Origin: an uncultured Bifidobacteriaceae bacterium | Lineage (GTDB): Bacteria > Acidobacteriota > Vicinamibacteria > Vicinamibacterales > UBA2999 | Direction of reading: 5' to 3' | NCBI GenBank assembly: GCA_964372085.1 | Contig: CAYJPQ010000004.1 | Span: 22,247-86,246, forward strand | Length of the DNA: 64,000 nt | Shown: one piece after another, positions 1 through 64,000 of the stretch | How positions within the stretch are numbered: the first letter of the stretch is position 1 | Layout: each line of letters begins with the position of its first letter | Position numbers and translations under genes: made by a program | The notes under the pieces: generated by a model | Database searches by the model: none | What the model saw: only the letters and a program-made list of their open reading frames with translations | What the model was told of the DNA's origin: nothing

Positions 1-934
1 GCGCGGTGGTCACGTGGGCGATGCCGTAATCGAACCGCCTGCGGCTGCCGAAGGCCTCGGCGAAGTACCAATCCAGGGCGCTGCCGCGCTGCTCGCCGAT
101 GATCGCGGCCAGGTCATCGGCGGTCACGTCGCCTTTCCTGAAACGCCCCCGCAACGATTCCAGCGCCTGCTGCATGGCGGGCCATCCGAGGTACCGCTCC
201 AGCGTCTGCAGGGCCAGGGTCACGCGCTCCGCGTCATCCGGGTCCAGATCGAGAGCGCCCCTCCACGGGTTGGCCGCCGCCGACTCGGCGCCCGGAAACC
301 ATCGAAGCAGCGGCCGGGAGCCGACCGGGCGTGGCGACAGCGGCACCGAGCGGATCGGAAACGGCAGCAGCCCGCCAAAGTAGCGGGGCACCGCGAACTG
401 GCGGTTCTCGAGCACCGCGTGAACGCCTCGCATGGCGACATACCGATCGAGTCCTGCGAGAAACGGCGTCGCGCCCCGCCTCGAGACGGGACGCATCCAG
501 AACTGCCGGCCGATCGCGGCGATGAGCACGCGCTCAGCCGTCGTGTCGCGTTCGAACGCCACCCAGGACGTGCGCGTCGTCACCACGCCGGGGATGGCCT
601 CGGCGGGCGGATCCACACCCCACGGCAGGTCCACCACGGTGAGGGACGAGCCGCCGAACGGACCAAACCACTGGCTGAACAGGGCCAGCGATGCCCGGGC
701 GGTGTCGACCAGCCGACGCGTCTGCATGGAGTGGCCAGGCTTGACGAAGAGCCGCACCTCGAGCGGCGGCCGCTCTCCGGCCGCGAATTGCTCGACGCGC
801 ATCTCGAGGCCCACCGCCGTGGCCCACGCGGGGGAAAGGTCCGACGGCGCCAGGGGCCGGGCGAGCGCCTGACCCGCGGACATCGCGGTCAGCACGACGA
901 GCCCACTGGCGCGGAGGAGTCGCCAACGCTGCAC
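1..934 (-). CDS. Secreted hypothetical protein, 3' end cut by window edge (M1/gluzincin-peptidase-like region, no HEXXH seen)
   Basis: The minus-strand frame is open from nt 976 down to nt 1; I scanned for in-frame tta/cta/tca and found none. It is absent from the ORF track because it has no stop inside the window. GTG at 934 gives VQRWRLLRASGLVVLTAMSAGQALA, a signal-peptide-like N-terminus. The downstream text (..LERYLGWPAMQQALESL..DWYFAEAFG) reads like real protein, unlike the plus-strand 14..961 shadow ORF. Confidence 0.55.
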   Translation of the reverse strand, partial: MQRWRLLRASGLVVLTAMSAGQALARPLAPSDLSPAWATAVGLEMRVEQFAAGERPPLEVRLFVKPGHSMQTRRLVDTARASLALFSQWFGPFGGSSLTVVDLPWGVDPPAEAIPGVVTTRTSWVAFERDTTAERVLIAAIGRQFWMRPVSRRGATPFLAGLDRYVAMRGVHAVLENRQFAVPRYFGGLLPFPIRSVPLSPRPVGSRPLLRWFPGAESAAANPWRGALDLDPDDAERVTLALQTLERYLGWPAMQQALESLRGRFRKGDVTADDLAAIIGEQRGSALDWYFAEAFGSRRRFDYGIAHVTTA

Positions 935-957
935 GGGGGCTATAGTACACTGCCGGT

Positions 958-2613
958 TTGATATCTCGGCGTTCCTTCATGCGCGGCGCCATCACCGGCG
1001 CCCTGCTCGGGCCTGTGGTGACGCGGCCGCGGATGATGGCGGCGGCGGGCGAGATCCTGTACAACGGCATCAGGCTGGGCACGCCGTGGCCGCCGCGCCT
1101 GAAATCTCCCAACGAGAGCACGGTCCGTCCGCCCTACCTGGCCGATCCGCCCGCGGTGATCCCAATCGACGTGGGCCGCCAACTCTTCGTCGACGACTTC
1201 CTGATCGATTCGACGACCCTGACGCGCACCTGGCACCATGCCACGTATCATCCTGGCAATCCCGTCCTGCGCCCCGAGACCGAATGGGAGCGCCGCGACC
1301 CGGTGGCCGAGCGCACGAACCAGCCGCTCAACCCGTCGGCCATGGTGTTCAGCGACGGCGTCTTCTTCGATCCGCAGGCGCAGCTCTACAAGATGTGGTA
1401 CATGGCCGGCTATGGGGCCGCCACGTGCCTGGCGACATCTCGCGACGGCATCACGTGGCAGCGCCCTCAGTTCGACGTCGTGCCCGGCACCAACATCGTC
1501 AACACCGACGTCCGCGACTCGAGCACCGTGTGGATGGATCCGGTGGATGCCGATCCTCTCCGGCGCTACAAGATGTCGATCTGGTACGACGGCTTGCTGG
1601 TGCTGTACGTGTCGCCCGACGGCATCCACTGGCGCAAGGTGGGCACGTCGGGCCCGGCCCTCGACCGCTCCACGTTTTTCTACAACGCCTTCAGGAACGT
1701 CTGGGTCTACAGCCTTCGGGGCACGTTGTACGAAGGCGCGGTGAGCGGCCGCTACCGGCTCTACCAGGAGACCCCGGATTTCGCCGAGGCCCGATGGGGC
1801 CCGCGCGAGCCCGTCGCCTGGGTGAAGGCGGACGCATACGATCCGGCCATCCAGGGCGTGCAGACCGAATCGGAGATCTACAACCTCGATTGCGTGGGGT
1901 ACGAGAGCGTGCTGCTCGGCTTGTTCTCGATCTGGCGGGGCGAGTCGAATGCGCGGGAGAAGGTCAACGAGATCGTGGTGGGGTTCAGCCGCGACGGGTT
2001 CCATTGGGATCGCCCCGACCGGACGTCGTTCCTCCCCGTTTCCGAGACGCCCGGCAGTTGGAACTGGGCCAACATCCAGACGGCGGGAGGCGCCTGCCTC
2101 ATCGTGGGCGACCAACTGCATTTCTACGTCAGTGGACGGCAAGGCGAGCCGGGCACGAACCGGCCCGGCGTGTGCTCCACCGGCCTCGCCACGCTTCGGC
2201 GGGACGGGTTCGCCTCGATGGACTGGCGGCCCGAAGAGGCGCGCGCGCGGCGATGGGCCGCGGCCGGCGAGCTGACCACCAGGCCGGTGCGGTTCGCGGG
2301 CCGGCACCTGTTCGTCAACGCGGCAATGGACGGGGGCGAGCTGCGCGTGGACGTGCTCGATGAGCAGGGGGCGGTCATCCCGGCGTTCAGCAAGGAGCGC
2401 TGCGAGCCGGTCACGCGCGATGGCGCCCGCCTGGCCGTCAACTGGACCGCCGCGTCCATCGGCGACCTGGCGGGCCGGCCGGTCCGCTTCCGCTTCTCGA
2501 TGACGCGAGGCCGCCTGTATGCCTTCTGGGTGAGCCCGTGGCCGTCGGGCGAGAGCCAGGGGGCCACCGCGGCCGGCGGGCCGGGGTTGTCGGGCATCAT
2601 GGACCGCCGATAG
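958..2613 (+). CDS. Tat-exported Asp-box (BNR-like) beta-propeller protein, probable secreted glycoside hydrolase
   Basis: The TTG start gives MISRRSFMRGAITGALLG, with a twin-arginine SRRxF motif. Three SxDGxxW Asp-box-like repeats are present (SRDGITW, SPDGIHW, SRDGFHW). Amino-acid composition is balanced, unlike the antisense 940..2655 ORF. Confidence 0.75.
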   Translation: MISRRSFMRGAITGALLGPVVTRPRMMAAAGEILYNGIRLGTPWPPRLKSPNESTVRPPYLADPPAVIPIDVGRQLFVDDFLIDSTTLTRTWHHATYHPGNPVLRPETEWERRDPVAERTNQPLNPSAMVFSDGVFFDPQAQLYKMWYMAGYGAATCLATSRDGITWQRPQFDVVPGTNIVNTDVRDSSTVWMDPVDADPLRRYKMSIWYDGLLVLYVSPDGIHWRKVGTSGPALDRSTFFYNAFRNVWVYSLRGTLYEGAVSGRYRLYQETPDFAEARWGPREPVAWVKADAYDPAIQGVQTESEIYNLDCVGYESVLLGLFSIWRGESNAREKVNEIVVGFSRDGFHWDRPDRTSFLPVSETPGSWNWANIQTAGGACLIVGDQLHFYVSGRQGEPGTNRPGVCSTGLATLRRDGFASMDWRPEEARARRWAAAGELTTRPVRFAGRHLFVNAAMDGGELRVDVLDEQGAVIPAFSKERCEPVTRDGARLAVNWTAASIGDLAGRPVRFRFSMTRGRLYAFWVSPWPSGESQGATAAGGPGLSGIMDRR

Positions 2614-2760
2614 CCAATCGGGCGCCACCCTGACGCGCATCCTCACGCACACCACGGGCCTGCTGACTAACCGGGGCTGGCTGAAGGGATGCGGCCCGAG
2701 GATGGGCTGGAGAGGCGGGGTGGGGCCCGTCGGCCACGTCAGACGGGTGGGGCGAGGCGT

Positions 2761-4209
2761 TCAGTCATTGAAGCGGCGCTCGACCCAGCGGATCGCACCG
2801 CGCGACACGGCCATGAGGAGGCCAAGTAGGGCGACATAGATCAGGAACACGCTGATCGAGTAGTTGTAGTACCGGTACGCCGCGAGAATCACCGCCTGGG
2901 CCAGCGCCGCGCCGAGCACCACGCCCTTCACGAACGTGACGCGGTCTTTCTGGCTGAAGTGATCCCAGGTGCCGCGGTAGACGCCCACCATGAAGAACCC
3001 CACGAGTTGCGCCGCCAGGACGATGGGCAGCGAGCGATAGAAGTTCTCGGCGTTCTGCAGGAACGCCTCCTGCTCGAACCGTAGGCGGTTGGCCGCGTAA
3101 TAGGCCACACCGGCCAGCCCGAAGTCGAGGATGACCTCCGCCACGCGACGCTTGTACGGGAATTCCAAGGCCAGCGGCGTCACCGCCGAGGTTGGCGCGG
3201 TGTCCCCGTACACACGCACGCGCGCCAACAACACGGCCAGCACGCACATCGCGGCCAGGAAGCCGGCGCCGGCCAGCAGCGAGCCCCCGTCGCTGGCATT
3301 GCGCAGCAACAAGCCCACGACGCCACCGATGGCCGCCAGCGACCAGAGGACGAACACGGCCGACCGTTCAGACAGCCCGAGGCCCACGAGCCGGTGCGAC
3401 GAGTGGTCGCGGCCGCCCATCGCTGGTGACCGGCCGGCCAGCAGGCGCAGCACCGTGACCAGCGTCGTGTCGAAGATGGGGATGAGCAGCACGAACACCG
3501 GGCCCGCAATCGCCGAGATCACGTCCGACCGGCTGCCGCGCACGCCCTCGTCGTTCAACGTGAGGATGGCCAGGCTGAAGCCCAGCATCAGGCTCCCGCT
3601 GTCCCCCATGAAGATCGACGCGGGCGGGAAATTGTAGACGAGGAACCCGGCCACGCTCCCGGCCAGCACGGCCAGAAACACCACCTGGGGCTGCGCGGCC
3701 TCGCGCGACGCGCCGGTCAGCAGGCCCGCCATCAGCATCACGGCCACCACCAGCGCCGTGCCCGCGCAGAGCCCGTCCATGTTGTCGAGCAGGTTGAACG
3801 CGTTGGTCAGCCCCACGATCCAGATCATCGTGACGATGCTGTCGAGCAGCCGCGACTCGAGCCAGTCGAGCCGGTACCCGAAGTACACCACGCTGGCCGC
3901 CATGGCGATCTGGCCAATGAGCTTGGTCGACGGCTTGAGCGCCAGCACGTCGTCCAGCAGCCCGAGGATGAACACGGCCATGGCCGCCGTCAGCGGCACG
4001 ACCGTCTCTCGCGCCACGCCGGCCGCCATCGTGCCCCCGAGCGTCGCCAGGGCAATCGCCACGCCGCCCAGCAGCGGCACCACCTGGCGGTGCCATCGAT
4101 CGTTGCGCGGGTGCGCGACGAGGCCGGTGCGGCGGGCCACGACACGGCACACCGGCACGAGAAGGACCGCGAGGACGAACCCGAGCAGCGCCGGTTGCAC
4201 CAGGCTCAC
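2761..4209 (-). CDS. Polyprenyl-phosphate HexNAc-1-phosphate transferase (WecA/MraY superfamily) with extra C-terminal 4-TM module
   Basis: Contains the family motifs NAFNLLDNMDGL and IFMGDSGS plus many TM segments. The last ~120 aa (RRVAEVILDFGLAGVAYYAANRLRF..GVYRGTWDHFS..) look like the N-terminal membrane domain of WbaP/CapD(PglF/WbpM)-type proteins. I set the start at GTG 4209, which gives a GTGA overlap with the upstream stop. The ORF-track start at 4245 is also GTG. Confidence 0.85.
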   Translation of the reverse strand: MSLVQPALLGFVLAVLLVPVCRVVARRTGLVAHPRNDRWHRQVVPLLGGVAIALATLGGTMAAGVARETVVPLTAAMAVFILGLLDDVLALKPSTKLIGQIAMAASVVYFGYRLDWLESRLLDSIVTMIWIVGLTNAFNLLDNMDGLCAGTALVVAVMLMAGLLTGASREAAQPQVVFLAVLAGSVAGFLVYNFPPASIFMGDSGSLMLGFSLAILTLNDEGVRGSRSDVISAIAGPVFVLLIPIFDTTLVTVLRLLAGRSPAMGGRDHSSHRLVGLGLSERSAVFVLWSLAAIGGVVGLLLRNASDGGSLLAGAGFLAAMCVLAVLLARVRVYGDTAPTSAVTPLALEFPYKRRVAEVILDFGLAGVAYYAANRLRFEQEAFLQNAENFYRSLPIVLAAQLVGFFMVGVYRGTWDHFSQKDRVTFVKGVVLGAALAQAVILAAYRYYNYSISVFLIYVALLGLLMAVSRGAIRWVERRFND

Positions 4210-6128
4210 CGCGGGGCCCTCCACGATGGCAGCAGGGCCAGCCACCGTTCGAAGGTCAGCAGCGTCCAGAGCCGGTGGCCGTGGTTGGCGCGACCCGACG
4301 CGTGGTCGGCGAGCAGGCCGCGCACGTAGGGCTGCGAGACGTACGTCCGGAGGTGCGCGGAGGGGGCCAGCAAGGTGTCGCGGACATAATCGCCCAGTTC
4401 GGCCCTGAACCAGGCGTCAAGCGGCACGCCGAAGCCCTTCTTCCCGCCGCGCTGCACGGGCGCTGGCACCAGGTCGGCAAAGGCGTCGCGCAGGACTTGT
4501 TTGGTGGTGCGTCCGTGCAGCTTGAACGCGTCCGGCAGGCTGGCGACGTATTCCACGAGGGCGCGGTCCAGGAAGGGCGCGCGCGCCTCGAGCGAGTTGG
4601 CCATCGACATGCGATCGGCCTTCACCAGCAGGTCGTCGTGCAGGTAGCTGTGGAAGTTCGCCGCCAGCAGCCGGCTCAGCGGCGAGGCGCCGTCGATGCC
4701 GGCCAGCAGCTTCAGGTGGCGGCCGCGGTCGATCGGCCCGACGCGGGAGAGCAGGTCGGGGGCCAGCAACTGCTCGGCGTCGTCGTAGAAGGCGCCCGCC
4801 CACTGTGCCGCCCGGGCCTGGAGAGGCAGCCGCACGGCACGCGCGAAGCGGCGGGCCCGCGCCAGCCAGTGCCGCTCGTTCCGCGGAGATGGGAGAGGCG
4901 CGAGCATCGCCGACAGGGCGTCGCCCGCCCACCCGGGTATTCGTTCGGCTGCCAGCGCCGCCGCAAATCGCAGGTAGCCCGCAAACACCTCGTCGCCGCC
5001 ATCCCCGGTGAGCGCCACCGTGACGTGCTCGCGCGTGAGCTTCGAGACGAGGTAGGTGGGAATCGCCGACGAGTCGGCGAACGGCCCGTCGTGGTGGTAC
5101 ACCAGCGTGTCGAGCAGATCGATTGCCGACGGCTTCACCCGAAACTCGGTGTGGCGGGTGCCGAAATGCCGGGCCGTATCACGCGCGATCGCCGTTTCGT
5201 CGAAGGCCTCATCGCCCTCGAACCCGATGGTGAACGTCCGGACCGGCTCACCCATCAGCCGGCTCATCACCCCGACGACAATCGTCGAGTCGATTCCCCC
5301 GCTCAGGAAGGCCCCGAGCGGCACGTCGCTCATGAGCCGGCGCTCCACCGCGGCGGTGACGAGCTCACGCACCTTCAGCGTCGCGGTGGCGAGGTCTGGC
5401 GTTGCAGGAACCTGTCCCGCCGTAGCCTTGGCGGAGGCGGAAAACGTTAGCTGCCAATACCGCCGGGCCGTTTCCTTGCCGTGGCGGTCGAAGGTCAGCA
5501 CCGTGCCGGGCTCCACCTGCTTCACGCCCCGGTAGAAGGTCCGCGGGTGCGGTACGTACCCGTGGAGGAAGTAGTACGGCACGGCCGATTCGTCGACGTC
5601 GATGGCGAGGTCGGGATGCGCCATCAGCGCCTTGATTTCCGAGGCAAACACCGCCCGGCGATCGTCGCGCCACACATACAGCGGCTTCTTCCCCACGCGG
5701 TCGCGTGCCAGCGTGAGCCGGCCGGTGCGGCCGTCCCACACCGCAAGGGCGAACATGCCGTCGAGCTCGTCGATCGCGCGGTCGCCGAGTTCCTCGTAGA
5801 GGTGCACGATCACCTCCGAGTCGGCGTTCGACCGGAATTGGTGGCCCCGGGCCACCAGGCCCTTGCGGATATCCCGGTAGTTGTAGATCTCCCCGTTGAA
5901 GACAAGCTGGATGGCGCCGTCTTCGTTGCCAATCGGCTGGTTCGCCGCCGACCGCAGGTCGATGATGCTGAGGCGGCGAAAGGCCAGGCCCGTGCGCGCG
6001 CCCGGAGCCAGGAACGTGGCGCCGTGGTCGGGGCCGCGATGCTGGAGCCTGTCGGACATGGCCCTCAGCGCCGGCTCAGACACCGGGCGGCCGGCCGCAA
6101 AACTCATTTCCCCACAAATGCCGCACAT
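4206..6128 (-). CDS. Asparagine synthase (glutamine-hydrolysing) family amidotransferase, paralog 1
   Basis: Starts MCGICG, giving the Cys2 nucleophile of class-II glutamine amidotransferases. The synthetase half carries the PP-loop SGGIDS. Length is 640 aa. Confidence 0.9.
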   Translation of the reverse strand: MCGICGEMSFAAGRPVSEPALRAMSDRLQHRGPDHGATFLAPGARTGLAFRRLSIIDLRSAANQPIGNEDGAIQLVFNGEIYNYRDIRKGLVARGHQFRSNADSEVIVHLYEELGDRAIDELDGMFALAVWDGRTGRLTLARDRVGKKPLYVWRDDRRAVFASEIKALMAHPDLAIDVDESAVPYYFLHGYVPHPRTFYRGVKQVEPGTVLTFDRHGKETARRYWQLTFSASAKATAGQVPATPDLATATLKVRELVTAAVERRLMSDVPLGAFLSGGIDSTIVVGVMSRLMGEPVRTFTIGFEGDEAFDETAIARDTARHFGTRHTEFRVKPSAIDLLDTLVYHHDGPFADSSAIPTYLVSKLTREHVTVALTGDGGDEVFAGYLRFAAALAAERIPGWAGDALSAMLAPLPSPRNERHWLARARRFARAVRLPLQARAAQWAGAFYDDAEQLLAPDLLSRVGPIDRGRHLKLLAGIDGASPLSRLLAANFHSYLHDDLLVKADRMSMANSLEARAPFLDRALVEYVASLPDAFKLHGRTTKQVLRDAFADLVPAPVQRGGKKGFGVPLDAWFRAELGDYVRDTLLAPSAHLRTYVSQPYVRGLLADHASGRANHGHRLWTLLTFERWLALLPSWRAPR

Positions 6129-6201
6129 ATGCTGGTCAGTGAGCCGAGGGCAGTAACGAACTGGTGCGCAGGAAGTCGAACAAGGCGTCTTGGCTGGGAG
6201 A

Positions 6202-6462
6202 CTATCTGCACACGTCGCCGCGGTGCGCGACCTTGAGCACGAGCACGATCAGCACGGCGTCGTGGACTTCGTAGAGGACTCGGTAATCTCCAACCCGAAG
6301 GCGGAGGACGCCGGGCTCGCCGGTGAGGGCCTTCACGCCTGGAGGGCGCGGGTTGTCCTGCAAGGCCAGCAGGCGCTTGTCGAGTCGCTTCTGGATGTCT
6401 CGTGGAAGAGCGAGAAAGGCACGCTCGGCGGACGGCTTGAACAGGACGCGGTAGCCGCCCAC
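6202..6462 (-). CDS. RelE/ParE-family type II toxin
   Basis: 86-aa ORF (..LRLRVGDYRVLYEVHDAVLIVLVLKVAHRGDV) with RelE/ParE-like layout. It lies 8 nt downstream of a Phd/YefM-type gene on the same strand. Confidence 0.8.
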   Translation of the reverse strand: MGGYRVLFKPSAERAFLALPRDIQKRLDKRLLALQDNPRPPGVKALTGEPGVLRLRVGDYRVLYEVHDAVLIVLVLKVAHRGDVCR

Positions 6463-6470
6463 GTGAACAA

Positions 6471-6719
6471 CTATGCAAGGCCGGCCTTCCGGCGGACCTC
6501 TTCGTACGGGGTGTCGCCGGGTTCTTCGCGTGCGGCCAGGACGGCTTCCGCATCGAGGCGGTCTTCGAGGGACTCGAGCAGCGCCAGATCGTCAACCGAC
6601 ACCAGCGCGGCCACGGCCTTCCCGTGCCGCTCGAGGACGATCCGCTCGCCCTTGTAAGCGACCCGGTTAAGCGTCTCGGAGAACGAATTGCGGACAGCGG
6701 TGGCAGGAATACGCGGCAT
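6471..6719 (-). CDS. Phd/YefM-family type II antitoxin
   Basis: Sequence is MPRIPATAVRNSFSETLNRVAYKGERIVLERHGKAVAALVSVDD.. The ORF-track start at 6764 would place a promoter-like TTGACG-17nt-AATATT element inside the CDS, so I start at ATG 6719. Confidence 0.8.
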   Translation of the reverse strand: MPRIPATAVRNSFSETLNRVAYKGERIVLERHGKAVAALVSVDDLALLESLEDRLDAEAVLAAREEPGDTPYEEVRRKAGLA

Positions 6720-6731
6720 GTTCGTTTCGTA

Positions 6732-6760
6732 AATATTGACAGTCTTGTACGTTACGTCAA
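6732..6760 (-). promoter_or_regulatory. Candidate sigma70-like promoter/operator of the phd-relE pair
   Basis: On the minus strand: TTGACG (6760-6755), a 17-nt spacer, then AATATT (6737-6732), ending 12 nt before ATG 6719. The spacer is bracketed by inverted pentamers TTGAC/GTCAA. This is a pattern match only. Confidence 0.35.
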
Positions 6761-6829
6761 CCATTTCCGTGATGCATGTCGCGCCGATAGCATCTTGACA
6801 GCACCATAATCAGGCATCATGATGCACTC

Positions 6830-7111
6830 ATGCGGACCACGGTGACGTTGGACCCGGATGTCGAGCGACTGCTGAGAGAGGCCATGCATCGTTCGCGCCT
6901 GTCCTTCAAGGAGACTCTGAACCGCGCCCTTCGTGCTGCCCTGGGTCGCGAGCCGGCCCGATCCGGTCGTCCCGCGTTTGTCGTTGCGGCGCGGTCTCTG
7001 GGATTGCGGGCGGGCATCGACCCCACGAGTTTCAACAAGCTCGCCGACGAGCTGGAGGCCGACGCGATCCGGGAGCAGCAACTGCGCATGACGGGCCATG
7101 ATCGTCCCTGA
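6830..7111 (+). CDS. vapB: VapB-type type II antitoxin
   Basis: The MRTTVTLDPDVERLLREAM.. N-terminus is typical of antitoxins paired with PIN toxins. It overlaps the downstream PIN gene by 14 nt. Confidence 0.8.
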   Translation: MRTTVTLDPDVERLLREAMHRSRLSFKETLNRALRAALGREPARSGRPAFVVAARSLGLRAGIDPTSFNKLADELEADAIREQQLRMTGHDRP

Positions 7112-7574
7112 CGTCAACCTGTTGCTGTACGCCTACGACACCAATTCGCGGTTCCATGCCGCGGCTGCCGCGTGGTGGCGATCGTGCCTGGGTGGCAACG
7201 AGCCCGTGGGGATCCCGTTGGTGGTCGCGTTCGGGTTCGTGCGCGTCGCCACAAGCGCTCGCGTCTTCGAACAGCCGATGACGCCGGGCGAGGCCGCCGG
7301 TCACATCCGCGCCTGGCTGGCGCAGCCGGTGGTGGAGGTCCTGGAACCTCGCGCCGATCACCTCGAGCGCGTGCTCTCCCTGCTGGAGTCGCTCGGCACC
7401 GGAGGGAATCTGGTGACCGATGCGCAGATTGCCGCGCACGTCCTCGACGCCGATGCGGTCCTGCACACCGCCGATACCGACTTTCTCAGGTTCCCCGCAC
7501 TGCGCTGGCTCAATCCGCTCACGGGCATCACCAGCCCCACGGCGCCAGCGCGCCCTGACCCGTCACAGGGTTAG
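7098..7574 (+). CDS. vapC: VapC PIN-domain ribonuclease toxin
   Basis: Acidic PIN residues sit in the expected places (MIVPDVN.., ..LVTDAQIAAH.., ..HTADTDF). It is 158 aa and coupled to vapB. Confidence 0.85.
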   Translation: MIVPDVNLLLYAYDTNSRFHAAAAAWWRSCLGGNEPVGIPLVVAFGFVRVATSARVFEQPMTPGEAAGHIRAWLAQPVVEVLEPRADHLERVLSLLESLGTGGNLVTDAQIAAHVLDADAVLHTADTDFLRFPALRWLNPLTGITSPTAPARPDPSQG

Positions 7575-7597
7575 CGCGCCGACGATAGGCGGCCGAT

Positions 7598-9439
7598 TCA
7601 GACCCACCCCTTCCACCAGTAGCTCGCGAGCGCGGCATATTCGTGGAGGATGCCGCGGATCTGCTCGAGCGACGCGCCCCGCTCGTGGGTGTAGAACTGG
7701 CTCTGCGGCACCGGCGCCGGGACGACCGCGACGTCAGGGGCCAGCTTGCTCCACGTCATGGTCGCGCGGCGCATGTGATACGGCGAGCTGACCAGGAGAA
7801 TCCGGTTCCAGCCGTTGCGGTCGAGCATCTGCTTGGTCAGCCGGACGTTGTCGTAGGTGTTCTTCGCAGCTTCTTCGAGCAGGATGGCGTCGGCCGGCAC
7901 ACCGTTGTCGATGGCCACCGCCTTCATCACCTCGGCCTCGCGTAACGTGAACACGTACCCGGACGAGAAGATGAGTTTCGGCGCGTAGCCGGCGCGATAG
8001 AGTGTCACCGCCTGCGTGACGCGTTCCTGGAAGCCGCCGCCGGCCTTGCCCGACTCGCCGACGCCGCCGGCAAAGACGACAATGGCGTCGGCCGGCCTCG
8101 GGGCGTCCGAGATCTTGAGCGGGTCGGCCAGCATCCAGACAAGCGGCGTCTGAAACACCAGGAGGTAGGTCAGGAGCAGCGCCCCCACGCCCTCGAGCGC
8201 ACGGCGCCTGGCCACGTCGTAGAGGCGGCGCAGCCGGTCCTCCCAGCCGCGCGTGCCCGAGTCCTTGGCCGCAATGGCGGCGTCGATGAGGCCCCACATG
8301 GCCGCGATCCGGCGGTCCCAGCCATTCGACCGGGCCACGTCGATGCGCCGTTCGACCTCGGCCGGCGTGGCGCCCGCCATGGCGGCGCGGATTTCCGCGG
8401 CGAAGGCTCCGGCGTCGGCGGCCACCCGCACGATGTCGCCATGCTCTGCGTTGAAGCGCCTGACTTCGGCGAGGTCGGTCGCCACCACCGGCTTGCCCAT
8501 GATCAGGTACTCGTTCAGCTTCGTCGGGTACACGTTGGCCGTGTACTCGGTGATGCGGTACGGCACGAGGCCCACGTCGAAGCCGTGGACGTAGGCGGGC
8601 AGCTCGCGGTGGGCCTTCTTGCCGAGCAGGTGGATGTTCGGCGCCGCGTCGAGGCGCGCGACGTCCACCTGTGGCGGGCCCACCAGCGCGAAGCTGATGT
8701 CGGGGTTCTTCGCGGCCACGTCGGCCAGCAGGTCCAGGTCCATCCATTGGTGCAGGCCGCCCACGTAGCCGGCCACGGGGCGCGGCAGGGCCTGGAGGTC
8801 TGCGGGCGCCACCGGCCCCTGTTCGCGCTCGCGCTCGAACACTTCCAGGCTCACACCGAAGGGAAACAGGTGCACCCGCTCGGCAAACCGCGCGGCGCGC
8901 TGCCGCAAGCGCTCCGAGGTGACAAACACCAGGTCGGCCTCGCGGAAGAGGTGCTGCTCGCTTTCCGCGATGCGCCGGGCCTCGGGCGAGCTCGAGGCCA
9001 GGTCGTCGATGCAGTAGTAGATCGTCAGCGTGGGGTCGATGCTCGCAATCACCGCCCGCGCCAACGGCGTCGGCATGAACGTCCAGACGATGGGCCGTGA
9101 GAACCCCGTGGCGCGCATCCAGCGCGACAGGCTCCGCGTGAGCAACTGGCGGTTGATCCAGCCGGCGATGCGCGAATAGGGCATCGGCAGCACGAGCGGC
9201 GAGAGCACGAACAGGTTGGGTCGCTCTTCGCGGAAGCCCTTGGTGCCCTTCCACCAGTTGCGGAGGCGTTGGCGCAAGCGGCCGATGTCGCTGACCCGCG
9301 GCGCGCGCACCCCGGTGTTCTCGATGAAGAGCACGCGGTGGCCGCCGGCGGCGAGCCTCGACATGATCTCCTGGTGGCCCTGCCAGATGAAGTCCCAGTC
9401 GATTGTCGAGATGCAGAGGATGTCGTGCTGGCGGTTCAT
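7598..9439 (-). CDS. Fusion protein: GT1/GT4-type glycosyltransferase + C-terminal DUF218 (ElyC/YdcF/SanA-like) domain
   Basis: The N-terminal ILCISTIDWDFIWQGHQEIMSRLA motif is typical of a retaining glycosyltransferase family. The C-terminal ~190 aa (ADAIVVFAGGVGE..LVSSPYHMRRA) is DUF218-like. I set the start at ATG 9439. The ORF-track GTG at 9532 would translate the intergenic palindromic repeats. Confidence 0.85.
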   Translation of the reverse strand: MNRQHDILCISTIDWDFIWQGHQEIMSRLAAGGHRVLFIENTGVRAPRVSDIGRLRQRLRNWWKGTKGFREERPNLFVLSPLVLPMPYSRIAGWINRQLLTRSLSRWMRATGFSRPIVWTFMPTPLARAVIASIDPTLTIYYCIDDLASSSPEARRIAESEQHLFREADLVFVTSERLRQRAARFAERVHLFPFGVSLEVFEREREQGPVAPADLQALPRPVAGYVGGLHQWMDLDLLADVAAKNPDISFALVGPPQVDVARLDAAPNIHLLGKKAHRELPAYVHGFDVGLVPYRITEYTANVYPTKLNEYLIMGKPVVATDLAEVRRFNAEHGDIVRVAADAGAFAAEIRAAMAGATPAEVERRIDVARSNGWDRRIAAMWGLIDAAIAAKDSGTRGWEDRLRRLYDVARRRALEGVGALLLTYLLVFQTPLVWMLADPLKISDAPRPADAIVVFAGGVGESGKAGGGFQERVTQAVTLYRAGYAPKLIFSSGYVFTLREAEVMKAVAIDNGVPADAILLEEAAKNTYDNVRLTKQMLDRNGWNRILLVSSPYHMRRATMTWSKLAPDVAVVPAPVPQSQFYTHERGASLEQIRGILHEYAALASYWWKGWV

Positions 9440-9445
9440 GAAGAT

Positions 9446-9504
9446 GTAGGGCGGTCCTTTAGGACCGCCGTCCAAGGTAGGGCGGCCCTTTAGGGCCGCC
9501 GTCC
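9446..9504. repeat. Tandem pair of 28-nt palindromic (hairpin) units
   Basis: Unit 1 is GTAGGGCGGTCCTTTAGGACCGCCGTCC (9446-9473) and unit 2 is GTAGGGCGGCCCTTTAGGGCCGCCGTCC (9477-9504). They differ by 2 compensatory changes. Each forms an 8-9 bp GC stem with a 4-nt loop. The stop codon TAA of the upstream gene (9490-9492) lies in the loop of unit 2. Confidence 0.9.
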
Positions 9505-10674
9505 GAGCACTTCGGTATACGCGGCCATCCACATGGCGGCCACGCGCTCAATCGTATACCGCTCCTCCACCGTCCGCCGCGCGGCGGCGCCCATTCGTGC
9601 CGCCTCCTCGGGGCGGGCCAGCACGCCGGCGAGGGCCGCCGCCAGGCCCTCGGCGTCGCCTGACGGCACGAGACGTCCGTTCACGCCGTCTTCGATCATC
9701 ACGTCGGTCGACCCGGGCAGGCGCGAGGCGATGCACGGCAGCCCGCAGGCCATCGCTTCGAGCAGGACAATGGGCAGGCCCTCGCGGGCCGAGGGCAAGA
9801 CGAAAACATCAGCAGCGCGAAAGTAGTCCTCGATGGTGCGTGTCGGTGGCACGAGCCGCAGCCGGTCGCCACATCCCGACCGATCGGCGGCCTCGCGAAT
9901 GGATGCCGCCAGTTGCGCATCGGCCTCGAACTGCCGGGGACTGGTCGCGCCAACGCACACCAGCGTCGATGCCAGCTCCGCCTCACTTTGAAGCTTGAGC
10001 CAGGCCTCGAACAACACCTGCGGCTGCTTGTCGCGAGAGAAGATGCCGACAAACAGGACAATCGGCCCTTCGACCGGCAGCCCCAGTTTGTTGCGCAGTG
10101 CCGTCCGCTCTGCCGCGTCCGGGAGCGCGAATCTGACCGGGTCCACGCCATTGGGCACGTCGCGGAATTTGTCGCGCGGCAGCCCGGCGGAAACCGCCGC
10201 CGCCGTCAGGGCGCGGCTCACGCTGAGGTAAAGCGTGGCCGAACGAAACGCCCACCACGCCAGCCGGCCCTGGGCTTTCACCGCCGGCGGCTCGTCGTGC
10301 CTGGCGGTTTGCAGGTGCAGAATCACCGGCAGGCCGAATAGTCTGGCCAACGCCATGATGAGGATGTTCTTGGTCGAGTAGCCCTGGATGTGCACGACAT
10401 CGACACCGGGCAGCAGCCGCACGACCGCCAGCGTCAGTCGCAGCAGCGCGCCGACGAATGACAGGCGGCTGTTCACATTGATGTAGACGCGGGAGACGGG
10501 CACGCCGTCCACGCGGTCCTGCCGGCTCAGCGTGGGATCGGACGATGTCGTGACGACGACCGCGTCCAGGTGCGGGCCGAGGGCGCGAGCAACCGCCGCG
10601 GATTGCAGCCCGCCGCTGCTCAGCTCTGGAGAGTAGGCGCCCGCGACCAGCAGCACGCGTGGTCGCGGGGTCAT
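9490..10674 (-). CDS. GT4-family glycosyltransferase
   Basis: Contains the EX7E-type motif region EGLPIVLLEAMACGLPCIASRLPGSTDVMIEDGVNGRLV. Length is 394 aa. Confidence 0.9.
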   Translation of the reverse strand: MTPRPRVLLVAGAYSPELSSGGLQSAAVARALGPHLDAVVVTTSSDPTLSRQDRVDGVPVSRVYINVNSRLSFVGALLRLTLAVVRLLPGVDVVHIQGYSTKNILIMALARLFGLPVILHLQTARHDEPPAVKAQGRLAWWAFRSATLYLSVSRALTAAAVSAGLPRDKFRDVPNGVDPVRFALPDAAERTALRNKLGLPVEGPIVLFVGIFSRDKQPQVLFEAWLKLQSEAELASTLVCVGATSPRQFEADAQLAASIREAADRSGCGDRLRLVPPTRTIEDYFRAADVFVLPSAREGLPIVLLEAMACGLPCIASRLPGSTDVMIEDGVNGRLVPSGDAEGLAAALAGVLARPEEAARMGAAARRTVEERYTIERVAAMWMAAYTEVLGRRP

Positions 10675-10716
10675 GCGTGGTGTGAAGCCAACGGTTCGAG
10701 GGACAACCTTGACTGC

Positions 10717-10734
10717 GTAATCTGTGTAATCTGT
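10717..10734. repeat. Tandem 9-mer GTAATCTGT x2 in an intergenic spacer
   Basis: Read directly at 10717-10725 and 10726-10734. It lies in the 63-nt gap between the Wzz-like gene stop and the GT4 gene start. Confidence 0.6.
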
Positions 10735-10737
10735 GGC

Positions 10738-12264
10738 CTAGGCGTTGACGGTGCTCTTCACATATCGCCGGAGGTGGAACAGCACGAGGCAAGTCATCGC
10801 CAGGATTACCGGTGCGCCGAGGAAGACACCGATCACCAGCAGGAGGAAATCTCTCATGCTGAAGGCCCTGAGCGCCGTGACCTGCGCCGGCTGTTCAACC
10901 CGATACAACGCGGAGCCGGCGCGAAACGCCACCCGGGAGAACTCGTTGTAGATGTCGTTGAACAGTTGCGTGGCGTCCTTCGCCTCGGCGGTGATGGCCG
11001 CGAGTCTCTTCCCCACCTCGTCTGCGGGCAGCGAATCGCTGCTGGTGTCCTTCATGGCGGCGAGGAGGTTGCGATAATGCTCCACGACGGATGCGCGGCT
11101 GACCGTATCGATGGAAGCCTCGATCACGTTGCGGGTAATCTCTTGCCGAAACTCGGTATTCGTGGCAGAGAGCGCGACAATGCCCTCGATGAAGGTGCGA
11201 TCGATCTGGGGTGTCAGGGCCTGGACATCACTCGAACTCTGCGACCTTCCATTGGCCGCTCCGCTGTTGGCGGTCGGCGTCGACGACACTCCTGAGTACT
11301 CCCGTAATGCCTGGCGATACGCCTCGGCCCGGCTTTCAGCCGCTCGCAGTTGGGTCGTCGCGGTCTCGAGAGCCTGGGTGACCCAGCGCAGTGACTCCCG
11401 CCCGAAACCGCGTCCGGCTATGCCGATCAGCGGATCGAGCCGGGCCTGCATGAGATCCTCGAGACGCAGCCGGACTTCGGCAAACGTGACCGGGACCTTG
11501 CCGGCGCGCACCATTTCCGCGCCCGGCAGCTTCTCTACCTGGGAGATGTTCTCGATGACGCGAACGATGGCGGCGCGAACCAAATCGGCGCGGACCAGCA
11601 GCGCGGCACTTGATGCATCCGGCAGGACGAACACTTCAGGAGAGAGAACGGCTGACCTGATCTTCAGCACGCCGCGTCGTGCCTGCGATTCGACCGCCCA
11701 GGTCTCCAACACCTCCGACATGGCCTTCAGCACCACCGCCTGCGGCGCACTGGCACATTCGGCGGGCCTGACGAACATGAGTTGGTACGCCCGCGGCAGC
11801 GCCTCTCGGCGCGCGACGAACTCGTCCTGCAGCCGTTGTCGATCGACGGCCGTCAAACGGGTGTCGCTCAGGCGCGCCTGGTATTCAGCACTCAAGAACT
11901 GAAGGGCAGGCGAAGATTCCTGCACCGAGAGACCGCCGCGAAAGAAATCGACCGGGCAATATTGCTCCAGGCCATTCTTGGCAAACACCTGCGCAACAAC
12001 CGAGGCGTCGGTGATATCCGAAGGTGCAAAAGGCAGGTCGTTGGGATACTTGCCATCATCGGCGCCCTCGAACACCGGGCGAAAGCCGATTCCGGCGCTC
12101 CATGCGCTTGGTTGAAGGAAGAAGTACAGCGCCCCGAGCAGCAGGGCAATCACGGTTGCGCCGATGGTGCCTTGCCAGATCAGCCGCCGGTAGTGGATCA
12201 GCGGCCGAAAGAGGTCGCCGAGCAGTATCTCGTCATTCTGGTCTTGGTTCTCAGGATTGGTCAT
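10738..12264 (-). CDS. Polysaccharide co-polymerase (Wzz/GumC-like chain-length determinant), no kinase domain
   Basis: One TM lies near the N-terminus (IGATVIALLLGALYFFL) and one near the C-terminus (LLLVIGVFLGAPVILAMTCLVLF). They flank a ~400-aa soluble region with no Walker motifs. Starting at ATG 12264 gives an ATGA overlap with the upstream stop. Confidence 0.65.
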   Translation of the reverse strand: MTNPENQDQNDEILLGDLFRPLIHYRRLIWQGTIGATVIALLLGALYFFLQPSAWSAGIGFRPVFEGADDGKYPNDLPFAPSDITDASVVAQVFAKNGLEQYCPVDFFRGGLSVQESSPALQFLSAEYQARLSDTRLTAVDRQRLQDEFVARREALPRAYQLMFVRPAECASAPQAVVLKAMSEVLETWAVESQARRGVLKIRSAVLSPEVFVLPDASSAALLVRADLVRAAIVRVIENISQVEKLPGAEMVRAGKVPVTFAEVRLRLEDLMQARLDPLIGIAGRGFGRESLRWVTQALETATTQLRAAESRAEAYRQALREYSGVSSTPTANSGAANGRSQSSSDVQALTPQIDRTFIEGIVALSATNTEFRQEITRNVIEASIDTVSRASVVEHYRNLLAAMKDTSSDSLPADEVGKRLAAITAEAKDATQLFNDIYNEFSRVAFRAGSALYRVEQPAQVTALRAFSMRDFLLLVIGVFLGAPVILAMTCLVLFHLRRYVKSTVNA

Positions 12265-12785
12265 GGCCACCTGTCATTATCGTTCACAATTCGCATCCGC
12301 ACGGCATCTGGATCCGCGCTGACCACAGTGAAGCCGCATGCCCGATAGACGGCCAAGGCCGCGTCATTCGCGGGTACCACTTCGAGGTGAACATCCTTCA
12401 ACTGCCATGGCCCGAGCGCCTCGTCCACGACGCGGGTCGTCGCCAGTTGCGCAAGGCCCAGCCCGCGCGCTTCTGCCGCGCCAATTATCAACCGTCCAAA
12501 CTCTGCGGTCCCGGCCGACCAGTCGATGTTGTACAGCGCCACCTGCCCCACCGGCTGCTTCAGCGTCTCGGTTTCCTCGATTACAAACACGAAGTCATCG
12601 TCTTTTTTGATGTATCGCTCCCACCATGCGCGATGCTGTTCGGGCGTGATTACGTCGGAATTGAAGAACCATTTCCGAATGTGATCCTGGTTGCGCCACG
12701 CCAGGGTCATTGGCAGGTCGGCCTCTTCGAGGAGGCGCAGCCGGACCCGGCCTTTGACGAGCGTGGCGATGGCGCGTTTAGCCAA
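12261..12785 (-). CDS. GNAT N-acetyltransferase, PseH/WecD-like (amino-sugar N-acetyltransferase)
   Basis: Contains VRLRLLEEADLPMTLAWRNQDHIRKWFF..EQHRAWW and the acetyl-CoA motif RGLGLA. The TTG start overlaps the upstream gene by 8 nt. Confidence 0.75.
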   Translation of the reverse strand: MAKRAIATLVKGRVRLRLLEEADLPMTLAWRNQDHIRKWFFNSDVITPEQHRAWWERYIKKDDDFVFVIEETETLKQPVGQVALYNIDWSAGTAEFGRLIIGAAEARGLGLAQLATTRVVDEALGPWQLKDVHLEVVPANDAALAVYRACGFTVVSADPDAVRMRIVNDNDRWP

Positions 12786-13905
12786 TCAGGGTCCGCAACG
12801 TATCGCACACACGATGGACATCGGCGCGCTCGAGCTGCATGTGCATGGGCAGCGAGATCACGCGCTCGCTGGCGCGGCTGGCACGCGGGCACGGCGGCTG
12901 GTCCGCATACATGGCATAGGCGGCATTGTCGCGGTAGTGAACGCCCGGGTAGATCTGGGCCTTATTGAGGCCCACCATCACATCGTCACGACGATCCACC
13001 ATGACCTGGTAGAGGTGACGGGCCGATTCGCAGCCGGGCGCCACTGGCACGCGCTCGACCGCCTCGGCGCCGGCCAGCCCCTCGTCGTACCACGCCGCCA
13101 ACTGGCGGCGATAGTGGTTGTCGGCGTCGAGGTACTTCAGGGAGACGAGGCCGATCCCGGCCATGATCGAGTTGCCGTGGTATTTGAAGCCCACGTGCTC
13201 CACCTGGTAGTGCCACTTGTAAGTGCTGTCGCTCTGGGTCCTCGCGAAGGTGTCCTTGTCGATCCCCAGCCACGTCCAGTGGCGCGCCGCCGTGTCGGAC
13301 TCGTCATCCGGAAAACAGATCATGCCGGCGTCTGCGGTGGGGAGATTCTTCACCGCGTGGTAGCTGAACACGCTGACATGGCCTTCGGCACCAACATGAC
13401 GGCCATTCAGGCGGGTGCCCGCCATGTGCGCGGCATCGAGGATCAGTTTCAAGCCGCGCTCGCGACACAGTTGGGCGACGGCCGGCAATTGGCCCGTATT
13501 GCCGCCAAGACCGACAAAGATCACGGCGCGAGTTCGCGGCGTGATGCGGTCGGCGACCGATGCCGGGTCGAGGCACAGAAACTCGTCGACGTCAGCAAAG
13601 ACCGGCCGGAGGCTCTCGTAGAGAATCGCGTGGTTGCTCGACACGAAGGTCAACGGCGTGCTGATGATCTCGTCGCCGGCCTGCCAGCCGTAACGTTCCT
13701 TGAGGAGCCGAACGGCCAGATGCAGTCCCGACGTGGCGGAATTGAGAAAATGCGCGTGCGGCAGTCCCGTATAGCCTTTCCAGGCTTCCTCGAACTCGAC
13801 GGTCTTATAGCCAAGACCCGTCCAGCCTTTCTCCAGGCACTCCCGTACCTGGGCCAGGCACTCCTCCACGCGAAACGTCGGAACAAATAATTGTATTGGT
13901 TTCAT
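12778..13905 (-). CDS. DegT/DnrJ/EryC1/StrS-family sugar aminotransferase
   Basis: Carries the PLP-lysine context SYHAVKN and an N-terminus typical of the family (FVPTF..). It has an ATGA overlap with the upstream gene. Confidence 0.9.
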   Translation of the reverse strand: MKPIQLFVPTFRVEECLAQVRECLEKGWTGLGYKTVEFEEAWKGYTGLPHAHFLNSATSGLHLAVRLLKERYGWQAGDEIISTPLTFVSSNHAILYESLRPVFADVDEFLCLDPASVADRITPRTRAVIFVGLGGNTGQLPAVAQLCRERGLKLILDAAHMAGTRLNGRHVGAEGHVSVFSYHAVKNLPTADAGMICFPDDESDTAARHWTWLGIDKDTFARTQSDSTYKWHYQVEHVGFKYHGNSIMAGIGLVSLKYLDADNHYRRQLAAWYDEGLAGAEAVERVPVAPGCESARHLYQVMVDRRDDVMVGLNKAQIYPGVHYRDNAAYAMYADQPPCPRASRASERVISLPMHMQLERADVHRVCDTLRTLIG

Positions 13906-15689
13906 GATCCTCCGGTCAGCCGGCGGAGTTTGTTGCGCGCACGATACGTGTAGGCCGCCGTGGCGCGGCGAAACCGTGTCGCCACGCCGGGGACCGCACG
14001 ACTGCTCGTCCGCCAGGGCGCACTGGCCCGCATCAGGTGCTGATAACCGTCAAGCACTCGATCCGCATGCAAGGCCCACGTCAGCGTCGCGCCGGCCGCC
14101 CGAATTTGACTCACCTGCACCTCGGGATTCGTCCGCAGTCGAAAGACGTGGTCGGCAAACGCCCGGACCTGCCACCCGACGCAGGCATCGACACCGGGCA
14201 GCATCTCCCGCAGAGGCCCGAACGCGACAAACGCGGTTGGCGTGTCGAACGCGGCGGCTTCGAACGGAACCAACCCGAAGCCCTCGCTGGAGGTTGGGTA
14301 CAGGACCACTTCGGCATGCCGAAGGAGCCAGCGCTTAACGACCGAGGAAACTGAACCCAACCTGACCACGTCATGCCCAAGCGAGCCGGAACCCGAGAGC
14401 TCGTGGTCGAAGGTCGAGCCGCGGTCGAGGTGATAGCCCGCCAAGACCAGGCGGCCTTGGTATCCACGGTCGCGCATGTTGGCAAAGACCCTAACCGCAA
14501 AGTCGCGATTCTTGTGCTCGAAGTCGTTGCCGAGCACCAGGAGAAACGGGGCGTCGGCCAAGCCTTGCAGGTCGGCTTCGTGCCCGCCCGTCTCGTCGAA
14601 AGGCCCGGCCAGATGATCGGTTCCGAGCGGAATCGGTCGCACCGGACCGCTGAGCCGGTGGGCGAACTGGTTCTCCAGCCGGGTCGCGACATGCCGGCTG
14701 ATCGCGAACACGCAGTCGGCGAGGCACACGTTCTCGTCGAAGATCTCCTGGTACCGGCGCCAGGCCCACGCCGACTCGTGGTACGCGGGATTGTCGTAGG
14801 CAATCAGGTCGAGCACCGTGAGTGCGACGCACCGGGCCACCGCGTGATAGCGCCGATAGTCCACGTTCATGTCGGGCTGGTACGGCCGGTGCAGGATGTC
14901 AACCACCGGCGCGCGTTTCGCCAGCGCTCCCTGCCACGACAAACCGCTGACCTTGGGAAGCCCGTCGAAGACACGGGACACCAGACCAGTGTCAGACAAC
15001 AGCACGATGCGGCCGATCTCCGGCCTGCTCGCAAGTGTGCGAACCATCTCCACGGCCGCCACCTGTGCGCCTGATTCAGTGTTGTCCAGCCACGCCGCGT
15101 CGATTCCCAGTGAAATGGTTGACCGCGTGTCGCATGTGCCTACGAAGAGGTCGGGCCGCACAAACGGCACAACGCCCGTGACCTGAGCGGCATCTGGTGG
15201 GGGCAGGCCGGCTTCGCGGAATGACGAAGGATCGACCACTTGCCAGTAATGGACCAGTCCCTTGAGGGTCGCGGCTGCCACCCATTGGTCGAACCGTGCC
15301 CCGGCTACATGCGACTGGTTATCCGCATCACGGACGCCTATCAAGTCGGCCGTCAGGCCACTGACAAACGTCAGCGGCAGCACGGCCGTTGCCGCCTGCG
15401 CCGTATCGCCAATCTTGAGTGACTCCAGTCCTGGCAGTCCTGGAGTGACAACGGAGCAGGTGGCCACCTCGGCGCGTCCGGCCATGGTCCGCTCCGCGGC
15501 TGCAAGCCACCCCTGCACGGCTGGCGCCCGCAGTGTCGCCGGCTCCCCACGGCAAACAGCCCATAGACCCAGGCCACCGAGGCCGGAAAGGCGCTGGATC
15601 CACAAGCGATTCTCGCTGGGCATCAAAGTGAGGCTATTGACGGGCCGGCACCGGCCGCCGCTCGGCGTCGCCAAGGACGGCCCAGGCAA
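13902..15689 (-). CDS. GT4-family glycosyltransferase with ~250-aa N-terminal region of unknown function
   Basis: The C-terminal half contains LVLGNDFEHKNRDFAV..YPTSSEGFGLVPFEAAAFDTPTA. The start is uncertain; an alternative is ATG 15623 (MPSENRLW). Confidence 0.8.
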   Translation of the reverse strand: MPGPSLATPSGGRCRPVNSLTLMPSENRLWIQRLSGLGGLGLWAVCRGEPATLRAPAVQGWLAAAERTMAGRAEVATCSVVTPGLPGLESLKIGDTAQAATAVLPLTFVSGLTADLIGVRDADNQSHVAGARFDQWVAAATLKGLVHYWQVVDPSSFREAGLPPPDAAQVTGVVPFVRPDLFVGTCDTRSTISLGIDAAWLDNTESGAQVAAVEMVRTLASRPEIGRIVLLSDTGLVSRVFDGLPKVSGLSWQGALAKRAPVVDILHRPYQPDMNVDYRRYHAVARCVALTVLDLIAYDNPAYHESAWAWRRYQEIFDENVCLADCVFAISRHVATRLENQFAHRLSGPVRPIPLGTDHLAGPFDETGGHEADLQGLADAPFLLVLGNDFEHKNRDFAVRVFANMRDRGYQGRLVLAGYHLDRGSTFDHELSGSGSLGHDVVRLGSVSSVVKRWLLRHAEVVLYPTSSEGFGLVPFEAAAFDTPTAFVAFGPLREMLPGVDACVGWQVRAFADHVFRLRTNPEVQVSQIRAAGATLTWALHADRVLDGYQHLMRASAPWRTSSRAVPGVATRFRRATAAYTYRARNKLRRLTGGS

Positions 15690-15753
15690 ACACCAGGAAG
15701 GCCCAATGAAACGCCATCACGAGGGCCCACTGAACGGCGCGAATCCGGCGGCG

Positions 15754-16218
15754 TTATCGGACTCGTATGCCCACATCGTCGCCCACGGGCCGTGCCAACT
15801 GACTGGAAAACGGAGTATCGACAATGCCGTCGGGGCCGGCTGACAAAACCCACACGGCCTTGTCGTTCGCCATCGCTTCGGCAAGATTCACAAGGTAGCA
15901 GTTGCCCCAGGGGTCGGCGGCCAGCGGAGTGGGATCGCTGTTCCCGCGTGCAAAATTCGCACGTGGCGCCGTGACCCACTGCCGGGCGCCGGGCAGCCGG
16001 GCCAACGGCATGCGCCCCGATCCGCACGCGGCGTCGCCGTCGCGGGCCATCTCGACGAGACGCGATTGGTCTGCGCGCAACACCTCGGCCAGGTTCGTGA
16101 CGACTCGTGTCGCCGCCCGCACGCGCGAGCGATTCACCGCGTAGGCGCCGAGCGGCGGTACGACCGCGGTGGCGAGCAGGATGAGCGCGAGCGTCGCGAG
16201 CACGCGTCGGCCGGTCAA
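15754..16218 (-). CDS. GspG/pseudopilin-like protein lacking the canonical prepilin cleavage motif
   Basis: Has an N-terminal hydrophobic helix (VLATLALILLATAVV). The C-terminal motifs DPWGNCY and VLSAGPDG resemble the T2SS major pseudopilin globular domain. No G/FTLIE-type N-methylation motif is present. The start is TTG. Confidence 0.5.
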   Translation of the reverse strand: MTGRRVLATLALILLATAVVPPLGAYAVNRSRVRAATRVVTNLAEVLRADQSRLVEMARDGDAACGSGRMPLARLPGARQWVTAPRANFARGNSDPTPLAADPWGNCYLVNLAEAMANDKAVWVLSAGPDGIVDTPFSSQLARPVGDDVGIRVR

Positions 16219-16242
16219 AGCTTCACCGTGGGCTCTGCCTTC

Positions 16243-16279
16243 TCATGAAAATCCAGCGACTATAACAGATATTTCATGA
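16243..16279. promoter_or_regulatory. Inverted repeat TCATGAAA / TTTCATGA in a divergent A+T-rich intergenic region
   Basis: 8-bp arms at 16243-16250 and 16272-16279 with a 21-nt spacer. It lies between the divergent pseudopilin-like and AAA ATPase genes. Confidence 0.3.
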
Positions 16280-16292
16280 TAGTGTGTAACCA

Positions 16293-17453
16293 GTGCTTAG
16301 GCAACATCTTACGGATGCTATCACTGGAGCACTCCAGCAGGCGAGGGTGGTGGCGCTGCTCGGACCCCGACAGTCGGGCAAGACCACCCTGGCCCGTGGT
16401 ATTGCCCGAGGCGGCGCCTTTGCCTGCGACGAGCGATTGAACTACTTCGACCTCGAGGACCCCGCTCACCTCGATCGCCTGGTCACGCCCAGACTGGCCC
16501 TCGACCCGTTGCGCGGCCTGATTGTCATCGATGAGATCCAGCGCCGACCCGACCTGTTTCCCATGCTCCGCGTATTGGCCGACCGCGAGGATGTCGATGC
16601 GCGGTTCCTGATCCTCGGCAGTGCCTCACGCGATCTGATTCGCCAGGCGTCCGAGACCCTCGCGGGCCGCATCCACTTCGTGGACGTCTTTCCATTCGCG
16701 CTCACCGAGACCGGTCTTGCCTCGTTCGACACCCTGTGGACGCGCGGCGGCTTTCCGCCCTCTTTTCTCGCGCCCACGGACGAGGCCAGTTGGCAGTGGC
16801 GCGAACAGTACATCCGCACCTTCCTGGAGCGCGACATTCCCGCGCTCGGCATCCGCATCCCGCCGCTCATGCTCCGCCGGTTCTGGATGATGCTCGCCCA
16901 CTATCATGGTCAGGCTTTCAATGCCTCGGAGATCGCCAGGAGCCTGGGCGTGGCCGACACCACGGCCACTCACTATCTCGACATCCTGACCGGCACGTTC
17001 ATGGTGCGGCGATTGCCGGCCTGGTTCGAGAACCTCGGCAAGAGGCAAGTCAAGACGCCGAAGCTTTACTTCCGCGACACGGGAATCTACCACCGGCTGA
17101 TGGACATTCCAGACCGGGCCGCGCTCGTCAACCATCCGAAGCTGGGCGCGTCCTGGGAGGGCATGGCGGTGGAGCAACTGATCCGCGCGAGCGGGGCCGC
17201 GGACGAACAGGTGTTCTTCTGGGGCATCCACGGTCAGGCCGAACTCGACCTGCTCGTGTTTCGGGGCAGCCAACGCATTGGCTATGAAGTGAAGTACACC
17301 GACCGCCCGCACATCTCGAAATCGCAGCATCTGGCTTTGGAGTACCTCCGGCTCGATCGGCTAGTCCTGGTCATCCCGGGAGCGGCGGCATATCCGCTCG
17401 AGGATCGCATCCACGTCCGCGGGCTCAATACGTTGATCGGGGAGGCGCCTTAG
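16293..17453 (+). CDS. AAA-family ATPase with C-terminal DUF4143-like domain
   Basis: Walker A is GPRQSGKTT and Walker B is LIVIDEIQ. The C-terminal ..ELDLLV..IGYEVKY is typical of the AAA_14/DUF4143 architecture. The start is GTG. Confidence 0.85.
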   Translation: MLRQHLTDAITGALQQARVVALLGPRQSGKTTLARGIARGGAFACDERLNYFDLEDPAHLDRLVTPRLALDPLRGLIVIDEIQRRPDLFPMLRVLADREDVDARFLILGSASRDLIRQASETLAGRIHFVDVFPFALTETGLASFDTLWTRGGFPPSFLAPTDEASWQWREQYIRTFLERDIPALGIRIPPLMLRRFWMMLAHYHGQAFNASEIARSLGVADTTATHYLDILTGTFMVRRLPAWFENLGKRQVKTPKLYFRDTGIYHRLMDIPDRAALVNHPKLGASWEGMAVEQLIRASGAADEQVFFWGIHGQAELDLLVFRGSQRIGYEVKYTDRPHISKSQHLALEYLRLDRLVLVIPGAAAYPLEDRIHVRGLNTLIGEAP

Positions 17454-17680
17454 GCAGTCCGTGCTGTCAGGCGATCGTCGTGCTCGTCGGCAATATCGGC
17501 CTGCCCGCTCGAGCCAACGCCCACCAGCCGCGCGTAAACCTCGGACGTAGGAGCCGGTGTTTCGACCGGGCCTAGCAGGCTCTGGCTGACAGAGCGCCGG
17601 ATCAGTTTGGCCACCGAGACGCGCTCGGCTCGCGCCCGGCCTTTCAGGGCCTTCAGCTGCTCAGGATCCAGATAAACCAT
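17450..17680 (-). CDS. Ribbon-helix-helix (CopG/VapB-like) antitoxin-type protein, no cognate toxin gene
   Basis: MVYLDPEQLKALKGRARAERVSVAKLIRRSV has an RHH layout, and the tail GSSGQADIADEHDDRL is antitoxin-like. Its 3' end overlaps the convergent ATPase gene by 4 nt. Confidence 0.65.
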   Translation of the reverse strand: MVYLDPEQLKALKGRARAERVSVAKLIRRSVSQSLLGPVETPAPTSEVYARLVGVGSSGQADIADEHDDRLTARTA

Positions 17681-17686
17681 GGTACG

Positions 17687-17716
17687 TGACGCTATGATGC
17701 GGTAAGTATAGCGTCA
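17687..17716 (-). promoter_or_regulatory. Perfect 9-bp inverted repeat (TGACGCTAT / ATAGCGTCA), candidate RHH operator overlapping a TATACT -10-like box
   Basis: Arms lie at 17687-17695 and 17708-17716 with a 12-nt spacer, 7 nt upstream of ATG 17680. On the minus strand TATACT sits at 17710-17705. Confidence 0.4.
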
Positions 17717-17748
17717 TGGGCCTGCGGCCGCGATCACGCGCCGGCCGC

Positions 17749-18750
17749 TCACGCCGCAGCCTCACGCTTTGACGCGACCGCGGCGCCCAGTGAAGCCCAG
17801 AACCCCGCGCTCCACATCACGTGCATGGTCATGAATGTCGCCGCCAGCCAACCGGTGGTCTGCCAGCGACCGCGGGTCGCGGCCCCGTGGGCCGCGCCAG
17901 CCAGCATGGTCGCCGGGTAAGCCGCGGGCAGGATCCACCACCACCCGCCGCCCGCCAACGATGCCGCAATCGTCAACGCGATCAGCACGGGAATCAGCAT
18001 GGCCGGTATCAACTGACGCAGCCGGACTGAACCGGGATACCGCAGTAACATCCGGGCTTTCCACCAGCCGTACCAGCCGTATTGTCTGGCCACGGCGGCC
18101 ACCGTTGGGCGAGCGAAGTAAGTGCATTCCATCGCGGGATCCAGGACCACGCGCAGTCCTCGCAAGCGAACCCGGTGGTTGAACTCGTAATCTTCGTTGG
18201 CGAGCAGCCGCTCGTCGAGTCCGCCGAGCGACTGCCACAGCGTGCGGCGAAAGCATCCGAACGGCACGGTGTCGACATCCTTCAGGCCCGATTGGCCGCC
18301 ACTGCGGTACATGGCCCCGCCCGAGCCGATCCGGTGTGCCGCAGCAATGGCGACCGCGCCGGCTTCGAGCGTCGGCGCACCTGGCTTGATCACCCAGACA
18401 CCGCCCACCACGCCAACATCGGGCAGCTCAATCAGAGCAACAGCGCGCGCGATGTAGTCGGGCGCGGGACGGCAGTGGCCGTCGAGCCGGACCACGACAT
18501 CGGTGGCCAGCGCCGCAATGCCGGCATTGACTGCCGCCGCCACGCCCCGCTTCGGGCCGGCGACAATCCGCAACGGCAAGCCGCCAACCCGCCGGTGATC
18601 TCCCAGCACAAGCGACGTCTCATCCGTCGACCCATCGTCCACCACGACGACATCGTCTGCAGGGTGGGTCTGAGATTCCAGGCCCTGGAGCACCTCGTGC
18701 AGCCAGCGCGCCTCGTTGCGGCATGGGATCACGACCCCGACGGTAGCCAC
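17749..18750 (-). CDS. GT2-family glycosyltransferase
   Basis: Contains VVIPCRNE, VVVVDDGSTDET and RLDGH, with C-terminal TM segments. GTG 18750 lies 1 nt after the upstream stop. The ORF-track start is 18783. Confidence 0.88.
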   Translation of the reverse strand: MATVGVVIPCRNEARWLHEVLQGLESQTHPADDVVVVDDGSTDETSLVLGDHRRVGGLPLRIVAGPKRGVAAAVNAGIAALATDVVVRLDGHCRPAPDYIARAVALIELPDVGVVGGVWVIKPGAPTLEAGAVAIAAAHRIGSGGAMYRSGGQSGLKDVDTVPFGCFRRTLWQSLGGLDERLLANEDYEFNHRVRLRGLRVVLDPAMECTYFARPTVAAVARQYGWYGWWKARMLLRYPGSVRLRQLIPAMLIPVLIALTIAASLAGGGWWWILPAAYPATMLAGAAHGAATRGRWQTTGWLAATFMTMHVMWSAGFWASLGAAVASKREAAA

Positions 18751-18751
18751 G

Positions 18752-20092
18752 CTATTGCCCCCCAGAACGGAGCATGGTGCCAACAGTCCGCAACAGGATC
18801 AGCGAGTCGAACCACAACGATTGATGCTTAATGTAATAGAGGTCGTATTCGAGCTTGATGGCCGAATCGCGCACCGAGTCGCCGTAGGGGTAATTCACCT
18901 GGGCCCAACCGGTCAGGCCGGGAGCGACGATCAGCCGCGCGCGATACAGCGGGACTTCCCGCTCGAGTTGTTCGACAAACGGCGGCCGCTCCGGACGCGG
19001 TCCCACCATGCTCATCTCACCGCGCAACACCGACAGCAGGTTTGGCAGTTCATCGAGACGCGTGCGCCGCAAGAAACGACCAACGCGCGTGACGCGGGCG
19101 TCGTTGGGAGTGCTCCACTTTGCCTCGCCGTCCCGTTCGGCGTCGGTGACCATGGTTCGAAATTTGGTGATCAGGAACGGTCGGCCGCCCCGCCCGAGCC
19201 GCGATTGACGGTACAGCACTGGCCGGCCGCTCTCAGCCACGATCGCGAGCGCGATCGCCGGTGCGATCAGCAGACCCACTGCGGTGAGCAGCACGGCCAC
19301 GCCGATGTCGAGCAGCCGCTTGGCCAGCGGGGAGGCGTCGCGAAACGGCGCGACGTCGAAGAAGTTCGTCACCAGCCACGACGAACCCACGTGGTCCACG
19401 GGCACGCGCCCGAGTGTGTCTTCGTAGAGTTGCGCCAGTCGGACGACGTGGGTGCCAGACTCCTGGCAGCGGAGCAACCGTTGCACCCACTGGTCATCGA
19501 CTTCATCGGCACGCCCGTCCAGTGCCACGACCAGGTCGGTCACCTCGAGCCGGAGGGCGATCTGGTCCACGTCGGCGGGAACTCCGGTAATCTTCCACTC
19601 CGCGCGAGGCGCGTCGTTGGTGGCGACCCCAACCACCTCGGCATCGCGGAAGCTGGCGTCAGTCAGCAGTTCGATCGCCGTCTGCAGCGCGTGGCCCGAG
19701 CCCACGACCAGGACCCTCCGGGAGAATGGTGCCTGGGTCAGCGACCAGAACGCGATCACGCGCCACGCGAGAACCAGCAAAGTCGCATCCCAAAAGACAT
19801 AGACCGCGACCAGGCGCGGTAGGCGTTCGCCTCCAGCATAGAAGAACAGTCCCAGATAGATGACGAGCATCGTTGCCGCAGCCCGAAGAATGCCATGAGC
19901 AGTCTGGCGCAGGTCCAGCGCGACGTTCGCGCGGCGCGTCGGGATGAGGAGAATCAGCCATACCGGCACGGCGAGCAGCCAAACCGCTCGCGTGCGAAGA
20001 AACGCGAAGTCGTACGGAAAGCCGGCAGTGATCGACCAGGTCCATAACGCCAGCAGCACTGCCGCAGTGACAGCCGCTGCGTCGCCGAGCAT
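18752..20092 (-). CDS. Large polyprenyl-phosphate hexose-1-phosphate transferase (WbaP/WcaJ/EpsB type)
   Basis: Has an N-terminal multi-TM domain and a C-terminal catalytic domain with KFRTM, MVGPRPERP and GLTGWAQV. Confidence 0.9.
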   Translation of the reverse strand: MLGDAAAVTAAVLLALWTWSITAGFPYDFAFLRTRAVWLLAVPVWLILLIPTRRANVALDLRQTAHGILRAAATMLVIYLGLFFYAGGERLPRLVAVYVFWDATLLVLAWRVIAFWSLTQAPFSRRVLVVGSGHALQTAIELLTDASFRDAEVVGVATNDAPRAEWKITGVPADVDQIALRLEVTDLVVALDGRADEVDDQWVQRLLRCQESGTHVVRLAQLYEDTLGRVPVDHVGSSWLVTNFFDVAPFRDASPLAKRLLDIGVAVLLTAVGLLIAPAIALAIVAESGRPVLYRQSRLGRGGRPFLITKFRTMVTDAERDGEAKWSTPNDARVTRVGRFLRRTRLDELPNLLSVLRGEMSMVGPRPERPPFVEQLEREVPLYRARLIVAPGLTGWAQVNYPYGDSVRDSAIKLEYDLYYIKHQSLWFDSLILLRTVGTMLRSGGQ

Positions 20093-20130
20093 CAGCGCGA
20101 GTCGACGCTCTGAACTCCGCAGGGGACGAC

Positions 20131-21144
20131 TCAGAAACGGCCCCTAAACGAGAATGCGCCAAGGATCACCTTGGGCCCAAGACTGACGATGTGCAAAACA
20201 ATCGCGACCGCGACGGCGGTCGGCTGAGGCACGTCCCACGCCGCCAGAGTGACCACGGTCAAGTAGTGAAACACGCCGACGTTGCCCGGCACCGAGACGA
20301 CGGCGGTGCCGATCTGCAGGACCACGAGCAAGACGAGGGCCGTGACTGCCGGCACGGGCAAGTCGAAGCTTCGGAACACCAGGTAGTTCGTGGCGGCAGC
20401 CGTAACGGGAATCACCGCTGTGAGTATCGCGATCTTCCCAAGCTGGTGCCGCTGGGTGATATCGACCCAGCCCGCGCGCATCGCCGATTCTTGTTGCCCA
20501 AGCCACGCGGCCGCACGTGCCATCAGGCTGAGGTGTGTCCTTAGCCAGGCGAGGATGGCCGGGAGGAACCGCACGAACAGCAACGCGGCTCCGATCGTGG
20601 CGAGGGTCAGGGTCACCGCGGCTGGCAACACCCCGCGGAAGGCCTGTGGCATCAGGCCACTCAGAATCAGGGTGGCGACGATAGACGCAAACGCCGCGAC
20701 GTCGAAGGCGCGCTCCAGTGCCAGACTCACCATTACTCGCCCGACGGGAATGTCGAGTTCGCGGCTCGTCACGACCAGGCGCGCACCCTCGCCGAAGCGT
20801 AGCGGCACGATGATGTTGACGGCCTGGCCGAGGATGACGGCGTCCCAAAGAGCGCGCCACCTCGCAGAAGAAAGCATTGAACCTGTCAAATCGGCTACCG
20901 GCGCTTCACCACCGACCAAGACGCCCCAACGAAATGTTACCAAGCAGAGCGTCAGAAGAACCGACAGAATCGCGACCAGGATCCCGGCCGGACTGGCACG
21001 TGCGAACGCGTCGACGACCTCGGGCCAATCGAGGTTGACCGCAGCCGCGTAGACAACCGCAATAGCGCAGAGCCAGCCAACGGCGTAACGGGTCGCCCGC
21101 CAGCGGCGGCCTGCGCGATCGACGGCGGGTATGTCATTGTGCAC
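20131..21144 (-). CDS. Flippase-like membrane protein (lysyl-PG synthase TM-region/UPF0104-like)
   Basis: Polytopic membrane protein (..FRWGVLVGG.., ..IIVPLRFGEGARLV..). I prefer the GTG 21144 start because the ORF-track start at 21270 would overlap the divergent DUF218 gene. Confidence 0.55.
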   Translation of the reverse strand: MHNDIPAVDRAGRRWRATRYAVGWLCAIAVVYAAAVNLDWPEVVDAFARASPAGILVAILSVLLTLCLVTFRWGVLVGGEAPVADLTGSMLSSARWRALWDAVILGQAVNIIVPLRFGEGARLVVTSRELDIPVGRVMVSLALERAFDVAAFASIVATLILSGLMPQAFRGVLPAAVTLTLATIGAALLFVRFLPAILAWLRTHLSLMARAAAWLGQQESAMRAGWVDITQRHQLGKIAILTAVIPVTAAATNYLVFRSFDLPVPAVTALVLLVVLQIGTAVVSVPGNVGVFHYLTVVTLAAWDVPQPTAVAVAIVLHIVSLGPKVILGAFSFRGRF

Positions 21145-21210
21145 AATTGGCGGGTTCGCCTTCGTCAGTTGGAGCCAGCCCACTGTATCGCGCAAAGGAG
21201 GATGTTCCGC

Positions 21211-21903
21211 ATGTTTGGCCCGAATGCGCTCTTCGCTGTCGGCCGGATGCTCGCACGCTGGGTGAAACACGGGTTCGTGGTGGTTGGTATTGCCGCCGTC
21301 CTCCTCAGCACCTGGCTGATGACCGGACGGTCCACTGGGCTCGAGCTACTCGTCACCGAATCAGATTCTCCGCGGCCGGCAGCGGCAATTGTCTGCGTGG
21401 CCGGTGGGATTGGCAGCCATGGCTTGCCAACCCCCGAAGGCTGGGACCGCATCTACGCGGCAGTTCAGTTGCTGGCCGACGGACTGGCGCCGACCATCAT
21501 CTTCAGCGGGGGTGGGGCCGCGAACGTAAGTGAAGCCGAGGTGTACGCCGAGGCCGCGCGCTGGCTCGGCAGCCCTGCTGAGGCGCTCGTCCTTGACCCG
21601 ATTCCTGGGAGCACCGCGGAGCATCCGGGCAACCTGTTGAAGCTCGATGCGACCAGGGTCCGTCACGACACACCTCTGCTCGTCGTCACCTCGCAGTTGC
21701 ATTCAAGACGAACCGCGATGTCGTTCCGCAGGGCCGGCTTTTCGAATTTTCGGATGATCACGTCCTATGAGGCCAAGGGGTCGCCACTGGCCAGGAACAA
21801 CTTGCGGTCCGGGGATCGATGTAGGCCCACGCGTCCTTTGGCGCCGCCATCAGCATGCCTGCGGCGATCGCGGCAAGTGCGGAGATTTTTAACGGGATCC
21901 TAA
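21211..21903 (+). CDS. DUF218 (ElyC/YdcF-like) protein, paralog 2
   Basis: Contains IVCVAGGIG..IIFSGGG..LLVVTSQLHSRR after an N-terminal TM. AAAGGAGG at 21194-21201 lies 9 nt upstream of ATG 21211. The ORF track starts at 21139. Confidence 0.75.
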   Translation: MFGPNALFAVGRMLARWVKHGFVVVGIAAVLLSTWLMTGRSTGLELLVTESDSPRPAAAIVCVAGGIGSHGLPTPEGWDRIYAAVQLLADGLAPTIIFSGGGAANVSEAEVYAEAARWLGSPAEALVLDPIPGSTAEHPGNLLKLDATRVRHDTPLLVVTSQLHSRRTAMSFRRAGFSNFRMITSYEAKGSPLARNNLRSGDRCRPTRPLAPPSACLRRSRQVRRFLTGS

Positions 21904-21972
21904 AGCGCACCATCAGGCACATACTACTCTGACACCGTCTCCATCGCGACGCCAGTAAGTCGCCGCTGCCTC

Positions 21973-22293
21973 ATGATAGGCTCGCGATTGCGGGGAAACG
22001 CCACCATGATCGACGTCCGGTTTGTCATTGCTCACGGTTTGTGGATTCTCGGCACGGCTGTCGTGCTCGCGGCATTCAGCTACCACGGCTGGCTGGCGCG
22101 AGAGCGGCAGATACCTCTGCGCCAAGTGTTGCGGGGCGCGGGGGGATGGAGAATGAGCATCGTCACAGGTGTTCTCCTCGTGGCCTGCGGCTTTCTGCTC
22201 ATGCAGGGGACGCACTGGTGGGAGCGAGGGCTCTGGCTATTGGCCTTGGCATGGGTGGCCTTCGACTTGTGGCGGCTGCGCAGCACGACTTAA
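21973..22293 (+). CDS. Small hypothetical membrane protein (3 predicted TM)
   Basis: Hydrophobic segments are GLWILGTAVVLAAF, IVTGVLLVACGFLL and LWLLALAWVAF. No family was recognised. Confidence 0.35.
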   Translation: MIGSRLRGNATMIDVRFVIAHGLWILGTAVVLAAFSYHGWLARERQIPLRQVLRGAGGWRMSIVTGVLLVACGFLLMQGTHWWERGLWLLALAWVAFDLWRLRSTT

Positions 22294-22563
22294 CTCCCCC
22301 GCGCGTCGGTAAGGGCGTCGCTCGAAGCGGTCGACCTCGAATCCATTGTCCACCAGGTCCGTTCCTGACGAAGCGCGGTGTTCGGTTCGAACATCTCCAA
22401 GATGCGAACCATAGACATCTGGTCGATCTGTGGCGTCAAGGTTCAGCCTGTGCCCTTTGCGGTTTCCCTCGCGGTGAGATCCGGTTGAGGCGCGGGGCGC
22501 CCGGGCACTCGCGCAGTACGTCCAGGCGACCGCATCGCCATTGGAAATAGGTGTTAGGATAAC

Positions 22564-23889
22564 TTGGCCTTGCCTGTGACGCGCGCCTTACGTTTGGCCC
22601 GATTCATCGTCGCTTCTGAACTGCCTATAATCCTCGCGATTTCACCTTTGCTATTGTTTCCAACACCAAGGCGCCTTGTGGTTCTGGCCGTCGTGCCGGT
22701 TATTTGGCTTTGTGCGCGGATCACAGGTGGCCGTGTGGTCCCGTCTACACCAATGAACGCCGCCCTAGGGCTCATGCTAGCGATGGTCGCCGTGAGTCTG
22801 TTTGCGACATTTGATATCCAGTTCAGCCTAGGCAAAGTGTCGGGCACGATGTTGGGCGCTCTGCTCTTTTGGGCCATTTCGCGATGGCTAACTACAACCG
22901 GCAGGTTGAAGCTTGGGACAGCGGCCTTCGTGCTGGCTGGCGGAGTCCTGGTCGTTGTCGGGCTGCTTGGCCTCCACGAGGACGGTAAAGTCGAGGCCGT
23001 CAGCTCGATGATTGCACAGTTACCAATAAGAATCCGCGGGATACCTGGCGCCGAGCGCGGTTTTAACCCTAATCCTATAGCCGGCTGTCTGGTACTGTTC
23101 GTGCCGCTGCAGGTGGCGCTTCTTGCGACGGGTGTTCAGCCTTGGTTGTTTCCATCGCCCAAGAACCCTTGGATCGGCAGATTGCTCATCCTCATCCAAG
23201 CCGTTCTACTTCTTCTCACTGCAGGCACCGTACTCCTTATGCAATCGCGAGGCGCCTGGTGGGGATTGGCAGTTGCAGCTGTAGTCTTTCTCATCTTCCA
23301 TAGCCGACGAATGCGTGCCTTGGCAGCGGTTGCCGGTGCAGCCCTTATCGTCCTGCTGGTGGTGCTCGGCCCAGGGAACTTCATCAAACAGGCCATCATC
23401 CTATCGGGCCCAGGCGAGGCCGAGATGCGTCTGTTTGTTACGGAACACACCGTCGCGAACCGCGTGGAACTCTGGTCAAGGGCCATTTCTGGCATACGAG
23501 ATTTCCCATTCACTGGAATGGGCATGAACGCTTTCCGCAGGATAATGCCGGTCCGATACCCAGTGTCACGAACTGAGTTCAACCCAGATGTTCCCCATGC
23601 CCATAACAACCTGCTTCAAGCCGCGCTCGACCTCGGCATCCCGGGCCTCATTGCGTACGCTTCGATTTGGCTGCTGGCGGGAGTCTTGCTCGTGATGGTT
23701 TACCGTCGCTCGTCCGAGCGGCTCTATCGCGCCATGGCAGGAGGTCTTGGTACCGGCCTGATTGCGCATTTCATATTTGGTATAGCTGACGCGATTCCAC
23801 TTGGGTCAAAGGTGGGCGTGCTATTCTGGCTAACGTTGGCTCTCACGGTCGCCCTCCACCGTGTCGCACTGGTGGACCAACCAAATTAG
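22564..23889 (+). CDS. O-antigen polymerase/ligase family (Wzy/WaaL-like) membrane protein
   Basis: About 10-12 TM segments and a periplasmic-loop region ..FTGMGMNAFRRIM..HAHNNLLQAALDLGIPG, typical of the Wzy_C family. It is visibly more A/T-rich than its neighbours. The start is TTG. Confidence 0.8.
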   Translation: MALPVTRALRLARFIVASELPIILAISPLLLFPTPRRLVVLAVVPVIWLCARITGGRVVPSTPMNAALGLMLAMVAVSLFATFDIQFSLGKVSGTMLGALLFWAISRWLTTTGRLKLGTAAFVLAGGVLVVVGLLGLHEDGKVEAVSSMIAQLPIRIRGIPGAERGFNPNPIAGCLVLFVPLQVALLATGVQPWLFPSPKNPWIGRLLILIQAVLLLLTAGTVLLMQSRGAWWGLAVAAVVFLIFHSRRMRALAAVAGAALIVLLVVLGPGNFIKQAIILSGPGEAEMRLFVTEHTVANRVELWSRAISGIRDFPFTGMGMNAFRRIMPVRYPVSRTEFNPDVPHAHNNLLQAALDLGIPGLIAYASIWLLAGVLLVMVYRRSSERLYRAMAGGLGTGLIAHFIFGIADAIPLGSKVGVLFWLTLALTVALHRVALVDQPN

Positions 23890-24021
23890 ATTCTGGCCTC
23901 CGTGGGATTTCGAAAGGTCAGTTCGTTACCAACCTCTGACGCTGGTCGGTACCCATTCACCACGGATAAGCCGTCTCTGATCCTGGTCACTGGGGTCCGG
24001 TGCGCTGGGAAGAACGGGGCG

Positions 24022-24795
24022 TCAACTACGTTGTACTCTTGCCGGCCGGTTAGCGAGGGCGTTGTAGATGCGCCCGTACATCTCACGAATCGCAACGTGA
24101 GTCTGGCCGAGCGCGCCCGCACTCGGCAGGAAATCTATTACGCTGACCCCATCGGACCGAGAACCTGCGAAATCCACTGGAAACTCATTCACCGTCAGCC
24201 CGGCATTACGGAAGAGTTGCGCCGCCCTCGACATGTGGAACGCAGACGTGACTAGCAGGATACGGACGGGCGTCCCTGGTCGCCGCGCGAGGATGTCTGA
24301 CACGGCCCGAGCCTCTTCGGCAGTATTCACAACCCGTCCGGTGGTAATGATGCTGTCTTGAGGCACGCCCATCACCTGCGCGAACTTCGCTGAAATATCA
24401 CTCTCCAGGGGCGCGTTCGGTTGAAGCGGAGACCATCCGCCCGTGAGAACCAGCAGCGGTGCCTTCCCGGCCTGATAGAGTTCAATCCCTCCGAACAATC
24501 GATCAGGATCGGCCCATTCGCTGACTGCAGCCGGCCCAGGAGCCACGACCCTCCCAGCACTCAGCACGACGATGGCATCCGCCGTGGGTGCCTCGCTCGC
24601 CAATCGGCGCTCGGCTCTGCCTTCGATGGCGCGGAAGAGGGTGCCGCTAATCACGGACATGCTGGCGAGCCACAAAATCGCACCAGCCGTGACGATCAAC
24701 CACCGACGGCGAAAGATAAGGCCAGCGAACAGCAGAATCATCGCGACACCGAGAGGAAGAACAAACAGCGGAAGTATCTTACTCAGATAAAACAT
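24022..24795 (-). CDS. DUF218 (ElyC/YdcF-like) protein, paralog 3
   Basis: Two N-terminal TM segments are followed by ADAIVVLSAG..LLVLTGG..ILLVTSAFHMSRA. Confidence 0.85.
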   Translation of the reverse strand: MFYLSKILPLFVLPLGVAMILLFAGLIFRRRWLIVTAGAILWLASMSVISGTLFRAIEGRAERRLASEAPTADAIVVLSAGRVVAPGPAAVSEWADPDRLFGGIELYQAGKAPLLVLTGGWSPLQPNAPLESDISAKFAQVMGVPQDSIITTGRVVNTAEEARAVSDILARRPGTPVRILLVTSAFHMSRAAQLFRNAGLTVNEFPVDFAGSRSDGVSVIDFLPSAGALGQTHVAIREMYGRIYNALANRPARVQRS

Positions 24796-24860
24796 GATTG
24801 GTACTGTTCGCTGCTCGTTGACGTGTTGCGCTGCGGCCCACTCGTTGAAGGAACTCCTGC

Positions 24861-26036
24861 TTAGCGACTGGCCCGCGACAATACGCCGCCGACCACTTCA
24901 CAGATCCGACCGATATCTCCCGGGGTTAGCGTGGGATGCACTAGGAACGTCACGCTGGTTTCACCGAGGCGCCGCGCAACCGGCAGGCGCTCCGAGGGCT
25001 GCCAGCCTGTGTCGTTGAATGCCTTCTCCAAGTACACCTCTGGGCAGCTGCCTGGATAGCAGGGCACGCCTTGGGTCGCAATCTCTTCAAGAATTCGGTC
25101 TCGGCTCCATCCGTCAGCGAGACATTGTGGCTCCACAAACACATACAGCCTATACCACGCGTGCGTGACATCCGGAGGAACCTGCGGCACACGTACCACA
25201 GGGTATTGGCGACACACTTCGGAAATGCGCTCGGCGTTCGACGCGCGGGCCGCCCCCCACTCGGCCATGCGCTTGAGTTGAATCCGGCCGATCGCCGCCT
25301 GCAATTCGAGCATCCGCCCGTTCGTTCCGAATGATTCGTGTACCCAACGAAAACCGGGCGGATGTTGTCGCTCGTGGACCGCCTCCCATGACTTGCCGTG
25401 CTCTTTCGCACTCCACATGCGCAACCAAAGCGCGCGATCATTCGTGGTCAGCATTCCGCCTTCCCCGCCGGTCGTGATGATCTTGTCCTGACAGAACGAC
25501 CACGCACCAACTTGACCCATGGACCCCACCGACCGGCCCTTGTAAGCGGCACCGACCGCTTGGGCACAGTCCTCGATGACCTTCAACCCGTAATCGTCGG
25601 CCACGGCCAGAATTGGATCCAGATCGCAAGGCCACCCTGCGAGGTGCACACACAGCACTGCCCGAGTTCGTGGGGTCAGCACGGCTCGAATTGTCTCCGC
25701 CGTGATGTTCTGGGAATCCGAGTCGACCTCGGCGAACACGGGCCTCGCCCCGGCCATTGCGACGGACGATGCGGAGGCCAAGAATGTTCGTGGCGTGACG
25801 ATCACCTCGTCCCCAGGACCAATGTCCAGAGCCTTCAGCGCGAGCTCAAGAGCCACGGTACCGTTGGCCACGGCAATTGCGTGCCTGCAACCAGTGTAGT
25901 CCGCAAACTCCCGCTCGAAGGCCTGGCATTCATCGCCCGTCCAGTAGTTCACTCTGTTCGACAGCAATACTGTGGAAACGGCTTCGGCTTCCTCATGCGT
26001 GAAACTGGGCCATGGCGGTAATAGTGTGTTTAGCAT
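24861..26036 (-). CDS. DegT-family aminotransferase, PglE/WbpE-like (UDP-4-keto-6-deoxy-HexNAc aminotransferase type)
   Basis: Contains AIAVANGTVALELAL and the PLP-lysine context SFCQDKIITTGEGG. It is syntenic with PglD- and PglC-like genes. Confidence 0.85.
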   Translation of the reverse strand: MLNTLLPPWPSFTHEEAEAVSTVLLSNRVNYWTGDECQAFEREFADYTGCRHAIAVANGTVALELALKALDIGPGDEVIVTPRTFLASASSVAMAGARPVFAEVDSDSQNITAETIRAVLTPRTRAVLCVHLAGWPCDLDPILAVADDYGLKVIEDCAQAVGAAYKGRSVGSMGQVGAWSFCQDKIITTGGEGGMLTTNDRALWLRMWSAKEHGKSWEAVHERQHPPGFRWVHESFGTNGRMLELQAAIGRIQLKRMAEWGAARASNAERISEVCRQYPVVRVPQVPPDVTHAWYRLYVFVEPQCLADGWSRDRILEEIATQGVPCYPGSCPEVYLEKAFNDTGWQPSERLPVARRLGETSVTFLVHPTLTPGDIGRICEVVGGVLSRASR

Positions 26037-26120
26037 GTTTGGTCATCGAAACGGAGAAAGCGCACGGTGACGCAAGAGCCCACAGGCGTAACCCAGGCTC
26101 GCCGGTCTCCGCTGCGCCGC

Positions 26121-26762
26121 CTATCGAGGAGAATCATCGCGTCCAGTCTTTCGCAGGACCTGTGCAGGCACGCCCACCGCGGTTGCCCGCGATGGAATAT
26201 CGGTGGTGACCACGCCTCCTGCGCCAACGGTCGCCCAGGCTCCCACTTGAGAACCGGGAATGGCACAGCTGCCGACCCCCATGAACGCCCCTTGGTCCAG
26301 CTTCACGTTACCTGCCAGGTGGACACCCGGTGCGACGTGGACGAAATCAGATAGCACACAGTCATGATCGATCGATGCACTGGTGTTGACTATGACGTGC
26401 CGGCCAATCGTCACGCCAGGCTGGATGACGGCACCTGCAAAAACGACGGATCCCGCGCCGATCACAGCCGACCTGTGCACGACGGCTGAAGGATGCACAA
26501 CGACGCCGAATGTCACGGGAAGGCGTGCGGCAAGGGCCCTGCGAGCCTGATTCGATCCCAAGGCGAGGACAACTGATGCCCCGGAAGGAATCAGTTCGAC
26601 GGCAATCGGCCCTTCGATGGCGTATCCGAGGAGACGCTGGCCATGAAGGTCGGCCTCGTCATCGAGCACTCGGACGATTTCGGATCCGGACGCTTCGATG
26701 GTCGCGATGACGACCTTGGCATGGCCCCCGGCCCCGATGACGACGAACTGGGGCGGTCTCAT
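26121..26762 (-). CDS. PglD/NeuD-family hexapeptide-repeat sugar N-acetyltransferase
   Basis: The N-terminal Rossmann-like FVVIGAGGHAKVV is followed by left-handed beta-helix repeats (..IGAGSVV.., ..IGRHVIV.., ..VGAGGVV..). Confidence 0.85.
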   Translation of the reverse strand: MRPPQFVVIGAGGHAKVVIATIEASGSEIVRVLDDEADLHGQRLLGYAIEGPIAVELIPSGASVVLALGSNQARRALAARLPVTFGVVVHPSAVVHRSAVIGAGSVVFAGAVIQPGVTIGRHVIVNTSASIDHDCVLSDFVHVAPGVHLAGNVKLDQGAFMGVGSCAIPGSQVGAWATVGAGGVVTTDIPSRATAVGVPAQVLRKTGRDDSPR

Positions 26763-27367
26763 TTTCCGCTTCCCCTGAATTCCGGCATCGTGACGTGGCG
26801 GTCGGCCGAAATATGTTCTTGCTTGATGACGCTGGCAACAGTGTATAGAAGAATTCGGACGTCCAAAGCGAGCGAGAGATTATCGACGTACCAAACATCA
26901 AGCCGGAATCTTTCATCCCATGACACGGCATTCCGGCCATTGACCTGCGCCCATCCGGAGATCCCAGGCCGCACCTCGTGTCGTCGCGCTTGGTCAGGTG
27001 AATACAAGGGCAGGTAAGTCGTCAACAACGGACGTGGGCCCACCAAACTCATGTCTCCCTTGAGCACATTCCACAACTCGGGCAGTTCATCCAGGCTGGT
27101 CCTGCGCAGGAATCGACCGAGGGGCGTCAGCCGATCCACATCGGGTAGCGGGCATCCATTGGCATCGCGCGCACTGGTCATCGTCCGGAATTTGTATATT
27201 GTGAATGGCCTGCCGCTGAGCCCAGGCCGCTGTTGAGTGAAAAGAGTTGGCGCGCCGAAGCCCCTCCCGACCAGAACAAACACGACCACAAACAATGGCG
27301 AGAGGACCATCAAACCGGACAGCGCCAGGAGGACATCAACGGTACGCTTTCCCCACGTTCGGTACAT
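26759..27367 (-). CDS. Small monotopic phosphoglycosyl transferase (PglC-like sugar transferase)
   Basis: 202 aa with a single N-terminal membrane segment, plus KFRTM, LVGPRP and GISGWAQV. It has an ATGA overlap with the downstream acetyltransferase gene. Confidence 0.9.
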   Translation of the reverse strand: MYRTWGKRTVDVLLALSGLMVLSPLFVVVFVLVGRGFGAPTLFTQQRPGLSGRPFTIYKFRTMTSARDANGCPLPDVDRLTPLGRFLRRTSLDELPELWNVLKGDMSLVGPRPLLTTYLPLYSPDQARRHEVRPGISGWAQVNGRNAVSWDERFRLDVWYVDNLSLALDVRILLYTVASVIKQEHISADRHVTMPEFRGSGK

Positions 27368-27385
27368 AACGGACCCAGCAATATC

Positions 27386-28498
27386 CTACAGTGCCATCAG
27401 CGCGATCATCTCGCGGTTGACCTTGGCGACATCGAAGCGCTCCTCGGCGATCGCGCGGCTCCGAGCTCCCATTCGTCGCCACTCCTCTGGATGCTCTATG
27501 AACCAAATCATGCGTTCAGCAAGTGCCTCGGCATCCGCCTTAAGGACCAAGAAGCCGTTCTCGCCAGGATTAACGGTCTCGCGACATCCGGGGACGTCGG
27601 TCGTCAGGATTGGTCGTCCCGTCGCCATGGCCTCGAGCACCGTTCGCGGCATGCCTTCGTGATACGAAGCCAGGACGAACACATGACAGTCTCGGAGCAC
27701 GGAACGCACATCGTCGGTGGGCTCAACCTGCTCGATCCAGCCGCGTGCCTCCCACTCACATACCTCAGCCAGGGAAATGGCATCCGGAGACGGGTCGTCG
27801 AGACCGAGCAGGCGGAACACGGCTCTGGGATAAATGCTCTTCACGCGCCTCGCGGCCTCGGCGTAAATGCGGAACCCTTTTTCTCCCAATCGCCGCCCTA
27901 TGGTGAGGAACACGACCCCAGTCGGAGGCAACGGCTGGAGGCAGAAGCGCTCGAGGTGGACACCCGAGCCGGCAACGACCGCGCACTTCTCGATCGGCAC
28001 GATTCGCCGCCTCACGAACTCGTCGCGATTATCGGGGTTCTGGAAGACCACACGGGTTGCCCTTGCCAAGCCGGCTCGATAGAGCCACGCCACGACTCGC
28101 GCGAGGAATCTGCGACTGACCGTGCCGCCTTGGAATGCAAATCCCAACCCGGTGACCAGCGCATAGAAACGGATGGCCGGCATGCCCCGCAGCGCGAACC
28201 CGGTCCAGATGATGGGCTTGATCGTGTACGCAAGAACGACGTCCGGGGCCAGTTCTCGCATATAACGGCACAATGCGAAGTACGTCTGTAGATCCCTCAG
28301 CGGATTCAATCCATTCCGCTGGACCGGAAAAGCCCGGAAGCTTGCGCCAACGCTCGCCAGTCGAGCGACTTGGACTGGTTCCGCGTCCGAGGCCATCCCG
28401 ACTACTTCATGGCCAGAAGCAACCAACGCCGCGATCAGGTCACCCCGGAAATTGACGAGGGATTGCGGCGCGGCGCCGACCACAGCGACGCGACTCAA
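27386..28498 (-). CDS. GT4-family glycosyltransferase (PglA-like position)
   Basis: Contains ..LVNFRGDLIAALVASGHEV.. and HEGMPRTVLEAMATGRPILTTDVPGCRETV. The TTG start gives a TTGA overlap with the upstream stop. Confidence 0.88.
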   Translation of the reverse strand: MSRVAVVGAAPQSLVNFRGDLIAALVASGHEVVGMASDAEPVQVARLASVGASFRAFPVQRNGLNPLRDLQTYFALCRYMRELAPDVVLAYTIKPIIWTGFALRGMPAIRFYALVTGLGFAFQGGTVSRRFLARVVAWLYRAGLARATRVVFQNPDNRDEFVRRRIVPIEKCAVVAGSGVHLERFCLQPLPPTGVVFLTIGRRLGEKGFRIYAEAARRVKSIYPRAVFRLLGLDDPSPDAISLAEVCEWEARGWIEQVEPTDDVRSVLRDCHVFVLASYHEGMPRTVLEAMATGRPILTTDVPGCRETVNPGENGFLVLKADAEALAERMIWFIEHPEEWRRMGARSRAIAEERFDVAKVNREMIALMAL

Positions 28499-30492
28499 GT
28501 GCGATTTCCTGTGCGTTCGGTCTCGAGCCAGCCTTGAAACATCAACACATTCCAGAGGTGGGGCGCCCAGTTACGACGGCCCGACAGGTGCTCGTGCCAC
28601 CGGCGTCGAATCGGCGCCGGATGGAAGTAGCCCTGCTGGGTCAGACGCGACTCATCGAGAAGCTCTTCCGCCCAGGCTCGAAGGGGTCCTCTGAGCCAAG
28701 CACCCAGTGGCACGCCAAAACCCATCTTCGGCCGATCAATCAATTCCTTCGGCACGTATTTGTACAGCACCTGTCGGAGAATCCACTTGTTCTGGCCGTG
28801 GCGAAGTTTCATTGACAGCGGCAAGCGCCAGGCACAGCTCACGACGCTTGGATCCAGAAACGGCACGCGGGTCTCGAGACTTGTCGCCATCGCTGCCCTG
28901 TCGACCTTGACCAGAATATCGTCTGGCAGATAACTCAGTGTGTCAGCGGCCATCATGCCTTCGATGAAAGTCCCAATGCTGGCTCCGTACGCATTGGTCA
29001 GGGCGGTCTCAGGGTCCGCGCCTCCGATGACCACACTCTCTATTTTTCTCCAGTGAGACACGAACTCCCGATAAAACGTCTCGGCCGATCCGGCGGCGAG
29101 CACCTCGGACAGCTTCAGCAACTTGTCGCCCGCGTTCCATTGGCGATAACGCCTCGGTAGCACCGCTAGCATCGGAGTCAGTAGCAGATTCCACGCGCCC
29201 GCGGGAACGCCTGAGAGCGCGCGTGCCACATTCGAGCGGAGGGGGACCGGGATACGGTGCAGCCACCGCCACAGGCGGTCGGCCTGAACATAGCGGTCAT
29301 AGCCGCAGAACAACTCGTCGCCGCCATCGCCCGACAGCGACACCGTGACGTGCTGACGCGCCAATACCGATAGCAAATATGTCGGAATTTGCGAAGAATC
29401 GGCAAACGGTTCATCGTAAATCTGCGGCAGCGTCGGGATGACTTGCATTGCCTGGCCGGGTGTCACATACAACTCGACGTGAGCTGTTCCAAGGTGGCGC
29501 GCCACGGCCTTCGAATGAGTAGCCTCGTCGTAGCGACCTTCGTGGAAGCCAATCGCAAACGTCTGCACTGGACGAGATGAGTGGGCCTGCATCAGCGCCA
29601 CGACCAACGACGAATCCACTCCCCCGGAAAGAAAAGCCCCCAAGGGCACGTCAGTCATCATCTGACGCTGCACGGCCTCATGCAGCAGACGGTCCAGGGC
29701 GGTGGTCGCCTCGGAGTCATCGCCGGCAAAACGATGCTCCAGTCCATCCCGAATCATCTCGCTGGCCAACCAGTAGGCCTGAGGCTCAGGCTGGGCCGGG
29801 GCTACCGCCCTGGCCTCGCTATCGAATTTGACGAAAGTCCCGGGCGGTAACTTGAGAATGCCCGAGTAAATCGAGTAGGGCGCCGGAATATAGTTGTGCC
29901 GCAGTAGCAGGCTCACTGCCCGTCGGTCGATGTCCCCGACAAAGGCGGGGTGGGCCTTGAGTGCGCTTAACTCGGACCCAAAGAGCAGCACGCCATTATT
30001 CCGGCCGTAATAGAGAGGCTTTTCTCCCAGCCGGTCTCGCGCCAGCGTGAGCACTCTTTGTTCGCGATCCCAGACCGCGAAGGCGAACATCCCGACAGCC
30101 TTCTCAAGGGTTGTCTTCACGCCCCAACACGAGAACCCCGTCAGAAGGGTCTCGGTATCTGATCGGCCACGCCAAGCGTGAGTTGCATTCTCTCGGTCCG
30201 GGATCCGGTACCCATCAAGCTCGCGGCGCAGCTCCAGATGATTGTAGATTTCCCCGTTGAACGCGATGACAAACCGCCCACAACACGACACCATGGGCTG
30301 ATGGCCGGCCGACGAAAGCTCCACGACGCTCAAACGGCGGTGACCAAGCCCGATGCCCGTACTCGCATCGACCCACTCGCCCCCGTCGTCAGGTCCGCGA
30401 TGACGGATCGCGTCAGCCATGCGGCGCGCGAGGGCCGCGCAATGAGCGTCCTGTACTCCCGTTGGGCCGACGAATCCGGCGATGCCGCACAT
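28495..30492 (-). CDS. Asparagine synthase family amidotransferase, paralog 2
   Basis: Has the MCGIAG N-terminus and the PP-loop SGGVDS. Length is 665 aa. Confidence 0.9.
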   Translation of the reverse strand: MCGIAGFVGPTGVQDAHCAALARRMADAIRHRGPDDGGEWVDASTGIGLGHRRLSVVELSSAGHQPMVSCCGRFVIAFNGEIYNHLELRRELDGYRIPDRENATHAWRGRSDTETLLTGFSCWGVKTTLEKAVGMFAFAVWDREQRVLTLARDRLGEKPLYYGRNNGVLLFGSELSALKAHPAFVGDIDRRAVSLLLRHNYIPAPYSIYSGILKLPPGTFVKFDSEARAVAPAQPEPQAYWLASEMIRDGLEHRFAGDDSEATTALDRLLHEAVQRQMMTDVPLGAFLSGGVDSSLVVALMQAHSSRPVQTFAIGFHEGRYDEATHSKAVARHLGTAHVELYVTPGQAMQVIPTLPQIYDEPFADSSQIPTYLLSVLARQHVTVSLSGDGGDELFCGYDRYVQADRLWRWLHRIPVPLRSNVARALSGVPAGAWNLLLTPMLAVLPRRYRQWNAGDKLLKLSEVLAAGSAETFYREFVSHWRKIESVVIGGADPETALTNAYGASIGTFIEGMMAADTLSYLPDDILVKVDRAAMATSLETRVPFLDPSVVSCAWRLPLSMKLRHGQNKWILRQVLYKYVPKELIDRPKMGFGVPLGAWLRGPLRAWAEELLDESRLTQQGYFHPAPIRRRWHEHLSGRRNWAPHLWNVLMFQGWLETERTGNRT

Positions 30493-30527
30493 ACAAGCTT
30501 CCTCGGCTCGTGGGTCAGACGTCCGAG

Positions 30528-31544
30528 TCAGGAAACACTGCTCTCCGTGTTCTGCTCTTTGAGGAACAATATGTTTTCTTCCAGCGCTCTCTTCTCGATC
30601 CCATATCTGACGAGACTGCCGATCTGGACATAGCCATAGCTGCCCAGGAGCTCGCGAGTCTGTTCGTAAATGGACTTGTTGTATTCGACGATGACAGCCG
30701 GGCCGGACTGCCTGAGTATCTTGTCGGCCCCCTTCAGCACGTCGAACTCCATTCCCTCCACATCCAATTTCATGAGCTTCACCCGATCCCAGCCAAACCC
30801 ATCCTCCGCCAGCACCTGATCAAGACTCTTGCACTTCACTTGAATCCTTCGTATCGCTCGCTCCCAACTGCTCATGCTCGCTGTCCCGGGATTGTGATAG
30901 CCGCGCGGCTCCGCTGCGTAGGGCAATCCCAGTTCAAGAATGCACTCGCGATCACTCAGGCCGATTGGATACACGTGGACATCGGCATAGTTATTGAGGG
31001 CCAGATTCCTCCGGAGCTTATTGACCATATCGGGGTTCGCTTCGAAAGCAAGGACGTCGACTTCCCGACTTGTTCTGGATGCCGCCATTACCAGCGTGTG
31101 AAGGCCAATGTTGGCACCAACGTCAATAACCAGTCCGTTTGTCGTGTTAGAAATGTGCTGCGCGATGAATCTCTGGGTTCCAATTTCGTACCTGCCAAAA
31201 CACAGCACGCCGCGTTCGTGATAGTTGTTCGTGTCAATGTCATAGAAGATGCCGTCGATCTGCACGGCAGCCTTGATATGGACACCCAGGATCTCGAACA
31301 CCTTGTCTCTTAGTTTGTACAGGCGACCTGGGAGGAACCTCCGGGAGAACCGGAACATCTCGTGGATGAGTGCGTTTCCCAGGCTCATATCAGCGCTCCA
31401 TCCCTGTACGGGTTCGCGCGCCTGGTCGATTGCCGGCTCATTCCACTGAACGAAGGGCACGACGACCGGGCGCGCACAGTCAATTGGATGATGAATCCGA
31501 CTCTGGTCAACTCGGCCGCGAGAAAACAAACTCGTTGCAGCCAT
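30528..31544 (-). CDS. FkbM-family SAM-dependent methyltransferase
   Basis: Contains GLVIDVGANIG..LAFEANP..MKLDVEGMEFDVL. The start is uncertain: candidates are 31631, 31544 and 31388. The first 29 codons of the track ORF look like out-of-frame junk. Confidence 0.8.
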   Translation of the reverse strand: MAATSLFSRGRVDQSRIHHPIDCARPVVVPFVQWNEPAIDQAREPVQGWSADMSLGNALIHEMFRFSRRFLPGRLYKLRDKVFEILGVHIKAAVQIDGIFYDIDTNNYHERGVLCFGRYEIGTQRFIAQHISNTTNGLVIDVGANIGLHTLVMAASRTSREVDVLAFEANPDMVNKLRRNLALNNYADVHVYPIGLSDRECILELGLPYAAEPRGYHNPGTASMSSWERAIRRIQVKCKSLDQVLAEDGFGWDRVKLMKLDVEGMEFDVLKGADKILRQSGPAVIVEYNKSIYEQTRELLGSYGYVQIGSLVRYGIEKRALEENILFLKEQNTESSVS

Positions 31545-32319
31545 GTCGGCCACCGCACGTCTTGAGAACTTCCAGCTGAAGTTCAAAGGCCCGGACGAAC
31601 TTGAACACCGCCTCCGGTTGTGCGGGCTCAAACGGCCAGCCCCCTATCCAGTCCGCGACGTCATAGTAGATCCGCATGCCGCGTCGGCCCCGCCCAGAGT
31701 ACCTTCGCAGCGGGCTGCGCCCTCGCAGTGCGTCGGCGATGGCCAGAGCAACGACAAAGAACCCAAAGTAGGTCCAATGCATCAATCGGCGGACGAACCG
31801 GGGAGACCAGTTATAGGTCCGCTTGACCACGCTCCAATAGCCGGACAGCCAAGGCTGATAGTTGTAGATCGCAATAAACAGCAGGCCCCCCGGTGCGACC
31901 ACTGGGAGCACATTGCTCAGCGCCGTCCACAGCGCGCCTGTATGGTGAAGCACACCCCAGGAGTAGACGACATCGAATCGCCCGAGCTGCTCAACGTACT
32001 GGCGGTCCAGGACCGATCCCCGTTCGACTCGCCACCTGTCATCGTTGGGATAAAAGCGCTCCCGCAGAACAGCCGTGCAGGCGACCGACTCTTCGTCATA
32101 GTCGAACGAGTGCACGACGGCGCCCAACCGGCGCGCCGCAAGGGAGAATAGTCCGCTCCCAGAACCGACATCCAGAAACGAACGACCCGTGAGATCGGTG
32201 ACGCCCAGCATCTGACAAAGCGACTGCTCCGCTTCTCGGATTCGCTCCTCGGTAAGCGTCTTCAGGAACCGTCGCCAATTGGCGCCGAACTCGAACCGTA
32301 ACTCGGGCGAAGACATCAC
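31507..32319 (-). CDS. Class I SAM-dependent methyltransferase
   Basis: Motif I is FLDVGSGSGLFS and a C-terminal TM-like segment follows. The junction with the upstream stop is GTGATG. Confidence 0.85.
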   Translation of the reverse strand: MMSSPELRFEFGANWRRFLKTLTEERIREAEQSLCQMLGVTDLTGRSFLDVGSGSGLFSLAARRLGAVVHSFDYDEESVACTAVLRERFYPNDDRWRVERGSVLDRQYVEQLGRFDVVYSWGVLHHTGALWTALSNVLPVVAPGGLLFIAIYNYQPWLSGYWSVVKRTYNWSPRFVRRLMHWTYFGFFVVALAIADALRGRSPLRRYSGRGRRGMRIYYDVADWIGGWPFEPAQPEAVFKFVRAFELQLEVLKTCGGRHGCNEFVFSRPS

Positions 32320-33512
32320 GAGAGTGTATCGCGGGAACTGCGCATCACCGCGTCGTATAGCTCCTGGTACTCGTCGGCGATTGACTGGAGAGAAAAGTTC
32401 TGAGCGATACGCGCGCGGGCGCGGTCACCCCGACCTGCTCTCGCCTGCGGGCTTTCACACAATATGCGGGTGATCCCCTCGGCAAGCTCGCTCGGTCGGC
32501 GAGGAGGCACGGTAATTCCGGTGTCGCCGACGATGTGGGCGGACTCTCCGACGTCGGACACCACGCACGGAACACCGCAAGCCATCGCTTCGCCGATGAC
32601 ATTCATGAAGCCTTCGCCGAAGGCCGAAGACGAAACGACAATATCGAGCGCCGGCAGCCATCGGTGCACGTCACGACGCTCCCCGAGCAAACGCACGCGG
32701 TCACCGAGGCCATACGTCGCCACCTGGCCGGCGAGGGTCTCGTTGGAATCGTCGACACCCATTCCCGCAAGGACAAACCGGGCCTCAGGGTGCGTTTTCG
32801 CCACCCGATCCGCAGCAGCAAGGAAGGTAGCGTGGTCCTTCATCGGGCTGAAATGCGCTATGTGCCCGATGAGCAAGGCGGTCTCGGGAAAGCCCAGCTC
32901 GTTCCGCAGTTCGGCGCGGGCCTCCGGACGAGGAGCGAACTGCATCAGGTCGAAACCGTTATGGATGAGTTTTCGCGACCGTTTGACAAAGCCGAGTTGC
33001 TCGTGCCGCTCTGCGCTGCGTGAGGAGTTGTAAACAATGGCGGTCACTCGCGAGGAAAGCCTCGCACTCAGCCACACGGCAGCCGACGTGCGCACATTTT
33101 CCTCGTCGAATTCACCGGGGGTGTGACGCACGTTCCAGATCAGTGGACACGTCAGGCCGGCCATTGTTCGGCCGATCTGCGCGGCGAGGTTTCCATGGTA
33201 CATCCACCCCTGCAGCACGTCGGGAGGATCGTCCCGCAGGATCCGACGAAGCCGGTTGAGCGCGGCGAGTGAAGGAATTCCCCGCCGACACCCCATTGCG
33301 TCGACGGGAATACCCAGCTTGCGAAGGGGGGCGGCAATGGTTCCTTCACCCATCAACGACACCACGCGGGAGGTGTAGCGCGAGGTGTCCATTGAGGCCA
33401 GAAGCTTGAGCAACATTCGCTCGGCACCACCAGCCTGGAGATGCGTGATCACGTGAGTGACGCGACGTGCCGCCAATGCGACGGGCGTGGACGCTCCTGC
33501 ATCCCTGTGCAT
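32316..33512 (-). CDS. GT4-family glycosyltransferase
   Basis: Contains VTHVITHLQAGGAERML.. and GFMNVIGEAMACGVPCVVSDVGESAHIV. I set the start at ATG 33512 because the 82 upstream codons of the track ORF overlap the Wzy-like gene and look non-coding. Confidence 0.88.
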   Translation of the reverse strand: MHRDAGASTPVALAARRVTHVITHLQAGGAERMLLKLLASMDTSRYTSRVVSLMGEGTIAAPLRKLGIPVDAMGCRRGIPSLAALNRLRRILRDDPPDVLQGWMYHGNLAAQIGRTMAGLTCPLIWNVRHTPGEFDEENVRTSAAVWLSARLSSRVTAIVYNSSRSAERHEQLGFVKRSRKLIHNGFDLMQFAPRPEARAELRNELGFPETALLIGHIAHFSPMKDHATFLAAADRVAKTHPEARFVLAGMGVDDSNETLAGQVATYGLGDRVRLLGERRDVHRWLPALDIVVSSSAFGEGFMNVIGEAMACGVPCVVSDVGESAHIVGDTGITVPPRRPSELAEGITRILCESPQARAGRGDRARARIAQNFSLQSIADEYQELYDAVMRSSRDTLS

Positions 33513-33595
33513 GCGAGTTATCGTAACGGCCACGCGATCGGACAGGACCGTGAGCGTGACCGTTGACGGTCCGAACGTTGGCGGATCATGCGTGG

Positions 33596-34849
33596 CTATG
33601 CCGCCTTCGCGCTGACCGACGCGCGGCTCGAAGTCGGAGTGCCCACCTTCGAACGCTGCCTCTGGCGTGATGCTCCGATGAATAACACGTAGCTGATCGC
33701 GATCATGAAGAGATAGTTGGAACTGGTTAACGAAAAGAAACCGAACGGCAACACGCAAGGAGCCAAGATCACAAACGTCTCACGATTGCGGCGATACAGC
33801 CGAAGCACCCAGCCCAGAAGCACCGCATACCCGACGACTCCCCATGACACAAGAAGGTCGATATGTATGCTATGGGGTCTGCTGAAATCCCGCACCCTGA
33901 GTCTCAGCTCATCCATCACCGACCCCCAACCGGTTCCAAACAGCACGTTCGGCAGGTTGGTCCAGGTAAACCACCCGGAGACTACAGCGCCCCAGATCTC
34001 AAGGTAACCGACGATGCCGTACACGGACAGGAAGTCCCACAGTTCAGGAGAGCTCCTGTCAGTCACCAGCAAGCGAAGCCCGACGTAGAGAGCGGCAACC
34101 CTGTTCGACGTCAACGGATCGACGGCTGTGACGACCATCATTGGCGCAAGCGCGCAACCGATGGCCAGGACCCGATAGCGGGTTCGGAAGGGCGCAAACA
34201 ACAGAACCGCCAACAGAGACTGCACCACCGGCGCCCTATCGTTCGCAACGAACAGCGTGACTGCAAACACGGCCACGAGCAGCAACTTCAGCCACGTCCG
34301 CTTGATATAAAACCACGGCAATACCAACACGAAGCTCAGGAAGGCACCGAACGTCGGCGCACCGAAGTAGAACGGCCCCCAGATTCGATTATTCCGTGGT
34401 GAAAAGCCGAACCAATCCACTCCGGTTGCATACTGGTAGAGCACGTCTGCGCAATAGAATAGTGCGATGGCGATTACGCCTTTCGCCAGCGGGCCCGTGC
34501 GGACGTCTCTGGCCCACACCGCCATGAAGATAAAGCTGATGAGGCCGCCCAGTTCTTTGGCGTAGTCGAATGACAACACCCGCAACATCGAGATCAGGGT
34601 GTGCAGGCCGATAATCATCGAGAGAATCAGCGCGTTTCTTAGCTGAAGCTGTGACGAAGCCTTCAACGACGCTGAGATTGCGCAGAGACACCCGGTCCCG
34701 AAGAGGAGCAGTCGACACAGCAGGCTGAACAACGTCGAGAAGTCGGTGACGGCGAACGGCAGGGTTCCCACCAGAAAGACGAGCAACCCCGTAATCAGGT
34801 TGTCCAGTTCCCGAGTAGGCCCATGGGACCGCGCAGTCGACTCAGCCAT
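33596..34849 (-). CDS. Wzy-like (O-antigen polymerase/ligase-type) polytopic membrane protein
   Basis: About 10 TM segments with no soluble domain. Starting at ATG 34849 gives an 8-nt overlap (ATGGCTGA) with the upstream stop. Confidence 0.55.
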   Translation of the reverse strand: MAESTARSHGPTRELDNLITGLLVFLVGTLPFAVTDFSTLFSLLCRLLLFGTGCLCAISASLKASSQLQLRNALILSMIIGLHTLISMLRVLSFDYAKELGGLISFIFMAVWARDVRTGPLAKGVIAIALFYCADVLYQYATGVDWFGFSPRNNRIWGPFYFGAPTFGAFLSFVLVLPWFYIKRTWLKLLLVAVFAVTLFVANDRAPVVQSLLAVLLFAPFRTRYRVLAIGCALAPMMVVTAVDPLTSNRVAALYVGLRLLVTDRSSPELWDFLSVYGIVGYLEIWGAVVSGWFTWTNLPNVLFGTGWGSVMDELRLRVRDFSRPHSIHIDLLVSWGVVGYAVLLGWVLRLYRRNRETFVILAPCVLPFGFFSLTSSNYLFMIAISYVLFIGASRQRQRSKVGTPTSSRASVSAKAA

Positions 34850-36014
34850 TCCGCTCGCTGCCGGACCGGCTCGCATGTTCGACGAAACGCTCGGCCGTCC
34901 GACCCCAGTCGAAGCGAGTTCGCGCCAGCGCGCCCGCTCTCTTACCGAGGGCGAGTCTCGCGTCGACGTCGGCCGCCAGGGCAACGACCCGCGCCGCCAT
35001 CGCCTCGTCGTCATCTGGCTCGACGAGATAGCCTGTCTCGTTCTCTACGACTTGACTTGGGACCCCGCCAACCTTCGTGGCCACAACTGGCAACTCCATG
35101 GCCATGGCCTCCAGAATGACATTGGGAAAGTTATCGTAATGTGACGACAGCACAAACATGTCGGCCGCGGTATAACAGGCGCACAACCGATCGCCGCGCG
35201 CTTCGCCCAGGAAGTGCACTCGCGCACGTACATCGAGTTCGCGCGCAGCTTGCTCAAGGTCGGCCCGATCGGGTCCGGTGCCCACGACCACGAGATCAAC
35301 GTCGGCACGGATCGCTGCTACTCGGTGCATGAGTCGAACGAGCATCTGGACGTTCTTCAGAGGAATCAGGCGGCCAACGAAAAGAACGAGGACTTTCCCG
35401 TTCGGCAGTCCCAACTCCGCCCTGGCAGCCTCGCGCGATGCCCCTCGCCTGAACACCGAGTGATCAATTCCAACCTCGAGCCGAATTAGATTCGCCTCTG
35501 GAGCAGAGCGTTGAATGCTGTCGAAGGCATCACCATTTGCGATCACCGCATACGTGCGCCTCAGGCACCAGAGATGCATGCGGAAACTCGGAGGTCCGGG
35601 AAGTCGCACAAACACACGGTCACCGAGCAGGGTGGTCGCCAGCATGCCGAGGAAACTCAGCCCGCAAATATGGACGACAAACGACTCACGACGTCTGCGC
35701 CACAAGCGAGCCAAGACATTGATCTCGAAGGCAATCTGCCCGATCCACCTGGGCAGTCCGCGCAGGCCGCGCAGTCGCCCGATCACGGCAAGGCCATGAA
35801 GGCGCTGCGTCCACAGATAGAGCCAAGGCGCTCTCACGGGACGGGCAATGCAGTAGCCTGGCAACGGGAGCAGCGATGGGGCGAACACCGGCCGGAGAAA
35901 GTAACACTCGGTCTCGTGGCCCCTCGCCGCGAGTTCCCGACTCACGTGCAAGTCGTAGTTCTCGCCTCCGCCCCGGTACATCCCCATCATGATGTTCACG
36001 AAAATGAACTTCAT
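34842..36014 (-). CDS. GT4-family glycosyltransferase
   Basis: Contains NFPNVILEAMAMELPVVATKVGGVPSQVVENETG. Starting at ATG 36014 gives an ATGA overlap with the AsnB paralog 3 stop. Confidence 0.88.
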   Translation of the reverse strand: MKFIFVNIMMGMYRGGGENYDLHVSRELAARGHETECYFLRPVFAPSLLPLPGYCIARPVRAPWLYLWTQRLHGLAVIGRLRGLRGLPRWIGQIAFEINVLARLWRRRRESFVVHICGLSFLGMLATTLLGDRVFVRLPGPPSFRMHLWCLRRTYAVIANGDAFDSIQRSAPEANLIRLEVGIDHSVFRRGASREAARAELGLPNGKVLVLFVGRLIPLKNVQMLVRLMHRVAAIRADVDLVVVGTGPDRADLEQAARELDVRARVHFLGEARGDRLCACYTAADMFVLSSHYDNFPNVILEAMAMELPVVATKVGGVPSQVVENETGYLVEPDDDEAMAARVVALAADVDARLALGKRAGALARTRFDWGRTAERFVEHASRSGSERNG

Positions 36015-37870
36015 GCTCTGCGTGCTGCCCGCCGTTGATGCGCGAACCATTCTTCCCAGATCAGCATGGCGAACAACTTCTTGCTGAAATTGGACAGACC
36101 GCGGCGGTGCGAGTCCAAGTACCACATGGCCTGATTTCGATCGAGGTAGCCGGACGGGGCATCCGACAGGAGCTCCGCTAGCCGCTCGCCAAGGGCGCCT
36201 TTGAACCACGCGCCCAACGGCACACCAAAGCCCTGTTTGCGCTCGAACTCGAAACCGGGAGGCAGGTAGCGTTGCGCTACGCGCTTGAGAAGGTATTTCT
36301 TGACGGAACCGCGCCGCTTCAGAGTCGACGGCACCTTCATGAATGCGAACTCGACGATGCGCTTGTCAAGCAAAGGACTCCGGACCTCGAGCGAGTTCAG
36401 CATGCTCATGCGGTCGACCTTGACGAGGATGTCGTCGACCATGTAGTTCTGACAATCCGCCTGGCAAATGTTTTGGAGCCAGTCGAGCCGGGGCAAAAAC
36501 CGACGAAGGCATTCGTCCTCCGGTGTTGAATTCGCGAGTATCGGACCACGGAGGAGCAATTGACGCTCAGCCAGGGTGAACAACCTCGCGGAGTGCGCGG
36601 TCATGCTGACATATGGATCGTCGTAGACGAGGCGTTTGAGCGTCGCGGTCTTCTGTCTCTCCGGGAGCAAGGCCGCGACCGAACCGATGAGTCTCCTCAC
36701 CGCACCGGGGACGTGCTCTCGGAGCCGGTTCTCCCACGCGAATGCGTCGTAGTGACCGTATCCGGCAAATAATTCATCCCCGCCGTCACCTGAGAGGGCC
36801 ACGGTAAGATCTTTTCGGGCCTCCAGGCACACACGATGTGTTGGCACGAAGGACGAATCCGCAAATGGCTGGTCGAGATCAGCGGCCAGTAGCGGGACCG
36901 TCGCCACCACATCGTCGTGGACGTGGTGAATCGAATGATTCGTGCCGAAGTGTTTGGCGATGCGTTCCGCGTGACGCGACTCATCAATGGAGGTGCCAGG
37001 GAAACTGACGGTCAGCGTCCGAACCGGTCGAGCGGAAGATCGAGCAGCCAGCGCGACGACCACACTGGAGTCGAGTCCGCCAGACAAGAACACGCCAACC
37101 GGAACATCACTTTGGAGCCTGACCTGAACGGCGTGCACGAGGAGCGCATCCAACTCCTCCACCAGTTCTTCCTCGTCAAGGTTGGGCATGCTCTCCGCGA
37201 CTGGCAAGCGCCAGTAGCGGTCGATACTCGGCGGGCCAGACACCGGCAGGGCAAATGATGCCGCGTGACCGGCTGGGAGTTGGGAGATCGCCCTGTAAAC
37301 GGTCCGGCGTCCACCGATATACCCGGTGGAAAAATATTCGTTGACGGCAATGGGATCTAGCTCGTCACTGATACCGGGCAGTCCGGCAAGCGCCCTGATC
37401 TCGCTGGCGAATGCCAGGAACCCCTCACGCTGACTGAAATAGAGAGGCTTCTTCCCGACATGATCCCGCGCCAGAAACACCGTCTTTCGCTGACGGTCGT
37501 AGAGCGCGAAGCTGAACATTCCCGAAAGACGAGTGACACAGGACTGACCCCACGTAAGATACGCGGCGATGAGCACCTCAGTATCGGAAGTTGTCCGAAA
37601 CGCGTAGCCTGTCAGTTGCTCTTTGAGCTCCAGGTAGTTGTAGATTTCCCCGTTAAACACCAAGGCGACGCGGCCACATGCGCTGAACATGGGTTGATTG
37701 CTGCGGGGATCCAAGTCGATGATGGCAAGTCGGTTGTGTCCCAGAGTCAGACCGTCGATCTCGATAACCGCACTGTGATCGGGCCCGCGGTGACGAATCC
37801 GGTTCAGATGATCGTCGAATATCTGACGAGGAACGGCGTCAGCGCCCCAGTGTCCCAGGATGCCGCACAT
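36011..37870 (-). CDS. Asparagine synthase family amidotransferase, paralog 3
   Basis: Has the MCGILG N-terminus and the PP-loop SGGLDS. Length is 619 aa. Confidence 0.9.
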   Translation of the reverse strand: MCGILGHWGADAVPRQIFDDHLNRIRHRGPDHSAVIEIDGLTLGHNRLAIIDLDPRSNQPMFSACGRVALVFNGEIYNYLELKEQLTGYAFRTTSDTEVLIAAYLTWGQSCVTRLSGMFSFALYDRQRKTVFLARDHVGKKPLYFSQREGFLAFASEIRALAGLPGISDELDPIAVNEYFSTGYIGGRRTVYRAISQLPAGHAASFALPVSGPPSIDRYWRLPVAESMPNLDEEELVEELDALLVHAVQVRLQSDVPVGVFLSGGLDSSVVVALAARSSARPVRTLTVSFPGTSIDESRHAERIAKHFGTNHSIHHVHDDVVATVPLLAADLDQPFADSSFVPTHRVCLEARKDLTVALSGDGGDELFAGYGHYDAFAWENRLREHVPGAVRRLIGSVAALLPERQKTATLKRLVYDDPYVSMTAHSARLFTLAERQLLLRGPILANSTPEDECLRRFLPRLDWLQNICQADCQNYMVDDILVKVDRMSMLNSLEVRSPLLDKRIVEFAFMKVPSTLKRRGSVKKYLLKRVAQRYLPPGFEFERKQGFGVPLGAWFKGALGERLAELLSDAPSGYLDRNQAMWYLDSHRRGLSNFSKKLFAMLIWEEWFAHQRRAARRA

Positions 37871-38706
37871 CAGGAATGGCCGAATAGCTGTTCGGCAGTC
37901 ACGAACTTGACTCGTTCTCCCTGTTCGCGGGCAAGGGCTACGATTTCCGACAACATGTTCCGCAGTGACGCGTTAGCCGCCAAATGGTAATAATGTGTTG
38001 CGATCACAAAATTTCCGCCGCGCCGCAAGGCATCCTCAAAACCTCTGGCCAAGTCGCTTGCGTTCGTCGACGGGCCGATTTCGTAGCACGCCTGTTCCTT
38101 GTGAGTGCCAAAATCAAGCGGCCTCGTCAGCCGATAGCGCTTTCCATGACGGAAATACAGCACTAGTAAGCGCAGACAATTCAAGTAGTTTCTTGCGCTG
38201 GCTGGTCGTTCGGAGGGCCGATGGCCGAAGGCCATAAGGAGGTCAAATCCATTGCGAGCCAGGGCCTCGGCAGCGGACGGACCGAGGGAATTGTTTGGAG
38301 GTGAGGCAACAGTCACGTCGCGACCGAACACGGTCTCGAGATAGTGCTTCGCTTCACGAATGTCATAGTTGAAGTCTTTCCGCTGAACGAACTCGTAAAG
38401 ATCGTGGTGAATGCCATGCAGCATGATCGTCGCCCGCCCGGATGCACACCACTCTCGCAGTTGCAGAACGAGCTCGCGGTTCAGGTCCAGAGGGTACACC
38501 TCCTTGGTCTGCCAATCGCGCCATTGAAGGTCCAACTGTTCCCACTTGCCTGCCGGATACGCGTCCACATCAAACCCGCCGACGAACGGTATGCAGGAAA
38601 AGCTGACTGGGCAGATCCGGCTGACCTCTTCGTACAGTAAACGAAGAACCTCCACATTTGTGTGGAAGCAGACATCATCGTCCCGGATCGCGAAGCGAAC
38701 GCTCAT
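37870..38706 (-). CDS. Predicted polysaccharide deacetylase-like protein (DUF2334-like)
   Basis: The N-terminal FAIRDDDVCFHT and a later ..MLHGIHH.. recall the DUF2334/divergent deacetylase fold. This assignment is tentative. Confidence 0.45.
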   Translation of the reverse strand: MSVRFAIRDDDVCFHTNVEVLRLLYEEVSRICPVSFSCIPFVGGFDVDAYPAGKWEQLDLQWRDWQTKEVYPLDLNRELVLQLREWCASGRATIMLHGIHHDLYEFVQRKDFNYDIREAKHYLETVFGRDVTVASPPNNSLGPSAAEALARNGFDLLMAFGHRPSERPASARNYLNCLRLLVLYFRHGKRYRLTRPLDFGTHKEQACYEIGPSTNASDLARGFEDALRRGGNFVIATHYYHLAANASLRNMLSEIVALAREQGERVKFVTAEQLFGHS

Positions 38707-38717
38707 GCCCAGGTAGC

Positions 38718-39572
38718 TTAGCGGGAAGTCTTCGTCACAATCAGCGTGTACTTGCTAGTCAGAACATCCTCGCACAGCCGAGAGGGCAGGACCCTCCGCA
38801 GAATAGACACGACGAACATCCATCCTCGGAATCGCTCTCCCATCCAGTAGGGATGTTCTGCCTCAATGGCGAACCCTGCCTCTCTCACAAGGTTCCGTGA
38901 CTGCTCCATTGTCAGGAGGTTGACATGGCCGGTCTCTGTGACATGGTCCTGGGCGACCCATTTGAATCTGAAGAACAGGTTAGTCCAGCGGACCAAGTAC
39001 CTATCGAACACTGGCGTGTCGGTCGTGTATATCGCCCGTCCCGAACTCTTCAGAACCCGTCGGATCTCGCGAAGCATGCGGAGGTCCTTGTCGGGCCTGA
39101 GGTGCTCGACAACGAACACATAGAGGACCGTATCGAACGTTTCATCCACAAACGGAAGTTCAAAACCGGAAGCGAGGATGGGAAGCAGGTTCTCCTTCCC
39201 TCGTTTCTGAAGTCGGCGTAACCCGACATTCGTGACGTCCACGCAGTACGACGTTAGGTGACGCGGCACTCTTGATGAATAGACGCCGTCCCCGCATCCC
39301 AAATCCAGGATGACTCCGTAGTCTTCATCACCGCGAAGCGAGAGGTAGCCCTCATCGCCCGCCGCAAGCTGGAGTGGCTCTTCGCCAACGTAGTGGCCGA
39401 CATCGGTGAGATAGAGGTCGTTCCATCCGGGATCGGTGAAGAAGACGGGTATGCCCGCACGAATCGGATACGTTGACGCGCAGGAACTGCACCGCAGCAC
39501 TTCGCGGTCGTTGACCAATGGCGACCTATCGCGTGGGCAGACCAGCCGACCGAAGGCTTCACTCTCCATCAC
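38718..39572 (-). CDS. Class I SAM methyltransferase with N-terminal Trm112-like zinc ribbon
   Basis: The ribbon is CPRDRSPL..LRCSSCASTYPIRAGIPVF, followed by motif I ILDLGCGDG. Confidence 0.8.
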   Translation of the reverse strand: MMESEAFGRLVCPRDRSPLVNDREVLRCSSCASTYPIRAGIPVFFTDPGWNDLYLTDVGHYVGEEPLQLAAGDEGYLSLRGDEDYGVILDLGCGDGVYSSRVPRHLTSYCVDVTNVGLRRLQKRGKENLLPILASGFELPFVDETFDTVLYVFVVEHLRPDKDLRMLREIRRVLKSSGRAIYTTDTPVFDRYLVRWTNLFFRFKWVAQDHVTETGHVNLLTMEQSRNLVREAGFAIEAEHPYWMGERFRGWMFVVSILRRVLPSRLCEDVLTSKYTLIVTKTSR

Positions 39573-40699
39573 CGGAGCTCTCTCAGACTCTTCAGCAAGT
39601 CCTCCACCAGCACCGACTGTTTGTAGGGCAGCGCGGTGTCCGTTGCGCGTCTCGACATTTGCTCAAGCGATGCGGGGCTGAGGCTGAGTGCGCGCATGAT
39701 TCCCTCCGCGACGCCCTCGGCATCGGGCCTGACGACGATTCCGTTCACGCCATCCTTCACCAAGTACTTGAGATTATTGATGTGAGTCGAGATCACGGGC
39801 TTGCCGCAGGCAAAGGCCTCAACCCAGGTGCGCCCAAAAGTCTCGTCCGGGTAGATGGTTGGAAACACGCACATGTCGCAGGACGCGTAGTAGGCCCTTA
39901 CGGATTCAAACGGTAGTGTGCCGACGAACCTGACGTTCGTCAGGCCCTGGGACGACGCGAGCCGTCGCCACGACTCCAATGCAGGTCCATCTCCAGCGTA
40001 TACAAAATTGGCCACTTCCCTGCCGGCCCTGTCCCGCATCAATGCCAGTGCGCGGAGGATGAGTTGAATGCCTTTCTGCTCGTCGGCGCGGGAACAGGAG
40101 AACAGCGTCGGGAGCGAGTTGTCGAAAAGGGATAACCGGTCTCGATCGTTGTGGTGGAAGAACACATCCGGAACGGGCCTGCCGAGAACCCTGACGCGAT
40201 CGGCGACATCGGGGAATCCTGTCTTGAGGGCGAGCGCCGTCGAGTCCGCGACGAAAATTCGATCGAGCCACCTATAGCCGCGCCGCACGAAGAACGCACT
40301 TCCTCGACCCCTCCAGTGCGTGTTCGTGCGAGTCAGCACGGAACCACTGTTCACGCTCGCACACTTCTGCCCTGACTTCAGCGAGAGGCGGATAAAGCCC
40401 AGCGCCCTGACCACCGCATCATCCAGCAGCAACACCACATCCGGTCGAAGTTCGGCTGTTCTCCGTAGGACAGCGCGAGCACATGCGAACTGGCTTCCGA
40501 TTTTCGTCAGGTCGAGCTGATGCGTCACCGTCGACGCCGCCGGGCTCACGGGAGGTGCTCCCGGACGGTCGGAGAACACTTGCAGGTGCGTCGCCACTCC
40601 GGCATTCGCAAGCCCCTGAACCAGCAGAAAATTAGAGAGTTGCATTCCACCAACGGAAGGCGGAAAGAATTTCGTTGCACACAATAACCTCACTATCAC
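39569..40699 (-). CDS. GT4-family glycosyltransferase
   Basis: Contains ..DETFGRTWVEAFACGKPVISTHINNLKYLVKDGVNG... Length is 376 aa. Confidence 0.85.
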   Translation of the reverse strand: MIVRLLCATKFFPPSVGGMQLSNFLLVQGLANAGVATHLQVFSDRPGAPPVSPAASTVTHQLDLTKIGSQFACARAVLRRTAELRPDVVLLLDDAVVRALGFIRLSLKSGQKCASVNSGSVLTRTNTHWRGRGSAFFVRRGYRWLDRIFVADSTALALKTGFPDVADRVRVLGRPVPDVFFHHNDRDRLSLFDNSLPTLFSCSRADEQKGIQLILRALALMRDRAGREVANFVYAGDGPALESWRRLASSQGLTNVRFVGTLPFESVRAYYASCDMCVFPTIYPDETFGRTWVEAFACGKPVISTHINNLKYLVKDGVNGIVVRPDAEGVAEGIMRALSLSPASLEQMSRRATDTALPYKQSVLVEDLLKSLRELR

Positions 40700-40705
40700 C
40701 CAGCT

Positions 40706-41908
40706 CTATGTAAAGAGTGCATATAGCATTTCCTTCATCGGCCCGGTCTCTTCCCGAGGACCTTCAATAGCTCTTGGGTCAGTGACACGCTGGCCAAAGC
40801 AGTACAGGGCCGTTCCGCACTGGCGGACGCCGATCGCGCACGACAACCCGTGCTCGTGATACCAGCGCTCCACCTCGTCGGCAGAGTGAAACGAGGTAAA
40901 GCCCGCCGTGTAAGCGTCGTACATGTTGTGATAGTTGCCGAAGTACACGAATCGATTAACGAGGGCTATCAGTGCGGGGCCGATGAGCGGCAGCCGTCTT
41001 ACGATCTCGAACACGAAGGCCGGCACCGCGAGGCACCACCCCACCAACGATTGTGGCAAGCGCGAGAACACTCGGTTTCGCAGGTTCCGATTCATGGCGA
41101 CGAGTACCGGATTCCCACGACCGTACAGATAGACAGACAAAAAGCCGCCTGGACGGCAGTGGTTGGCGACTTCGCCGAACGACGTCTTCGCAGACGGCGT
41201 GTGGTGGAGGACACCAATCGAGAACACGACATCGAACCTCTGCGCGAATGGCAAGCGGGTCAGGTCACCGCGAATAATGAGAATATTGCGAACATCCCGC
41301 GTATTGGCAAACGCCACATTAGCGGCCTCGCTAATGTCAGCACCAATCACGATCTCGGCTCCCATGCCGGCCGCGATGAAGCTGTACCTACCGTTACCGC
41401 AACCAGCGTCCAAAACTCGCTTCTCGAACAAGAGAGACGGAATCAGGCCGGTGTACGAAAGGAAATGAATTCTCTCCCGCGGGAGCCGCTGGTCCCAGCC
41501 TTCTCGACTGAACTTCTGCCATTCCTGACCGAAGGAGCGCTCGCTCGCGGCCTGAACGGAATTGCTTGACGGGGGCCTGAAGTCAGGCACGCCCCGCTCA
41601 ATTCGATACCTGTGACCGCGGGCGCTCGACAGCCAACCTTCGATGACGTGCTCGCCCTGCTGAACCTCGATCTCGCAGTCCAGCGCCTGCCCGGCCTCAT
41701 CGGCCAGGTACTTTAGATGCTCAAGTCGCAGGGTAGTGTCCTCAGGCGCTCGCCTCGACTGGCGTGGAATGGTGTCTGTGGAAATGCATGATCTGGTCGA
41801 CCAATGTCTCGAGATTTTCCGGCGCGAGGATTGCGTCTCTGGCGGCCAGCGGTTCGATGTAGATGCCCCGGAAGGCATTCTCGAACAACGCGCCCAAGAA
41901 CGTCTCAA
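40706..41908 (-). CDS. Class I SAM methyltransferase with degenerate Trm112-like N-terminal module (start codon unresolved)
   Basis: Motif I is VLDAGCGNGRYS, preceded by ..GHRYRIERGVPDF (ribbon-like, cysteines lost). The only ATG/GTG/TTG starts upstream of this module lie 137-167 nt inside the preceding gene. Confidence 0.75.
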   Translation of the reverse strand: MRRSWARCSRMPSGASTSNRWPPETQSSRRKISRHWSTRSCISTDTIPRQSRRAPEDTTLRLEHLKYLADEAGQALDCEIEVQQGEHVIEGWLSSARGHRYRIERGVPDFRPPSSNSVQAASERSFGQEWQKFSREGWDQRLPRERIHFLSYTGLIPSLLFEKRVLDAGCGNGRYSFIAAGMGAEIVIGADISEAANVAFANTRDVRNILIIRGDLTRLPFAQRFDVVFSIGVLHHTPSAKTSFGEVANHCRPGGFLSVYLYGRGNPVLVAMNRNLRNRVFSRLPQSLVGWCLAVPAFVFEIVRRLPLIGPALIALVNRFVYFGNYHNMYDAYTAGFTSFHSADEVERWYHEHGLSCAIGVRQCGTALYCFGQRVTDPRAIEGPREETGPMKEMLYALFT

Positions 41909-43220
41909 GCACGTCTTCGTCGTGGCGGTAGTGTGCCAGCGTATCGGCCATCAGGCGGGGCCACTGCGTCGGCGCGACGTTGCTCGCATCGATTGCCAGT
42001 GGACAGAAGCGATAGTAGGCCGAGCCGAGCACAATGACCGGCCGTTTCAGGATCAGGCCTTCGAGACCCGGCGTACCGGTGATCGTGAAAATCGCAGAGG
42101 AGTGTTCGATAATCTCGAAGCTGTCGGTGAACGGGCTCACCACCCGAACATTGGGCAACGCCTTGATGCGCGCGTAGTAGTCGGCCCCTCGCCGCCCCAG
42201 CATGTAGGCGTGCTCTTTGACATACAGGCGATAGCCTATCGGCAGGGACTTCGACAGGTTTTCCAGAATATTCAATTGGTCGAGGTAGAACGGCGCGAGG
42301 CTCATTGTGCTGGCTTCTGGCTGATAGTGCAGGGGGAAGTAGACGTACTTCTCATCGCGCCTGAAGGCATCCCACCGATCTGCCCTCGCAAAGCGAGCCC
42401 GCTGCACTCGCCAGTTCGCGTCCGTCCACAGCCGCTGAAATGGATTGCGCTTGCTGTGCTCTCCCTTGAATGCGCCGCTAAACCAGTACCGGTAGACGTA
42501 TCGAACGAAGCGGTAGAAGTGGCCGATTGTCACCTCATGCTCACGCGATCTGAGAGCGAGGTACGCCGGCTGCAGACTGTGCCGCCGGAATGCGTCCAGA
42601 AACTGTCGCACCTCTGCTCGAGTTGAATCGCGCAGCACCCGTTTGCCAGACAGATACTCATCGACCCAACTCACATCTTCGGTGGCGTTGTCGCTGAGAA
42701 TGTAGCGATCCTCCAGTCGCAGTGACATCGGACGAATGAGCCGAATGCCGAGCTTGCCCGCCACCTCTTGGGAAATCAGTTGAGGCATCGAGCCGAAAGC
42801 GTTGGTCAGCAGCAAGTCCGGCTTCTCTTCACCATATAACTGCTCGAAGTAGTCGAAGCAAACAACGAGCCGCTTGCGGATTTCGTGGTAGCCGCATCGC
42901 ACCCAGCTCCGGTCGGCCCACACGTATCGCCAGAGGGGCTGCTCGTGGTATTTTCGCTCGATGGCTGACAGCCTGTCGTCGAGATCGGAGATGGAGTCCG
43001 GCACCTGCTCCACCCCATCCTGCATCAGGTAGATGCGATCAAACACTCCGTCGTTGTTCCGAGAGAGTTCTTCGTAGTAGATCTTGCCGATGACGAGGGC
43101 GACACACTGCGTCGCGAAGCCAGACTCCTTGAGCCTCGCGGCAACACGATGCCAAGTGTAGGTTTGGTCCCAGTCGCAAATGAACAGTATTTTCATGGCG
43201 CTAGAGGCGGAGCCGCCCAT
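41742..43220 (-). CDS. Capsule-biosynthesis-type (KpsC/KpsS/LpsZ-like) putative glycosyltransferase
   Basis: Contains YVYFPLHYQPEASTMSLAPFYLDQLNILENLSKSLP..LYVKEH..FTITGTPGLEGLILKRPVIVLG. This matches my memory of the Capsule_synth family pattern. An alternative start is ATG 43196 (MKILFICDWD). Confidence 0.55.
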   Translation of the reverse strand: MGGSASSAMKILFICDWDQTYTWHRVAARLKESGFATQCVALVIGKIYYEELSRNNDGVFDRIYLMQDGVEQVPDSISDLDDRLSAIERKYHEQPLWRYVWADRSWVRCGYHEIRKRLVVCFDYFEQLYGEEKPDLLLTNAFGSMPQLISQEVAGKLGIRLIRPMSLRLEDRYILSDNATEDVSWVDEYLSGKRVLRDSTRAEVRQFLDAFRRHSLQPAYLALRSREHEVTIGHFYRFVRYVYRYWFSGAFKGEHSKRNPFQRLWTDANWRVQRARFARADRWDAFRRDEKYVYFPLHYQPEASTMSLAPFYLDQLNILENLSKSLPIGYRLYVKEHAYMLGRRGADYYARIKALPNVRVVSPFTDSFEIIEHSSAIFTITGTPGLEGLILKRPVIVLGSAYYRFCPLAIDASNVAPTQWPRLMADTLAHYRHDEDVLETFLGALFENAFRGIYIEPLAARDAILAPENLETLVDQIMHFHRHHSTPVEASA

Positions 43221-43221
43221 C

Positions 43222-44268
43222 TCATCTAATGAGACCCCACGTCAACGGCGTGCCGCGGAAAATAGTCCGCGTCGCCCTCTTGCCCAGCACGTGGCCTATC
43301 TCTCGCGGCGACAGTCCTCGGCCCGGACGGATGGTGCGGATGTTCTCTCGGGTCAGCTCGTCGCCTTCGAGGATGTCCTGCACGACATAGATCGATCGCC
43401 GGAAGAGGGCGTTCTGCCGTTCGCTGGCCTTCCTTTCGAATGTCGGCAGACCGACGGAAAGCCACGCGTCACGACAGCCGCCTGCGAGCGCGGCCAGTTC
43501 GTCCGGCTCCAGGGAAAATGCGGCATCCGGTCCGCCATCCGACCGCCGCAGCGTGAAGTGCTTCTCGATGATCGAAGCCCCAATAGCCACGGCGGCAATC
43601 GCGGTCGTAATCCCGAGCGTGTGATCCGAGAACCCGACCGGCACATCGAACCTTTTCGCCAGCTCGGCGATGCTACTGATGTTCGCGTCCTCAACCGGAG
43701 TTGGATAGCCACTCACGCAGTGGAGCAGTGCGACATCGCGTGTGCCGGAATCGTACGCGCACTGCACGGCTTCGGACACCTCCTCGGGCGTTGCCATGCC
43801 GGTGGATATAATCAACGGCTTCCCCGTTGACGCTGCCTTGGCGATCAACTCCAAATCGACGATCTCGAACGACGCGATCTTGTAGGCGGGAGTATTGAGC
43901 TCCTCAAGAAAATCGACCGCGCTCTCGTCGAACGGCGAGCTGAAGATTGTTATGCCGAGCTCGCGGCCAAGGCTGAACATCTGCCGCTGGTACTCGCGAT
44001 CGATGCCGATGCCCTTGTAGAGTTGATAGAGAGTTTGACCGCCCCACAGACCGCCATGAATCCAGAAGTCCGGGGCATCGGAGTCTATCGTCAGCGAGTC
44101 TGCATCGAATGTCTGCAGCTTTACCGCATCGGCTCCAGCCTTCTTCGCAGCGACGATCAGCGCCGCCGCACGTTCAGGACTCTGCAGGTGGTTGTTGGAC
44201 ATCTCCGCGATGACATACGGCGGAGCACCCGCGCCAATAGTCCGCCCTGCGATCTCTATCGTCCTCAT
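43222..44268 (-). CDS. pseI: Pseudaminic acid synthase (NeuB family)
   Basis: Contains PPYVIAEMSNNH..ADAVKLQT..WGGQTLYQLY..FSSPFD..YKIASFE..ISTGMAT..FSDHT..IEKHFT, with a C-terminal SAF-like domain. Starting at ATG 44268 gives an ATGA overlap. Confidence 0.85.
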   Translation of the reverse strand: MRTIEIAGRTIGAGAPPYVIAEMSNNHLQSPERAAALIVAAKKAGADAVKLQTFDADSLTIDSDAPDFWIHGGLWGGQTLYQLYKGIGIDREYQRQMFSLGRELGITIFSSPFDESAVDFLEELNTPAYKIASFEIVDLELIAKAASTGKPLIISTGMATPEEVSEAVQCAYDSGTRDVALLHCVSGYPTPVEDANISSIAELAKRFDVPVGFSDHTLGITTAIAAVAIGASIIEKHFTLRRSDGGPDAAFSLEPDELAALAGGCRDAWLSVGLPTFERKASERQNALFRRSIYVVQDILEGDELTRENIRTIRPGRGLSPREIGHVLGKRATRTIFRGTPLTWGLIR

Positions 44269-45077
44269 ACGCCCCCGATCTTCGACGAGTCGCTCGCCGC
44301 ATTTTCCCTGTGCTCTAGCCACGCAACGCTCAGATTGATCGCCTCTACCGAAGCCGCCGCTACCAAGCCGCAGCGAGTGAAAGGCCCCTGATAGGAGAAC
44401 CGTCGTCCCAAGCTGTCAACCAATATGCCACCGGCCTCGGACAGCACGAGTTCGGCTGGTGCGACGTCCCAATCTCTAACGACGACGTCCTTCACCAAGA
44501 GGTCTGCACGGCCCTGGGCCACCCTGCAGATCTTCAAGCCGATGCTACCCGATTCGAGATAGTTCGGAATATCGAACACGCGCATGAGTTCGGCCGCGAT
44601 GGCGCGCGGCTCCGGGTAGTTGTCGGTCAGGGTGCCCTCGTTGAGGGGACGTGACACAACACGCAAGGGCCGGCCGTTGCAGGTGGCTCCTCCGTTCTCC
44701 TGGGCGAGAAACAGCTCGTCGCTCGCTGGCGCGTAAACGGCCGCCAACACAGGACGGTGCTCTCGCATGAGAGCAGCTTGAGTGACGAACCCATCAAACC
44801 CGTGGGCAAAGCTCGCGGTGCCGTCGATAGGGTCGATCAGCCAATAGGTGTCAGGCCGTTGGTCGGTGAAGCTGCTTGGGTCTTCCTCACTAATGACCGG
44901 AATGGCAGGGGACATGGCCTTGAGTTGCCTTTCGAGCGTCGCATGCGCGGTGCGATCGGCATCGGCTTTGAACTGATAGCCAGGCTCCCAGCGCCCCTTT
45001 ACCGAGCCAGACGCCCTCAAGGCTAAGAGTTCTTCGCCGACGACCGTGACCGCCCTGGAAAGTCCGTCGATCATCAC
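44265..45077 (-). CDS. Inositol monophosphatase/CysQ-family phosphatase
   Basis: Metal-binding motifs are ISEED, WLIDPIDGT and RDWDVAP. Confidence 0.8.
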   Translation of the reverse strand: MMIDGLSRAVTVVGEELLALRASGSVKGRWEPGYQFKADADRTAHATLERQLKAMSPAIPVISEEDPSSFTDQRPDTYWLIDPIDGTASFAHGFDGFVTQAALMREHRPVLAAVYAPASDELFLAQENGGATCNGRPLRVVSRPLNEGTLTDNYPEPRAIAAELMRVFDIPNYLESGSIGLKICRVAQGRADLLVKDVVVRDWDVAPAELVLSEAGGILVDSLGRRFSYQGPFTRCGLVAAASVEAINLSVAWLEHRENAASDSSKIGGV

Positions 45078-45114
45078 GAAAAACCGCGCCTTGGTGGGCC
45101 GACAAGAGAGGTCA

Positions 45115-46278
45115 CTACCCGCGTCCCATGTCGTCGATGCTCGAGAATGTCGTCCCGGTGATTCCGATGTCGGTCAGGTACTTGACGATCGGTGTGAAGT
45201 AGTGTGGCCTGCAAATCACGAGATAGTCGACGGGATTCGATTTCAGCGCTTCAGGAGATTCGATCGCAGGGAGCCCCGTCAGCCACGCCCTTCCGTGTTT
45301 GTAGGAATCGCCATCGAAATAGCGGATGCGGCTGGCATCGAGCGAAAGACTGTACTCATACCCTCCCGCATAAAGGCCCACGCTCTTCCCAGAGTCGGTC
45401 AGTCGCCGTAGGGCCGCGACAACCCTTCCGGTCTTGGCCATAAGCGTCTGCGCGTGACGTCGCAACGCTTCCTCCTCCTCTGCCACCGACTCGGTCGGCC
45501 ATCGCGGCTGCACCGACGCGCTGTAATGACCCCACAGCATCACCTCGTTGCCCGCCGGCGTCGCCAGGAAGTCCGCCGAGACAAATCCCTGAGCCTCAAA
45601 TAGGCGAAGCGCATTCGAAGGCGTAAAGTAGTTCACATGCTCGTGCGCGAGGTGTGCAGGGTTGCCCGCTTCGAACAGCGGCGCAGAATTTGGGACGGAG
45701 TGAAAGAATAGTCCCCCTTCATTCAGGCATTCCCGGCTCGCTTCAAATACTTCGTCGAGTTCGACAATGTGTTCAAGACATCCATATGAATAGATCGCGT
45801 CGAACTTCTCCCGAAGCGATCCCGGCTTGAACAGGTGATTGAGAACGCGAATGCCGTATTTCTGCTGGGCGACTCGCGCCTGAGGCCCAATCTCCAGACC
45901 AGTGACATCGGCTCCCCTCTTCTTCAGTTCATTCAAGAACTCGCCGTTCCCGCTGCCGAGCTCGAGGAACCTCCGGCCTTTGATGTCGCCATCGAACAGC
46001 GCGAGTAGCTTGTCCAATGTCTGGTTGAGACGTCCACGGGCAAGCACGCTTTCGCCCAATGGCGTTGACGGCATGCTGCCAATTGCGTACACCCTGTCCA
46101 AGGCCCGCTGAACGTCATCGGTGAGCTTGAGTCGTGGAACCGCGTAGCGCGGATGGACACCCAGGCAGAACGGCAAAGTGCGTGGCAGGTCATTCGAGGA
46201 TTTCAGATCGACGAGGCCCCAGAAGAACGGGTGGTGGTCGATAGTCAGGAGCGAGACAAAGTCATCCATCAAATTCAC
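45115..46278 (-). CDS. SAM methyltransferase with C-terminal C-methyltransferase-type domain (TylC3-like architecture)
   Basis: Motif I is FLELGSGNGEF. The C-terminal ..VGLYAGGYEY..GDSYKHGRAWLTGLPAIESPEAL..DYLVICRPHYF resembles the Methyltransf_14-type domain. It has a GTGA overlap. Confidence 0.65.
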   Translation of the reverse strand: MNLMDDFVSLLTIDHHPFFWGLVDLKSSNDLPRTLPFCLGVHPRYAVPRLKLTDDVQRALDRVYAIGSMPSTPLGESVLARGRLNQTLDKLLALFDGDIKGRRFLELGSGNGEFLNELKKRGADVTGLEIGPQARVAQQKYGIRVLNHLFKPGSLREKFDAIYSYGCLEHIVELDEVFEASRECLNEGGLFFHSVPNSAPLFEAGNPAHLAHEHVNYFTPSNALRLFEAQGFVSADFLATPAGNEVMLWGHYSASVQPRWPTESVAEEEEALRRHAQTLMAKTGRVVAALRRLTDSGKSVGLYAGGYEYSLSLDASRIRYFDGDSYKHGRAWLTGLPAIESPEALKSNPVDYLVICRPHYFTPIVKYLTDIGITGTTFSSIDDMGRG

Positions 46279-47288
46279 CTCGACTTTTGGACAGCCCGTC
46301 GACGCGTCGCAAAGTCATTAAACGTCAGGAACGCATCGACGGTACGCCGGACCAAGGTCACATCTTCGCGCCAGGTCCACACTTCAGATGCGCTGCTGAC
46401 TCCAATCGCCAGATCAACCAGACGCCCCAGTTCATCAACGCCCGCCGCCTGCGTAAGCGTCGTGGTCGTCGAGAAACGCGGATTGATTTCAAACGGCAGC
46501 GGCCTGCCGTCACGGATGTCGACCCTCAATTGCACGTTGAAAGGGCCATCAGCACGAAGCTCGTCTTGTATGGCCCGACAGAGGCCATCGATTTGGGGCT
46601 GGCGGCGGGTCACGGCAATCCGTGTGATGCCCCGCTTGTCGATAATCTCTTTGGGCACCACCGCCCGCACCACGCCGTCGCGCCACGCCACCACAGACAC
46701 CGTGAACTCGGTGCCCTCCACGTAACGCTGCAATAACATTGCATCGACATCCGGCCTGTTAGTTGAAATGTAAGCATCCAGTTCTGCCGGTGTGGCGATC
46801 ACTCTCACCCCACGGCTACCGCGCCCCACGCGGGGCTTGAGAATCAGCGGAAATGGCATCCCGTCGTGGCGGTCCCTCAAGAGCCAACTCTCGGGAACGT
46901 CGATTCCCACCTCTTTCAGGCGCTTCATGAGCGCGTACTTGTCGAGGCACAAGGCCGTGAATGATGACCTCGGCGCGACGACTGGAATGTGCAACTGGTC
47001 AGCCAGGCTGGCAACTGGAAGCAGTTCTTCATCTACCAGCGGCACGAGGACCGCCACGCCTTCGAGCCGGCAAATATGCGCGAGGGCGTCGGGAAAAGCC
47101 ACGGCACTGGCAAACGGAATGCGATACCCGGCATCCGCTAGATACAAGCCTGCCGCATTGGCGTCAGCGTCAACGGCAACAACTCGATAGCGCCGTGCCC
47201 GGAGCCCCTCAATGAGACTCGGCACAGCCGCACCGCCCGCTCCGGTAACCAACACGACCGGCGCCTTATCAGAGACATGCGACGTCAT
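46275..47288 (-). CDS. ATP-grasp family ligase
   Basis: Contains VLVTGAGGAAVPSLI.., ..PLILKPRVGRGSRGV.., ..EFTVSV.. and ..PFEINPRFS. It has an ATGA overlap. Confidence 0.8.
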   Translation of the reverse strand: MTSHVSDKAPVVLVTGAGGAAVPSLIEGLRARRYRVVAVDADANAAGLYLADAGYRIPFASAVAFPDALAHICRLEGVAVLVPLVDEELLPVASLADQLHIPVVAPRSSFTALCLDKYALMKRLKEVGIDVPESWLLRDRHDGMPFPLILKPRVGRGSRGVRVIATPAELDAYISTNRPDVDAMLLQRYVEGTEFTVSVVAWRDGVVRAVVPKEIIDKRGITRIAVTRRQPQIDGLCRAIQDELRADGPFNVQLRVDIRDGRPLPFEINPRFSTTTTLTQAAGVDELGRLVDLAIGVSSASEVWTWREDVTLVRRTVDAFLTFNDFATRRRAVQKSR

Positions 47289-48832
47289 CCAGCCGCCTTC
47301 ACTGACCCTGGATAGCTGCTGTGAAATGACAAACCAGCATCTGGCGCCTGGGCCTGCGTGAATCCCAAGCGCACAAAGACCGCGCGCGAGGCATGATTCC
47401 CTTCTTTCACGTCGGCCCGAAACCGAAGCAGCCCTCTGTCCGTCATGAGCCTCGTACCCATTTGGACGAGGCGTGTTCCCCAGCCTCGTCCACGCACGAT
47501 CGCATCTACGGAATAGTCAATTCGCGCTTCGTCACGGTCGATGTCAAAGCGGATCTGGCCTACCGGCAAGCCGTCGGCCTCGAGCACGAAAAGGAATGCC
47601 GCCGGGTCGCAGAGCTTCTCCGCGAACCACCGGGTATGAGTGGACCACTCGATCGGCCCGGAATGATTGGCGTTCCGGCGCACCTCTCGGTCATTCGCCC
47701 AGTTGAAGTAAGAGATGACGTCGCCCGAGCCGGCGCGCCGAAGCCGAATATGACCTGCGTTGGTCGGCAAGAGCGTTTCGACAACCCGTGGGAGACCCAG
47801 GCCATCGACGACTATCTCATTCGTGGCACTTGTATCTGTGAGCCAGCCTTCGCTATTGGTGAGCTCCCGCAATGCCCGAGACAGCGAATTAGCGTCGCTC
47901 ATGTGACCAACGTACTTGATTAGGCCAGCGGTTGCGAGCGCTTCTGACACGGGTCTCTGGTTGTCCGCAATGCTGATCGCCACGGTCGGCAACCCAAGGC
48001 ACATCCTCTCCCAGGTGGTTGTCCCGACGGCGCCGATGGCCAGATCAGCCTGCATCATGAAATCCGCAAGATGTTCGCGAGGGCCGTGGACCGTGGTAAG
48101 CGGCCGACCCGATGCCTGCTCTTCAATTGCCTTCCGGTTCGGGTGGTTGGCCCCAACCACGACATCGCATTCCCATCGGCTAAACTCGGGGGCGGAGAGC
48201 ACGCCGAGCGCCAGCGATGTCATGTTCGCTGGATCGGACCCTCCAAAGAACACCAGCACGCGTCGAATGCGTCCGTCTCGCTGACGGCGCAACCGACGGC
48301 GCGCCAGATATTCCTCCCTCAACAACGCGTAGCGCGGGCCGCTCAGCAACATGCACGCGGGGCCCACGAGCCGTGCAGACCGCTCGCCGCCGTCCGTGGA
48401 ATAGTTTTGGTTGAGCAATACGTCACAGTCGTGTCTTCGGTCGGTCCTGTCGTCGATCACCATGAGCTTGACGACGTGTGAGCGCACCCGCTCTTCCCAC
48501 TCTGCGTCAAGACCGTAATGATCAACGACGAGCCAATCTGGCTTTGCCTCCGTCAATGCTGCAATGGTCTCTGCCGCGTCTCTCTCCTGCGATACTCCGA
48601 GCCAAGCAGCATAGTCTTCGCCACTCGCGGTCTCCCTTCGTGAAGGTGCTGGAAGAAACGTCGTGCGCACGTTACGCTCCTTCAAGAGAGCACCGAGATG
48701 TCCGTGGTGCTCTCGACAGATGAATCGCGTTTCCGCACCGCGCTTACGCAGGCCGTCGGCGAGCGTCAAACAGCGTGCAACATGGCCTGTCCCCATGCCA
48801 GTGGACGCGTCCGCGCGAAACACCACCTTCAT
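47285..48832 (-). CDS. pseG: Bifunctional PseG (UDP-2,4-diacetamido-2,4,6-trideoxy-beta-L-altropyranose hydrolase) / PseH-like GNAT N-acetyltransferase
   Basis: The N-terminus is MKVVFRADASTGMGTGHVARCLTLA. The C-terminal ~160 aa are GNAT (..NWANDREVRR..HTRWF..VGQIRFD..RGRGWG). I set the start at ATG 48832 (ATGA overlap). The 74 extra codons in the track ORF look non-coding. Confidence 0.85.
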   Translation of the reverse strand: MKVVFRADASTGMGTGHVARCLTLADGLRKRGAETRFICREHHGHLGALLKERNVRTTFLPAPSRRETASGEDYAAWLGVSQERDAAETIAALTEAKPDWLVVDHYGLDAEWEERVRSHVVKLMVIDDRTDRRHDCDVLLNQNYSTDGGERSARLVGPACMLLSGPRYALLREEYLARRRLRRQRDGRIRRVLVFFGGSDPANMTSLALGVLSAPEFSRWECDVVVGANHPNRKAIEEQASGRPLTTVHGPREHLADFMMQADLAIGAVGTTTWERMCLGLPTVAISIADNQRPVSEALATAGLIKYVGHMSDANSLSRALRELTNSEGWLTDTSATNEIVVDGLGLPRVVETLLPTNAGHIRLRRAGSGDVISYFNWANDREVRRNANHSGPIEWSTHTRWFAEKLCDPAAFLFVLEADGLPVGQIRFDIDRDEARIDYSVDAIVRGRGWGTRLVQMGTRLMTDRGLLRFRADVKEGNHASRAVFVRLGFTQAQAPDAGLSFHSSYPGSVKAAG

Positions 48833-49512
48833 TCGAGCCGCCGGCCCAGCATGAACGCCTCGGCGGCGTGGGCACCAACCGTTGCACCGCGCCATCGCGC
48901 CAGATGTTCGACGGCTTGGCGACAACGCGGATGTGGCCATCCGCGCAATTCGGCGGCGTAGGCATCCAGCGCCGAGAGCTTGAGTTCCAGCGTTCCAGAG
49001 ATGTCGACGAACCAGTTCGGCACGAACGCCGGGGCGGATCCAGGCAACTGCCATTCAGTACTCGAGGCGACCTCGAAGGCAAGAATCGTTCTTACCACGT
49101 GGCCGGACTGGGGGCGGCAGGCCGTCGCCACGGCCTCGTGTGTGCGTCGGTGATCGATGTTCAAATCTCCAGCGTGATGCGTGAGGATCATCTGGGGTCG
49201 ATGCTGAGCGACAAGCGCCTCGACGGCTTGCGCAATGGACAGGAGTGCAACCGTGTCCATGCGATTGTCCGGCAAATCGCCAAAAGATACCGACGTCACT
49301 CCGAGCGTAGCGCTCGCTTTCCTCGCCGCGGCACGGCGCGACGCGAGTTCACTCTGCTGTGCGTCGGAGTCGCCAGGACGCGAGAACACGCCGTCCGCCA
49401 AGAACGCGACGTGAACGACACTCCCGCGTTTCGCGAGTGTCGCAATCGTGCCGCCACAGCCGAGGACCTCGTCATCAGGATGGGCCGCCACGATAAGCAC
49501 GGAACCGTTCAT
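48829..49512 (-). CDS. PIG-L/LmbE-family de-N-acetylase
   Basis: Contains VLIVAAHPDDEVLGCGGTIA and ..HHAGDLNIDH.. It has an ATGA overlap. Confidence 0.85.
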   Translation of the reverse strand: MNGSVLIVAAHPDDEVLGCGGTIATLAKRGSVVHVAFLADGVFSRPGDSDAQQSELASRRAAARKASATLGVTSVSFGDLPDNRMDTVALLSIAQAVEALVAQHRPQMILTHHAGDLNIDHRRTHEAVATACRPQSGHVVRTILAFEVASSTEWQLPGSAPAFVPNWFVDISGTLELKLSALDAYAAELRGWPHPRCRQAVEHLARWRGATVGAHAAEAFMLGRRLE

Positions 49513-50206
49513 TCAGTCACCGCGTTGGCAAACATGGCTCGATACATCAGCTCGGCCCTCAACCAGTCCTCTGGCGTATCGATGTCCTGCACCCGCCACC
49601 GAGGAATCGTCAGCGGAAACGACTGCCTTCCAAAAATCGGCCGACCGTCGAGCCACGCACTTGGGCGTCCCCAATAGAACTGCCCTGCGTCATGCAAGGC
49701 CACCGGCAGGTCCTGCGACCGAGTCCGAAAATGTTCCGGAAAGAACATCTCCACGCCGCCTTCTGGGCATTCACGGAACGCTCTGAAAATAGGCGCAGCA
49801 AAATGGGCGACCGAGAACGCGTAAGCCCATTCTCCAGAAACGAGCGCGGCGAGCGCCGTCTTCAGGTCGTCGACATTCACAAATGGGGCGGTCGCGCTGA
49901 TGCAACAAACGGCCGACACGGACCACTCTTGCGCCAACGCCCATTCGACCGCGTGTGCCACAACGAGAGGGACCACCGCATGGTCGTCGGAGAGTTCAGC
50001 CGGGCGCATGAAAGGCACTTCGCCTCCCCACTGTCTGGCGACTGCAGCGACCTCGAAGTCGTCGGTCGAGACAATGACGTGGTCGAATAGCTCAGCCGCT
50101 CGAGCCACTTCAATCGACCAAGCCACCATCGGCTTGCCGCAAAATTCTCGGATGTTCTTTCTGGGAATCCGCTTGCTTCCACCACGGGCTGGAATCACGG
50201 CGATGT

Positions 50207-50210
<4 letters not shown>
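49509..50210 (-). CDS. pseF: Pseudaminic acid cytidylyltransferase (CMP-NulO synthetase family)
   Basis: Starts NIAVIPARGGSKRIPRKNI.. and is 233 aa. It has a GTGA overlap and lies between the PIG-L gene and pseC. Confidence 0.85.
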
Positions 50211-52359
<2,149 letters not shown>

Positions 52360-54261
52360 TCATCCTCTTCCGTGATCTCGCTCGACAGATGAGCCTCCGC
52401 CCAGACCCTGTACGCTCTCGCGACTCCACGAGGCTAGCTCGTCTTTCCATTGCCCGAGCCAATCATCGCTGGTGCGTGCCAAGTGGTGGCAGAAGTCCTT
52501 CCGTGCGCGCTGGACGTTGGGGGCGGTCCACCATGCGGCTGGATTCTTGTACACGGCATTGACCTGATCCGCCGCTGATTCAGGTGAATAGTGGAGTATT
52601 CCAGCAGCGCGGAGGACTTCAAAGCAAGGCCGCTGCGATTCCCTGGTCGCACAATCATCGGGGTTCCAAAACACGACCGACGGGAAGTTAGCGGCCAATG
52701 CCTCCAAATATGTAGTCCCGTTCGTTGTGTGAACAGCCATACGGCACTTCTTGAGTTGGACCAGAAAGTCGGATTCCTGGCCGAGCTGTTTCTTGCGACC
52801 GCGCTGTACTTTGAGACCGGGGTTTGATTCCTCCCATCGCTCTCGCTCCTCCCACAAATCGTTGAAGTATCGCCACAGAAGCAGATCGCGCGATGCGGCA
52901 CACAACTCCCGCAGGAAGCGCGCCTGCTCGTTCATGTAACGAACCATGTTGGGCCCAGCCGTGTCGCTCTCTGCAAACATCCTGTAGCGGGCCATGGTGG
53001 TCGCAATCCACATAATGCTACCTGCCGAATTGGCAGACGTCAGCGCCAACGCCGCAGTCCTCAGCCGAAATGAAGGCATCGGCTTGGCGTTTGCCGCACC
53101 GTCCATCGACGATCCCCAACTGTAGTAGCGATCAGAAATCCGCAAGAAGTGCTTCTCGATACTGGAATACCGGGCCGTGCCGTAGTAGCCGCCGTGTTGG
53201 CTGAATAGCAGCTTCGTCCCACTGCGCTCGCTGTGATGAGCCGCCCAGAACTCGAAACACAACCGGTGGTTCATTGACGATGCGGTTAGCACCACTTTAG
53301 GGAAGCTCGGCGAGACAGCGATCGCCCGTTCGTGTGCGTATTTGTAGTGCTCGACATAGGCCATGGGGATCTGCTCTGGCAGCAGTTCATCAAGCAGACG
53401 CTCAAAACGATCGATGCCAGCATCGAACGCCAGCCCACTCCTCATCGACCAATCGGGAGCAACGGGCTCAAACTCAATCTTTTCTCCATGATAGAGAAAG
53501 GGCACCTGGCGCAGAGAGCATTGGAGCTTGATCAGATCCCAAATGGGCAGGTACATACTGCCGACGAAGACGACCTTAGTTGGAGCGTTGCGCAGTAGAC
53601 GGGGATAGATTTGCACGATCGCCGTAGCCAGCCCTTGACTGACAACGGTCCCAAGCCCTTTCCTCGAATGGCGCAGGATTTCCCCGCGAACTTTCGAAAC
53701 GAACGACTTCCTCTTGGTGCCCTCAGCGACACCCGCACGGGGGCGATGGCTGAAATCCTTCTCCTCGTAAGGGATTGTGCCAAGGCTCTTGATGATTCGG
53801 CTGTACAAATAGAGGTTGTAGTCGTCGAAAGAAAAGGACGGTATGTTCTCAGGTGCCCACGGCGTCGTCGAGCATATCCACGTTTTGGTGACTTGTCCGC
53901 CTGCCTCGGCGGAGAGAATCGACAGGTAACGATCGTACAGGGCGTCAACGAAGGCCCGCAGCCAGATGCCGATTAAAATCCGCCAATACCTGCAGGAGTA
54001 GTTGACTCCGTGAATAGCATTGAGCCGCTCGGTGAAGAGCAAAAGGTACTTTTCGTAGATTGCGTCGAGGCGTTGCCAATCGGTGGCAAATTTCTCCCGA
54101 TCATCCCAATGATAGGGCAGCACCTCGTGCTTGATGCTTGACCATACTTCGCGGTCTTTGAAGAGCTTGCACCATTCCCCCAGAAACAGGATCTCTTCGT
54201 CCACCTTCCAAAATCGGCGATCCGCTGTCGTGATCAAGAACATAGGTTGACTTGAGAGCAC
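52360..54261 (-). CDS. LIC12162-family putative (nonulosonic acid) transferase
   Basis: The N-terminal MFLITTADRRFWKVDEEILFLGEWCKLF matches my recollection of the LIC12162-type family found next to NulO genes in O-antigen regions. It is A/T-richer than its neighbours. I recognised no other family. Confidence 0.5.
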   Translation of the reverse strand: MLSSQPMFLITTADRRFWKVDEEILFLGEWCKLFKDREVWSSIKHEVLPYHWDDREKFATDWQRLDAIYEKYLLLFTERLNAIHGVNYSCRYWRILIGIWLRAFVDALYDRYLSILSAEAGGQVTKTWICSTTPWAPENIPSFSFDDYNLYLYSRIIKSLGTIPYEEKDFSHRPRAGVAEGTKRKSFVSKVRGEILRHSRKGLGTVVSQGLATAIVQIYPRLLRNAPTKVVFVGSMYLPIWDLIKLQCSLRQVPFLYHGEKIEFEPVAPDWSMRSGLAFDAGIDRFERLLDELLPEQIPMAYVEHYKYAHERAIAVSPSFPKVVLTASSMNHRLCFEFWAAHHSERSGTKLLFSQHGGYYGTARYSSIEKHFLRISDRYYSWGSSMDGAANAKPMPSFRLRTAALALTSANSAGSIMWIATTMARYRMFAESDTAGPNMVRYMNEQARFLRELCAASRDLLLWRYFNDLWEERERWEESNPGLKVQRGRKKQLGQESDFLVQLKKCRMAVHTTNGTTYLEALAANFPSVVFWNPDDCATRESQRPCFEVLRAAGILHYSPESAADQVNAVYKNPAAWWTAPNVQRARKDFCHHLARTSDDWLGQWKDELASWSRESVQGLGGGSSVERDHGRG

Positions 54262-54276
54262 CGGCCATTTGCCGAT

Positions 54277-55080
54277 CTACCAGACGCCCCACCCTCCGTC
54301 CACAGCCAGGTTCTGGCCTGTCACATAGTGGGAGAGACCGCTGGCGAGGTAGGCGATGGCACCGCGAAAGTCATCTTCCGTTGCCATGCGGCCGAGAGGG
54401 GTCCTGGACTCATATCGCCGGACGAACACGTCGGGTTGATTCCTGAACACGCCACCGGGAGAGATAGCATTCACGCGCACTTGCGGAGCCAGTGTCGTTG
54501 CCATCCAGCGGGTCAGCTGGACCAAGCCACCCTTTGATGCGGCATAGGCTGCGGGATTGCCCATCGTCGTGTCGTCGTAAAGCCTGTGGTCGGGCCCCCA
54601 GGACGCATAAATCGACGCGATGTTAATGATGCTCCCACCGTCGCTCCGCCGGAGTAGTGGAGCCAATCCCTTGGACAGGTCGAAGGCCGCCGTGAGGTTG
54701 ACCTCAAGAGCCCGGCGCCAGCTGTCAACCGTCTGGTGTTCGAAGTCCGCGACCCAGCCATCCAAGTTCTCTGTTCCAACAAACGCCGCATTGTTGATCA
54801 GGATGTCGAGTCCCCCCGGGAGTTCACGGACCGATACCAGCAGCCGGTCGCGTTCAGTCTGTGACTCGAGGTCACAATCGAAAGTGTGGACTGTCGTCCC
54901 CCATTCCTCGTGAGCCTGCAGCACCAGAGACCGTTGGTCAGACCCCGGCCGATCGACCAGGACCAGTTCGGCCCCCAATTCCGCAAGGGCAAGCGCAATG
55001 ACCCTGCCAATATGCCCCGCAGCACCCGTGACCAGGGCTCGCCTGCCGGTGAGGTCCATTAGTTCTGCCAGGGTTGTCAT
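54277..55080 (-). CDS. Short-chain dehydrogenase/reductase (SDR)
   Basis: Contains TGAAGHIG, NNAA and YAASKGG. Starting at ATG 55080 gives an ATGA overlap. Confidence 0.88.
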   Translation of the reverse strand: MTTLAELMDLTGRRALVTGAAGHIGRVIALALAELGAELVLVDRPGSDQRSLVLQAHEEWGTTVHTFDCDLESQTERDRLLVSVRELPGGLDILINNAAFVGTENLDGWVADFEHQTVDSWRRALEVNLTAAFDLSKGLAPLLRRSDGGSIINIASIYASWGPDHRLYDDTTMGNPAAYAASKGGLVQLTRWMATTLAPQVRVNAISPGGVFRNQPDVFVRRYESRTPLGRMATEDDFRGAIAYLASGLSHYVTGQNLAVDGGWGVW

Positions 55081-55781
55081 GAACGACCCTTGTGTCCTTC
55101 CATGAGACACTCCGCAACAAGGAAGTCGAGCGGTGTGTCGATGTCAATCGCACGCTCGACAGGAACCCGCACAGGGCGAACTCTTCCGTCGAATAGGCCG
55201 TCTCGAGCCATCAAGAAGTCAGGCCGGACGACGTAAGCAACCGTTGACATGTCGAACACTTCAGGGGTGTCTTGCCGCCGGGCGATCGAATGGCTTGGAG
55301 GTATGACCAACTCCACCGTTCCGTTCGCGTTGGCCTTGACCATATTGAAGTACGGGCTGCGGTGAGCCTCAGTCACCGTGATAATCACATCCGCGTCGCC
55401 TTTCTCGTATTCGTCCAAGCACCGTTCAAGATCGGCGACCGCTCGCAGGGGAGCCGTGGCAGGCACGACAATCAGGACATCGGGTCCGGCACCATCGCTG
55501 TCTCTAAGATGCGCCATGGCGTGGCGCCACACCATCCACTCTGGGCTGTCGTCCTGGGCCAGTTCCACCGGTCGCGAGAACGGCACCTCCGCGCCGGCGG
55601 CCAAGGCAATGTCGGCTATCGCGGCGGAGTCGGTGGAAACGATGACTCGGCTAATCCGTTTGACGGCCTTGGCGTGCTCGATGGACCAGACAACCAATGG
55701 CCGACCACCCAACGGGCGGATGTTCTTGCCAGGGACCCCTTTCGAACCGCCCCTGGCGCAAATCAATGCAACGACGGTCAT
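55077..55781 (-). CDS. Acylneuraminate/legionaminate-type cytidylyltransferase (CMP-NulO synthetase)
   Basis: Starts MTVVALICARGGSKGVPGKNI... I set the start at ATG 55781. The 97 upstream codons of the track ORF overlap the preceding gene and look like junk. Confidence 0.85.
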   Translation of the reverse strand: MTVVALICARGGSKGVPGKNIRPLGGRPLVVWSIEHAKAVKRISRVIVSTDSAAIADIALAAGAEVPFSRPVELAQDDSPEWMVWRHAMAHLRDSDGAGPDVLIVVPATAPLRAVADLERCLDEYEKGDADVIITVTEAHRSPYFNMVKANANGTVELVIPPSHSIARRQDTPEVFDMSTVAYVVRPDFLMARDGLFDGRVRPVRVPVERAIDIDTPLDFLVAECLMEGHKGRS

Positions 55782-55785
55782 GAAG

Positions 55786-56820
55786 TCACTGGGTCCCGCC
55801 CCGACCTGCCGCCGGCTCGACCGCTGCGAGGCTCCCGGATTCCGACGAGCGGCGTATGGCATCGATGATCCGCAGCACGGCCAAGCCGTCATGTCCGGAC
55901 GCGCTAGGACTACTGGCATCAGCGATACATGCCAGGAAGTGCCGCCATTCAGACTCATAGCAGTCATCGCTCTCCTGCCGGGGCGCGAACAGCGACTCCC
56001 AGTGGCTGGCACCCGCCTCAAACACCTCAACCGTGCCAGCCAATGCGTTCCAGCGCAGCGAACCCAATTCACCGATGGCAGTGCAGTTCCTGCTGGTATC
56101 GTGGCGGATGAAGTCCATACTCAGAACACCCACCAACGGAGCAGCCCCCATTCTGGGTGCGAAGCCCAGGATCACGTGGGCTGTATCTTCCACGTCGATC
56201 TCCAGACGACTCTGCTTGCGATGGACCGCGTTGATCCACTCCACCTCTCCAAATATCCATCGCAGATAGTCGATCTCATGGCTCAACTCTAGAAGCACAC
56301 CGCCGCCGAGCGCGGCCTGTGCCGACACCGTCCTCCGATAGTCTGAGCCGGGGCGCCATGATGGTAGGAACTGACCGACCTCGGCCCGTACCGACAGGAC
56401 CGAGCCAATCCGTTCTTCGTGGAGTAAGGCACGGAACCTCTGCAAGGACGGCCAAAACCTCAGGTTGTAGCCCGTCATCAGCGCAACGCCGCGGCCCTCG
56501 CAAAGGTCAATCAGTTCAGATACCCCATTAGCCGAACTGGAAAGGGGCTTCTCGACCAATAAGTGGACGCCGGCGTCAGCCAGGCGACGAGCCACCTCAA
56601 TATGATGGCTCGCCGGATTCGCGATCACAGCAACCTGCGGCTTGAACGCCAGCGCCTCCTCGATCGTCGTGACGCAGCGGTCAATGCCGGTGACCGCCAT
56701 GTCGCCGCAGCTTCGATGCCTCAACACGGCCAGCTGCGCGTCAGGTACAACCCTCCGAATAACTCGCGCATGAAGGGCGCCAATGCTTCCGAAGCCTACA
56801 ATGAGAAGACGTGCGGCCAT
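55786..56820 (-). CDS. Gfo/Idh/MocA-family oxidoreductase
   Basis: Has the N-terminal Rossmann LIVGFGSIG, plus ..LLVEKPL.. Length is 344 aa. Confidence 0.85.
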   Translation of the reverse strand: MAARLLIVGFGSIGALHARVIRRVVPDAQLAVLRHRSCGDMAVTGIDRCVTTIEEALAFKPQVAVIANPASHHIEVARRLADAGVHLLVEKPLSSSANGVSELIDLCEGRGVALMTGYNLRFWPSLQRFRALLHEERIGSVLSVRAEVGQFLPSWRPGSDYRRTVSAQAALGGGVLLELSHEIDYLRWIFGEVEWINAVHRKQSRLEIDVEDTAHVILGFAPRMGAAPLVGVLSMDFIRHDTSRNCTAIGELGSLRWNALAGTVEVFEAGASHWESLFAPRQESDDCYESEWRHFLACIADASSPSASGHDGLAVLRIIDAIRRSSESGSLAAVEPAAGRGGTQ

Positions 56821-56883
56821 GCGCGTGGAAGAGTGGCTGGGGTCTGGCGCCCGAGTGCAACGATGGCCGGGCGCGATGGGGCC

Positions 56884-58083
56884 TTAGGATGGTTTGTGGG
56901 CGATAAAGTCGACGTGGCGGACGCCCACAGCCCCCTTGAATAGGTGCTTGCACGATGTGATATACGCGCGAATCTCGGGCAGGTTTGCCGTTTCGACCAA
57001 GTCAATATATCCCTTGGCTTCAGCGACAAACTCCACCATTCGCGCCTGAAACGGCTCCAGGATGGACAATTCTTTGAATGCCGAGGCAGCCCCGTCGGCA
57101 AGTTCATGGAACTGACGTCGATCGAGCGAGGAGCCAGAATTGAGGTTTGCGACGTAGCTCGTCAATGCTGACAGGTTGTCTGCATATCGGCGATAGCCGG
57201 CGCCCAGGGCCTGCACGTTCTGGCTGTCGCCTTGGTTCTGCAACAGCCAAATCGTCTCAGCGATGCTCGCCATGCCCCTCGTCCGTGTGGCGTCGAACTT
57301 CGGCCGGTGGTGCACCGAATCGCCAATTAGCGGGAGCATGAACGGCGGATAGCTTGAGTAGTGTGTCAGTCCGCAATCCGAAAACCAGCCCATGACCTCA
57401 TCGACCGACGGATCGTCCTGGCTTTGAATCACCCACCTGTCGAAGATGATTGATCTGCGGGTGCGATTGACGAACGACTGGCTTCGATCGATGTCTTCCT
57501 TGAACAGCGCCTCGGAAACGTCCACCATCTCGTCCCACGAGTTGGCGTGGCGATAGACAGCGTGGCGTTGGAGCATGTTCTGGAATCCACCTGCCTTGTT
57601 GGGATCGCCAAAGATCAGAAAGCCTCCAGGTTTCACAAAGCCTGCGATCTTCTTGAAGGCACCCTGTTTGTCCGCGGTGTGGCTCAACACGCCGCGGCAA
57701 TGAACAATGTCGTACTTGACCGGCGATTCGTAGTCAAAGATCGAGGACTGGTAAAATTGGTGCTTGCCACTCTTCGCGTAGCGGTCGAAGATCTGCCGGG
57801 CAATCGCCAATGCCTTGTCGTTCATTTCTACGAGCGTGCAATTCGCGCCCCACTCGGCGAGGGAGATCGTGTTCTCGCCCGTGCCCGCACCGAAGTCGAT
57901 GAGTTCGGCCCCGGCAAACATCTTTGGCGGAAACTTGAACAAATCTCGATAGGTGTACGCAGCGTTGGCCGCATACTGACGAAATTCCGCTTCTGATTTG
58001 TCGGAGAAGTAGATCGAAGGAATCTCCTCCTGAAACGTCTTCAGCGTGGCTCGTTCAACTTCTCTAATCTTTTCGGGTGCCAT
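56884..58083 (-). CDS. Class I SAM methyltransferase with long C-terminal extension
   Basis: Motif I is LIDFGAGTGENT. ATG 58083 is preceded by ACGAGGAACA, which is SD-like. The ORF-track start is 58113. Confidence 0.8.
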   Translation of the reverse strand: MAPEKIREVERATLKTFQEEIPSIYFSDKSEAEFRQYAANAAYTYRDLFKFPPKMFAGAELIDFGAGTGENTISLAEWGANCTLVEMNDKALAIARQIFDRYAKSGKHQFYQSSIFDYESPVKYDIVHCRGVLSHTADKQGAFKKIAGFVKPGGFLIFGDPNKAGGFQNMLQRHAVYRHANSWDEMVDVSEALFKEDIDRSQSFVNRTRRSIIFDRWVIQSQDDPSVDEVMGWFSDCGLTHYSSYPPFMLPLIGDSVHHRPKFDATRTRGMASIAETIWLLQNQGDSQNVQALGAGYRRYADNLSALTSYVANLNSGSSLDRRQFHELADGAASAFKELSILEPFQARMVEFVAEAKGYIDLVETANLPEIRAYITSCKHLFKGAVGVRHVDFIAHKPS

Positions 58084-58146
58084 TGTTCCTCGTTTCCTTT
58101 GGGTTGCGGACATTCAGCGCCAGGTGCCGATCTTGAGCAGCAGGAC

Positions 58147-59121
58147 TCATGACGACTCGGACATGAGCGCGGCTGCCAGGTTGGCCGAATCTTCGCGTGC
58201 CAATTCCAGGCAACTGGCGTTCACCTCCTTGCCGGCCGGCGCCAGCAGATTGGCTCGGAAGCCGCACTGGATACCAAGATCCGTCAAGACGGTCAGCGAG
58301 TCACCGCTGTACGAATTGAGAGGGTGCGACATGCACCGCGGCCGGTGGCCGGTCACAGTCGCGATATGTGTATAGTTCCTCTCATACTGGTCCTGCTGCT
58401 CCTGGCGGGACAGCTGGGCTATATCATAAGGGTGGTCGTAGGAATGAAGACCCACTTGGTGGCCGCGGCGCGTCAATTCGCGCAGGTCCGCGTCGTCCAG
58501 CCAGAGACCCCGGGCCACCTCTTCCACATCGACGCCGCGCTCTGTGAGGATGCAATCCATCAGCCCTTCAAAAATCGCGCGATTCTCCGTCTGATTCCTC
58601 AGAAATCGGAACTGCACGTCGCTCAGCGTATAGAAAGGCGCGGCCTCGCGCATCAGCGCTGCGTAAGCGGCGTAACTGGATGAGTTCAGCTGGGTTAGCA
58701 TATCTGGAGCGCAACGAGACAAGAATTCCTCGCTGAGGGCAGCCATCCCGCCAGCCTCGCCGGCAACGTAGCTGTAGACTTCGCTCCTCACTGGGCGGCC
58801 CGAGAAGACACAGGAGTAGACGAACCAGAACGCCTGCAACCCATACCGCTCGAGCACTGGCAGAGCATGGTCAACTTGACAGCGCAATCCATCATCAAAG
58901 GTGATGCAGATGTCTTGATCGCAGAGCCTGCCCTCGCCCAACCGTGACAACCATTCGTCAGGCGCAAGAATGCTGCCGATCCCAACGTGCAGGAGGATCC
59001 TCTCAAAGTCCTCGGACGAGAGTGCACCCTGCCACGCCGTTGTGGCGTCCCCCGGACGAAATCGGTGGAACATGAGGCCGTGCGGGAAACGGCGTTCGCC
59101 GCCTGCGGAGCGCCGACTCAC
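58147..59121 (-). CDS. NodB-homology (CE4) polysaccharide/sugar deacetylase
   Basis: Contains ITFDDGLR and GLHSYDHP. Starting at GTG 59121 gives a GTGA overlap with the amidinotransferase stop. Confidence 0.8.
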   Translation of the reverse strand: MSRRSAGGERRFPHGLMFHRFRPGDATTAWQGALSSEDFERILLHVGIGSILAPDEWLSRLGEGRLCDQDICITFDDGLRCQVDHALPVLERYGLQAFWFVYSCVFSGRPVRSEVYSYVAGEAGGMAALSEEFLSRCAPDMLTQLNSSSYAAYAALMREAAPFYTLSDVQFRFLRNQTENRAIFEGLMDCILTERGVDVEEVARGLWLDDADLRELTRRGHQVGLHSYDHPYDIAQLSRQEQQDQYERNYTHIATVTGHRPRCMSHPLNSYSGDSLTVLTDLGIQCGFRANLLAPAGKEVNASCLELAREDSANLAAALMSESS

Positions 59122-60296
59122 CCGAAATAGTCCTCGATAACGCTGTCGCGTACCGTGTCGAGAGTGGCGCAATGAATGCCGCCACCCTGAGTATAGATGT
59201 GCCGCATTCGCACCGGGACGGGCGTGAGACCGTGCTTCTCGAGCACCCGCATGAGGTTGGTCTGGCGCTCGTCGACCACGACGGTCGATTGGTCGAGCGA
59301 CAGGAAGTTCATGCCCACCCAGGGCGACGACATATCGTTGAGATTCGTGACAAACCCGAGCGCCTCGATCTGCTTGGCGAGCTTGTCGCGAACATCCTTC
59401 TGGAAATCAAGCTCCGGCTGCGACGTCGGCGCGACGTCTTCGAAATAGATCTTGTCCCACTTATCGAACAGTTTGGGGCAATTCCGTTCACCGACTCGTT
59501 TGCTGTTCAGCATGACGAGACCCGGTCGCAAGCACAACACTGTGGAATCGATGTGACTCGATCGGTAGATATCTTCCGTGGTGTGGACTCGGTATTCCGC
59601 GCCAAGAACGCTCTGGAGCCACTTGGCGCTCTTGTGGTTGCCCGAGCTGGACACGAGACAAAGCAGATCGCGCCCCATTCGCACGGTGTTCGCGGCCTCG
59701 AAGACGATTTCGAGCTCATTGAGCCTGTGCAGCTTCTCGACGCGGCCACCAGTCAACTCCATGAATCGACGGTCTTCATCCGTGAGCTTTCGTTCTCCTT
59801 CGTCACGATAATACGGCTCCAGCACTGGCTGGTCGAGCCGCGGGCGCGGCCCGCAAATCCAGACAAAACCCTCATCAAAATACTCATACCAAATGTCGTA
59901 TAAGGTCGTCGCCTCGAAGTAGCGGCTGCGCAAGTACGACGGACTCTCGATGACGGTATTGCCGACGACCAGGTGCAGATCGCGCACGTTGTAACTATTG
60001 TTGCCGGTCGACTGCCAGAACGGAGTCGCATACATCCGCGCAATGTCGTGCACCTTGGGACGATGCACCTTGACGCCGAACCGGGCGATGCTATCGGCGA
60101 GGCCGTTCAGGTCTTCCTCAATCTCATCGAGGAACCACTGGGGGTGCGCTTCGTGATTCAGTGCCACTGCCTGCGCCAGCGCATCTCCGGGAATCGGATT
60201 GGGTCGTGGCCACGTAAGAACTGCATGAGTTCCTTCAGCAGTGCCAACGATGACCTCCCGAAGCTTGTCCCATTCGTTGTGGCTGTTGATTTTCAC
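59118..60296 (-). CDS. Amidinotransferase (StrB1 / glycine amidinotransferase family)
   Basis: 392 aa with ..SSHIDSTVLCLRPG.. and the C-terminal catalytic-Cys context YTQGGGIHCATLD, characteristic of L-arginine:X amidinotransferases. The GTG start overlaps the upstream TAG by 1 nt. Confidence 0.75.
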   Translation of the reverse strand: MKINSHNEWDKLREVIVGTAEGTHAVLTWPRPNPIPGDALAQAVALNHEAHPQWFLDEIEEDLNGLADSIARFGVKVHRPKVHDIARMYATPFWQSTGNNSYNVRDLHLVVGNTVIESPSYLRSRYFEATTLYDIWYEYFDEGFVWICGPRPRLDQPVLEPYYRDEGERKLTDEDRRFMELTGGRVEKLHRLNELEIVFEAANTVRMGRDLLCLVSSSGNHKSAKWLQSVLGAEYRVHTTEDIYRSSHIDSTVLCLRPGLVMLNSKRVGERNCPKLFDKWDKIYFEDVAPTSQPELDFQKDVRDKLAKQIEALGFVTNLNDMSSPWVGMNFLSLDQSTVVVDERQTNLMRVLEKHGLTPVPVRMRHIYTQGGGIHCATLDTVRDSVIEDYFG

Positions 60297-61396
60297 TATT
60301 GGTTACCCTTTTTCGTAAAAGGTGGAACTGCGATTTTCGATCCCCCGTCCAACTGCGCACGTTGCAGATCGTCCGGCAGTCCCAGATCAATCCATCGTTC
60401 GTGCACCGGATAGACAATGGTCCGCCTGCCATCATCCCGGAGACGGCTGAATAGCGTCGTCATATCACATCGTTCACCGACTGCTACGTGGTCGAGCGCA
60501 CTCGGCTCGATCGCGTAGATTCCTGCATTCACGTAGTCGCGTACGACGGGCTTCTCCTCGAGTCCGACGATTTCCAGGCCCTTCGTGCGGACCACGCCAA
60601 ACGGATGCTGCCATTCGTGTTGCCGTACCGCCATCGTCGCCTCCGTGGCGTGACGGCAATGGAAGTCGAGAAGCTCTCCGTAGCGAATGTCCGTGAGCAC
60701 GTCACCATTCGAGACGATGAACGGCGCCTTGGGTCGCGGAGAAATCAGCCCGAGCGCCCCGGCAGTGCCAAGAGGAACGCTTTCCCTCAAGTAGTCGATT
60801 CGGGCCTGCCATCGACTGCCGTCACCGAAATAATCCTCGATCATTTGACCGAGATAGTGAATGGCCAGCACGAAATGGCTGAACCCCTCGCGCCTCGCCC
60901 GTTCGATGATCCATTCCAGCATCGGCTTGCCGTCAACGGGCAACAGAGGCTTCGGACAGTTCTCGGTCTGTGGCATCAGGCGCACGCCTTGGCCGCCAGC
61001 CATGATCACCATGATATTGGGCCGGTCCGCAGGTGCGAGCAGCTCGTGGAGCACGTGCAAGCCGACGACCTTTCGGCCTTCACCGATGACGGGCAACGCG
61101 AAGATCTCGTTGGCCTGCATGAGACCGAGCACCGCCTCATGCGTCAACTCAGGGGGCACAACGAGGGCGTCGTGAAAGATGATGGAGTCGATCGCGCTGG
61201 TCAGTTGGAGGCCACGGAGCAGACCGCGGCGAATGTCGCCGTCGGTGATCGTGCCGACGAACGTACCATCGGCTGACACGACCAGGGCAATCTGCAGCGC
61301 GGACTCGTTCAGGCAACGAATGGCATCCTGCACGGTGGCGGCGGCGGGCAGCAACGCCTTGCGCCACGACTGACCGCGTGTCCGGCGCACGGTCAT
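60296..61396 (-). CDS. CBS-domain nucleotidyltransferase (PtmE-like sugar-1-phosphate nucleotidyltransferase)
   Basis: An N-terminal CBS pair (..LVVSADGTFVGTITDGDIRR.., ..LPVIGEGRKVVG..) is followed by MAGGQGVRLMPQTENCPKPLLPV. Confidence 0.85.
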   Translation of the reverse strand: MTVRRTRGQSWRKALLPAAATVQDAIRCLNESALQIALVVSADGTFVGTITDGDIRRGLLRGLQLTSAIDSIIFHDALVVPPELTHEAVLGLMQANEIFALPVIGEGRKVVGLHVLHELLAPADRPNIMVIMAGGQGVRLMPQTENCPKPLLPVDGKPMLEWIIERARREGFSHFVLAIHYLGQMIEDYFGDGSRWQARIDYLRESVPLGTAGALGLISPRPKAPFIVSNGDVLTDIRYGELLDFHCRHATEATMAVRQHEWQHPFGVVRTKGLEIVGLEEKPVVRDYVNAGIYAIEPSALDHVAVGERCDMTTLFSRLRDDGRRTIVYPVHERWIDLGLPDDLQRAQLDGGSKIAVPPFTKKGNQ

Positions 61397-62568
61397 GCGG
61401 TTCCCACCGAAGGCGAGAGATCGCAGAAGTGCTTCTTCAGTATGTTGTCCAGTGGTACATCTCGCAGGGTCTGCACGACGCGCTGGCTCGCGCCGCCGTC
61501 ACCGTAGGGGTTACAAACATCGCCAAGGGTTGCCTGAAAAGGCGCCGAGTACATCTTCCTCAGTGCAGCGACGATCGACACGCGATCGGGCTTGCAATCG
61601 ATCACGCTCGCGGCCCTCAGCCGGCCCCGCTGACGATCGCCAATATTGATCGTGCCTTTCCGAAAGGCCGGCGCCTCGATCAATCCGCTCGATGAGTTGC
61701 CGACGACGGCATCCACGTATTGGAGACAAGATAGATACAGCAACTGGCCGAGCGACGTAAAGGCCTTTGTATGGGGACGGTCGGCGACGTGCTGCGCGAC
61801 CAGATCGATGATCGGGCGGTTCCCGGGATCGGCGTTGGGCAGCGTGAAGATCACGCGTGTGTCCCTGACCTCATCGAGTGCGGCGAGCAGTTCCTGCACC
61901 TGTTGTGCCGAGGTGTCCGGTTCGAGCGTGACCGGATGAAAAGTAGCGAGAAGGCACTTCGGGCCAAGTTCGAAGCCGAGCGCCTCTTCGAGTTCCGGCC
62001 GAGTCAGCAGTTTTAGCCTCTGGATACTGTCAAGGCCCAGGCCGCCGACCAGGAAGACTCGGGAAGGGTCTTCCCCGAGCTGAATCACGCGCCGCTGGTA
62101 ATCCTCGGCCGCCACGAAATGGAGGTGGGACATCTTGGTGATGGAATGCCGGAAGGCTTCATCGAACGCGCCCTCACTAACCTCGCCACCGTGCAGATGC
62201 GCCACTGGAATCCGCGCCACCGTCGCCGCGGCGACGGCCGAGAATACCTCGAAACGATCGCCAAGCACGAGGAGCACGTCCGGCTGCAGGCGGTGTAACG
62301 CCTCACCGAAGCCGATGAGCCCCAGACCCATGGACTTGGCAAGGGCCGTAGGCGTATCGGCGTCCAACAGTGTCTCGATCTTGGTGTCGATCGAGATGCC
62401 GTCATTTTCGATCTCGCGATAGGTAAGGCCAAATGCCGGCGACAGATGCATACCCGTGGCAACGACCTGCAGGCGCAGCCCCGGGGTCGCCACAATGTCC
62501 CGCATCACCCAACGCAGCAGACCGTAATCGGCGCGTGAACCGGTTACGACACAGATCCTACGGCTCAT
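61393..62568 (-). CDS. UDP/GDP-HexNAc 2-epimerase (hydrolysing), NeuC/LegG type
   Basis: Starts RICVVTGSRADYGLLRWVM.. and contains ..HLHGGE.. It has ATGA overlaps on both sides. Confidence 0.88.
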   Translation of the reverse strand: MSRRICVVTGSRADYGLLRWVMRDIVATPGLRLQVVATGMHLSPAFGLTYREIENDGISIDTKIETLLDADTPTALAKSMGLGLIGFGEALHRLQPDVLLVLGDRFEVFSAVAAATVARIPVAHLHGGEVSEGAFDEAFRHSITKMSHLHFVAAEDYQRRVIQLGEDPSRVFLVGGLGLDSIQRLKLLTRPELEEALGFELGPKCLLATFHPVTLEPDTSAQQVQELLAALDEVRDTRVIFTLPNADPGNRPIIDLVAQHVADRPHTKAFTSLGQLLYLSCLQYVDAVVGNSSSGLIEAPAFRKGTINIGDRQRGRLRAASVIDCKPDRVSIVAALRKMYSAPFQATLGDVCNPYGDGGASQRVVQTLRDVPLDNILKKHFCDLSPSVGTA

Positions 62569-63566
62569 AGCTCGATGAGCTCGTCGGGCGAGTAGTCTCG
62601 CCTCGCCGTGCGGCCGATTGCCTCATCCCATCGCATCGGCGAAATGCCATTGCCTGGGCGCTTGACGGCGAGGTTGGTTTCGCTCAGGGTCTCGCCCGCG
62701 CGAATCGCTCGCGCCGCCACCAGAGACTTCCGGGCCGCCGATCTGGTCCTCACTTCGCTGGCGCTGGGGCGCTTGATGCCGTTACCTAGCGCTTGTTCAA
62801 TATTCCGAATCGCCGCCACCATGACGGCCAAATCATCGGGATCGAGGCTCGCTTGATGGTCCGGACCGGGCAGGGTCCGGTCAATCGTGAAGTGTTTCTC
62901 GATTACCGTTGCACCGAGCGCGACAGCCGCGATGGCGACTTCAATCCCTGCTGTGTGGTCCGAATAGCCCACGGACACGCCGAAAGCCTCACGAATCGAC
63001 TGCATCGCTAGTAGGTTCACGTCTGGAAAAGGAGTGGGGTATTCGGTGCTGCAGTGCAGGACAGTGATCCTGTCGCGGGGTGTGCCGGCATCCTCCAGCA
63101 CCTCCAGCGCCGCCTCAATTTCGCCCATCGTGGCCATTCCGGTTGAGAGCATCGTCGGCTTGCCGTAGCGGCCCACGTGCCGCAGATAAGGCAAATTCGT
63201 TATCTCTCCAGATGGGATCTTGAATCGATCCAAGCCCAGCTCGACCAACATATCGATACTATCTGTGTCAAATCCGCTCGATAGGAAGCCGATGCCCCTG
63301 GAATGACATTGCGCGATCAGTGCCTCGTGCATTTCTCGGCTTAGTTCGAGTTGGCGAATCATCGCGTGCTGTGATTCGCCCGCAGCGGTCGCGCGCCTTT
63401 GATACTCGGCCTTGGCAGCGTCAACGGTCACAAGGCGATCAGCACTAAATGTCTGGAATTTCACCAGATCGGCGCCGGCGTGAGCGGCCACGTCAATCAG
63501 TTGGCGGGCCATGGCTAGAACGCCATTATGATTCACGCCCGCCTCGGCGATGATAAGCGTCCTCAC
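62565..63566 (-). CDS. NeuB-family nonulosonic acid synthase (legionaminic-acid-synthase-like)
   Basis: Contains IIAEAGVNHNG..ADLVKFQT..FKIPSGE..LSTGMAT..YSDHT..IEKHFT. The start is GTG. Confidence 0.88.
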   Translation of the reverse strand: MRTLIIAEAGVNHNGVLAMARQLIDVAAHAGADLVKFQTFSADRLVTVDAAKAEYQRRATAAGESQHAMIRQLELSREMHEALIAQCHSRGIGFLSSGFDTDSIDMLVELGLDRFKIPSGEITNLPYLRHVGRYGKPTMLSTGMATMGEIEAALEVLEDAGTPRDRITVLHCSTEYPTPFPDVNLLAMQSIREAFGVSVGYSDHTAGIEVAIAAVALGATVIEKHFTIDRTLPGPDHQASLDPDDLAVMVAAIRNIEQALGNGIKRPSASEVRTRSAARKSLVAARAIRAGETLSETNLAVKRPGNGISPMRWDEAIGRTARRDYSPDELIEL

Positions 63567-63685
63567 GACGCCTGCTTTGGCGGCGGCATGATGGTCCCGG
63601 CCAAGCGTAGCATGACATGCGAGGTAGCCATGTCGTTGACAGCGGCCACGTTGCGTGTCGGAGTCGGGCGAGGGACGTCAGCCAT
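63563..63685 (-). CDS. Candidate 40-aa small ORF bridging the dehydratase and synthase genes
   Basis: Sequence is MADVPRPTPTRNVAAVNDMATSHVMLRLAGTIMPPPKQAS. Its ATG overlaps the upstream TGA by 1 nt (TGATG) and its TGA overlaps the downstream GTG start (GTGA). It is below the 60-aa cutoff of the ORF track, and I recognised no family. Confidence 0.25.
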   Translation of the reverse strand: MADVPRPTPTRNVAAVNDMATSHVMLRLAGTIMPPPKQAS

Positions 63686-64000
63686 CACAAATTGTAGATG
63701 TCGGATTTATAGGACGCGAGGTGCGACGGGTTCGTGAACCAGGCAATCGTCTCAGCGAGACCGCGGCGGAAGCCCTCGCGTCCCGCGTAGCCGGGCGTCC
63801 ATTCGAGGAGCTTGCGAGCTTTGTCGTTTGACGCCCACAGGCGGTGCACTTCGCTTTTCTCAGGGCGAATGCGCTGCTCATCGGACGCGATCTGGATCTG
63901 CGCACCCATCAGTTCAGCGATAGTCTGCGCCGTTTCGCCGATCGAAATCTCAAAGTTGCTGCCGATATTGACTATTTCACCAACCCCACGGTCGGAACGG
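63685..64000 (-). CDS. NAD-dependent sugar 4,6-dehydratase, LegB-like, C-terminal part only (5' end beyond window)
   Basis: The frame stays open to nt 64000. It reads ..GEIVNIGSNFEISIGETAQTIAELMGAQIQIASDEQRIRPEKSEVHRLWASNDKARKLLEW..YKSDIYNL, which matches the C-terminus of extended-SDR dehydratases of the LegB type. The track lists only the internal-Met part, 63685..63909. Confidence 0.7.
   Translation of the reverse strand, partial: RSDRGVGEIVNIGSNFEISIGETAQTIAELMGAQIQIASDEQRIRPEKSEVHRLWASNDKARKLLEWTPGYAGREGFRRGLAETIAWFTNPSHLASYKSDIYNL

Follow-up and report, generated by a model that had tools for sequence, protein, structure and literature searches.

In the UDP route to legionaminic acid (Leg), known from Legionella pneumophila and the lga genes of Acinetobacter, PglF/PglE/PglD-type enzymes yield UDP-diNAcBac, which is passed to a NeuC-type hydrolysing epimerase and then to a NeuB-type synthase. 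The flagellin glycosylation locus of Campylobacter jejuni comprises pse genes, legB/legC, and the genes Cj1327-1332, i.e., legI-legG-ptmE-ptmF-legF-ptmA. The legH gene of C. jejuni is encoded away from its other leg genes (preprint 10.64898/2026.04.20.719630). The leg cluster of Plesiomonas shigelloides consists of legB, legC, legG, legI, legH, ptmE, ptmF, legF, ptmA, and glmU; Leg was shown experimentally on its flagellin, and a legH mutant loses the flagella (PMC4481668). The nonulosonic acid (NulO) cluster of Leptospira interrogans is the origin of the LIC12162 family name (PMC3438082).

The window, i.e., the whole 64,000-nucleotide stretch of DNA that was analyzed, comes from an uncultured sediment bacterium, in which it forms part of a surface-glycan locus that exceeds 95 kb. 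Its gene calls give two NulO modules in one co-directional array, all on the minus strand (as are all features given below with window coordinates) and with little space between the genes, which either overlap by 4 nt or lie at most 118 nt apart. As in C. jejuni, a pseudaminic (Pse) and a GDP-route Leg pathway share one region, the same enzyme families including PtmE, PtmF, and PtmA are used, and tailoring genes are interspersed among the pathway genes. In contrast to C. jejuni, the two sets abut, with a LIC12162-family gene (52360..54243; TIGR04331, 460 bits) as the only gene dividing them, and the context is that of a Wzy/ABC-type polysaccharide locus; the annotated genes include neither flagellin nor maf genes. 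The tailoring genes also differ: C. jejuni has ptmG/ptmH/pseA, the window a StrB1-type amidinotransferase, CE4, PIG-L, and an ATP-grasp ligase. Moreover, the window is devoid of legC as well as legH, with a visible deletion scar. The same ptm-type gene families are found in P. shigelloides, which has both legC and legH, whereas the window has neither. The original prediction had described two complete-looking pathways separated by one putative transferase gene. Family-model scores bear out the content and coordinates of its two synthases, two CMP-NulO synthetases, and pathway genes, all on the minus strand, as well as the single intervening gene, and the pse pathway is complete, but the leg pathway is not. 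It was also true that most loci encode one NulO; however, two-synthase loci form a recurrent minority and are already in the literature (PMC3438082), and further metagenome contigs also have arrays that combine two NulO gene sets. Such an array is ordinary, and what is new is a leg operon that is truncated yet maintained.

The pse module (43.2-52.4 kb) includes pseB (51355..52356; TIGR03589, 555 bits, cut-off 408), pseC (50207..51358; TIGR03588, 532 bits, cut-off 424), the CMP-NulO synthetase gene pseF (49509..50210; TIGR03584, 300 bits, cut-off 206), pseG with a C-terminal GNAT fusion (47285..48832), and pseI (43222..44268; TIGR03586, 446.6 bits, cut-off 340). Residues 75-373 of the fusion protein represent PseG (TIGR03590, 288 bits), and the remainder carries GNAT Pfam domains. 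The top NCBIfam match of the GNAT part alone was PseH, at 28.5 bits under a cut-off of 93, and its position suggests a pseH-equivalent. In the trees, PseF was sister to that of a full pse cluster (L068), and PseI grouped with the solved PseI 8h2c (264 bits; SH-aLRT 98). Four tailoring genes complete the module: a PIG-L/LmbE-family de-N-acetylase (48829..49512; Pfam PIG-L, E 1.5e-29), an ATP-grasp ligase (46275..47288; domain and family matches), a methyltransferase (45115..46278; domain matches), and an inositol-monophosphatase/CysQ-family phosphatase (44265..45077; Pfam Inositol_P, E 3e-38). On its 3' side, 1 nt past the pseI stop, starts the gene for a KpsS/KpsC-like Capsule_synth protein (41742..43220; Pfam PF05159, E 7e-9), a candidate transferase for the pse product.

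The leg module is of the GDP (Campylobacter ptm) type. Only the 3' end of legB, encoding a dehydratase of the GDP-GlcNAc 4,6-dehydratase type, lies in the window (63685..64000; TIGR04180, 85.8 bits for this fragment); the full 332-aa gene runs on rightward (L001:8884-9882) and reaches 521 bits (cut-off 475). It is followed by the legI-type NulO synthase gene of the NeuB family (62565..63566; TIGR03569, 494 bits, and only 281 with the PseI model), legG for the NeuC-type hydrolysing 2-epimerase (61393..62568; TIGR03568, 466 bits), and a ptmE-type CBS-nucleotidyltransferase gene (60296..61396; CBS and NTP_transferase domains), which is a marker of the GDP route. Then come three tailoring genes, for a StrB1/AGAT-family amidinotransferase (59118..60296), a CE4 polysaccharide-deacetylase-family protein (58147..59121; Pfam Polysacc_deac_1, E 5e-20), and a SAM-dependent methyltransferase (56884..58083; Pfam Methyltransf_23, _31, _12). 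The amidinotransferase matches PDB 1bwd, the inosamine-phosphate amidinotransferase, with 250 bits (E 5e-73), and its GGGIHCATLD segment aligns to the C-terminal motif of that enzyme. The start of the CE4 gene is ambiguous (59172, 59121, or 59073), and calls vary across assemblies. This cassette is also present in other leg-type clusters: the same amidinotransferase gene adjoins NeuB/NeuC/PtmE genes in L168-L170, and the methyltransferase is 56.5% identical to its counterpart in L168.

The module continues with a Gfo/Idh/MocA oxidoreductase gene at the ptmF position (55786..56820; family matches), a legF-type CMP-NulO synthetase gene (55077..55781; PseF model 144 bits, under its cut-off of 206), and an SDR gene at the ptmA position (54277..55080; SDR family matches). 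The Gfo protein is 54-59% identical to its positional counterparts in L122, L088, and L099, compared to only 31% for the PtmF of L087, and the SDR is 64% and 57% identical to those in L122 and L040. The original prediction had read this pair as a possible hint of an epi-legionaminic isomer, but GDP-type leg clusters ordinarily have this ptmA/ptmF pair (PMC4481668), and it carries no information on the isomer. On the 3' side, the LIC12162-family protein has a predicted GT-B fold (AF2 pLDDT 87.5), its Foldseek matches being GT-B glycosyltransferases (E 1e-7 to 1e-4). Among 80 surveyed loci, many have such a gene 3' of a NeuB/CMP-synthetase/SDR module, and its product may be the transferase for the upstream NulO. 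In the trees, the synthases and cytidylyltransferases of the two sets fall into pse-type and leg-type clades, which, together with tailoring genes and a candidate transferase for each set, supports two distinct NulO modules, as predicted. The leg-type synthase falls in a 22-row leg-context clade (SH-aLRT 100), and the synthetase in one of 9 rows (SH-aLRT 95), where seven of the eight other members are leg-cluster tagged and the eighth is untagged; the trees took in no characterised LegI or LegF, so the basis of the leg assignment is synteny together with HMM scores and the automatic names given by JGI, N,N'-diacetyllegionaminate synthase in the case of the LegI homologues.

Close relatives of the leg module have the order legB-legC-legH-legI-legG-ptmE. 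The window proteins are 67-87% identical to orthologues in these canonical operons (LegB 76-87%, LegI 76-79%, LegG 69-70%, PtmE 67-68%), and of the 44 LegI-anchored metagenome loci that extend far enough upstream, 40 have a LegC-type gene directly 5' of legI. The DNA to the right of the window had been pointed out as a place for legC/legH equivalents, but neither the window nor the next 31 kb on that side contains one, and the best LegC/LegH matches in the window and 20 kb upstream were only 27-35% identical. Instead, the legB/legI interval, where relatives have legC-legH, holds a 40-codon ORF (63563..63685). Its residues 2-30 correspond to LegC residues ~59-89 and its residues 28-40 to the last 12 residues of LegH, with the two halves meeting at a common Ala-Gly. 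In BLOSUM62 local alignments, none of 2000 shuffles reached the score observed against four LegC orthologues, and against four LegH tails p was 0.0015-0.05; at the DNA level, the 3' part matches the 3' end of legH in L087 (0/2000 shuffles). The junction showed no differences among four independent per-run assemblies from four sediment runs. As judged from these alignments, legC and legH were evidently lost by deletion, and the ORF is their scar.

The scar segment retains 61% amino acid identity, compared to 94-100% among intact orthologues at the same segment, and differs at roughly one in four of its first and second codon positions. Its intact neighbours keep 73-92% identity at these positions, with fourfold sites saturated (32-46%). 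None of the ten leg-module genes carries a stop codon, and the ~7.7 kb of leg genes beside the scar give full-length family-model matches with a purifying-selection pattern. Since the scar has decayed and all ten genes are intact, the leg module appears to be still under selection, an argument in which the scar provides only ~30 informative codons. An unrelated metagenome contig with 45% GC (L112) has another legC remnant at the same site (E 3e-16) and intact flanking genes; its LegI is sister to that of a legC-bearing operon. This is a second, separate case.

We hypothesize, with a probability of about 0.6, that a truncated but maintained GDP-type leg module and a complete pse module are both functional, the missing leg steps being met in trans. 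The leg module would descend from the canonical operon legB-legC-legH-legI-legG-ptmE-ptmF-legF-ptmA, from which the aminotransferase (legC) and N-acetyltransferase (legH) genes were deleted; it carries the amidinotransferase/CE4/methyltransferase tailoring cassette, and the GT-B LIC12162-family protein would act as its transferase. The second module would run the full pseudaminic pathway, with tailoring by the deacetylase, ATP-grasp ligase, methyltransferase, and phosphatase and then the KpsS-like transferase. If so, the surface glycan(s) of the cell could bear two NulOs that differ in derivatisation.

The most economical source of the 4-amination and N-acetylation would be the locus itself, although legC/legH copies elsewhere in the genome may serve instead. 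A UDP-diNAcBac block (24861..27367) comprises an aminotransferase (24861-26036), a close homologue of the characterised UDP-4-keto-6-deoxy-GlcNAc aminotransferase Pcryo_0638 (PDB 7l7x, 550 bits), a NeuD/PglB-type N-acetyltransferase (26121-26762; passing TIGR03570, top PDB match 4m98, deposited as 'Pilin glycosylation protein', 134 bits), and a small PglC-like phosphoglycosyltransferase (26759-27367). With the PglF-like dehydratase at L001:5141-7003, this route could supply both steps. The proposed flow is that of the UDP-route systems; unlike in these systems, legG, legI, legB, and ptmE are of the GDP-route operon type, and use of UDP-diNAcBac by LegG is putative. The C. jejuni LegG reportedly has a strong preference for a GDP-linked substrate and Pgl-type enzymes yield a UDP-linked one, so cross-feeding would require relaxed specificity. 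Moreover, UDP-diNAcBac feeding would make legB and ptmE redundant, and both are intact, which counts against this supply.

It is possible, though rather unlikely, that the product of the truncated leg module is another sugar, a mono-amino 9-deoxy nonulosonic acid; sugars of this kind occur naturally, e.g., the fusaminic acid of Fusobacterium. The 4-keto product of LegB would then be reduced by an oxidoreductase without C4 amination and passed to LegG and LegI, and the tailoring cassette might add, e.g., a guanidino or N-methyl-guanidino group. Loss of legC and legH from an otherwise conserved module, the separate loss in L112, the genuine StrB1-type amidinotransferase in the operon, and the low identity of the Gfo and SDR proteins to canonical PtmF and PtmA (31-38%) are consistent with this. 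However, LegI and LegG are still 69-79% identical to orthologues partnered with legC/legH, with no sign of a specificity shift, and a diNAcBac supply is present in the same locus. In L168 and L170, moreover, the cassette accompanies LegC- and LegH-type genes, so it is an add-on and not a replacement.

Surface-sugar loss through deletion is common, two enzymes essential in the characterised pathway are absent, and what is left of their genes is non-functional, so the leg module might be a dead remnant in which the legC-legH deletion ended Leg synthesis, e.g., in response to phages or grazers, and only the Pse derivative is made. We consider this improbable given the stop-free, full-length leg genes beside a decayed scar, the same architecture with intact flanks in the separate lineage L112, and the identical arrangement across four samples. 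That the second set serves Neu5Ac or Kdn instead of a Leg-type sugar is very improbable: the NCBIfam model passed by the 62565-63566 synthase bears the name N-acetylneuraminate synthase, and the PDB matches to SpsE, NmNeuB, and PseI are close (194, 178, and 175 bits), but the synthase lies off the branch of the Neisseria meningitidis Neu5Ac synthase (NmNeuB), the grouping raised as a check in the original prediction, and inside the clade of legB-legC-legH-legI-legG-ptmE operons, with LegB (over its equivalog cut-off) and PtmE flanking and the legC/legH scar directly upstream.

The recovered loci include one from Leptospira that has a LIC12162-family gene (L083). Unlike the LegI- and PseI-type synthases of the window, the synthase beside that gene is placed in a third clade of NeuB proteins; with ~760 codons, its open frame presumably corresponds to the published synthase-phosphatase fusion (PMC3438082).

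The two complete NulO pathways that the original prediction placed side by side are indeed two modules, of which the pse module is complete if its putative PseH part is counted, but the leg module, which had looked complete as well, lacks orthologues of legC and legH; only about 30 codons of LegC and the last 12 codons of LegH remain. Between about 18.7 kb and the window's right edge, nearly all assigned genes are carried by the minus strand, and within the tight NulO array neighbouring genes overlap by 4 nt or leave small gaps. First in transcription order is the 3' end of legB (63685-64000, minus strand), followed on the same strand by the LegI-like NeuB-family synthase (62565-63566; TIGR03569, 494 bits, and only 281 bits with the PseI model), a NeuC-type hydrolysing epimerase, and a CBS-nucleotidyltransferase. 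A 392-aa amidinotransferase, a CE4 deacetylase, a methyltransferase and a Gfo/Idh/MocA oxidoreductase come next, then the CMP-NulO synthetase of the leg module (55077-55781, minus strand) and an SDR. Between this SDR and pseB lies the minus-strand gene of a LIC12162-family protein. The pse part, also on the minus strand, continues with pseB, pseC, pseF, a PIG-L deacetylase, pseG fused to a GNAT domain, an ATP-grasp ligase, a methyltransferase, an IMPase-like phosphatase, pseI and a Capsule_synth (KpsS-like) protein. Scanned for promoters and terminators, the 44-64 kb region had no more sites than shuffled sequences, and none fell in intergenic gaps. The gene list and coordinates proposed earlier are correct, since curated family models give the same assignments.

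For the pse module, complete matches were obtained with PseB, the inverting UDP-GlcNAc 4,6-dehydratase (TIGR03589, 555 bits, cut-off 408, full length). The models of the PseC aminotransferase (TIGR03588, 532 bits, cut-off 424), the PseF cytidylyltransferase (TIGR03584, 300 bits, cut-off 206), the PseG UDP-sugar hydrolase (TIGR03590, 288 bits, cut-off 154) and the PseI synthase (TIGR03586, 447 bits, cut-off 340; 264 bits against the solved PseI 8h2c) were also passed. The top NCBIfam match of the GNAT domain fused to PseG is PseH, at 28.5 bits and under the cut-off of 93, which makes it a putative PseH.

In the leg module, LegB, a 4,6-dehydratase, scores 521 bits with TIGR04180 (cut-off 475), the full gene being found to the right of the window at L001:8884-9879, and the LegG hydrolysing 2-epimerase scores 466 bits with TIGR03568. 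The window LegB, LegI, LegG and PtmE are 67-87% identical to their orthologues in canonical operons (69-79% for LegG and LegI, 67-68% for PtmE, which has CBS and NTP_transferase domains). The Gfo (PtmF partner) and SDR (PtmA partner) genes stand at canonical positions, and the cytidylyltransferase of the module, a putative LegF, shares only 33-38% identity with LegF of the nearest operons. In close relatives (L085, L087, L172 and L173, synthase 76-79% identical) the order is legB-legC-legH-legI-legG-ptmE-(ptmF)-legF-(ptmA). Furthermore, a synthase-clade-anchored metagenome scan gave 44 loci with sufficient upstream DNA, of which 40 have a LegC-type aminotransferase immediately 5' of legI, usually together with an acetyltransferase. 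By TIGR04181 (cut-off 420), none of the proteins tested passes as LegC, the scores being 219 (PseC), 196 and 141 bits. Across the window and the adjoining 20 kb upstream, tblastn with orthologous LegC gave at most 35% identity, and matches to LegC or LegH reached 27-35% at best, which is the level of paralogues; the paralogous NeuD/PglB-type acetyltransferase at 26121-26762 is 31-32% identical to LegH. The original prediction proposed to look for equivalents of both genes to the right of the window, and none was found there in 31 kb of the walked contig. The SDR and Gfo/Idh/MocA pair had been taken as a hint of an epi-legionaminic isomer; this marker is rejected, as the pair is the standard ptmA/ptmF of leg clusters (PMC4481668).

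The nature of both synthases was examined in a NeuB-family tree of 84 sequences with 8h2c, N. meningitidis NeuB (NmNeuB) and SpsE as references; in this tree and in that of the cytidylyltransferases the leg labels denote clades named by synteny instead of by characterised LegI and LegF. The PseI-like protein clusters with 8h2c, the solved PseI (SH-aLRT 98). The LegI-like protein falls inside a 22-row clade of leg-context synthases (SH-aLRT 100), and both NmNeuB and the SpsE of B. subtilis branch outside it. Its scores against PDB entries (SpsE 194, NmNeuB 178 and PseI 175 bits) do not discriminate. The leg cytidylyltransferase belongs to a 9-row clade (SH-aLRT 95), seven of whose eight other members are tagged as leg-cluster, and the pse cytidylyltransferase pairs with PseF of a complete pse cluster. 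A Neu5Ac (NeuC-NeuB-NeuA) pathway is not supported for the 62565-63566 synthase: NmNeuB is outside its clade, and the gene has LegB, PtmE and the legC/legH scar as neighbours.

The 118-nt spacer between legB and legI holds a 40-codon ORF (63563-63685), MADVPRPTPTRNVAAVNDMATSHVMLRLAGTIMPPPKQAS, which overlaps legB at its stop (TGATG) and legI at its start (GTGA). Its residues 2-30 align to LegC residues about 59-89 (…VAVVNGTAALHVALRLAG), with a score that was reached by none of 2000 shuffles in all four comparisons, and its residues 28-40 align to the last 12 LegH residues (AGTHMPSPKRPS, then stop) with p = 0.0015-0.05, the LegH tail motif being limited to the nearest clade. Since the ORF aligns to both LegC and the LegH tail, it is the scar of a legC'-'legH fusion, with an Ala-Gly common to both parts at the join. 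At the DNA level, the first (5') half of the spacer did not align significantly with the 5' end of legC (p 0.3-0.96), nor did the spacer with the whole of legC-legH; the remnant is clear only in the protein comparison and where the legH tail is matched by position. An assembly artefact is rejected, because contigs separately assembled from four sediment runs have zero differences at the legB-legI junction.

The LegC-derived part of the scar has 61% amino acid identity where intact orthologues keep 94-100%, and its DNA identity is 59-67% versus 78-83% among intact genes. Identity of legB, legI, legG and ptmE is 73-92% at codon positions 1 and 2, with fourfold sites saturated at 32-46%. No stop codon lies inside any of the ten leg-module genes, and LegB, LegI and LegG match curated full-length models end to end; had roughly 7.7 kb drifted like the scar, many stop codons would be expected. 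From this comparison, in which the scar contributes few codons, we infer that the leg module is probably under continued purifying selection. As far as its sequence can tell, the module is a legC/legH-deletion variant that appears to be maintained. Moreover, there is a second case, the metagenome contig L112 (45% GC), in which legB adjoins legI (L112:6689-7001) and the spacer contains a decayed LegC N-terminal remnant (tblastn E 3e-16). The L112 LegI is sister (SH-aLRT 100) to LegI of the legC-bearing operon L095, and the window LegI groups with those of L085 and L087. As the two belong to different groups, legC loss appears to have happened at least twice. The L112 breakpoint falls close to LegC residue 90 or so, as does that of the window.

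The missing aminotransferase and acetyltransferase steps have possible counterparts elsewhere in the locus. The aminotransferase at 24861-26036 matches PDB 7l7x (Pcryo_0638) over its full length with 550 bits, which is a characterised UDP-4-keto-6-deoxy-GlcNAc aminotransferase of the UDP-diNAcBac pathway. The acetyltransferase at 26121-26762 passes the NeuD/PglB/VioB model TIGR03570 (205 bits), its top PDB match being 4m98, deposited as 'Pilin glycosylation protein', and is followed by a small PglC-like phosphoglycosyltransferase (26759-27367). A PglF-like dehydratase with CoA_binding_3 and Polysacc_synt_2 architecture is located upstream of legB. All four enzyme types of a predicted UDP-diNAcBac (bacillosamine) route are encoded in the locus, and UDP-diNAcBac is the Leg precursor in UDP-route pathways. 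We hypothesize that the bacillosamine enzymes of the same locus would supply the missing leg steps in trans, which is the most economical reading of the gene content. Separate encoding is known from C. jejuni, where legH lies apart from the other leg genes (10.64898/2026.04.20.719630). If these enzymes feed the truncated operon, a priming sugar and a NulO would share a pathway, and the locus would be a clear example of this; if they do not, the operon points to an undescribed NulO. A bolder reading, which we consider unlikely, is that the deletion of legC-legH from GDP-type leg operons is recurrent and selected and that the shortened pathway leads to an undescribed NulO without the 7-amino group, perhaps converted here to a guanidino-type derivative via the embedded deacetylase, StrB1-type amidinotransferase and methyltransferase, and installed by the uncharacterised LIC12162 GT-B family.

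The 392-aa protein (59118-60296) is a genuine StrB1/AGAT-type amidinotransferase (250 bits against the inosamine-phosphate amidinotransferase 1bwd), and together with the CE4 deacetylase (58147-59121) it recurs in leg-type clusters of Acidobacteria, Lentisphaerae and others; the methyltransferase (56884-58083) is also part of the cassette in L168 and L169. At least two cassette-bearing leg-type clusters keep legC/legH-type genes, thus the cassette is an add-on and no substitute for legC/legH, and its role as their replacement is rejected by LegC- and LegH-type genes alongside it in L168 and L170. The recurrence of the cassette in distant phyla suggests a guanidino or amidino modification of NulOs that has yet to be described. 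Across more than 120 protein clusters, identity of the amidinotransferase is 68-86%. The Lentisphaerae leg-type cluster L170 also encodes a 573-aa fused CMP-synthetase/synthase (L170:5239-6960; CTP_transf_3 plus NeuB/SAF). L173, a close relative sampled in the same study, has a 308-aa NeuB of another clade immediately 5' of an intact legB-legC-legH-legI operon (L173:1-5300). With this NeuB stand a methyltransferase and ATP-grasp, IMPase-like and PIG-L genes, the latter three sharing 41-58% identity with their window counterparts.

The LIC12162-family protein (TIGR04331/PF27859) scores 460 bits (cut-off 225) over model positions 1-585 of 585, and the family is found across many bacterial phyla and in methanogens. 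Its loci were gathered by a genome scan with an alignment query, a single-protein query having matched nothing. The typical order in 80 genome loci (L004-L083) is a NeuB of a third clade, a CMP-synthetase, one or two SDRs and then the LIC12162-family gene, and in L013, L015 and L036 pse genes follow directly after it. The third-clade NeuB is often about 290 aa long, and the module occurs in many phyla as well as in Methanoregula. Among the members of this clade is an open frame of about 760 codons from Leptospira interrogans, which is probably the published synthase-phosphatase fusion (PMC3438082). The AlphaFold model of the LIC12162-family protein (pLDDT 87.5) has distant GT-B glycosyltransferase matches (E 1e-7 to 1e-4, TM 0.3-0.5). 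The protein is a candidate transferase for the upstream NulO, which would give this uncharacterised family a testable role tied to the upstream NulO module, and the KpsS-like protein after pseI is a candidate transferase for the Pse product.

At least two NeuB genes were present in 6 of the 50 LIC12162-anchored loci that have a NeuB and in 3 of the 80 LegI-anchored loci. In L122 leg genes are followed by pseB, in L088 pse genes by leg genes, and in L085 and L173 a second synthase set adjoins the canonical leg operon. That of L085 (14984-21002) comprises a second NeuB and CMP-synthetase, radical-SAM/SPASM, DegT, methyltransferase and WbqC-like genes, and is another multi-NulO locus. Paired NulO sets have also been published for C. 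jejuni and Leptospira (PMC3438082), so the side-by-side arrangement is already known, and Pse and Leg sets in such proximity are not exceptional among environmental bacteria. A leg operon that is seemingly complete can be without aminotransferase and acetyltransferase and yet, as it appears, be maintained. NulOs are sialic-acid-like sugars that determine how bacterial surfaces are recognised by phages, predators and immune systems, and genome-based pathway prediction is widely used to guess the NulO of a cell. As the truncated leg operon appears to be maintained, gene-presence rules would mispredict its product.

Sequence beyond the window was walked on a 137-kb metagenome contig identical to it. 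Rightwards come the full legB, an MsbA/PglK-like ABC exporter and the PglF-like dehydratase, and further out Wzy-like genes, two Wzm/Wzt pairs, a TagF-like transferase and many glycosyltransferases. In all, the glycan locus is longer than 95 kb (window plus L084 and L171; contig positions about 32-124 kb). It includes several Wzy/O-antigen-ligase-like proteins, a Glyphos_transf protein as the TagF-like member, and many GT4 glycosyltransferases. Three AsnB-type amidotransferases are encoded in the window (4206-6128, 28495-30492 and 36011-37870). The GC content is mostly 65-70% in window positions 1-20000 versus 56-62% across the NulO and glycosyltransferase region (22000-64000), a drop that would fit glycan genes that were acquired or that differ in composition.

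Follow-up and report, generated by a model that had tools for sequence, protein, structure and literature searches.

Nonulosonic acids (NulOs) do much to determine the surface charge of bacteria, their recognition by phages and predators and their immune mimicry, and these sugars owe their diversity to their N-substituents. The locus considered here raises the question of what an amidinotransferase could be doing in an operon for a legionaminic acid (Leg)-type NulO, together with a deacetylase and a methyltransferase. A first-pass annotation of the sequence had proposed a route in which an amine is exposed by deacetylation, guanidinylated and then methylated, on an amino sugar or NulO, and had taken this to be an apparently undescribed glycan modification. 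In the literature searched, we found no description linking a guanidino group or an amidinotransferase to Leg or pseudaminic acid (Pse) sugars, and no paper on a guanidino-NulO.

Gene order and junctions of the cassette

Within our window (the whole stretch of 64,000 nucleotides that was analyzed), the three genes named in the first-pass annotation are indeed present as co-directional open reading frames on the minus strand, all lying within 56884-60296. These encode an amidinotransferase (AmT, 59118..60296, 392 aa with a GTG start, assigned from phmmer, Foldseek and conserved residues), a CE4/NodB-type de-N-acetylase (CE4, 58147..59073, 308 aa when counted from a conserved Met, assigned from Pfam PF01522, its AF2 model and Foldseek), and a class I SAM methyltransferase with a conserved C-terminal extension of ~220 aa (MT, 56884..58083, 399 aa, assigned from Pfam). 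The AmT protein ends in YTQGGGIHCATLDTVRD.

The immediate neighbors are likewise as first described, and the flanking genes are all on the minus strand. Upstream lie a PtmE-like protein combining CBS and sugar-1-phosphate nucleotidyltransferase domains (60296..61396, Pfam NTP_transferase at 108 bits plus CBS), a NeuC-like hydrolyzing 2-epimerase (61393-62568, NCBIfam TIGR03568, 466 bits) and a NeuB-like NulO synthase (62565-63566, NCBIfam TIGR03569, 494 bits). On the identical contig L001, LegB (TIGR04180, 521 bits, cut-off 475) comes next upstream, beyond the edge of the window. Downstream, Pfam and NCBIfam matches identify a PtmF-like Gfo/Idh/MocA protein (55786-56820), a PtmB/LegF-like cytidylyltransferase of the CTP_transf_3 type (55077-55781) and a PtmA-like SDR (54277-55080), the starts of these three being metagenome gene calls. 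LegB, NeuB/LegI, NeuC/LegG, the PtmE-like protein and a LegF-type cytidylyltransferase are thus all found together, and neither the LegC aminotransferase nor the LegH N-acetyltransferase was found in the window's Leg operon, and the stereochemistry of the NulO is accordingly tentative. The nearest candidates for these two functions are ~30 kb away: a DegT gene at 24861-26036, which scores 196 bits against the LegC model (cut-off 420), and a NeuD/PglD-like gene at 26121-26762. The window also holds a Pse operon, in which an ATP-grasp ligase is present. The GC3 of AmT, CE4 and MT (0.70-0.73) equals that of the neighboring genes, so the cassette does not represent a recent insertion.

Two overlapping junctions had been described for the cassette. 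At the first, TAGTG (60298-60294), the TAG stop of the PtmE-like gene and the GTG start of AmT do share one base. At the second, the GTGA overlap exists insofar as a GTG at 59121, with GAGGA 9 nt upstream, overlaps the TGA stop of AmT; 38 of 39 homologues, however, begin at the Met that corresponds to ATG 59073. The start of CE4 is therefore ambiguous between a protein of 324 aa with the overlap and one of 308 aa after a 44-nt gap, the longest open reading frame beginning at 59172. Gaps of 33-63 nt, with no overlap, separate CE4 from MT and MT from the next gene. MT begins at 58083 (399 aa) in the metagenome gene calls for the identical contig; from the ATG at 58113 it would be 409 aa long.

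Enzyme families and active sites

Both sequence and fold place the 392-aa protein with StrB1, AGAT, SxtG and HsvA, apart from arginine deiminase and DDAH, as the initial assignment had it. In a phmmer search of the PDB, StrB1 (1bwd, E 5e-73), SxtG (6e-49), AGAT (6e-42) and HsvA (6e-41) were the only matches below E 0.1. The same four amidinotransferases head the Foldseek ranking (E 9e-27 to 5e-22, TM(target) 0.71-0.77), and the superfamily's hydrolases trail them by some 15-20 orders of magnitude in E-value (DDAH, E 1e-7; arginine deiminase, E 1e-4), in a comparison that uses an AF2 model of moderate confidence (pLDDT 74) which is poor at the catalytic Cys loop. Identity to 1bwd is ~35% over the Foldseek alignment, with higher similarity in three HMMER-aligned blocks. 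Neither Pfam nor NCBIfam holds a model fitted to this clade: the Pfam ADI model PF02274 matches only the C-terminal 56 residues, at 19 bits (cut-off 22.8), and NCBIfam returns a single 26-bit match to DDAH.

In a neighbor-joining tree without bootstrap (82 homologues plus StrB1), 70 sequences from NulO loci separate from 12 StrB1-like ones, and both NulO sub-clades carry insertions of ~22 aa (at 155-194) and ~19 aa (at 284-315) that the StrB1-like sequences lack. Every one of the 82 homologues has C376 (StrB1 C332) and H248 (StrB1 H227), and the arginine-binding residues D106, D250, R267 and S324 (D170, D305, R322 and S355 in AGAT, as mapped from HMMER alignments) are conserved among them as well. 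The expected Cys/His/Asp triad is thus present in its first two members, with Glu200 rather than Asp at the third position (StrB1 D179, AGAT D254), where the acid is retained on a longer side chain. Glu occupies this position in 48 of the 49 sequences of the window's sub-clade, and Asp in 19/20 sequences of its sister clade and 11/12 StrB1-like sequences; this signature suggests that the CE4-associated enzymes may use an acceptor unlike that of the Pse-associated sister clade. Identity among homologues from different phyla is 68-86%, a sign of strong selection. By family and fold, AmT is an L-arginine amidinotransferase, with arginine its presumed donor.

The deacetylase assignment also holds, with 72.2 bits to Polysacc_deac_1 (PF01522) against a cut-off of 23.1. 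CE4 contains CITFDDGL and GLHSYDHPY, and the T-D-D of TFDDG, the two His of HSYDH, an Arg and an Asp are invariant; D60/D61 and H210/H214 (308-aa numbering), which supply the catalytic Asp and the Asp-His-His metal triad (H-x3-H), are so in 45 homologues as well as in 39 locus-derived sequences. The C-terminal LxH motif (CE4 motif 5), which carries the catalytic His, is absent from the protein. His3, in the N-terminal MFHRF, is nearly invariant, and by analogy with permuted PgaB/IcaB-type enzymes could serve as the catalytic acid. The AF2 model (pLDDT 92.7) has an extra helical insert at approximately aa 96-202, and its top Foldseek matches are PplD (5e-9), IcaB (2e-7), PgaB (5e-7) and BpsB (9e-6). 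Hydrophobic segments were found in none of AmT, CE4 and MT, and since CE4 has neither a signal peptide nor a membrane segment, it is cytoplasmic.

For the methyltransferase, Methyltransf_23/31/12/11/25 all score above their Pfam cut-offs over aa 48-185, in agreement with the original call. D73, G75 and G77 in the Gly-rich motif I (IDFGAGTG) of this Rossmann-type SAM domain are invariant in 27 orthologues, as are many other residues in the N- and C-terminal halves alike, and matches in the PDB are generic only.

Distribution and linkage to NulO loci

The AmT clade comprises ~70 species-level genomes, nearly all uncultured, among them Acidobacteria, SAR11, Prochlorococcus, CPR, Planctomycetes and one DPANN archaeon. 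Most of its members lie in NulO loci, and co-occurrence is strongly positive, with AmT nearly always found in NeuB/NeuC/cytidylyltransferase or Pse loci. Dozens of species-level genomes repeat the neighborhood, and its genes are reordered among the Acidobacteria, Planctomycetes, CPR, Leptospiraceae, SAR11, Prochlorococcus and the DPANN archaeon; such recurrence with reordering, in phyla that are not related, puts the association beyond chance. In 45 AmT loci, CE4 lies within 3 kb of AmT in 39 and is adjacent to it in 32, the reading frames often overlapping or nearly touching, while 28 loci have NeuB, and 28 a CMP-transferase, no more than 10 kb away. The trio does not hold as a fixed unit: its core is AmT with CE4, to which 27 of the 45 loci add the 409-aa MT as a facultative member. 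Where it is missing, unrelated methyltransferases often stand in, and since three unrelated methyltransferase families adjoin AmT in different lineages, methylation appears to be coupled to AmT. A PglD-like acetyltransferase occurs in only ~10 of the 45, and across these and 20 further loci neither a ligase nor an acyltransferase co-varies with AmT.

In the sister clade, which includes the cultured Calothrix sp. NIES-2100, AmT directly follows PseI in tight PseB-C-F-G-I operons that contain neither CE4 nor a ligase; the operon at locus L104, for example, reads ABC-PseB-PseC-PseG-PseF-PseI-MT-AmT. A PseH-like acetyltransferase was detected, by tblastn and Pfam within 8 kb, in 2 of ~15 of these loci. 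The product of PseC already has a free amine, and with CE4 absent and PseH mostly undetected, the sister clade fits an AmT that amidinates a sugar amine directly.

CE4 itself belongs to a family of NulO-locus enzymes that is not tied to AmT, and its commoner partner is an amine-modifying formyltransferase: one follows CE4 in 51 of 79 loci, mostly beside NeuB, NeuC and a CMP-transferase, and in 16 of ~26 loci without AmT the formyltransferase starts right after CE4. Halobacillus, Herbaspirillum, Ectothiorhodospira and Pseudobutyrivibrio, all cultured, have the pair as well, and one locus (L025) has CE4, the formyltransferase and AmT in a row. This pairing fits a scheme in which a sugar is deacetylated and its amine then re-decorated, and because the formyltransferase follows CE4 elsewhere, the simplest reading is that CE4 makes the amine that its neighbor uses.

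A putative substituent swap, its alternatives and known systems

Taking these observations together, we consider it rather probable that the cassette serves as a module for swapping a substituent in a Leg-type NulO pathway, replacing an N-acetyl with a guanidino or methylguanidino group. This reading builds on what is shown for each enzyme (its family, its active-site residues and its fold), together with a linkage to NulO genes that is both tight and phylogenetically wide. In the cytoplasm, CE4 would strip one N-acetyl group from a soluble nucleotide-hexose, free NulO or CMP-NulO to expose a primary amine. AmT would load the amidino group of L-arginine on Cys376, with release of ornithine, and transfer it to the exposed amine, forming a guanidino group that MT, where present, would most likely N-methylate. 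The predicted product is a zwitterionic 5- or 7-(methyl)guanidino NulO, which the PtmB/LegF-like enzyme would activate with CMP for incorporation into the polysaccharide that the surrounding locus encodes. We infer from family and context which acceptor is used, in which order the steps run, which nitrogen is modified (N5 or N7), where and on what methylation takes place, that arginine is the donor, and what the product is. We note that amines are already free on intermediates of the Leg pathway (on the 4-amino sugar and, in the PtmE route, on GDP-GlcN), such that a deacetylase is not strictly required for amidination, and CE4 might act in some other step.

An unlikely, but still credible, alternative has AmT modify the LegC or PseC product, a nucleotide-hexose, at its C4 amine in place of the N-acetyltransferase, giving a 7-guanidino NulO, with CE4 in a separate role, for instance to leave N5 free or to ready it for another group. 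The product class would be the same, by another route. The sister clade, with no CE4 and mostly no PseH, is what such a route would look like, and both the window's Leg operon, with LegB in place but not LegC or LegH, and the scarcity of PglD-like acetyltransferases are in line with it. It accounts less well for the adjacency of CE4 and AmT in most loci, for the formyltransferase immediately after the same CE4 family elsewhere, and for the Glu200 signature, which suggests an acceptor other than the Pse-type one.

We regard as improbable that AmT and MT make a free, creatine- or homoarginine-like guanidino compound, to be N-acyl-attached to the amine freed by CE4 or to serve a non-glycan purpose, even though creatine synthesis likewise runs from AGAT to a SAM methyltransferase, NulOs are known to bear amino-acid-derived N-acyl groups, and an ATP-grasp ligase is at hand in the window's Pse operon. 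No attaching enzyme co-varies with AmT in the loci compared, and tight operons such as L104 leave no space for one; the acceptor of StrB1, the nearest solved relative, is an aminocyclitol phosphate and not an amino acid, and the constant NulO-operon setting across >15 phyla speaks against a non-glycan product. Very improbable, in our view, is that the 392-aa protein is a deiminase/DDAH-like hydrolase or inactive, and CE4 a polymer-level deacetylase with no shared chemistry. The sub-threshold ADI match, the JGI label 'dimethylarginine dimethylaminohydrolase' that homologues often carry, and the polymer or lipid-linked glycan substrates of CE4's best structural neighbors would be its basis; full-length similarity and fold ranking favor transferases by a wide margin, and the conservation of AmT across phyla, the lack of a signal peptide or membrane segment in CE4, and the linkage statistics all argue against it.

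Returning to the substituent swap, its extension to the whole clade, as arginine-dependent amidinotransferases dedicated solely to NulO decoration that put guanidino or N-methylguanidino Leg/Pse on the surfaces of their carriers, is one that we find evenly balanced. If true, the guanidino group would be a new chemical class of NulO substituent, installed by an enzyme family so far tied to antibiotics, toxins and creatine, and SAR11, Prochlorococcus, Acidobacteria, CPR and a DPANN archaeon, some of which are among the most abundant and others among the least known microbes, would bear a permanently cationic substituent on their surfaces. As the clade is widespread in environmentally dominant uncultured lineages, this could bear on phage-host interactions in ocean and soil. 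Amidino and acetyl additions differ by 0.011 Da, so that earlier NulO surveys may have missed the former. CE4 and an amine-modifying partner would form a modular system, whose other common partner yields N-formyl sugars, and a general rule that CE4 plus a formyl- or amidinotransferase swaps an N-acetyl group would aid the annotation of many NulO loci.

Among known systems, StrB1 (the L-arginine:inosamine-phosphate amidinotransferase of streptomycin biosynthesis, 1bwd) shares with AmT its family and fold, the nucleophilic Cys, the His, both guanidino-binding Asp residues and the two residues (Arg and Ser) that bind the arginine backbone, and its acceptor, a phosphorylated amino-cyclitol, is chemically near an amino sugar. 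AmT differs in its two clade insertions, in Glu for the triad Asp, and in its setting, cell-surface NulO operons of uncultured bacteria as opposed to an antibiotic cluster. AGAT, SxtG and HsvA are more distant relatives of the same family. In creatine biosynthesis, AGAT and GAMT likewise combine an amidinotransferase with SAM-dependent methylation of the new guanidino group; there the acceptor is a small molecule, unlike the sugar proposed here, and the AmT-linked methyltransferases are mutually unrelated and show generic class I similarity only.

The PseA/PtmG amidotransferases and the PtmH methyltransferase of Campylobacter, which give acetamidino and N-methylacetimidoyl Pse/Leg, follow the same logic with a comparable outcome, turning a neutral N-acetyl group on a NulO into a cationic, N-methylatable amidine-type group. 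The enzyme classes are unrelated: PseA/PtmG are ATP-dependent and act on the acetamido carbon to give N-C(=NH)CH3, whereas AmT would transfer the arginine amidino group on a pentein fold to give N-C(=NH)NH2, which needs prior deacetylation. The Campylobacter genes also sit among leg genes (bioRxiv 10.64898/2026.04.20.719630). The same 2026 preprint reports that Ca. [quoted passage not shown] The Kuenenia deacetylase may or may not belong to the CE4 family of our window, and the two systems are alike in deacetylating and then re-decorating an amine; they differ in the partner, which is a formyltransferase in Kuenenia and an amidinotransferase here.

The Leg-type operon and its surroundings

The amidinotransferase (AmT), CE4 deacetylase (CE4) and class I methyltransferase (MT) genes form part of a long run of minus-strand genes. 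As the first-pass annotation had proposed, they lie between a PtmE-like gene and the Gfo/Idh/MocA, cytidylyltransferase and SDR genes, an order borne out by annotation. In the direction of transcription, a NeuB-like synthase (63566–62565), a NeuC-like hydrolysing epimerase (62568–61393) and a PtmE-like CBS plus nucleotidyltransferase protein (61396–60296) are followed by AmT (60296–59118, 392 aa), CE4 (stop at 58147) and MT (stop at 56884), and then by a PtmF-like Gfo/Idh/MocA oxidoreductase (56820–55786), a cytidylyltransferase (55781–55077) and an SDR (55080–54277). The motifs quoted in support of the AmT and CE4 assignments (GGGIHCATLD, ITFDDG and HSYDHP) are all present in ORFs of the window. 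The junctions had been described as overlaps, and this is real for TAGTG between the PtmE-like gene and AmT; GTGA at the AmT/CE4 junction exists and has a good Shine-Dalgarno sequence, but the start of CE4 is ambiguous because its homologues begin at a Met matching the ATG at 59073, and short gaps are found at the remaining junctions. A 137-kb metagenome contig matches the window identically and carries, in addition, an ABC transporter and, directly upstream of NeuB, a LegB dehydratase (above the curated NCBIfam cut-off).

The GC3 of AmT, CE4 and MT is that of the neighbouring genes, and none of the three contains a hydrophobic segment. A recent insertion of the trio is ruled out by the match of both GC and GC3 to the neighbours. 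Across the window, G+C is 0.65–0.70 at 1–22000 versus 0.56–0.62 at 22000–64000, with the drop at the onset of a large polysaccharide locus that makes up the remainder of the sequence and includes several GT4 glycosyltransferases, methyltransferases, a Wzy_C/O-antigen-ligase-like gene (22564–23889), two asparagine-synthase-like genes (28495–30492 and 36011–37870) and a second, weak CE4/GH57-like gene (37870–38706).

The Leg-type operon is separated from a complete Pse operon downstream by a minus-strand gene for a 633-aa LIC12162-family protein (54261–52360; TIGR04331, 460 bits), a candidate nonulosonic acid (NulO) transferase with homologues in a few related loci (L011 and L028 of our comparative scans). 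Profile matches identify PseB, PseC, PseF, a PIG-L family deacetylase (48829–49512), a PseG-PseH fusion, an ATP-grasp ligase (46275–47288), a second methyltransferase (45115–46278), an IMPase-like protein and PseI. The fusion ORF (47285–49054) begins about 74 codons ahead of the PseG model and overlaps the PIG-L gene, and its true start is probably an internal Met near 48830. This operon contains a second "deacetylate and re-decorate" set (45115–49512 together with 44265–45077, including the inositol-monophosphatase-like gene), which suggests that in the Pse sugar of this organism, too, an N-acetyl is exchanged for an amino-acid-type group.

Family, active site and phylogeny of the amidinotransferase

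AmT is barely detected by Pfam and NCBIfam, with a sub-threshold match over its last 56 residues. Sub-threshold profile matches suggested a DDAH or arginine deiminase (ADI), a reading ruled out by sequence and fold searches of the PDB. Against solved structures, the sequence retrieves StrB1 (E 5e-73) and then only SxtG, AGAT and HsvA, and the same four head a Foldseek search with the AlphaFold model (E 1e-22 to 9e-27), far above the superfamily hydrolases DDAH (1e-7) and arginine deiminase (1e-4). These rankings uphold the assignment of the 392-aa protein to the StrB1/AGAT family. The model is of moderate confidence (pLDDT 74), with residues 323–341 and 369–379 weak, and we therefore withhold pocket-level conclusions.

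Mapping onto StrB1/AGAT numbering through HMMER alignments shows that the nucleophile Cys376 and His248, the guanidino-binding aspartates D106 and D250, and the two residues that hold the backbone of arginine, Arg267 and Ser324, are conserved across 82 homologues. The expected Cys/His/Asp triad is thus retained in its Cys and His, but its acid is Glu200 rather than Asp, a signature of the sub-clade to which the window belongs (48/49).

Numerous metagenome homologues share 68–86% identity with AmT. Clustering at 50% identity reduces the family to a single cluster in the library searched, with the next relatives at no more than 46%. Two scans with AmT of contigs representing one genome per species returned 45 and 80 loci, nearly all from MAGs or single-cell genomes. 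The carriers span Acidobacteria, Gemmatimonadetes, Planctomycetes, Lentisphaerae, Leptospiraceae and many CPR lineages, as well as SAR11, Prochlorococcus, SAR202 and one DPANN archaeon. In the latter (GW2011_AR10, CP010424; locus L094), an AmT of the bacterial CE4-type clade (52% identity) lies beside NeuB, NeuC and CMP-transferase genes, which implies transfer across domains. A neighbour-joining tree (no bootstrap) places 70 sequences apart from 12 StrB1-like proteins, including those of Nocardiopsis, Nonomuraea and Paenibacillus. This separation also holds independently of the tree, since two insertions of about 22 and 19 residues are common to both halves of the 70-member clade and absent from the StrB1-like proteins. 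By sequence, then, AmT is an amidinotransferase-family member in a clade without a characterised member. Distant amidinotransferases (identity ≤28%) also occur in a phage collection, in Campylobacter CP220-group phages and Synechococcus phage S-SCSM2R (records PQ898602, NC_027997 and MT932329), the S-SCSM2R gene having genes for a DegT-type aminotransferase and a radical SAM protein nearby (PMC12801897); we set these aside as a different matter.

Gene neighbourhoods and the alternative partners of CE4

We clustered all ORFs of the 45 AmT loci to obtain neighbour counts. CE4 lies within 3 kb of AmT in 39 loci (adjacent in 32), and NeuB within 10 kb in 28; nearby genes further include CMP-transferase (28), NeuC (23), Gfo/Idh/MocA (17), SDR (16) and PtmE (15). 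The 409-aa MT is near AmT in 27 loci, adjacent in 23. The co-occurrence with NulO genes that had been put up for testing holds strongly, with AmT and CE4 as the core and MT facultative; in loci that lack the 409-aa MT, AmT is often adjoined by other class I methyltransferases. A single orthologous methyltransferase accompanying every AmT is ruled out, at least three unrelated families, with no specific mutual similarity, being found next to AmT. The orders AmT-CE4-MT, MT-AmT-CE4, CE4-AmT-MT and AmT-MT-CE4 all occur, and this variability suggests that it is proximity that is selected, not one arrangement that is inherited.

The metal triad and catalytic Asp of CE4 are invariant in homologue alignments, and its confident model (pLDDT 92.7) most resembles the de-N-acetylases of the family, with PplD, IcaB, PgaB and BpsB as the nearest structures, and contains an extra helical insert. 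Sequence searches of the PDB with CE4 and MT returned generic deacetylases and generic methyltransferases only, indicating no substrate for either. A secreted CE4 acting on a polymer is ruled out, both signal and membrane segment being absent.

In the reciprocal scan, linkage of the CE4 family to AmT is not obligatory: many of its proteins are encoded beside NeuB, NeuC and CMP-transferase genes without it, and in 16 of about 26 such AmT-less loci a formyltransferase gene starts directly after CE4. A wider scan finds a Formyl_trans_N gene immediately after CE4 in 51 of 79 species-level loci (L201–L279), often beside NeuB, NeuC or CMP-transferase. Examples are L206 and L208 (Halobacillus), L263 (Ectothiorhodospira magna), L268 (Herbaspirillum sp. 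CF444) and L273 (Pseudobutyrivibrio sp. YE44), and N-formyl NulOs are probably made generally by this CE4 plus formyltransferase route, which is present in cultured strains. Both alternative neighbours, the formyltransferase and AmT, modify primary amines, and among the computational arguments this one speaks most strongly for CE4 freeing an amine for use by its neighbour. In a SAR11 single-cell genome (Pelagibacteraceae AG-464-P07; L025, 8408–11170), CE4, formyltransferase and AmT are consecutive, so the two partners are able to coexist.

A sister clade of 20 AmT homologues (42–55% identity) makes up the rest of the NulO clade; 15 of them directly follow PseI in tight PseB-PseC-PseF-PseG-PseI operons, in Nitrospira, Sphingomicrobium, Pseudanabaena and the cultured Calothrix sp. 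NIES-2100, among others. These PseI-linked genes usually have a small methyltransferase alongside and no CE4. A PseH-like acetyltransferase was detected in only 2 of the 15 loci, and a Pfam scan of the unassigned ORFs within the 8-kb flanks found no PseH. Since PseC leaves its product with a free 4-amine, this AmT could replace PseH without a deacetylase, a suggestive reading of 8-kb flanks taken without a matched control. In Calothrix (AP018178, 7,252,013–7,269,173; L097), AmT (8001–9152 of the locus) precedes a methyltransferase-PhyH dioxygenase fusion (9450–11549); further PseI-linked cases are L092, L095, L096, L098 and L102–L106. In two of these, the Nitrospira MAG loci L095 and L105, AmT lies beside HisH/HisF-like genes, a 400-aa PseA/WbpG-like gene with no Pfam match and radical-SAM/SPASM genes, and some loci may accordingly make both acetamidino-type and guanidino-type substituents.

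Proposed route and comparison with known systems

Beyond the observed family, active site, fold and linkage of the cassette enzymes, we infer the acceptor, amidino donor, position modified and order of steps as follows. CE4 would remove one N-acetyl from a soluble intermediate of the Leg pathway, AmT would transfer the arginine amidino group to the exposed amine by way of a thiouronium intermediate on Cys376, MT would methylate the new guanidino group, and the sugar would then be CMP-activated and used by the surrounding locus. The main rival is amidination at the hexose stage, on the 4-amine, which would give the same class of product. The neighbourhood data fit poorly with a free guanidino acid made first and attached later, with a hydrolase function for the 392-aa protein, and with cassette genes that are simply unrelated neighbours.

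The first-pass annotation knew of no guanidino modification of NulO-type glycans, and our literature search likewise found no relevant paper that connects either amidinotransferases or guanidino groups to legionaminic, pseudaminic or nonulosonic acids. The finding is of considerable interest because the family is broad in uncultured, ecologically dominant lineages and the guanidino product predicted here (C12H22N4O7, 334.1488) would have almost the same mass as the common di-N-acetyl sugar (334.1376). The outcome would resemble that in Campylobacter, where PseA/PtmG and PtmH produce (N-methyl)acetamidino sugars, although the enzyme class used there is unrelated to AmT and the group formed differs. 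In Ca. [quoted passage not shown] Kuenenia is absent from the 80 loci returned in the CE4-family scan, and we liken its pair to CE4 and its partners by pairing logic and cluster setting, not by family membership; as such, it provides a very recent precedent, for formylation, of the deacetylase-plus-partner logic.
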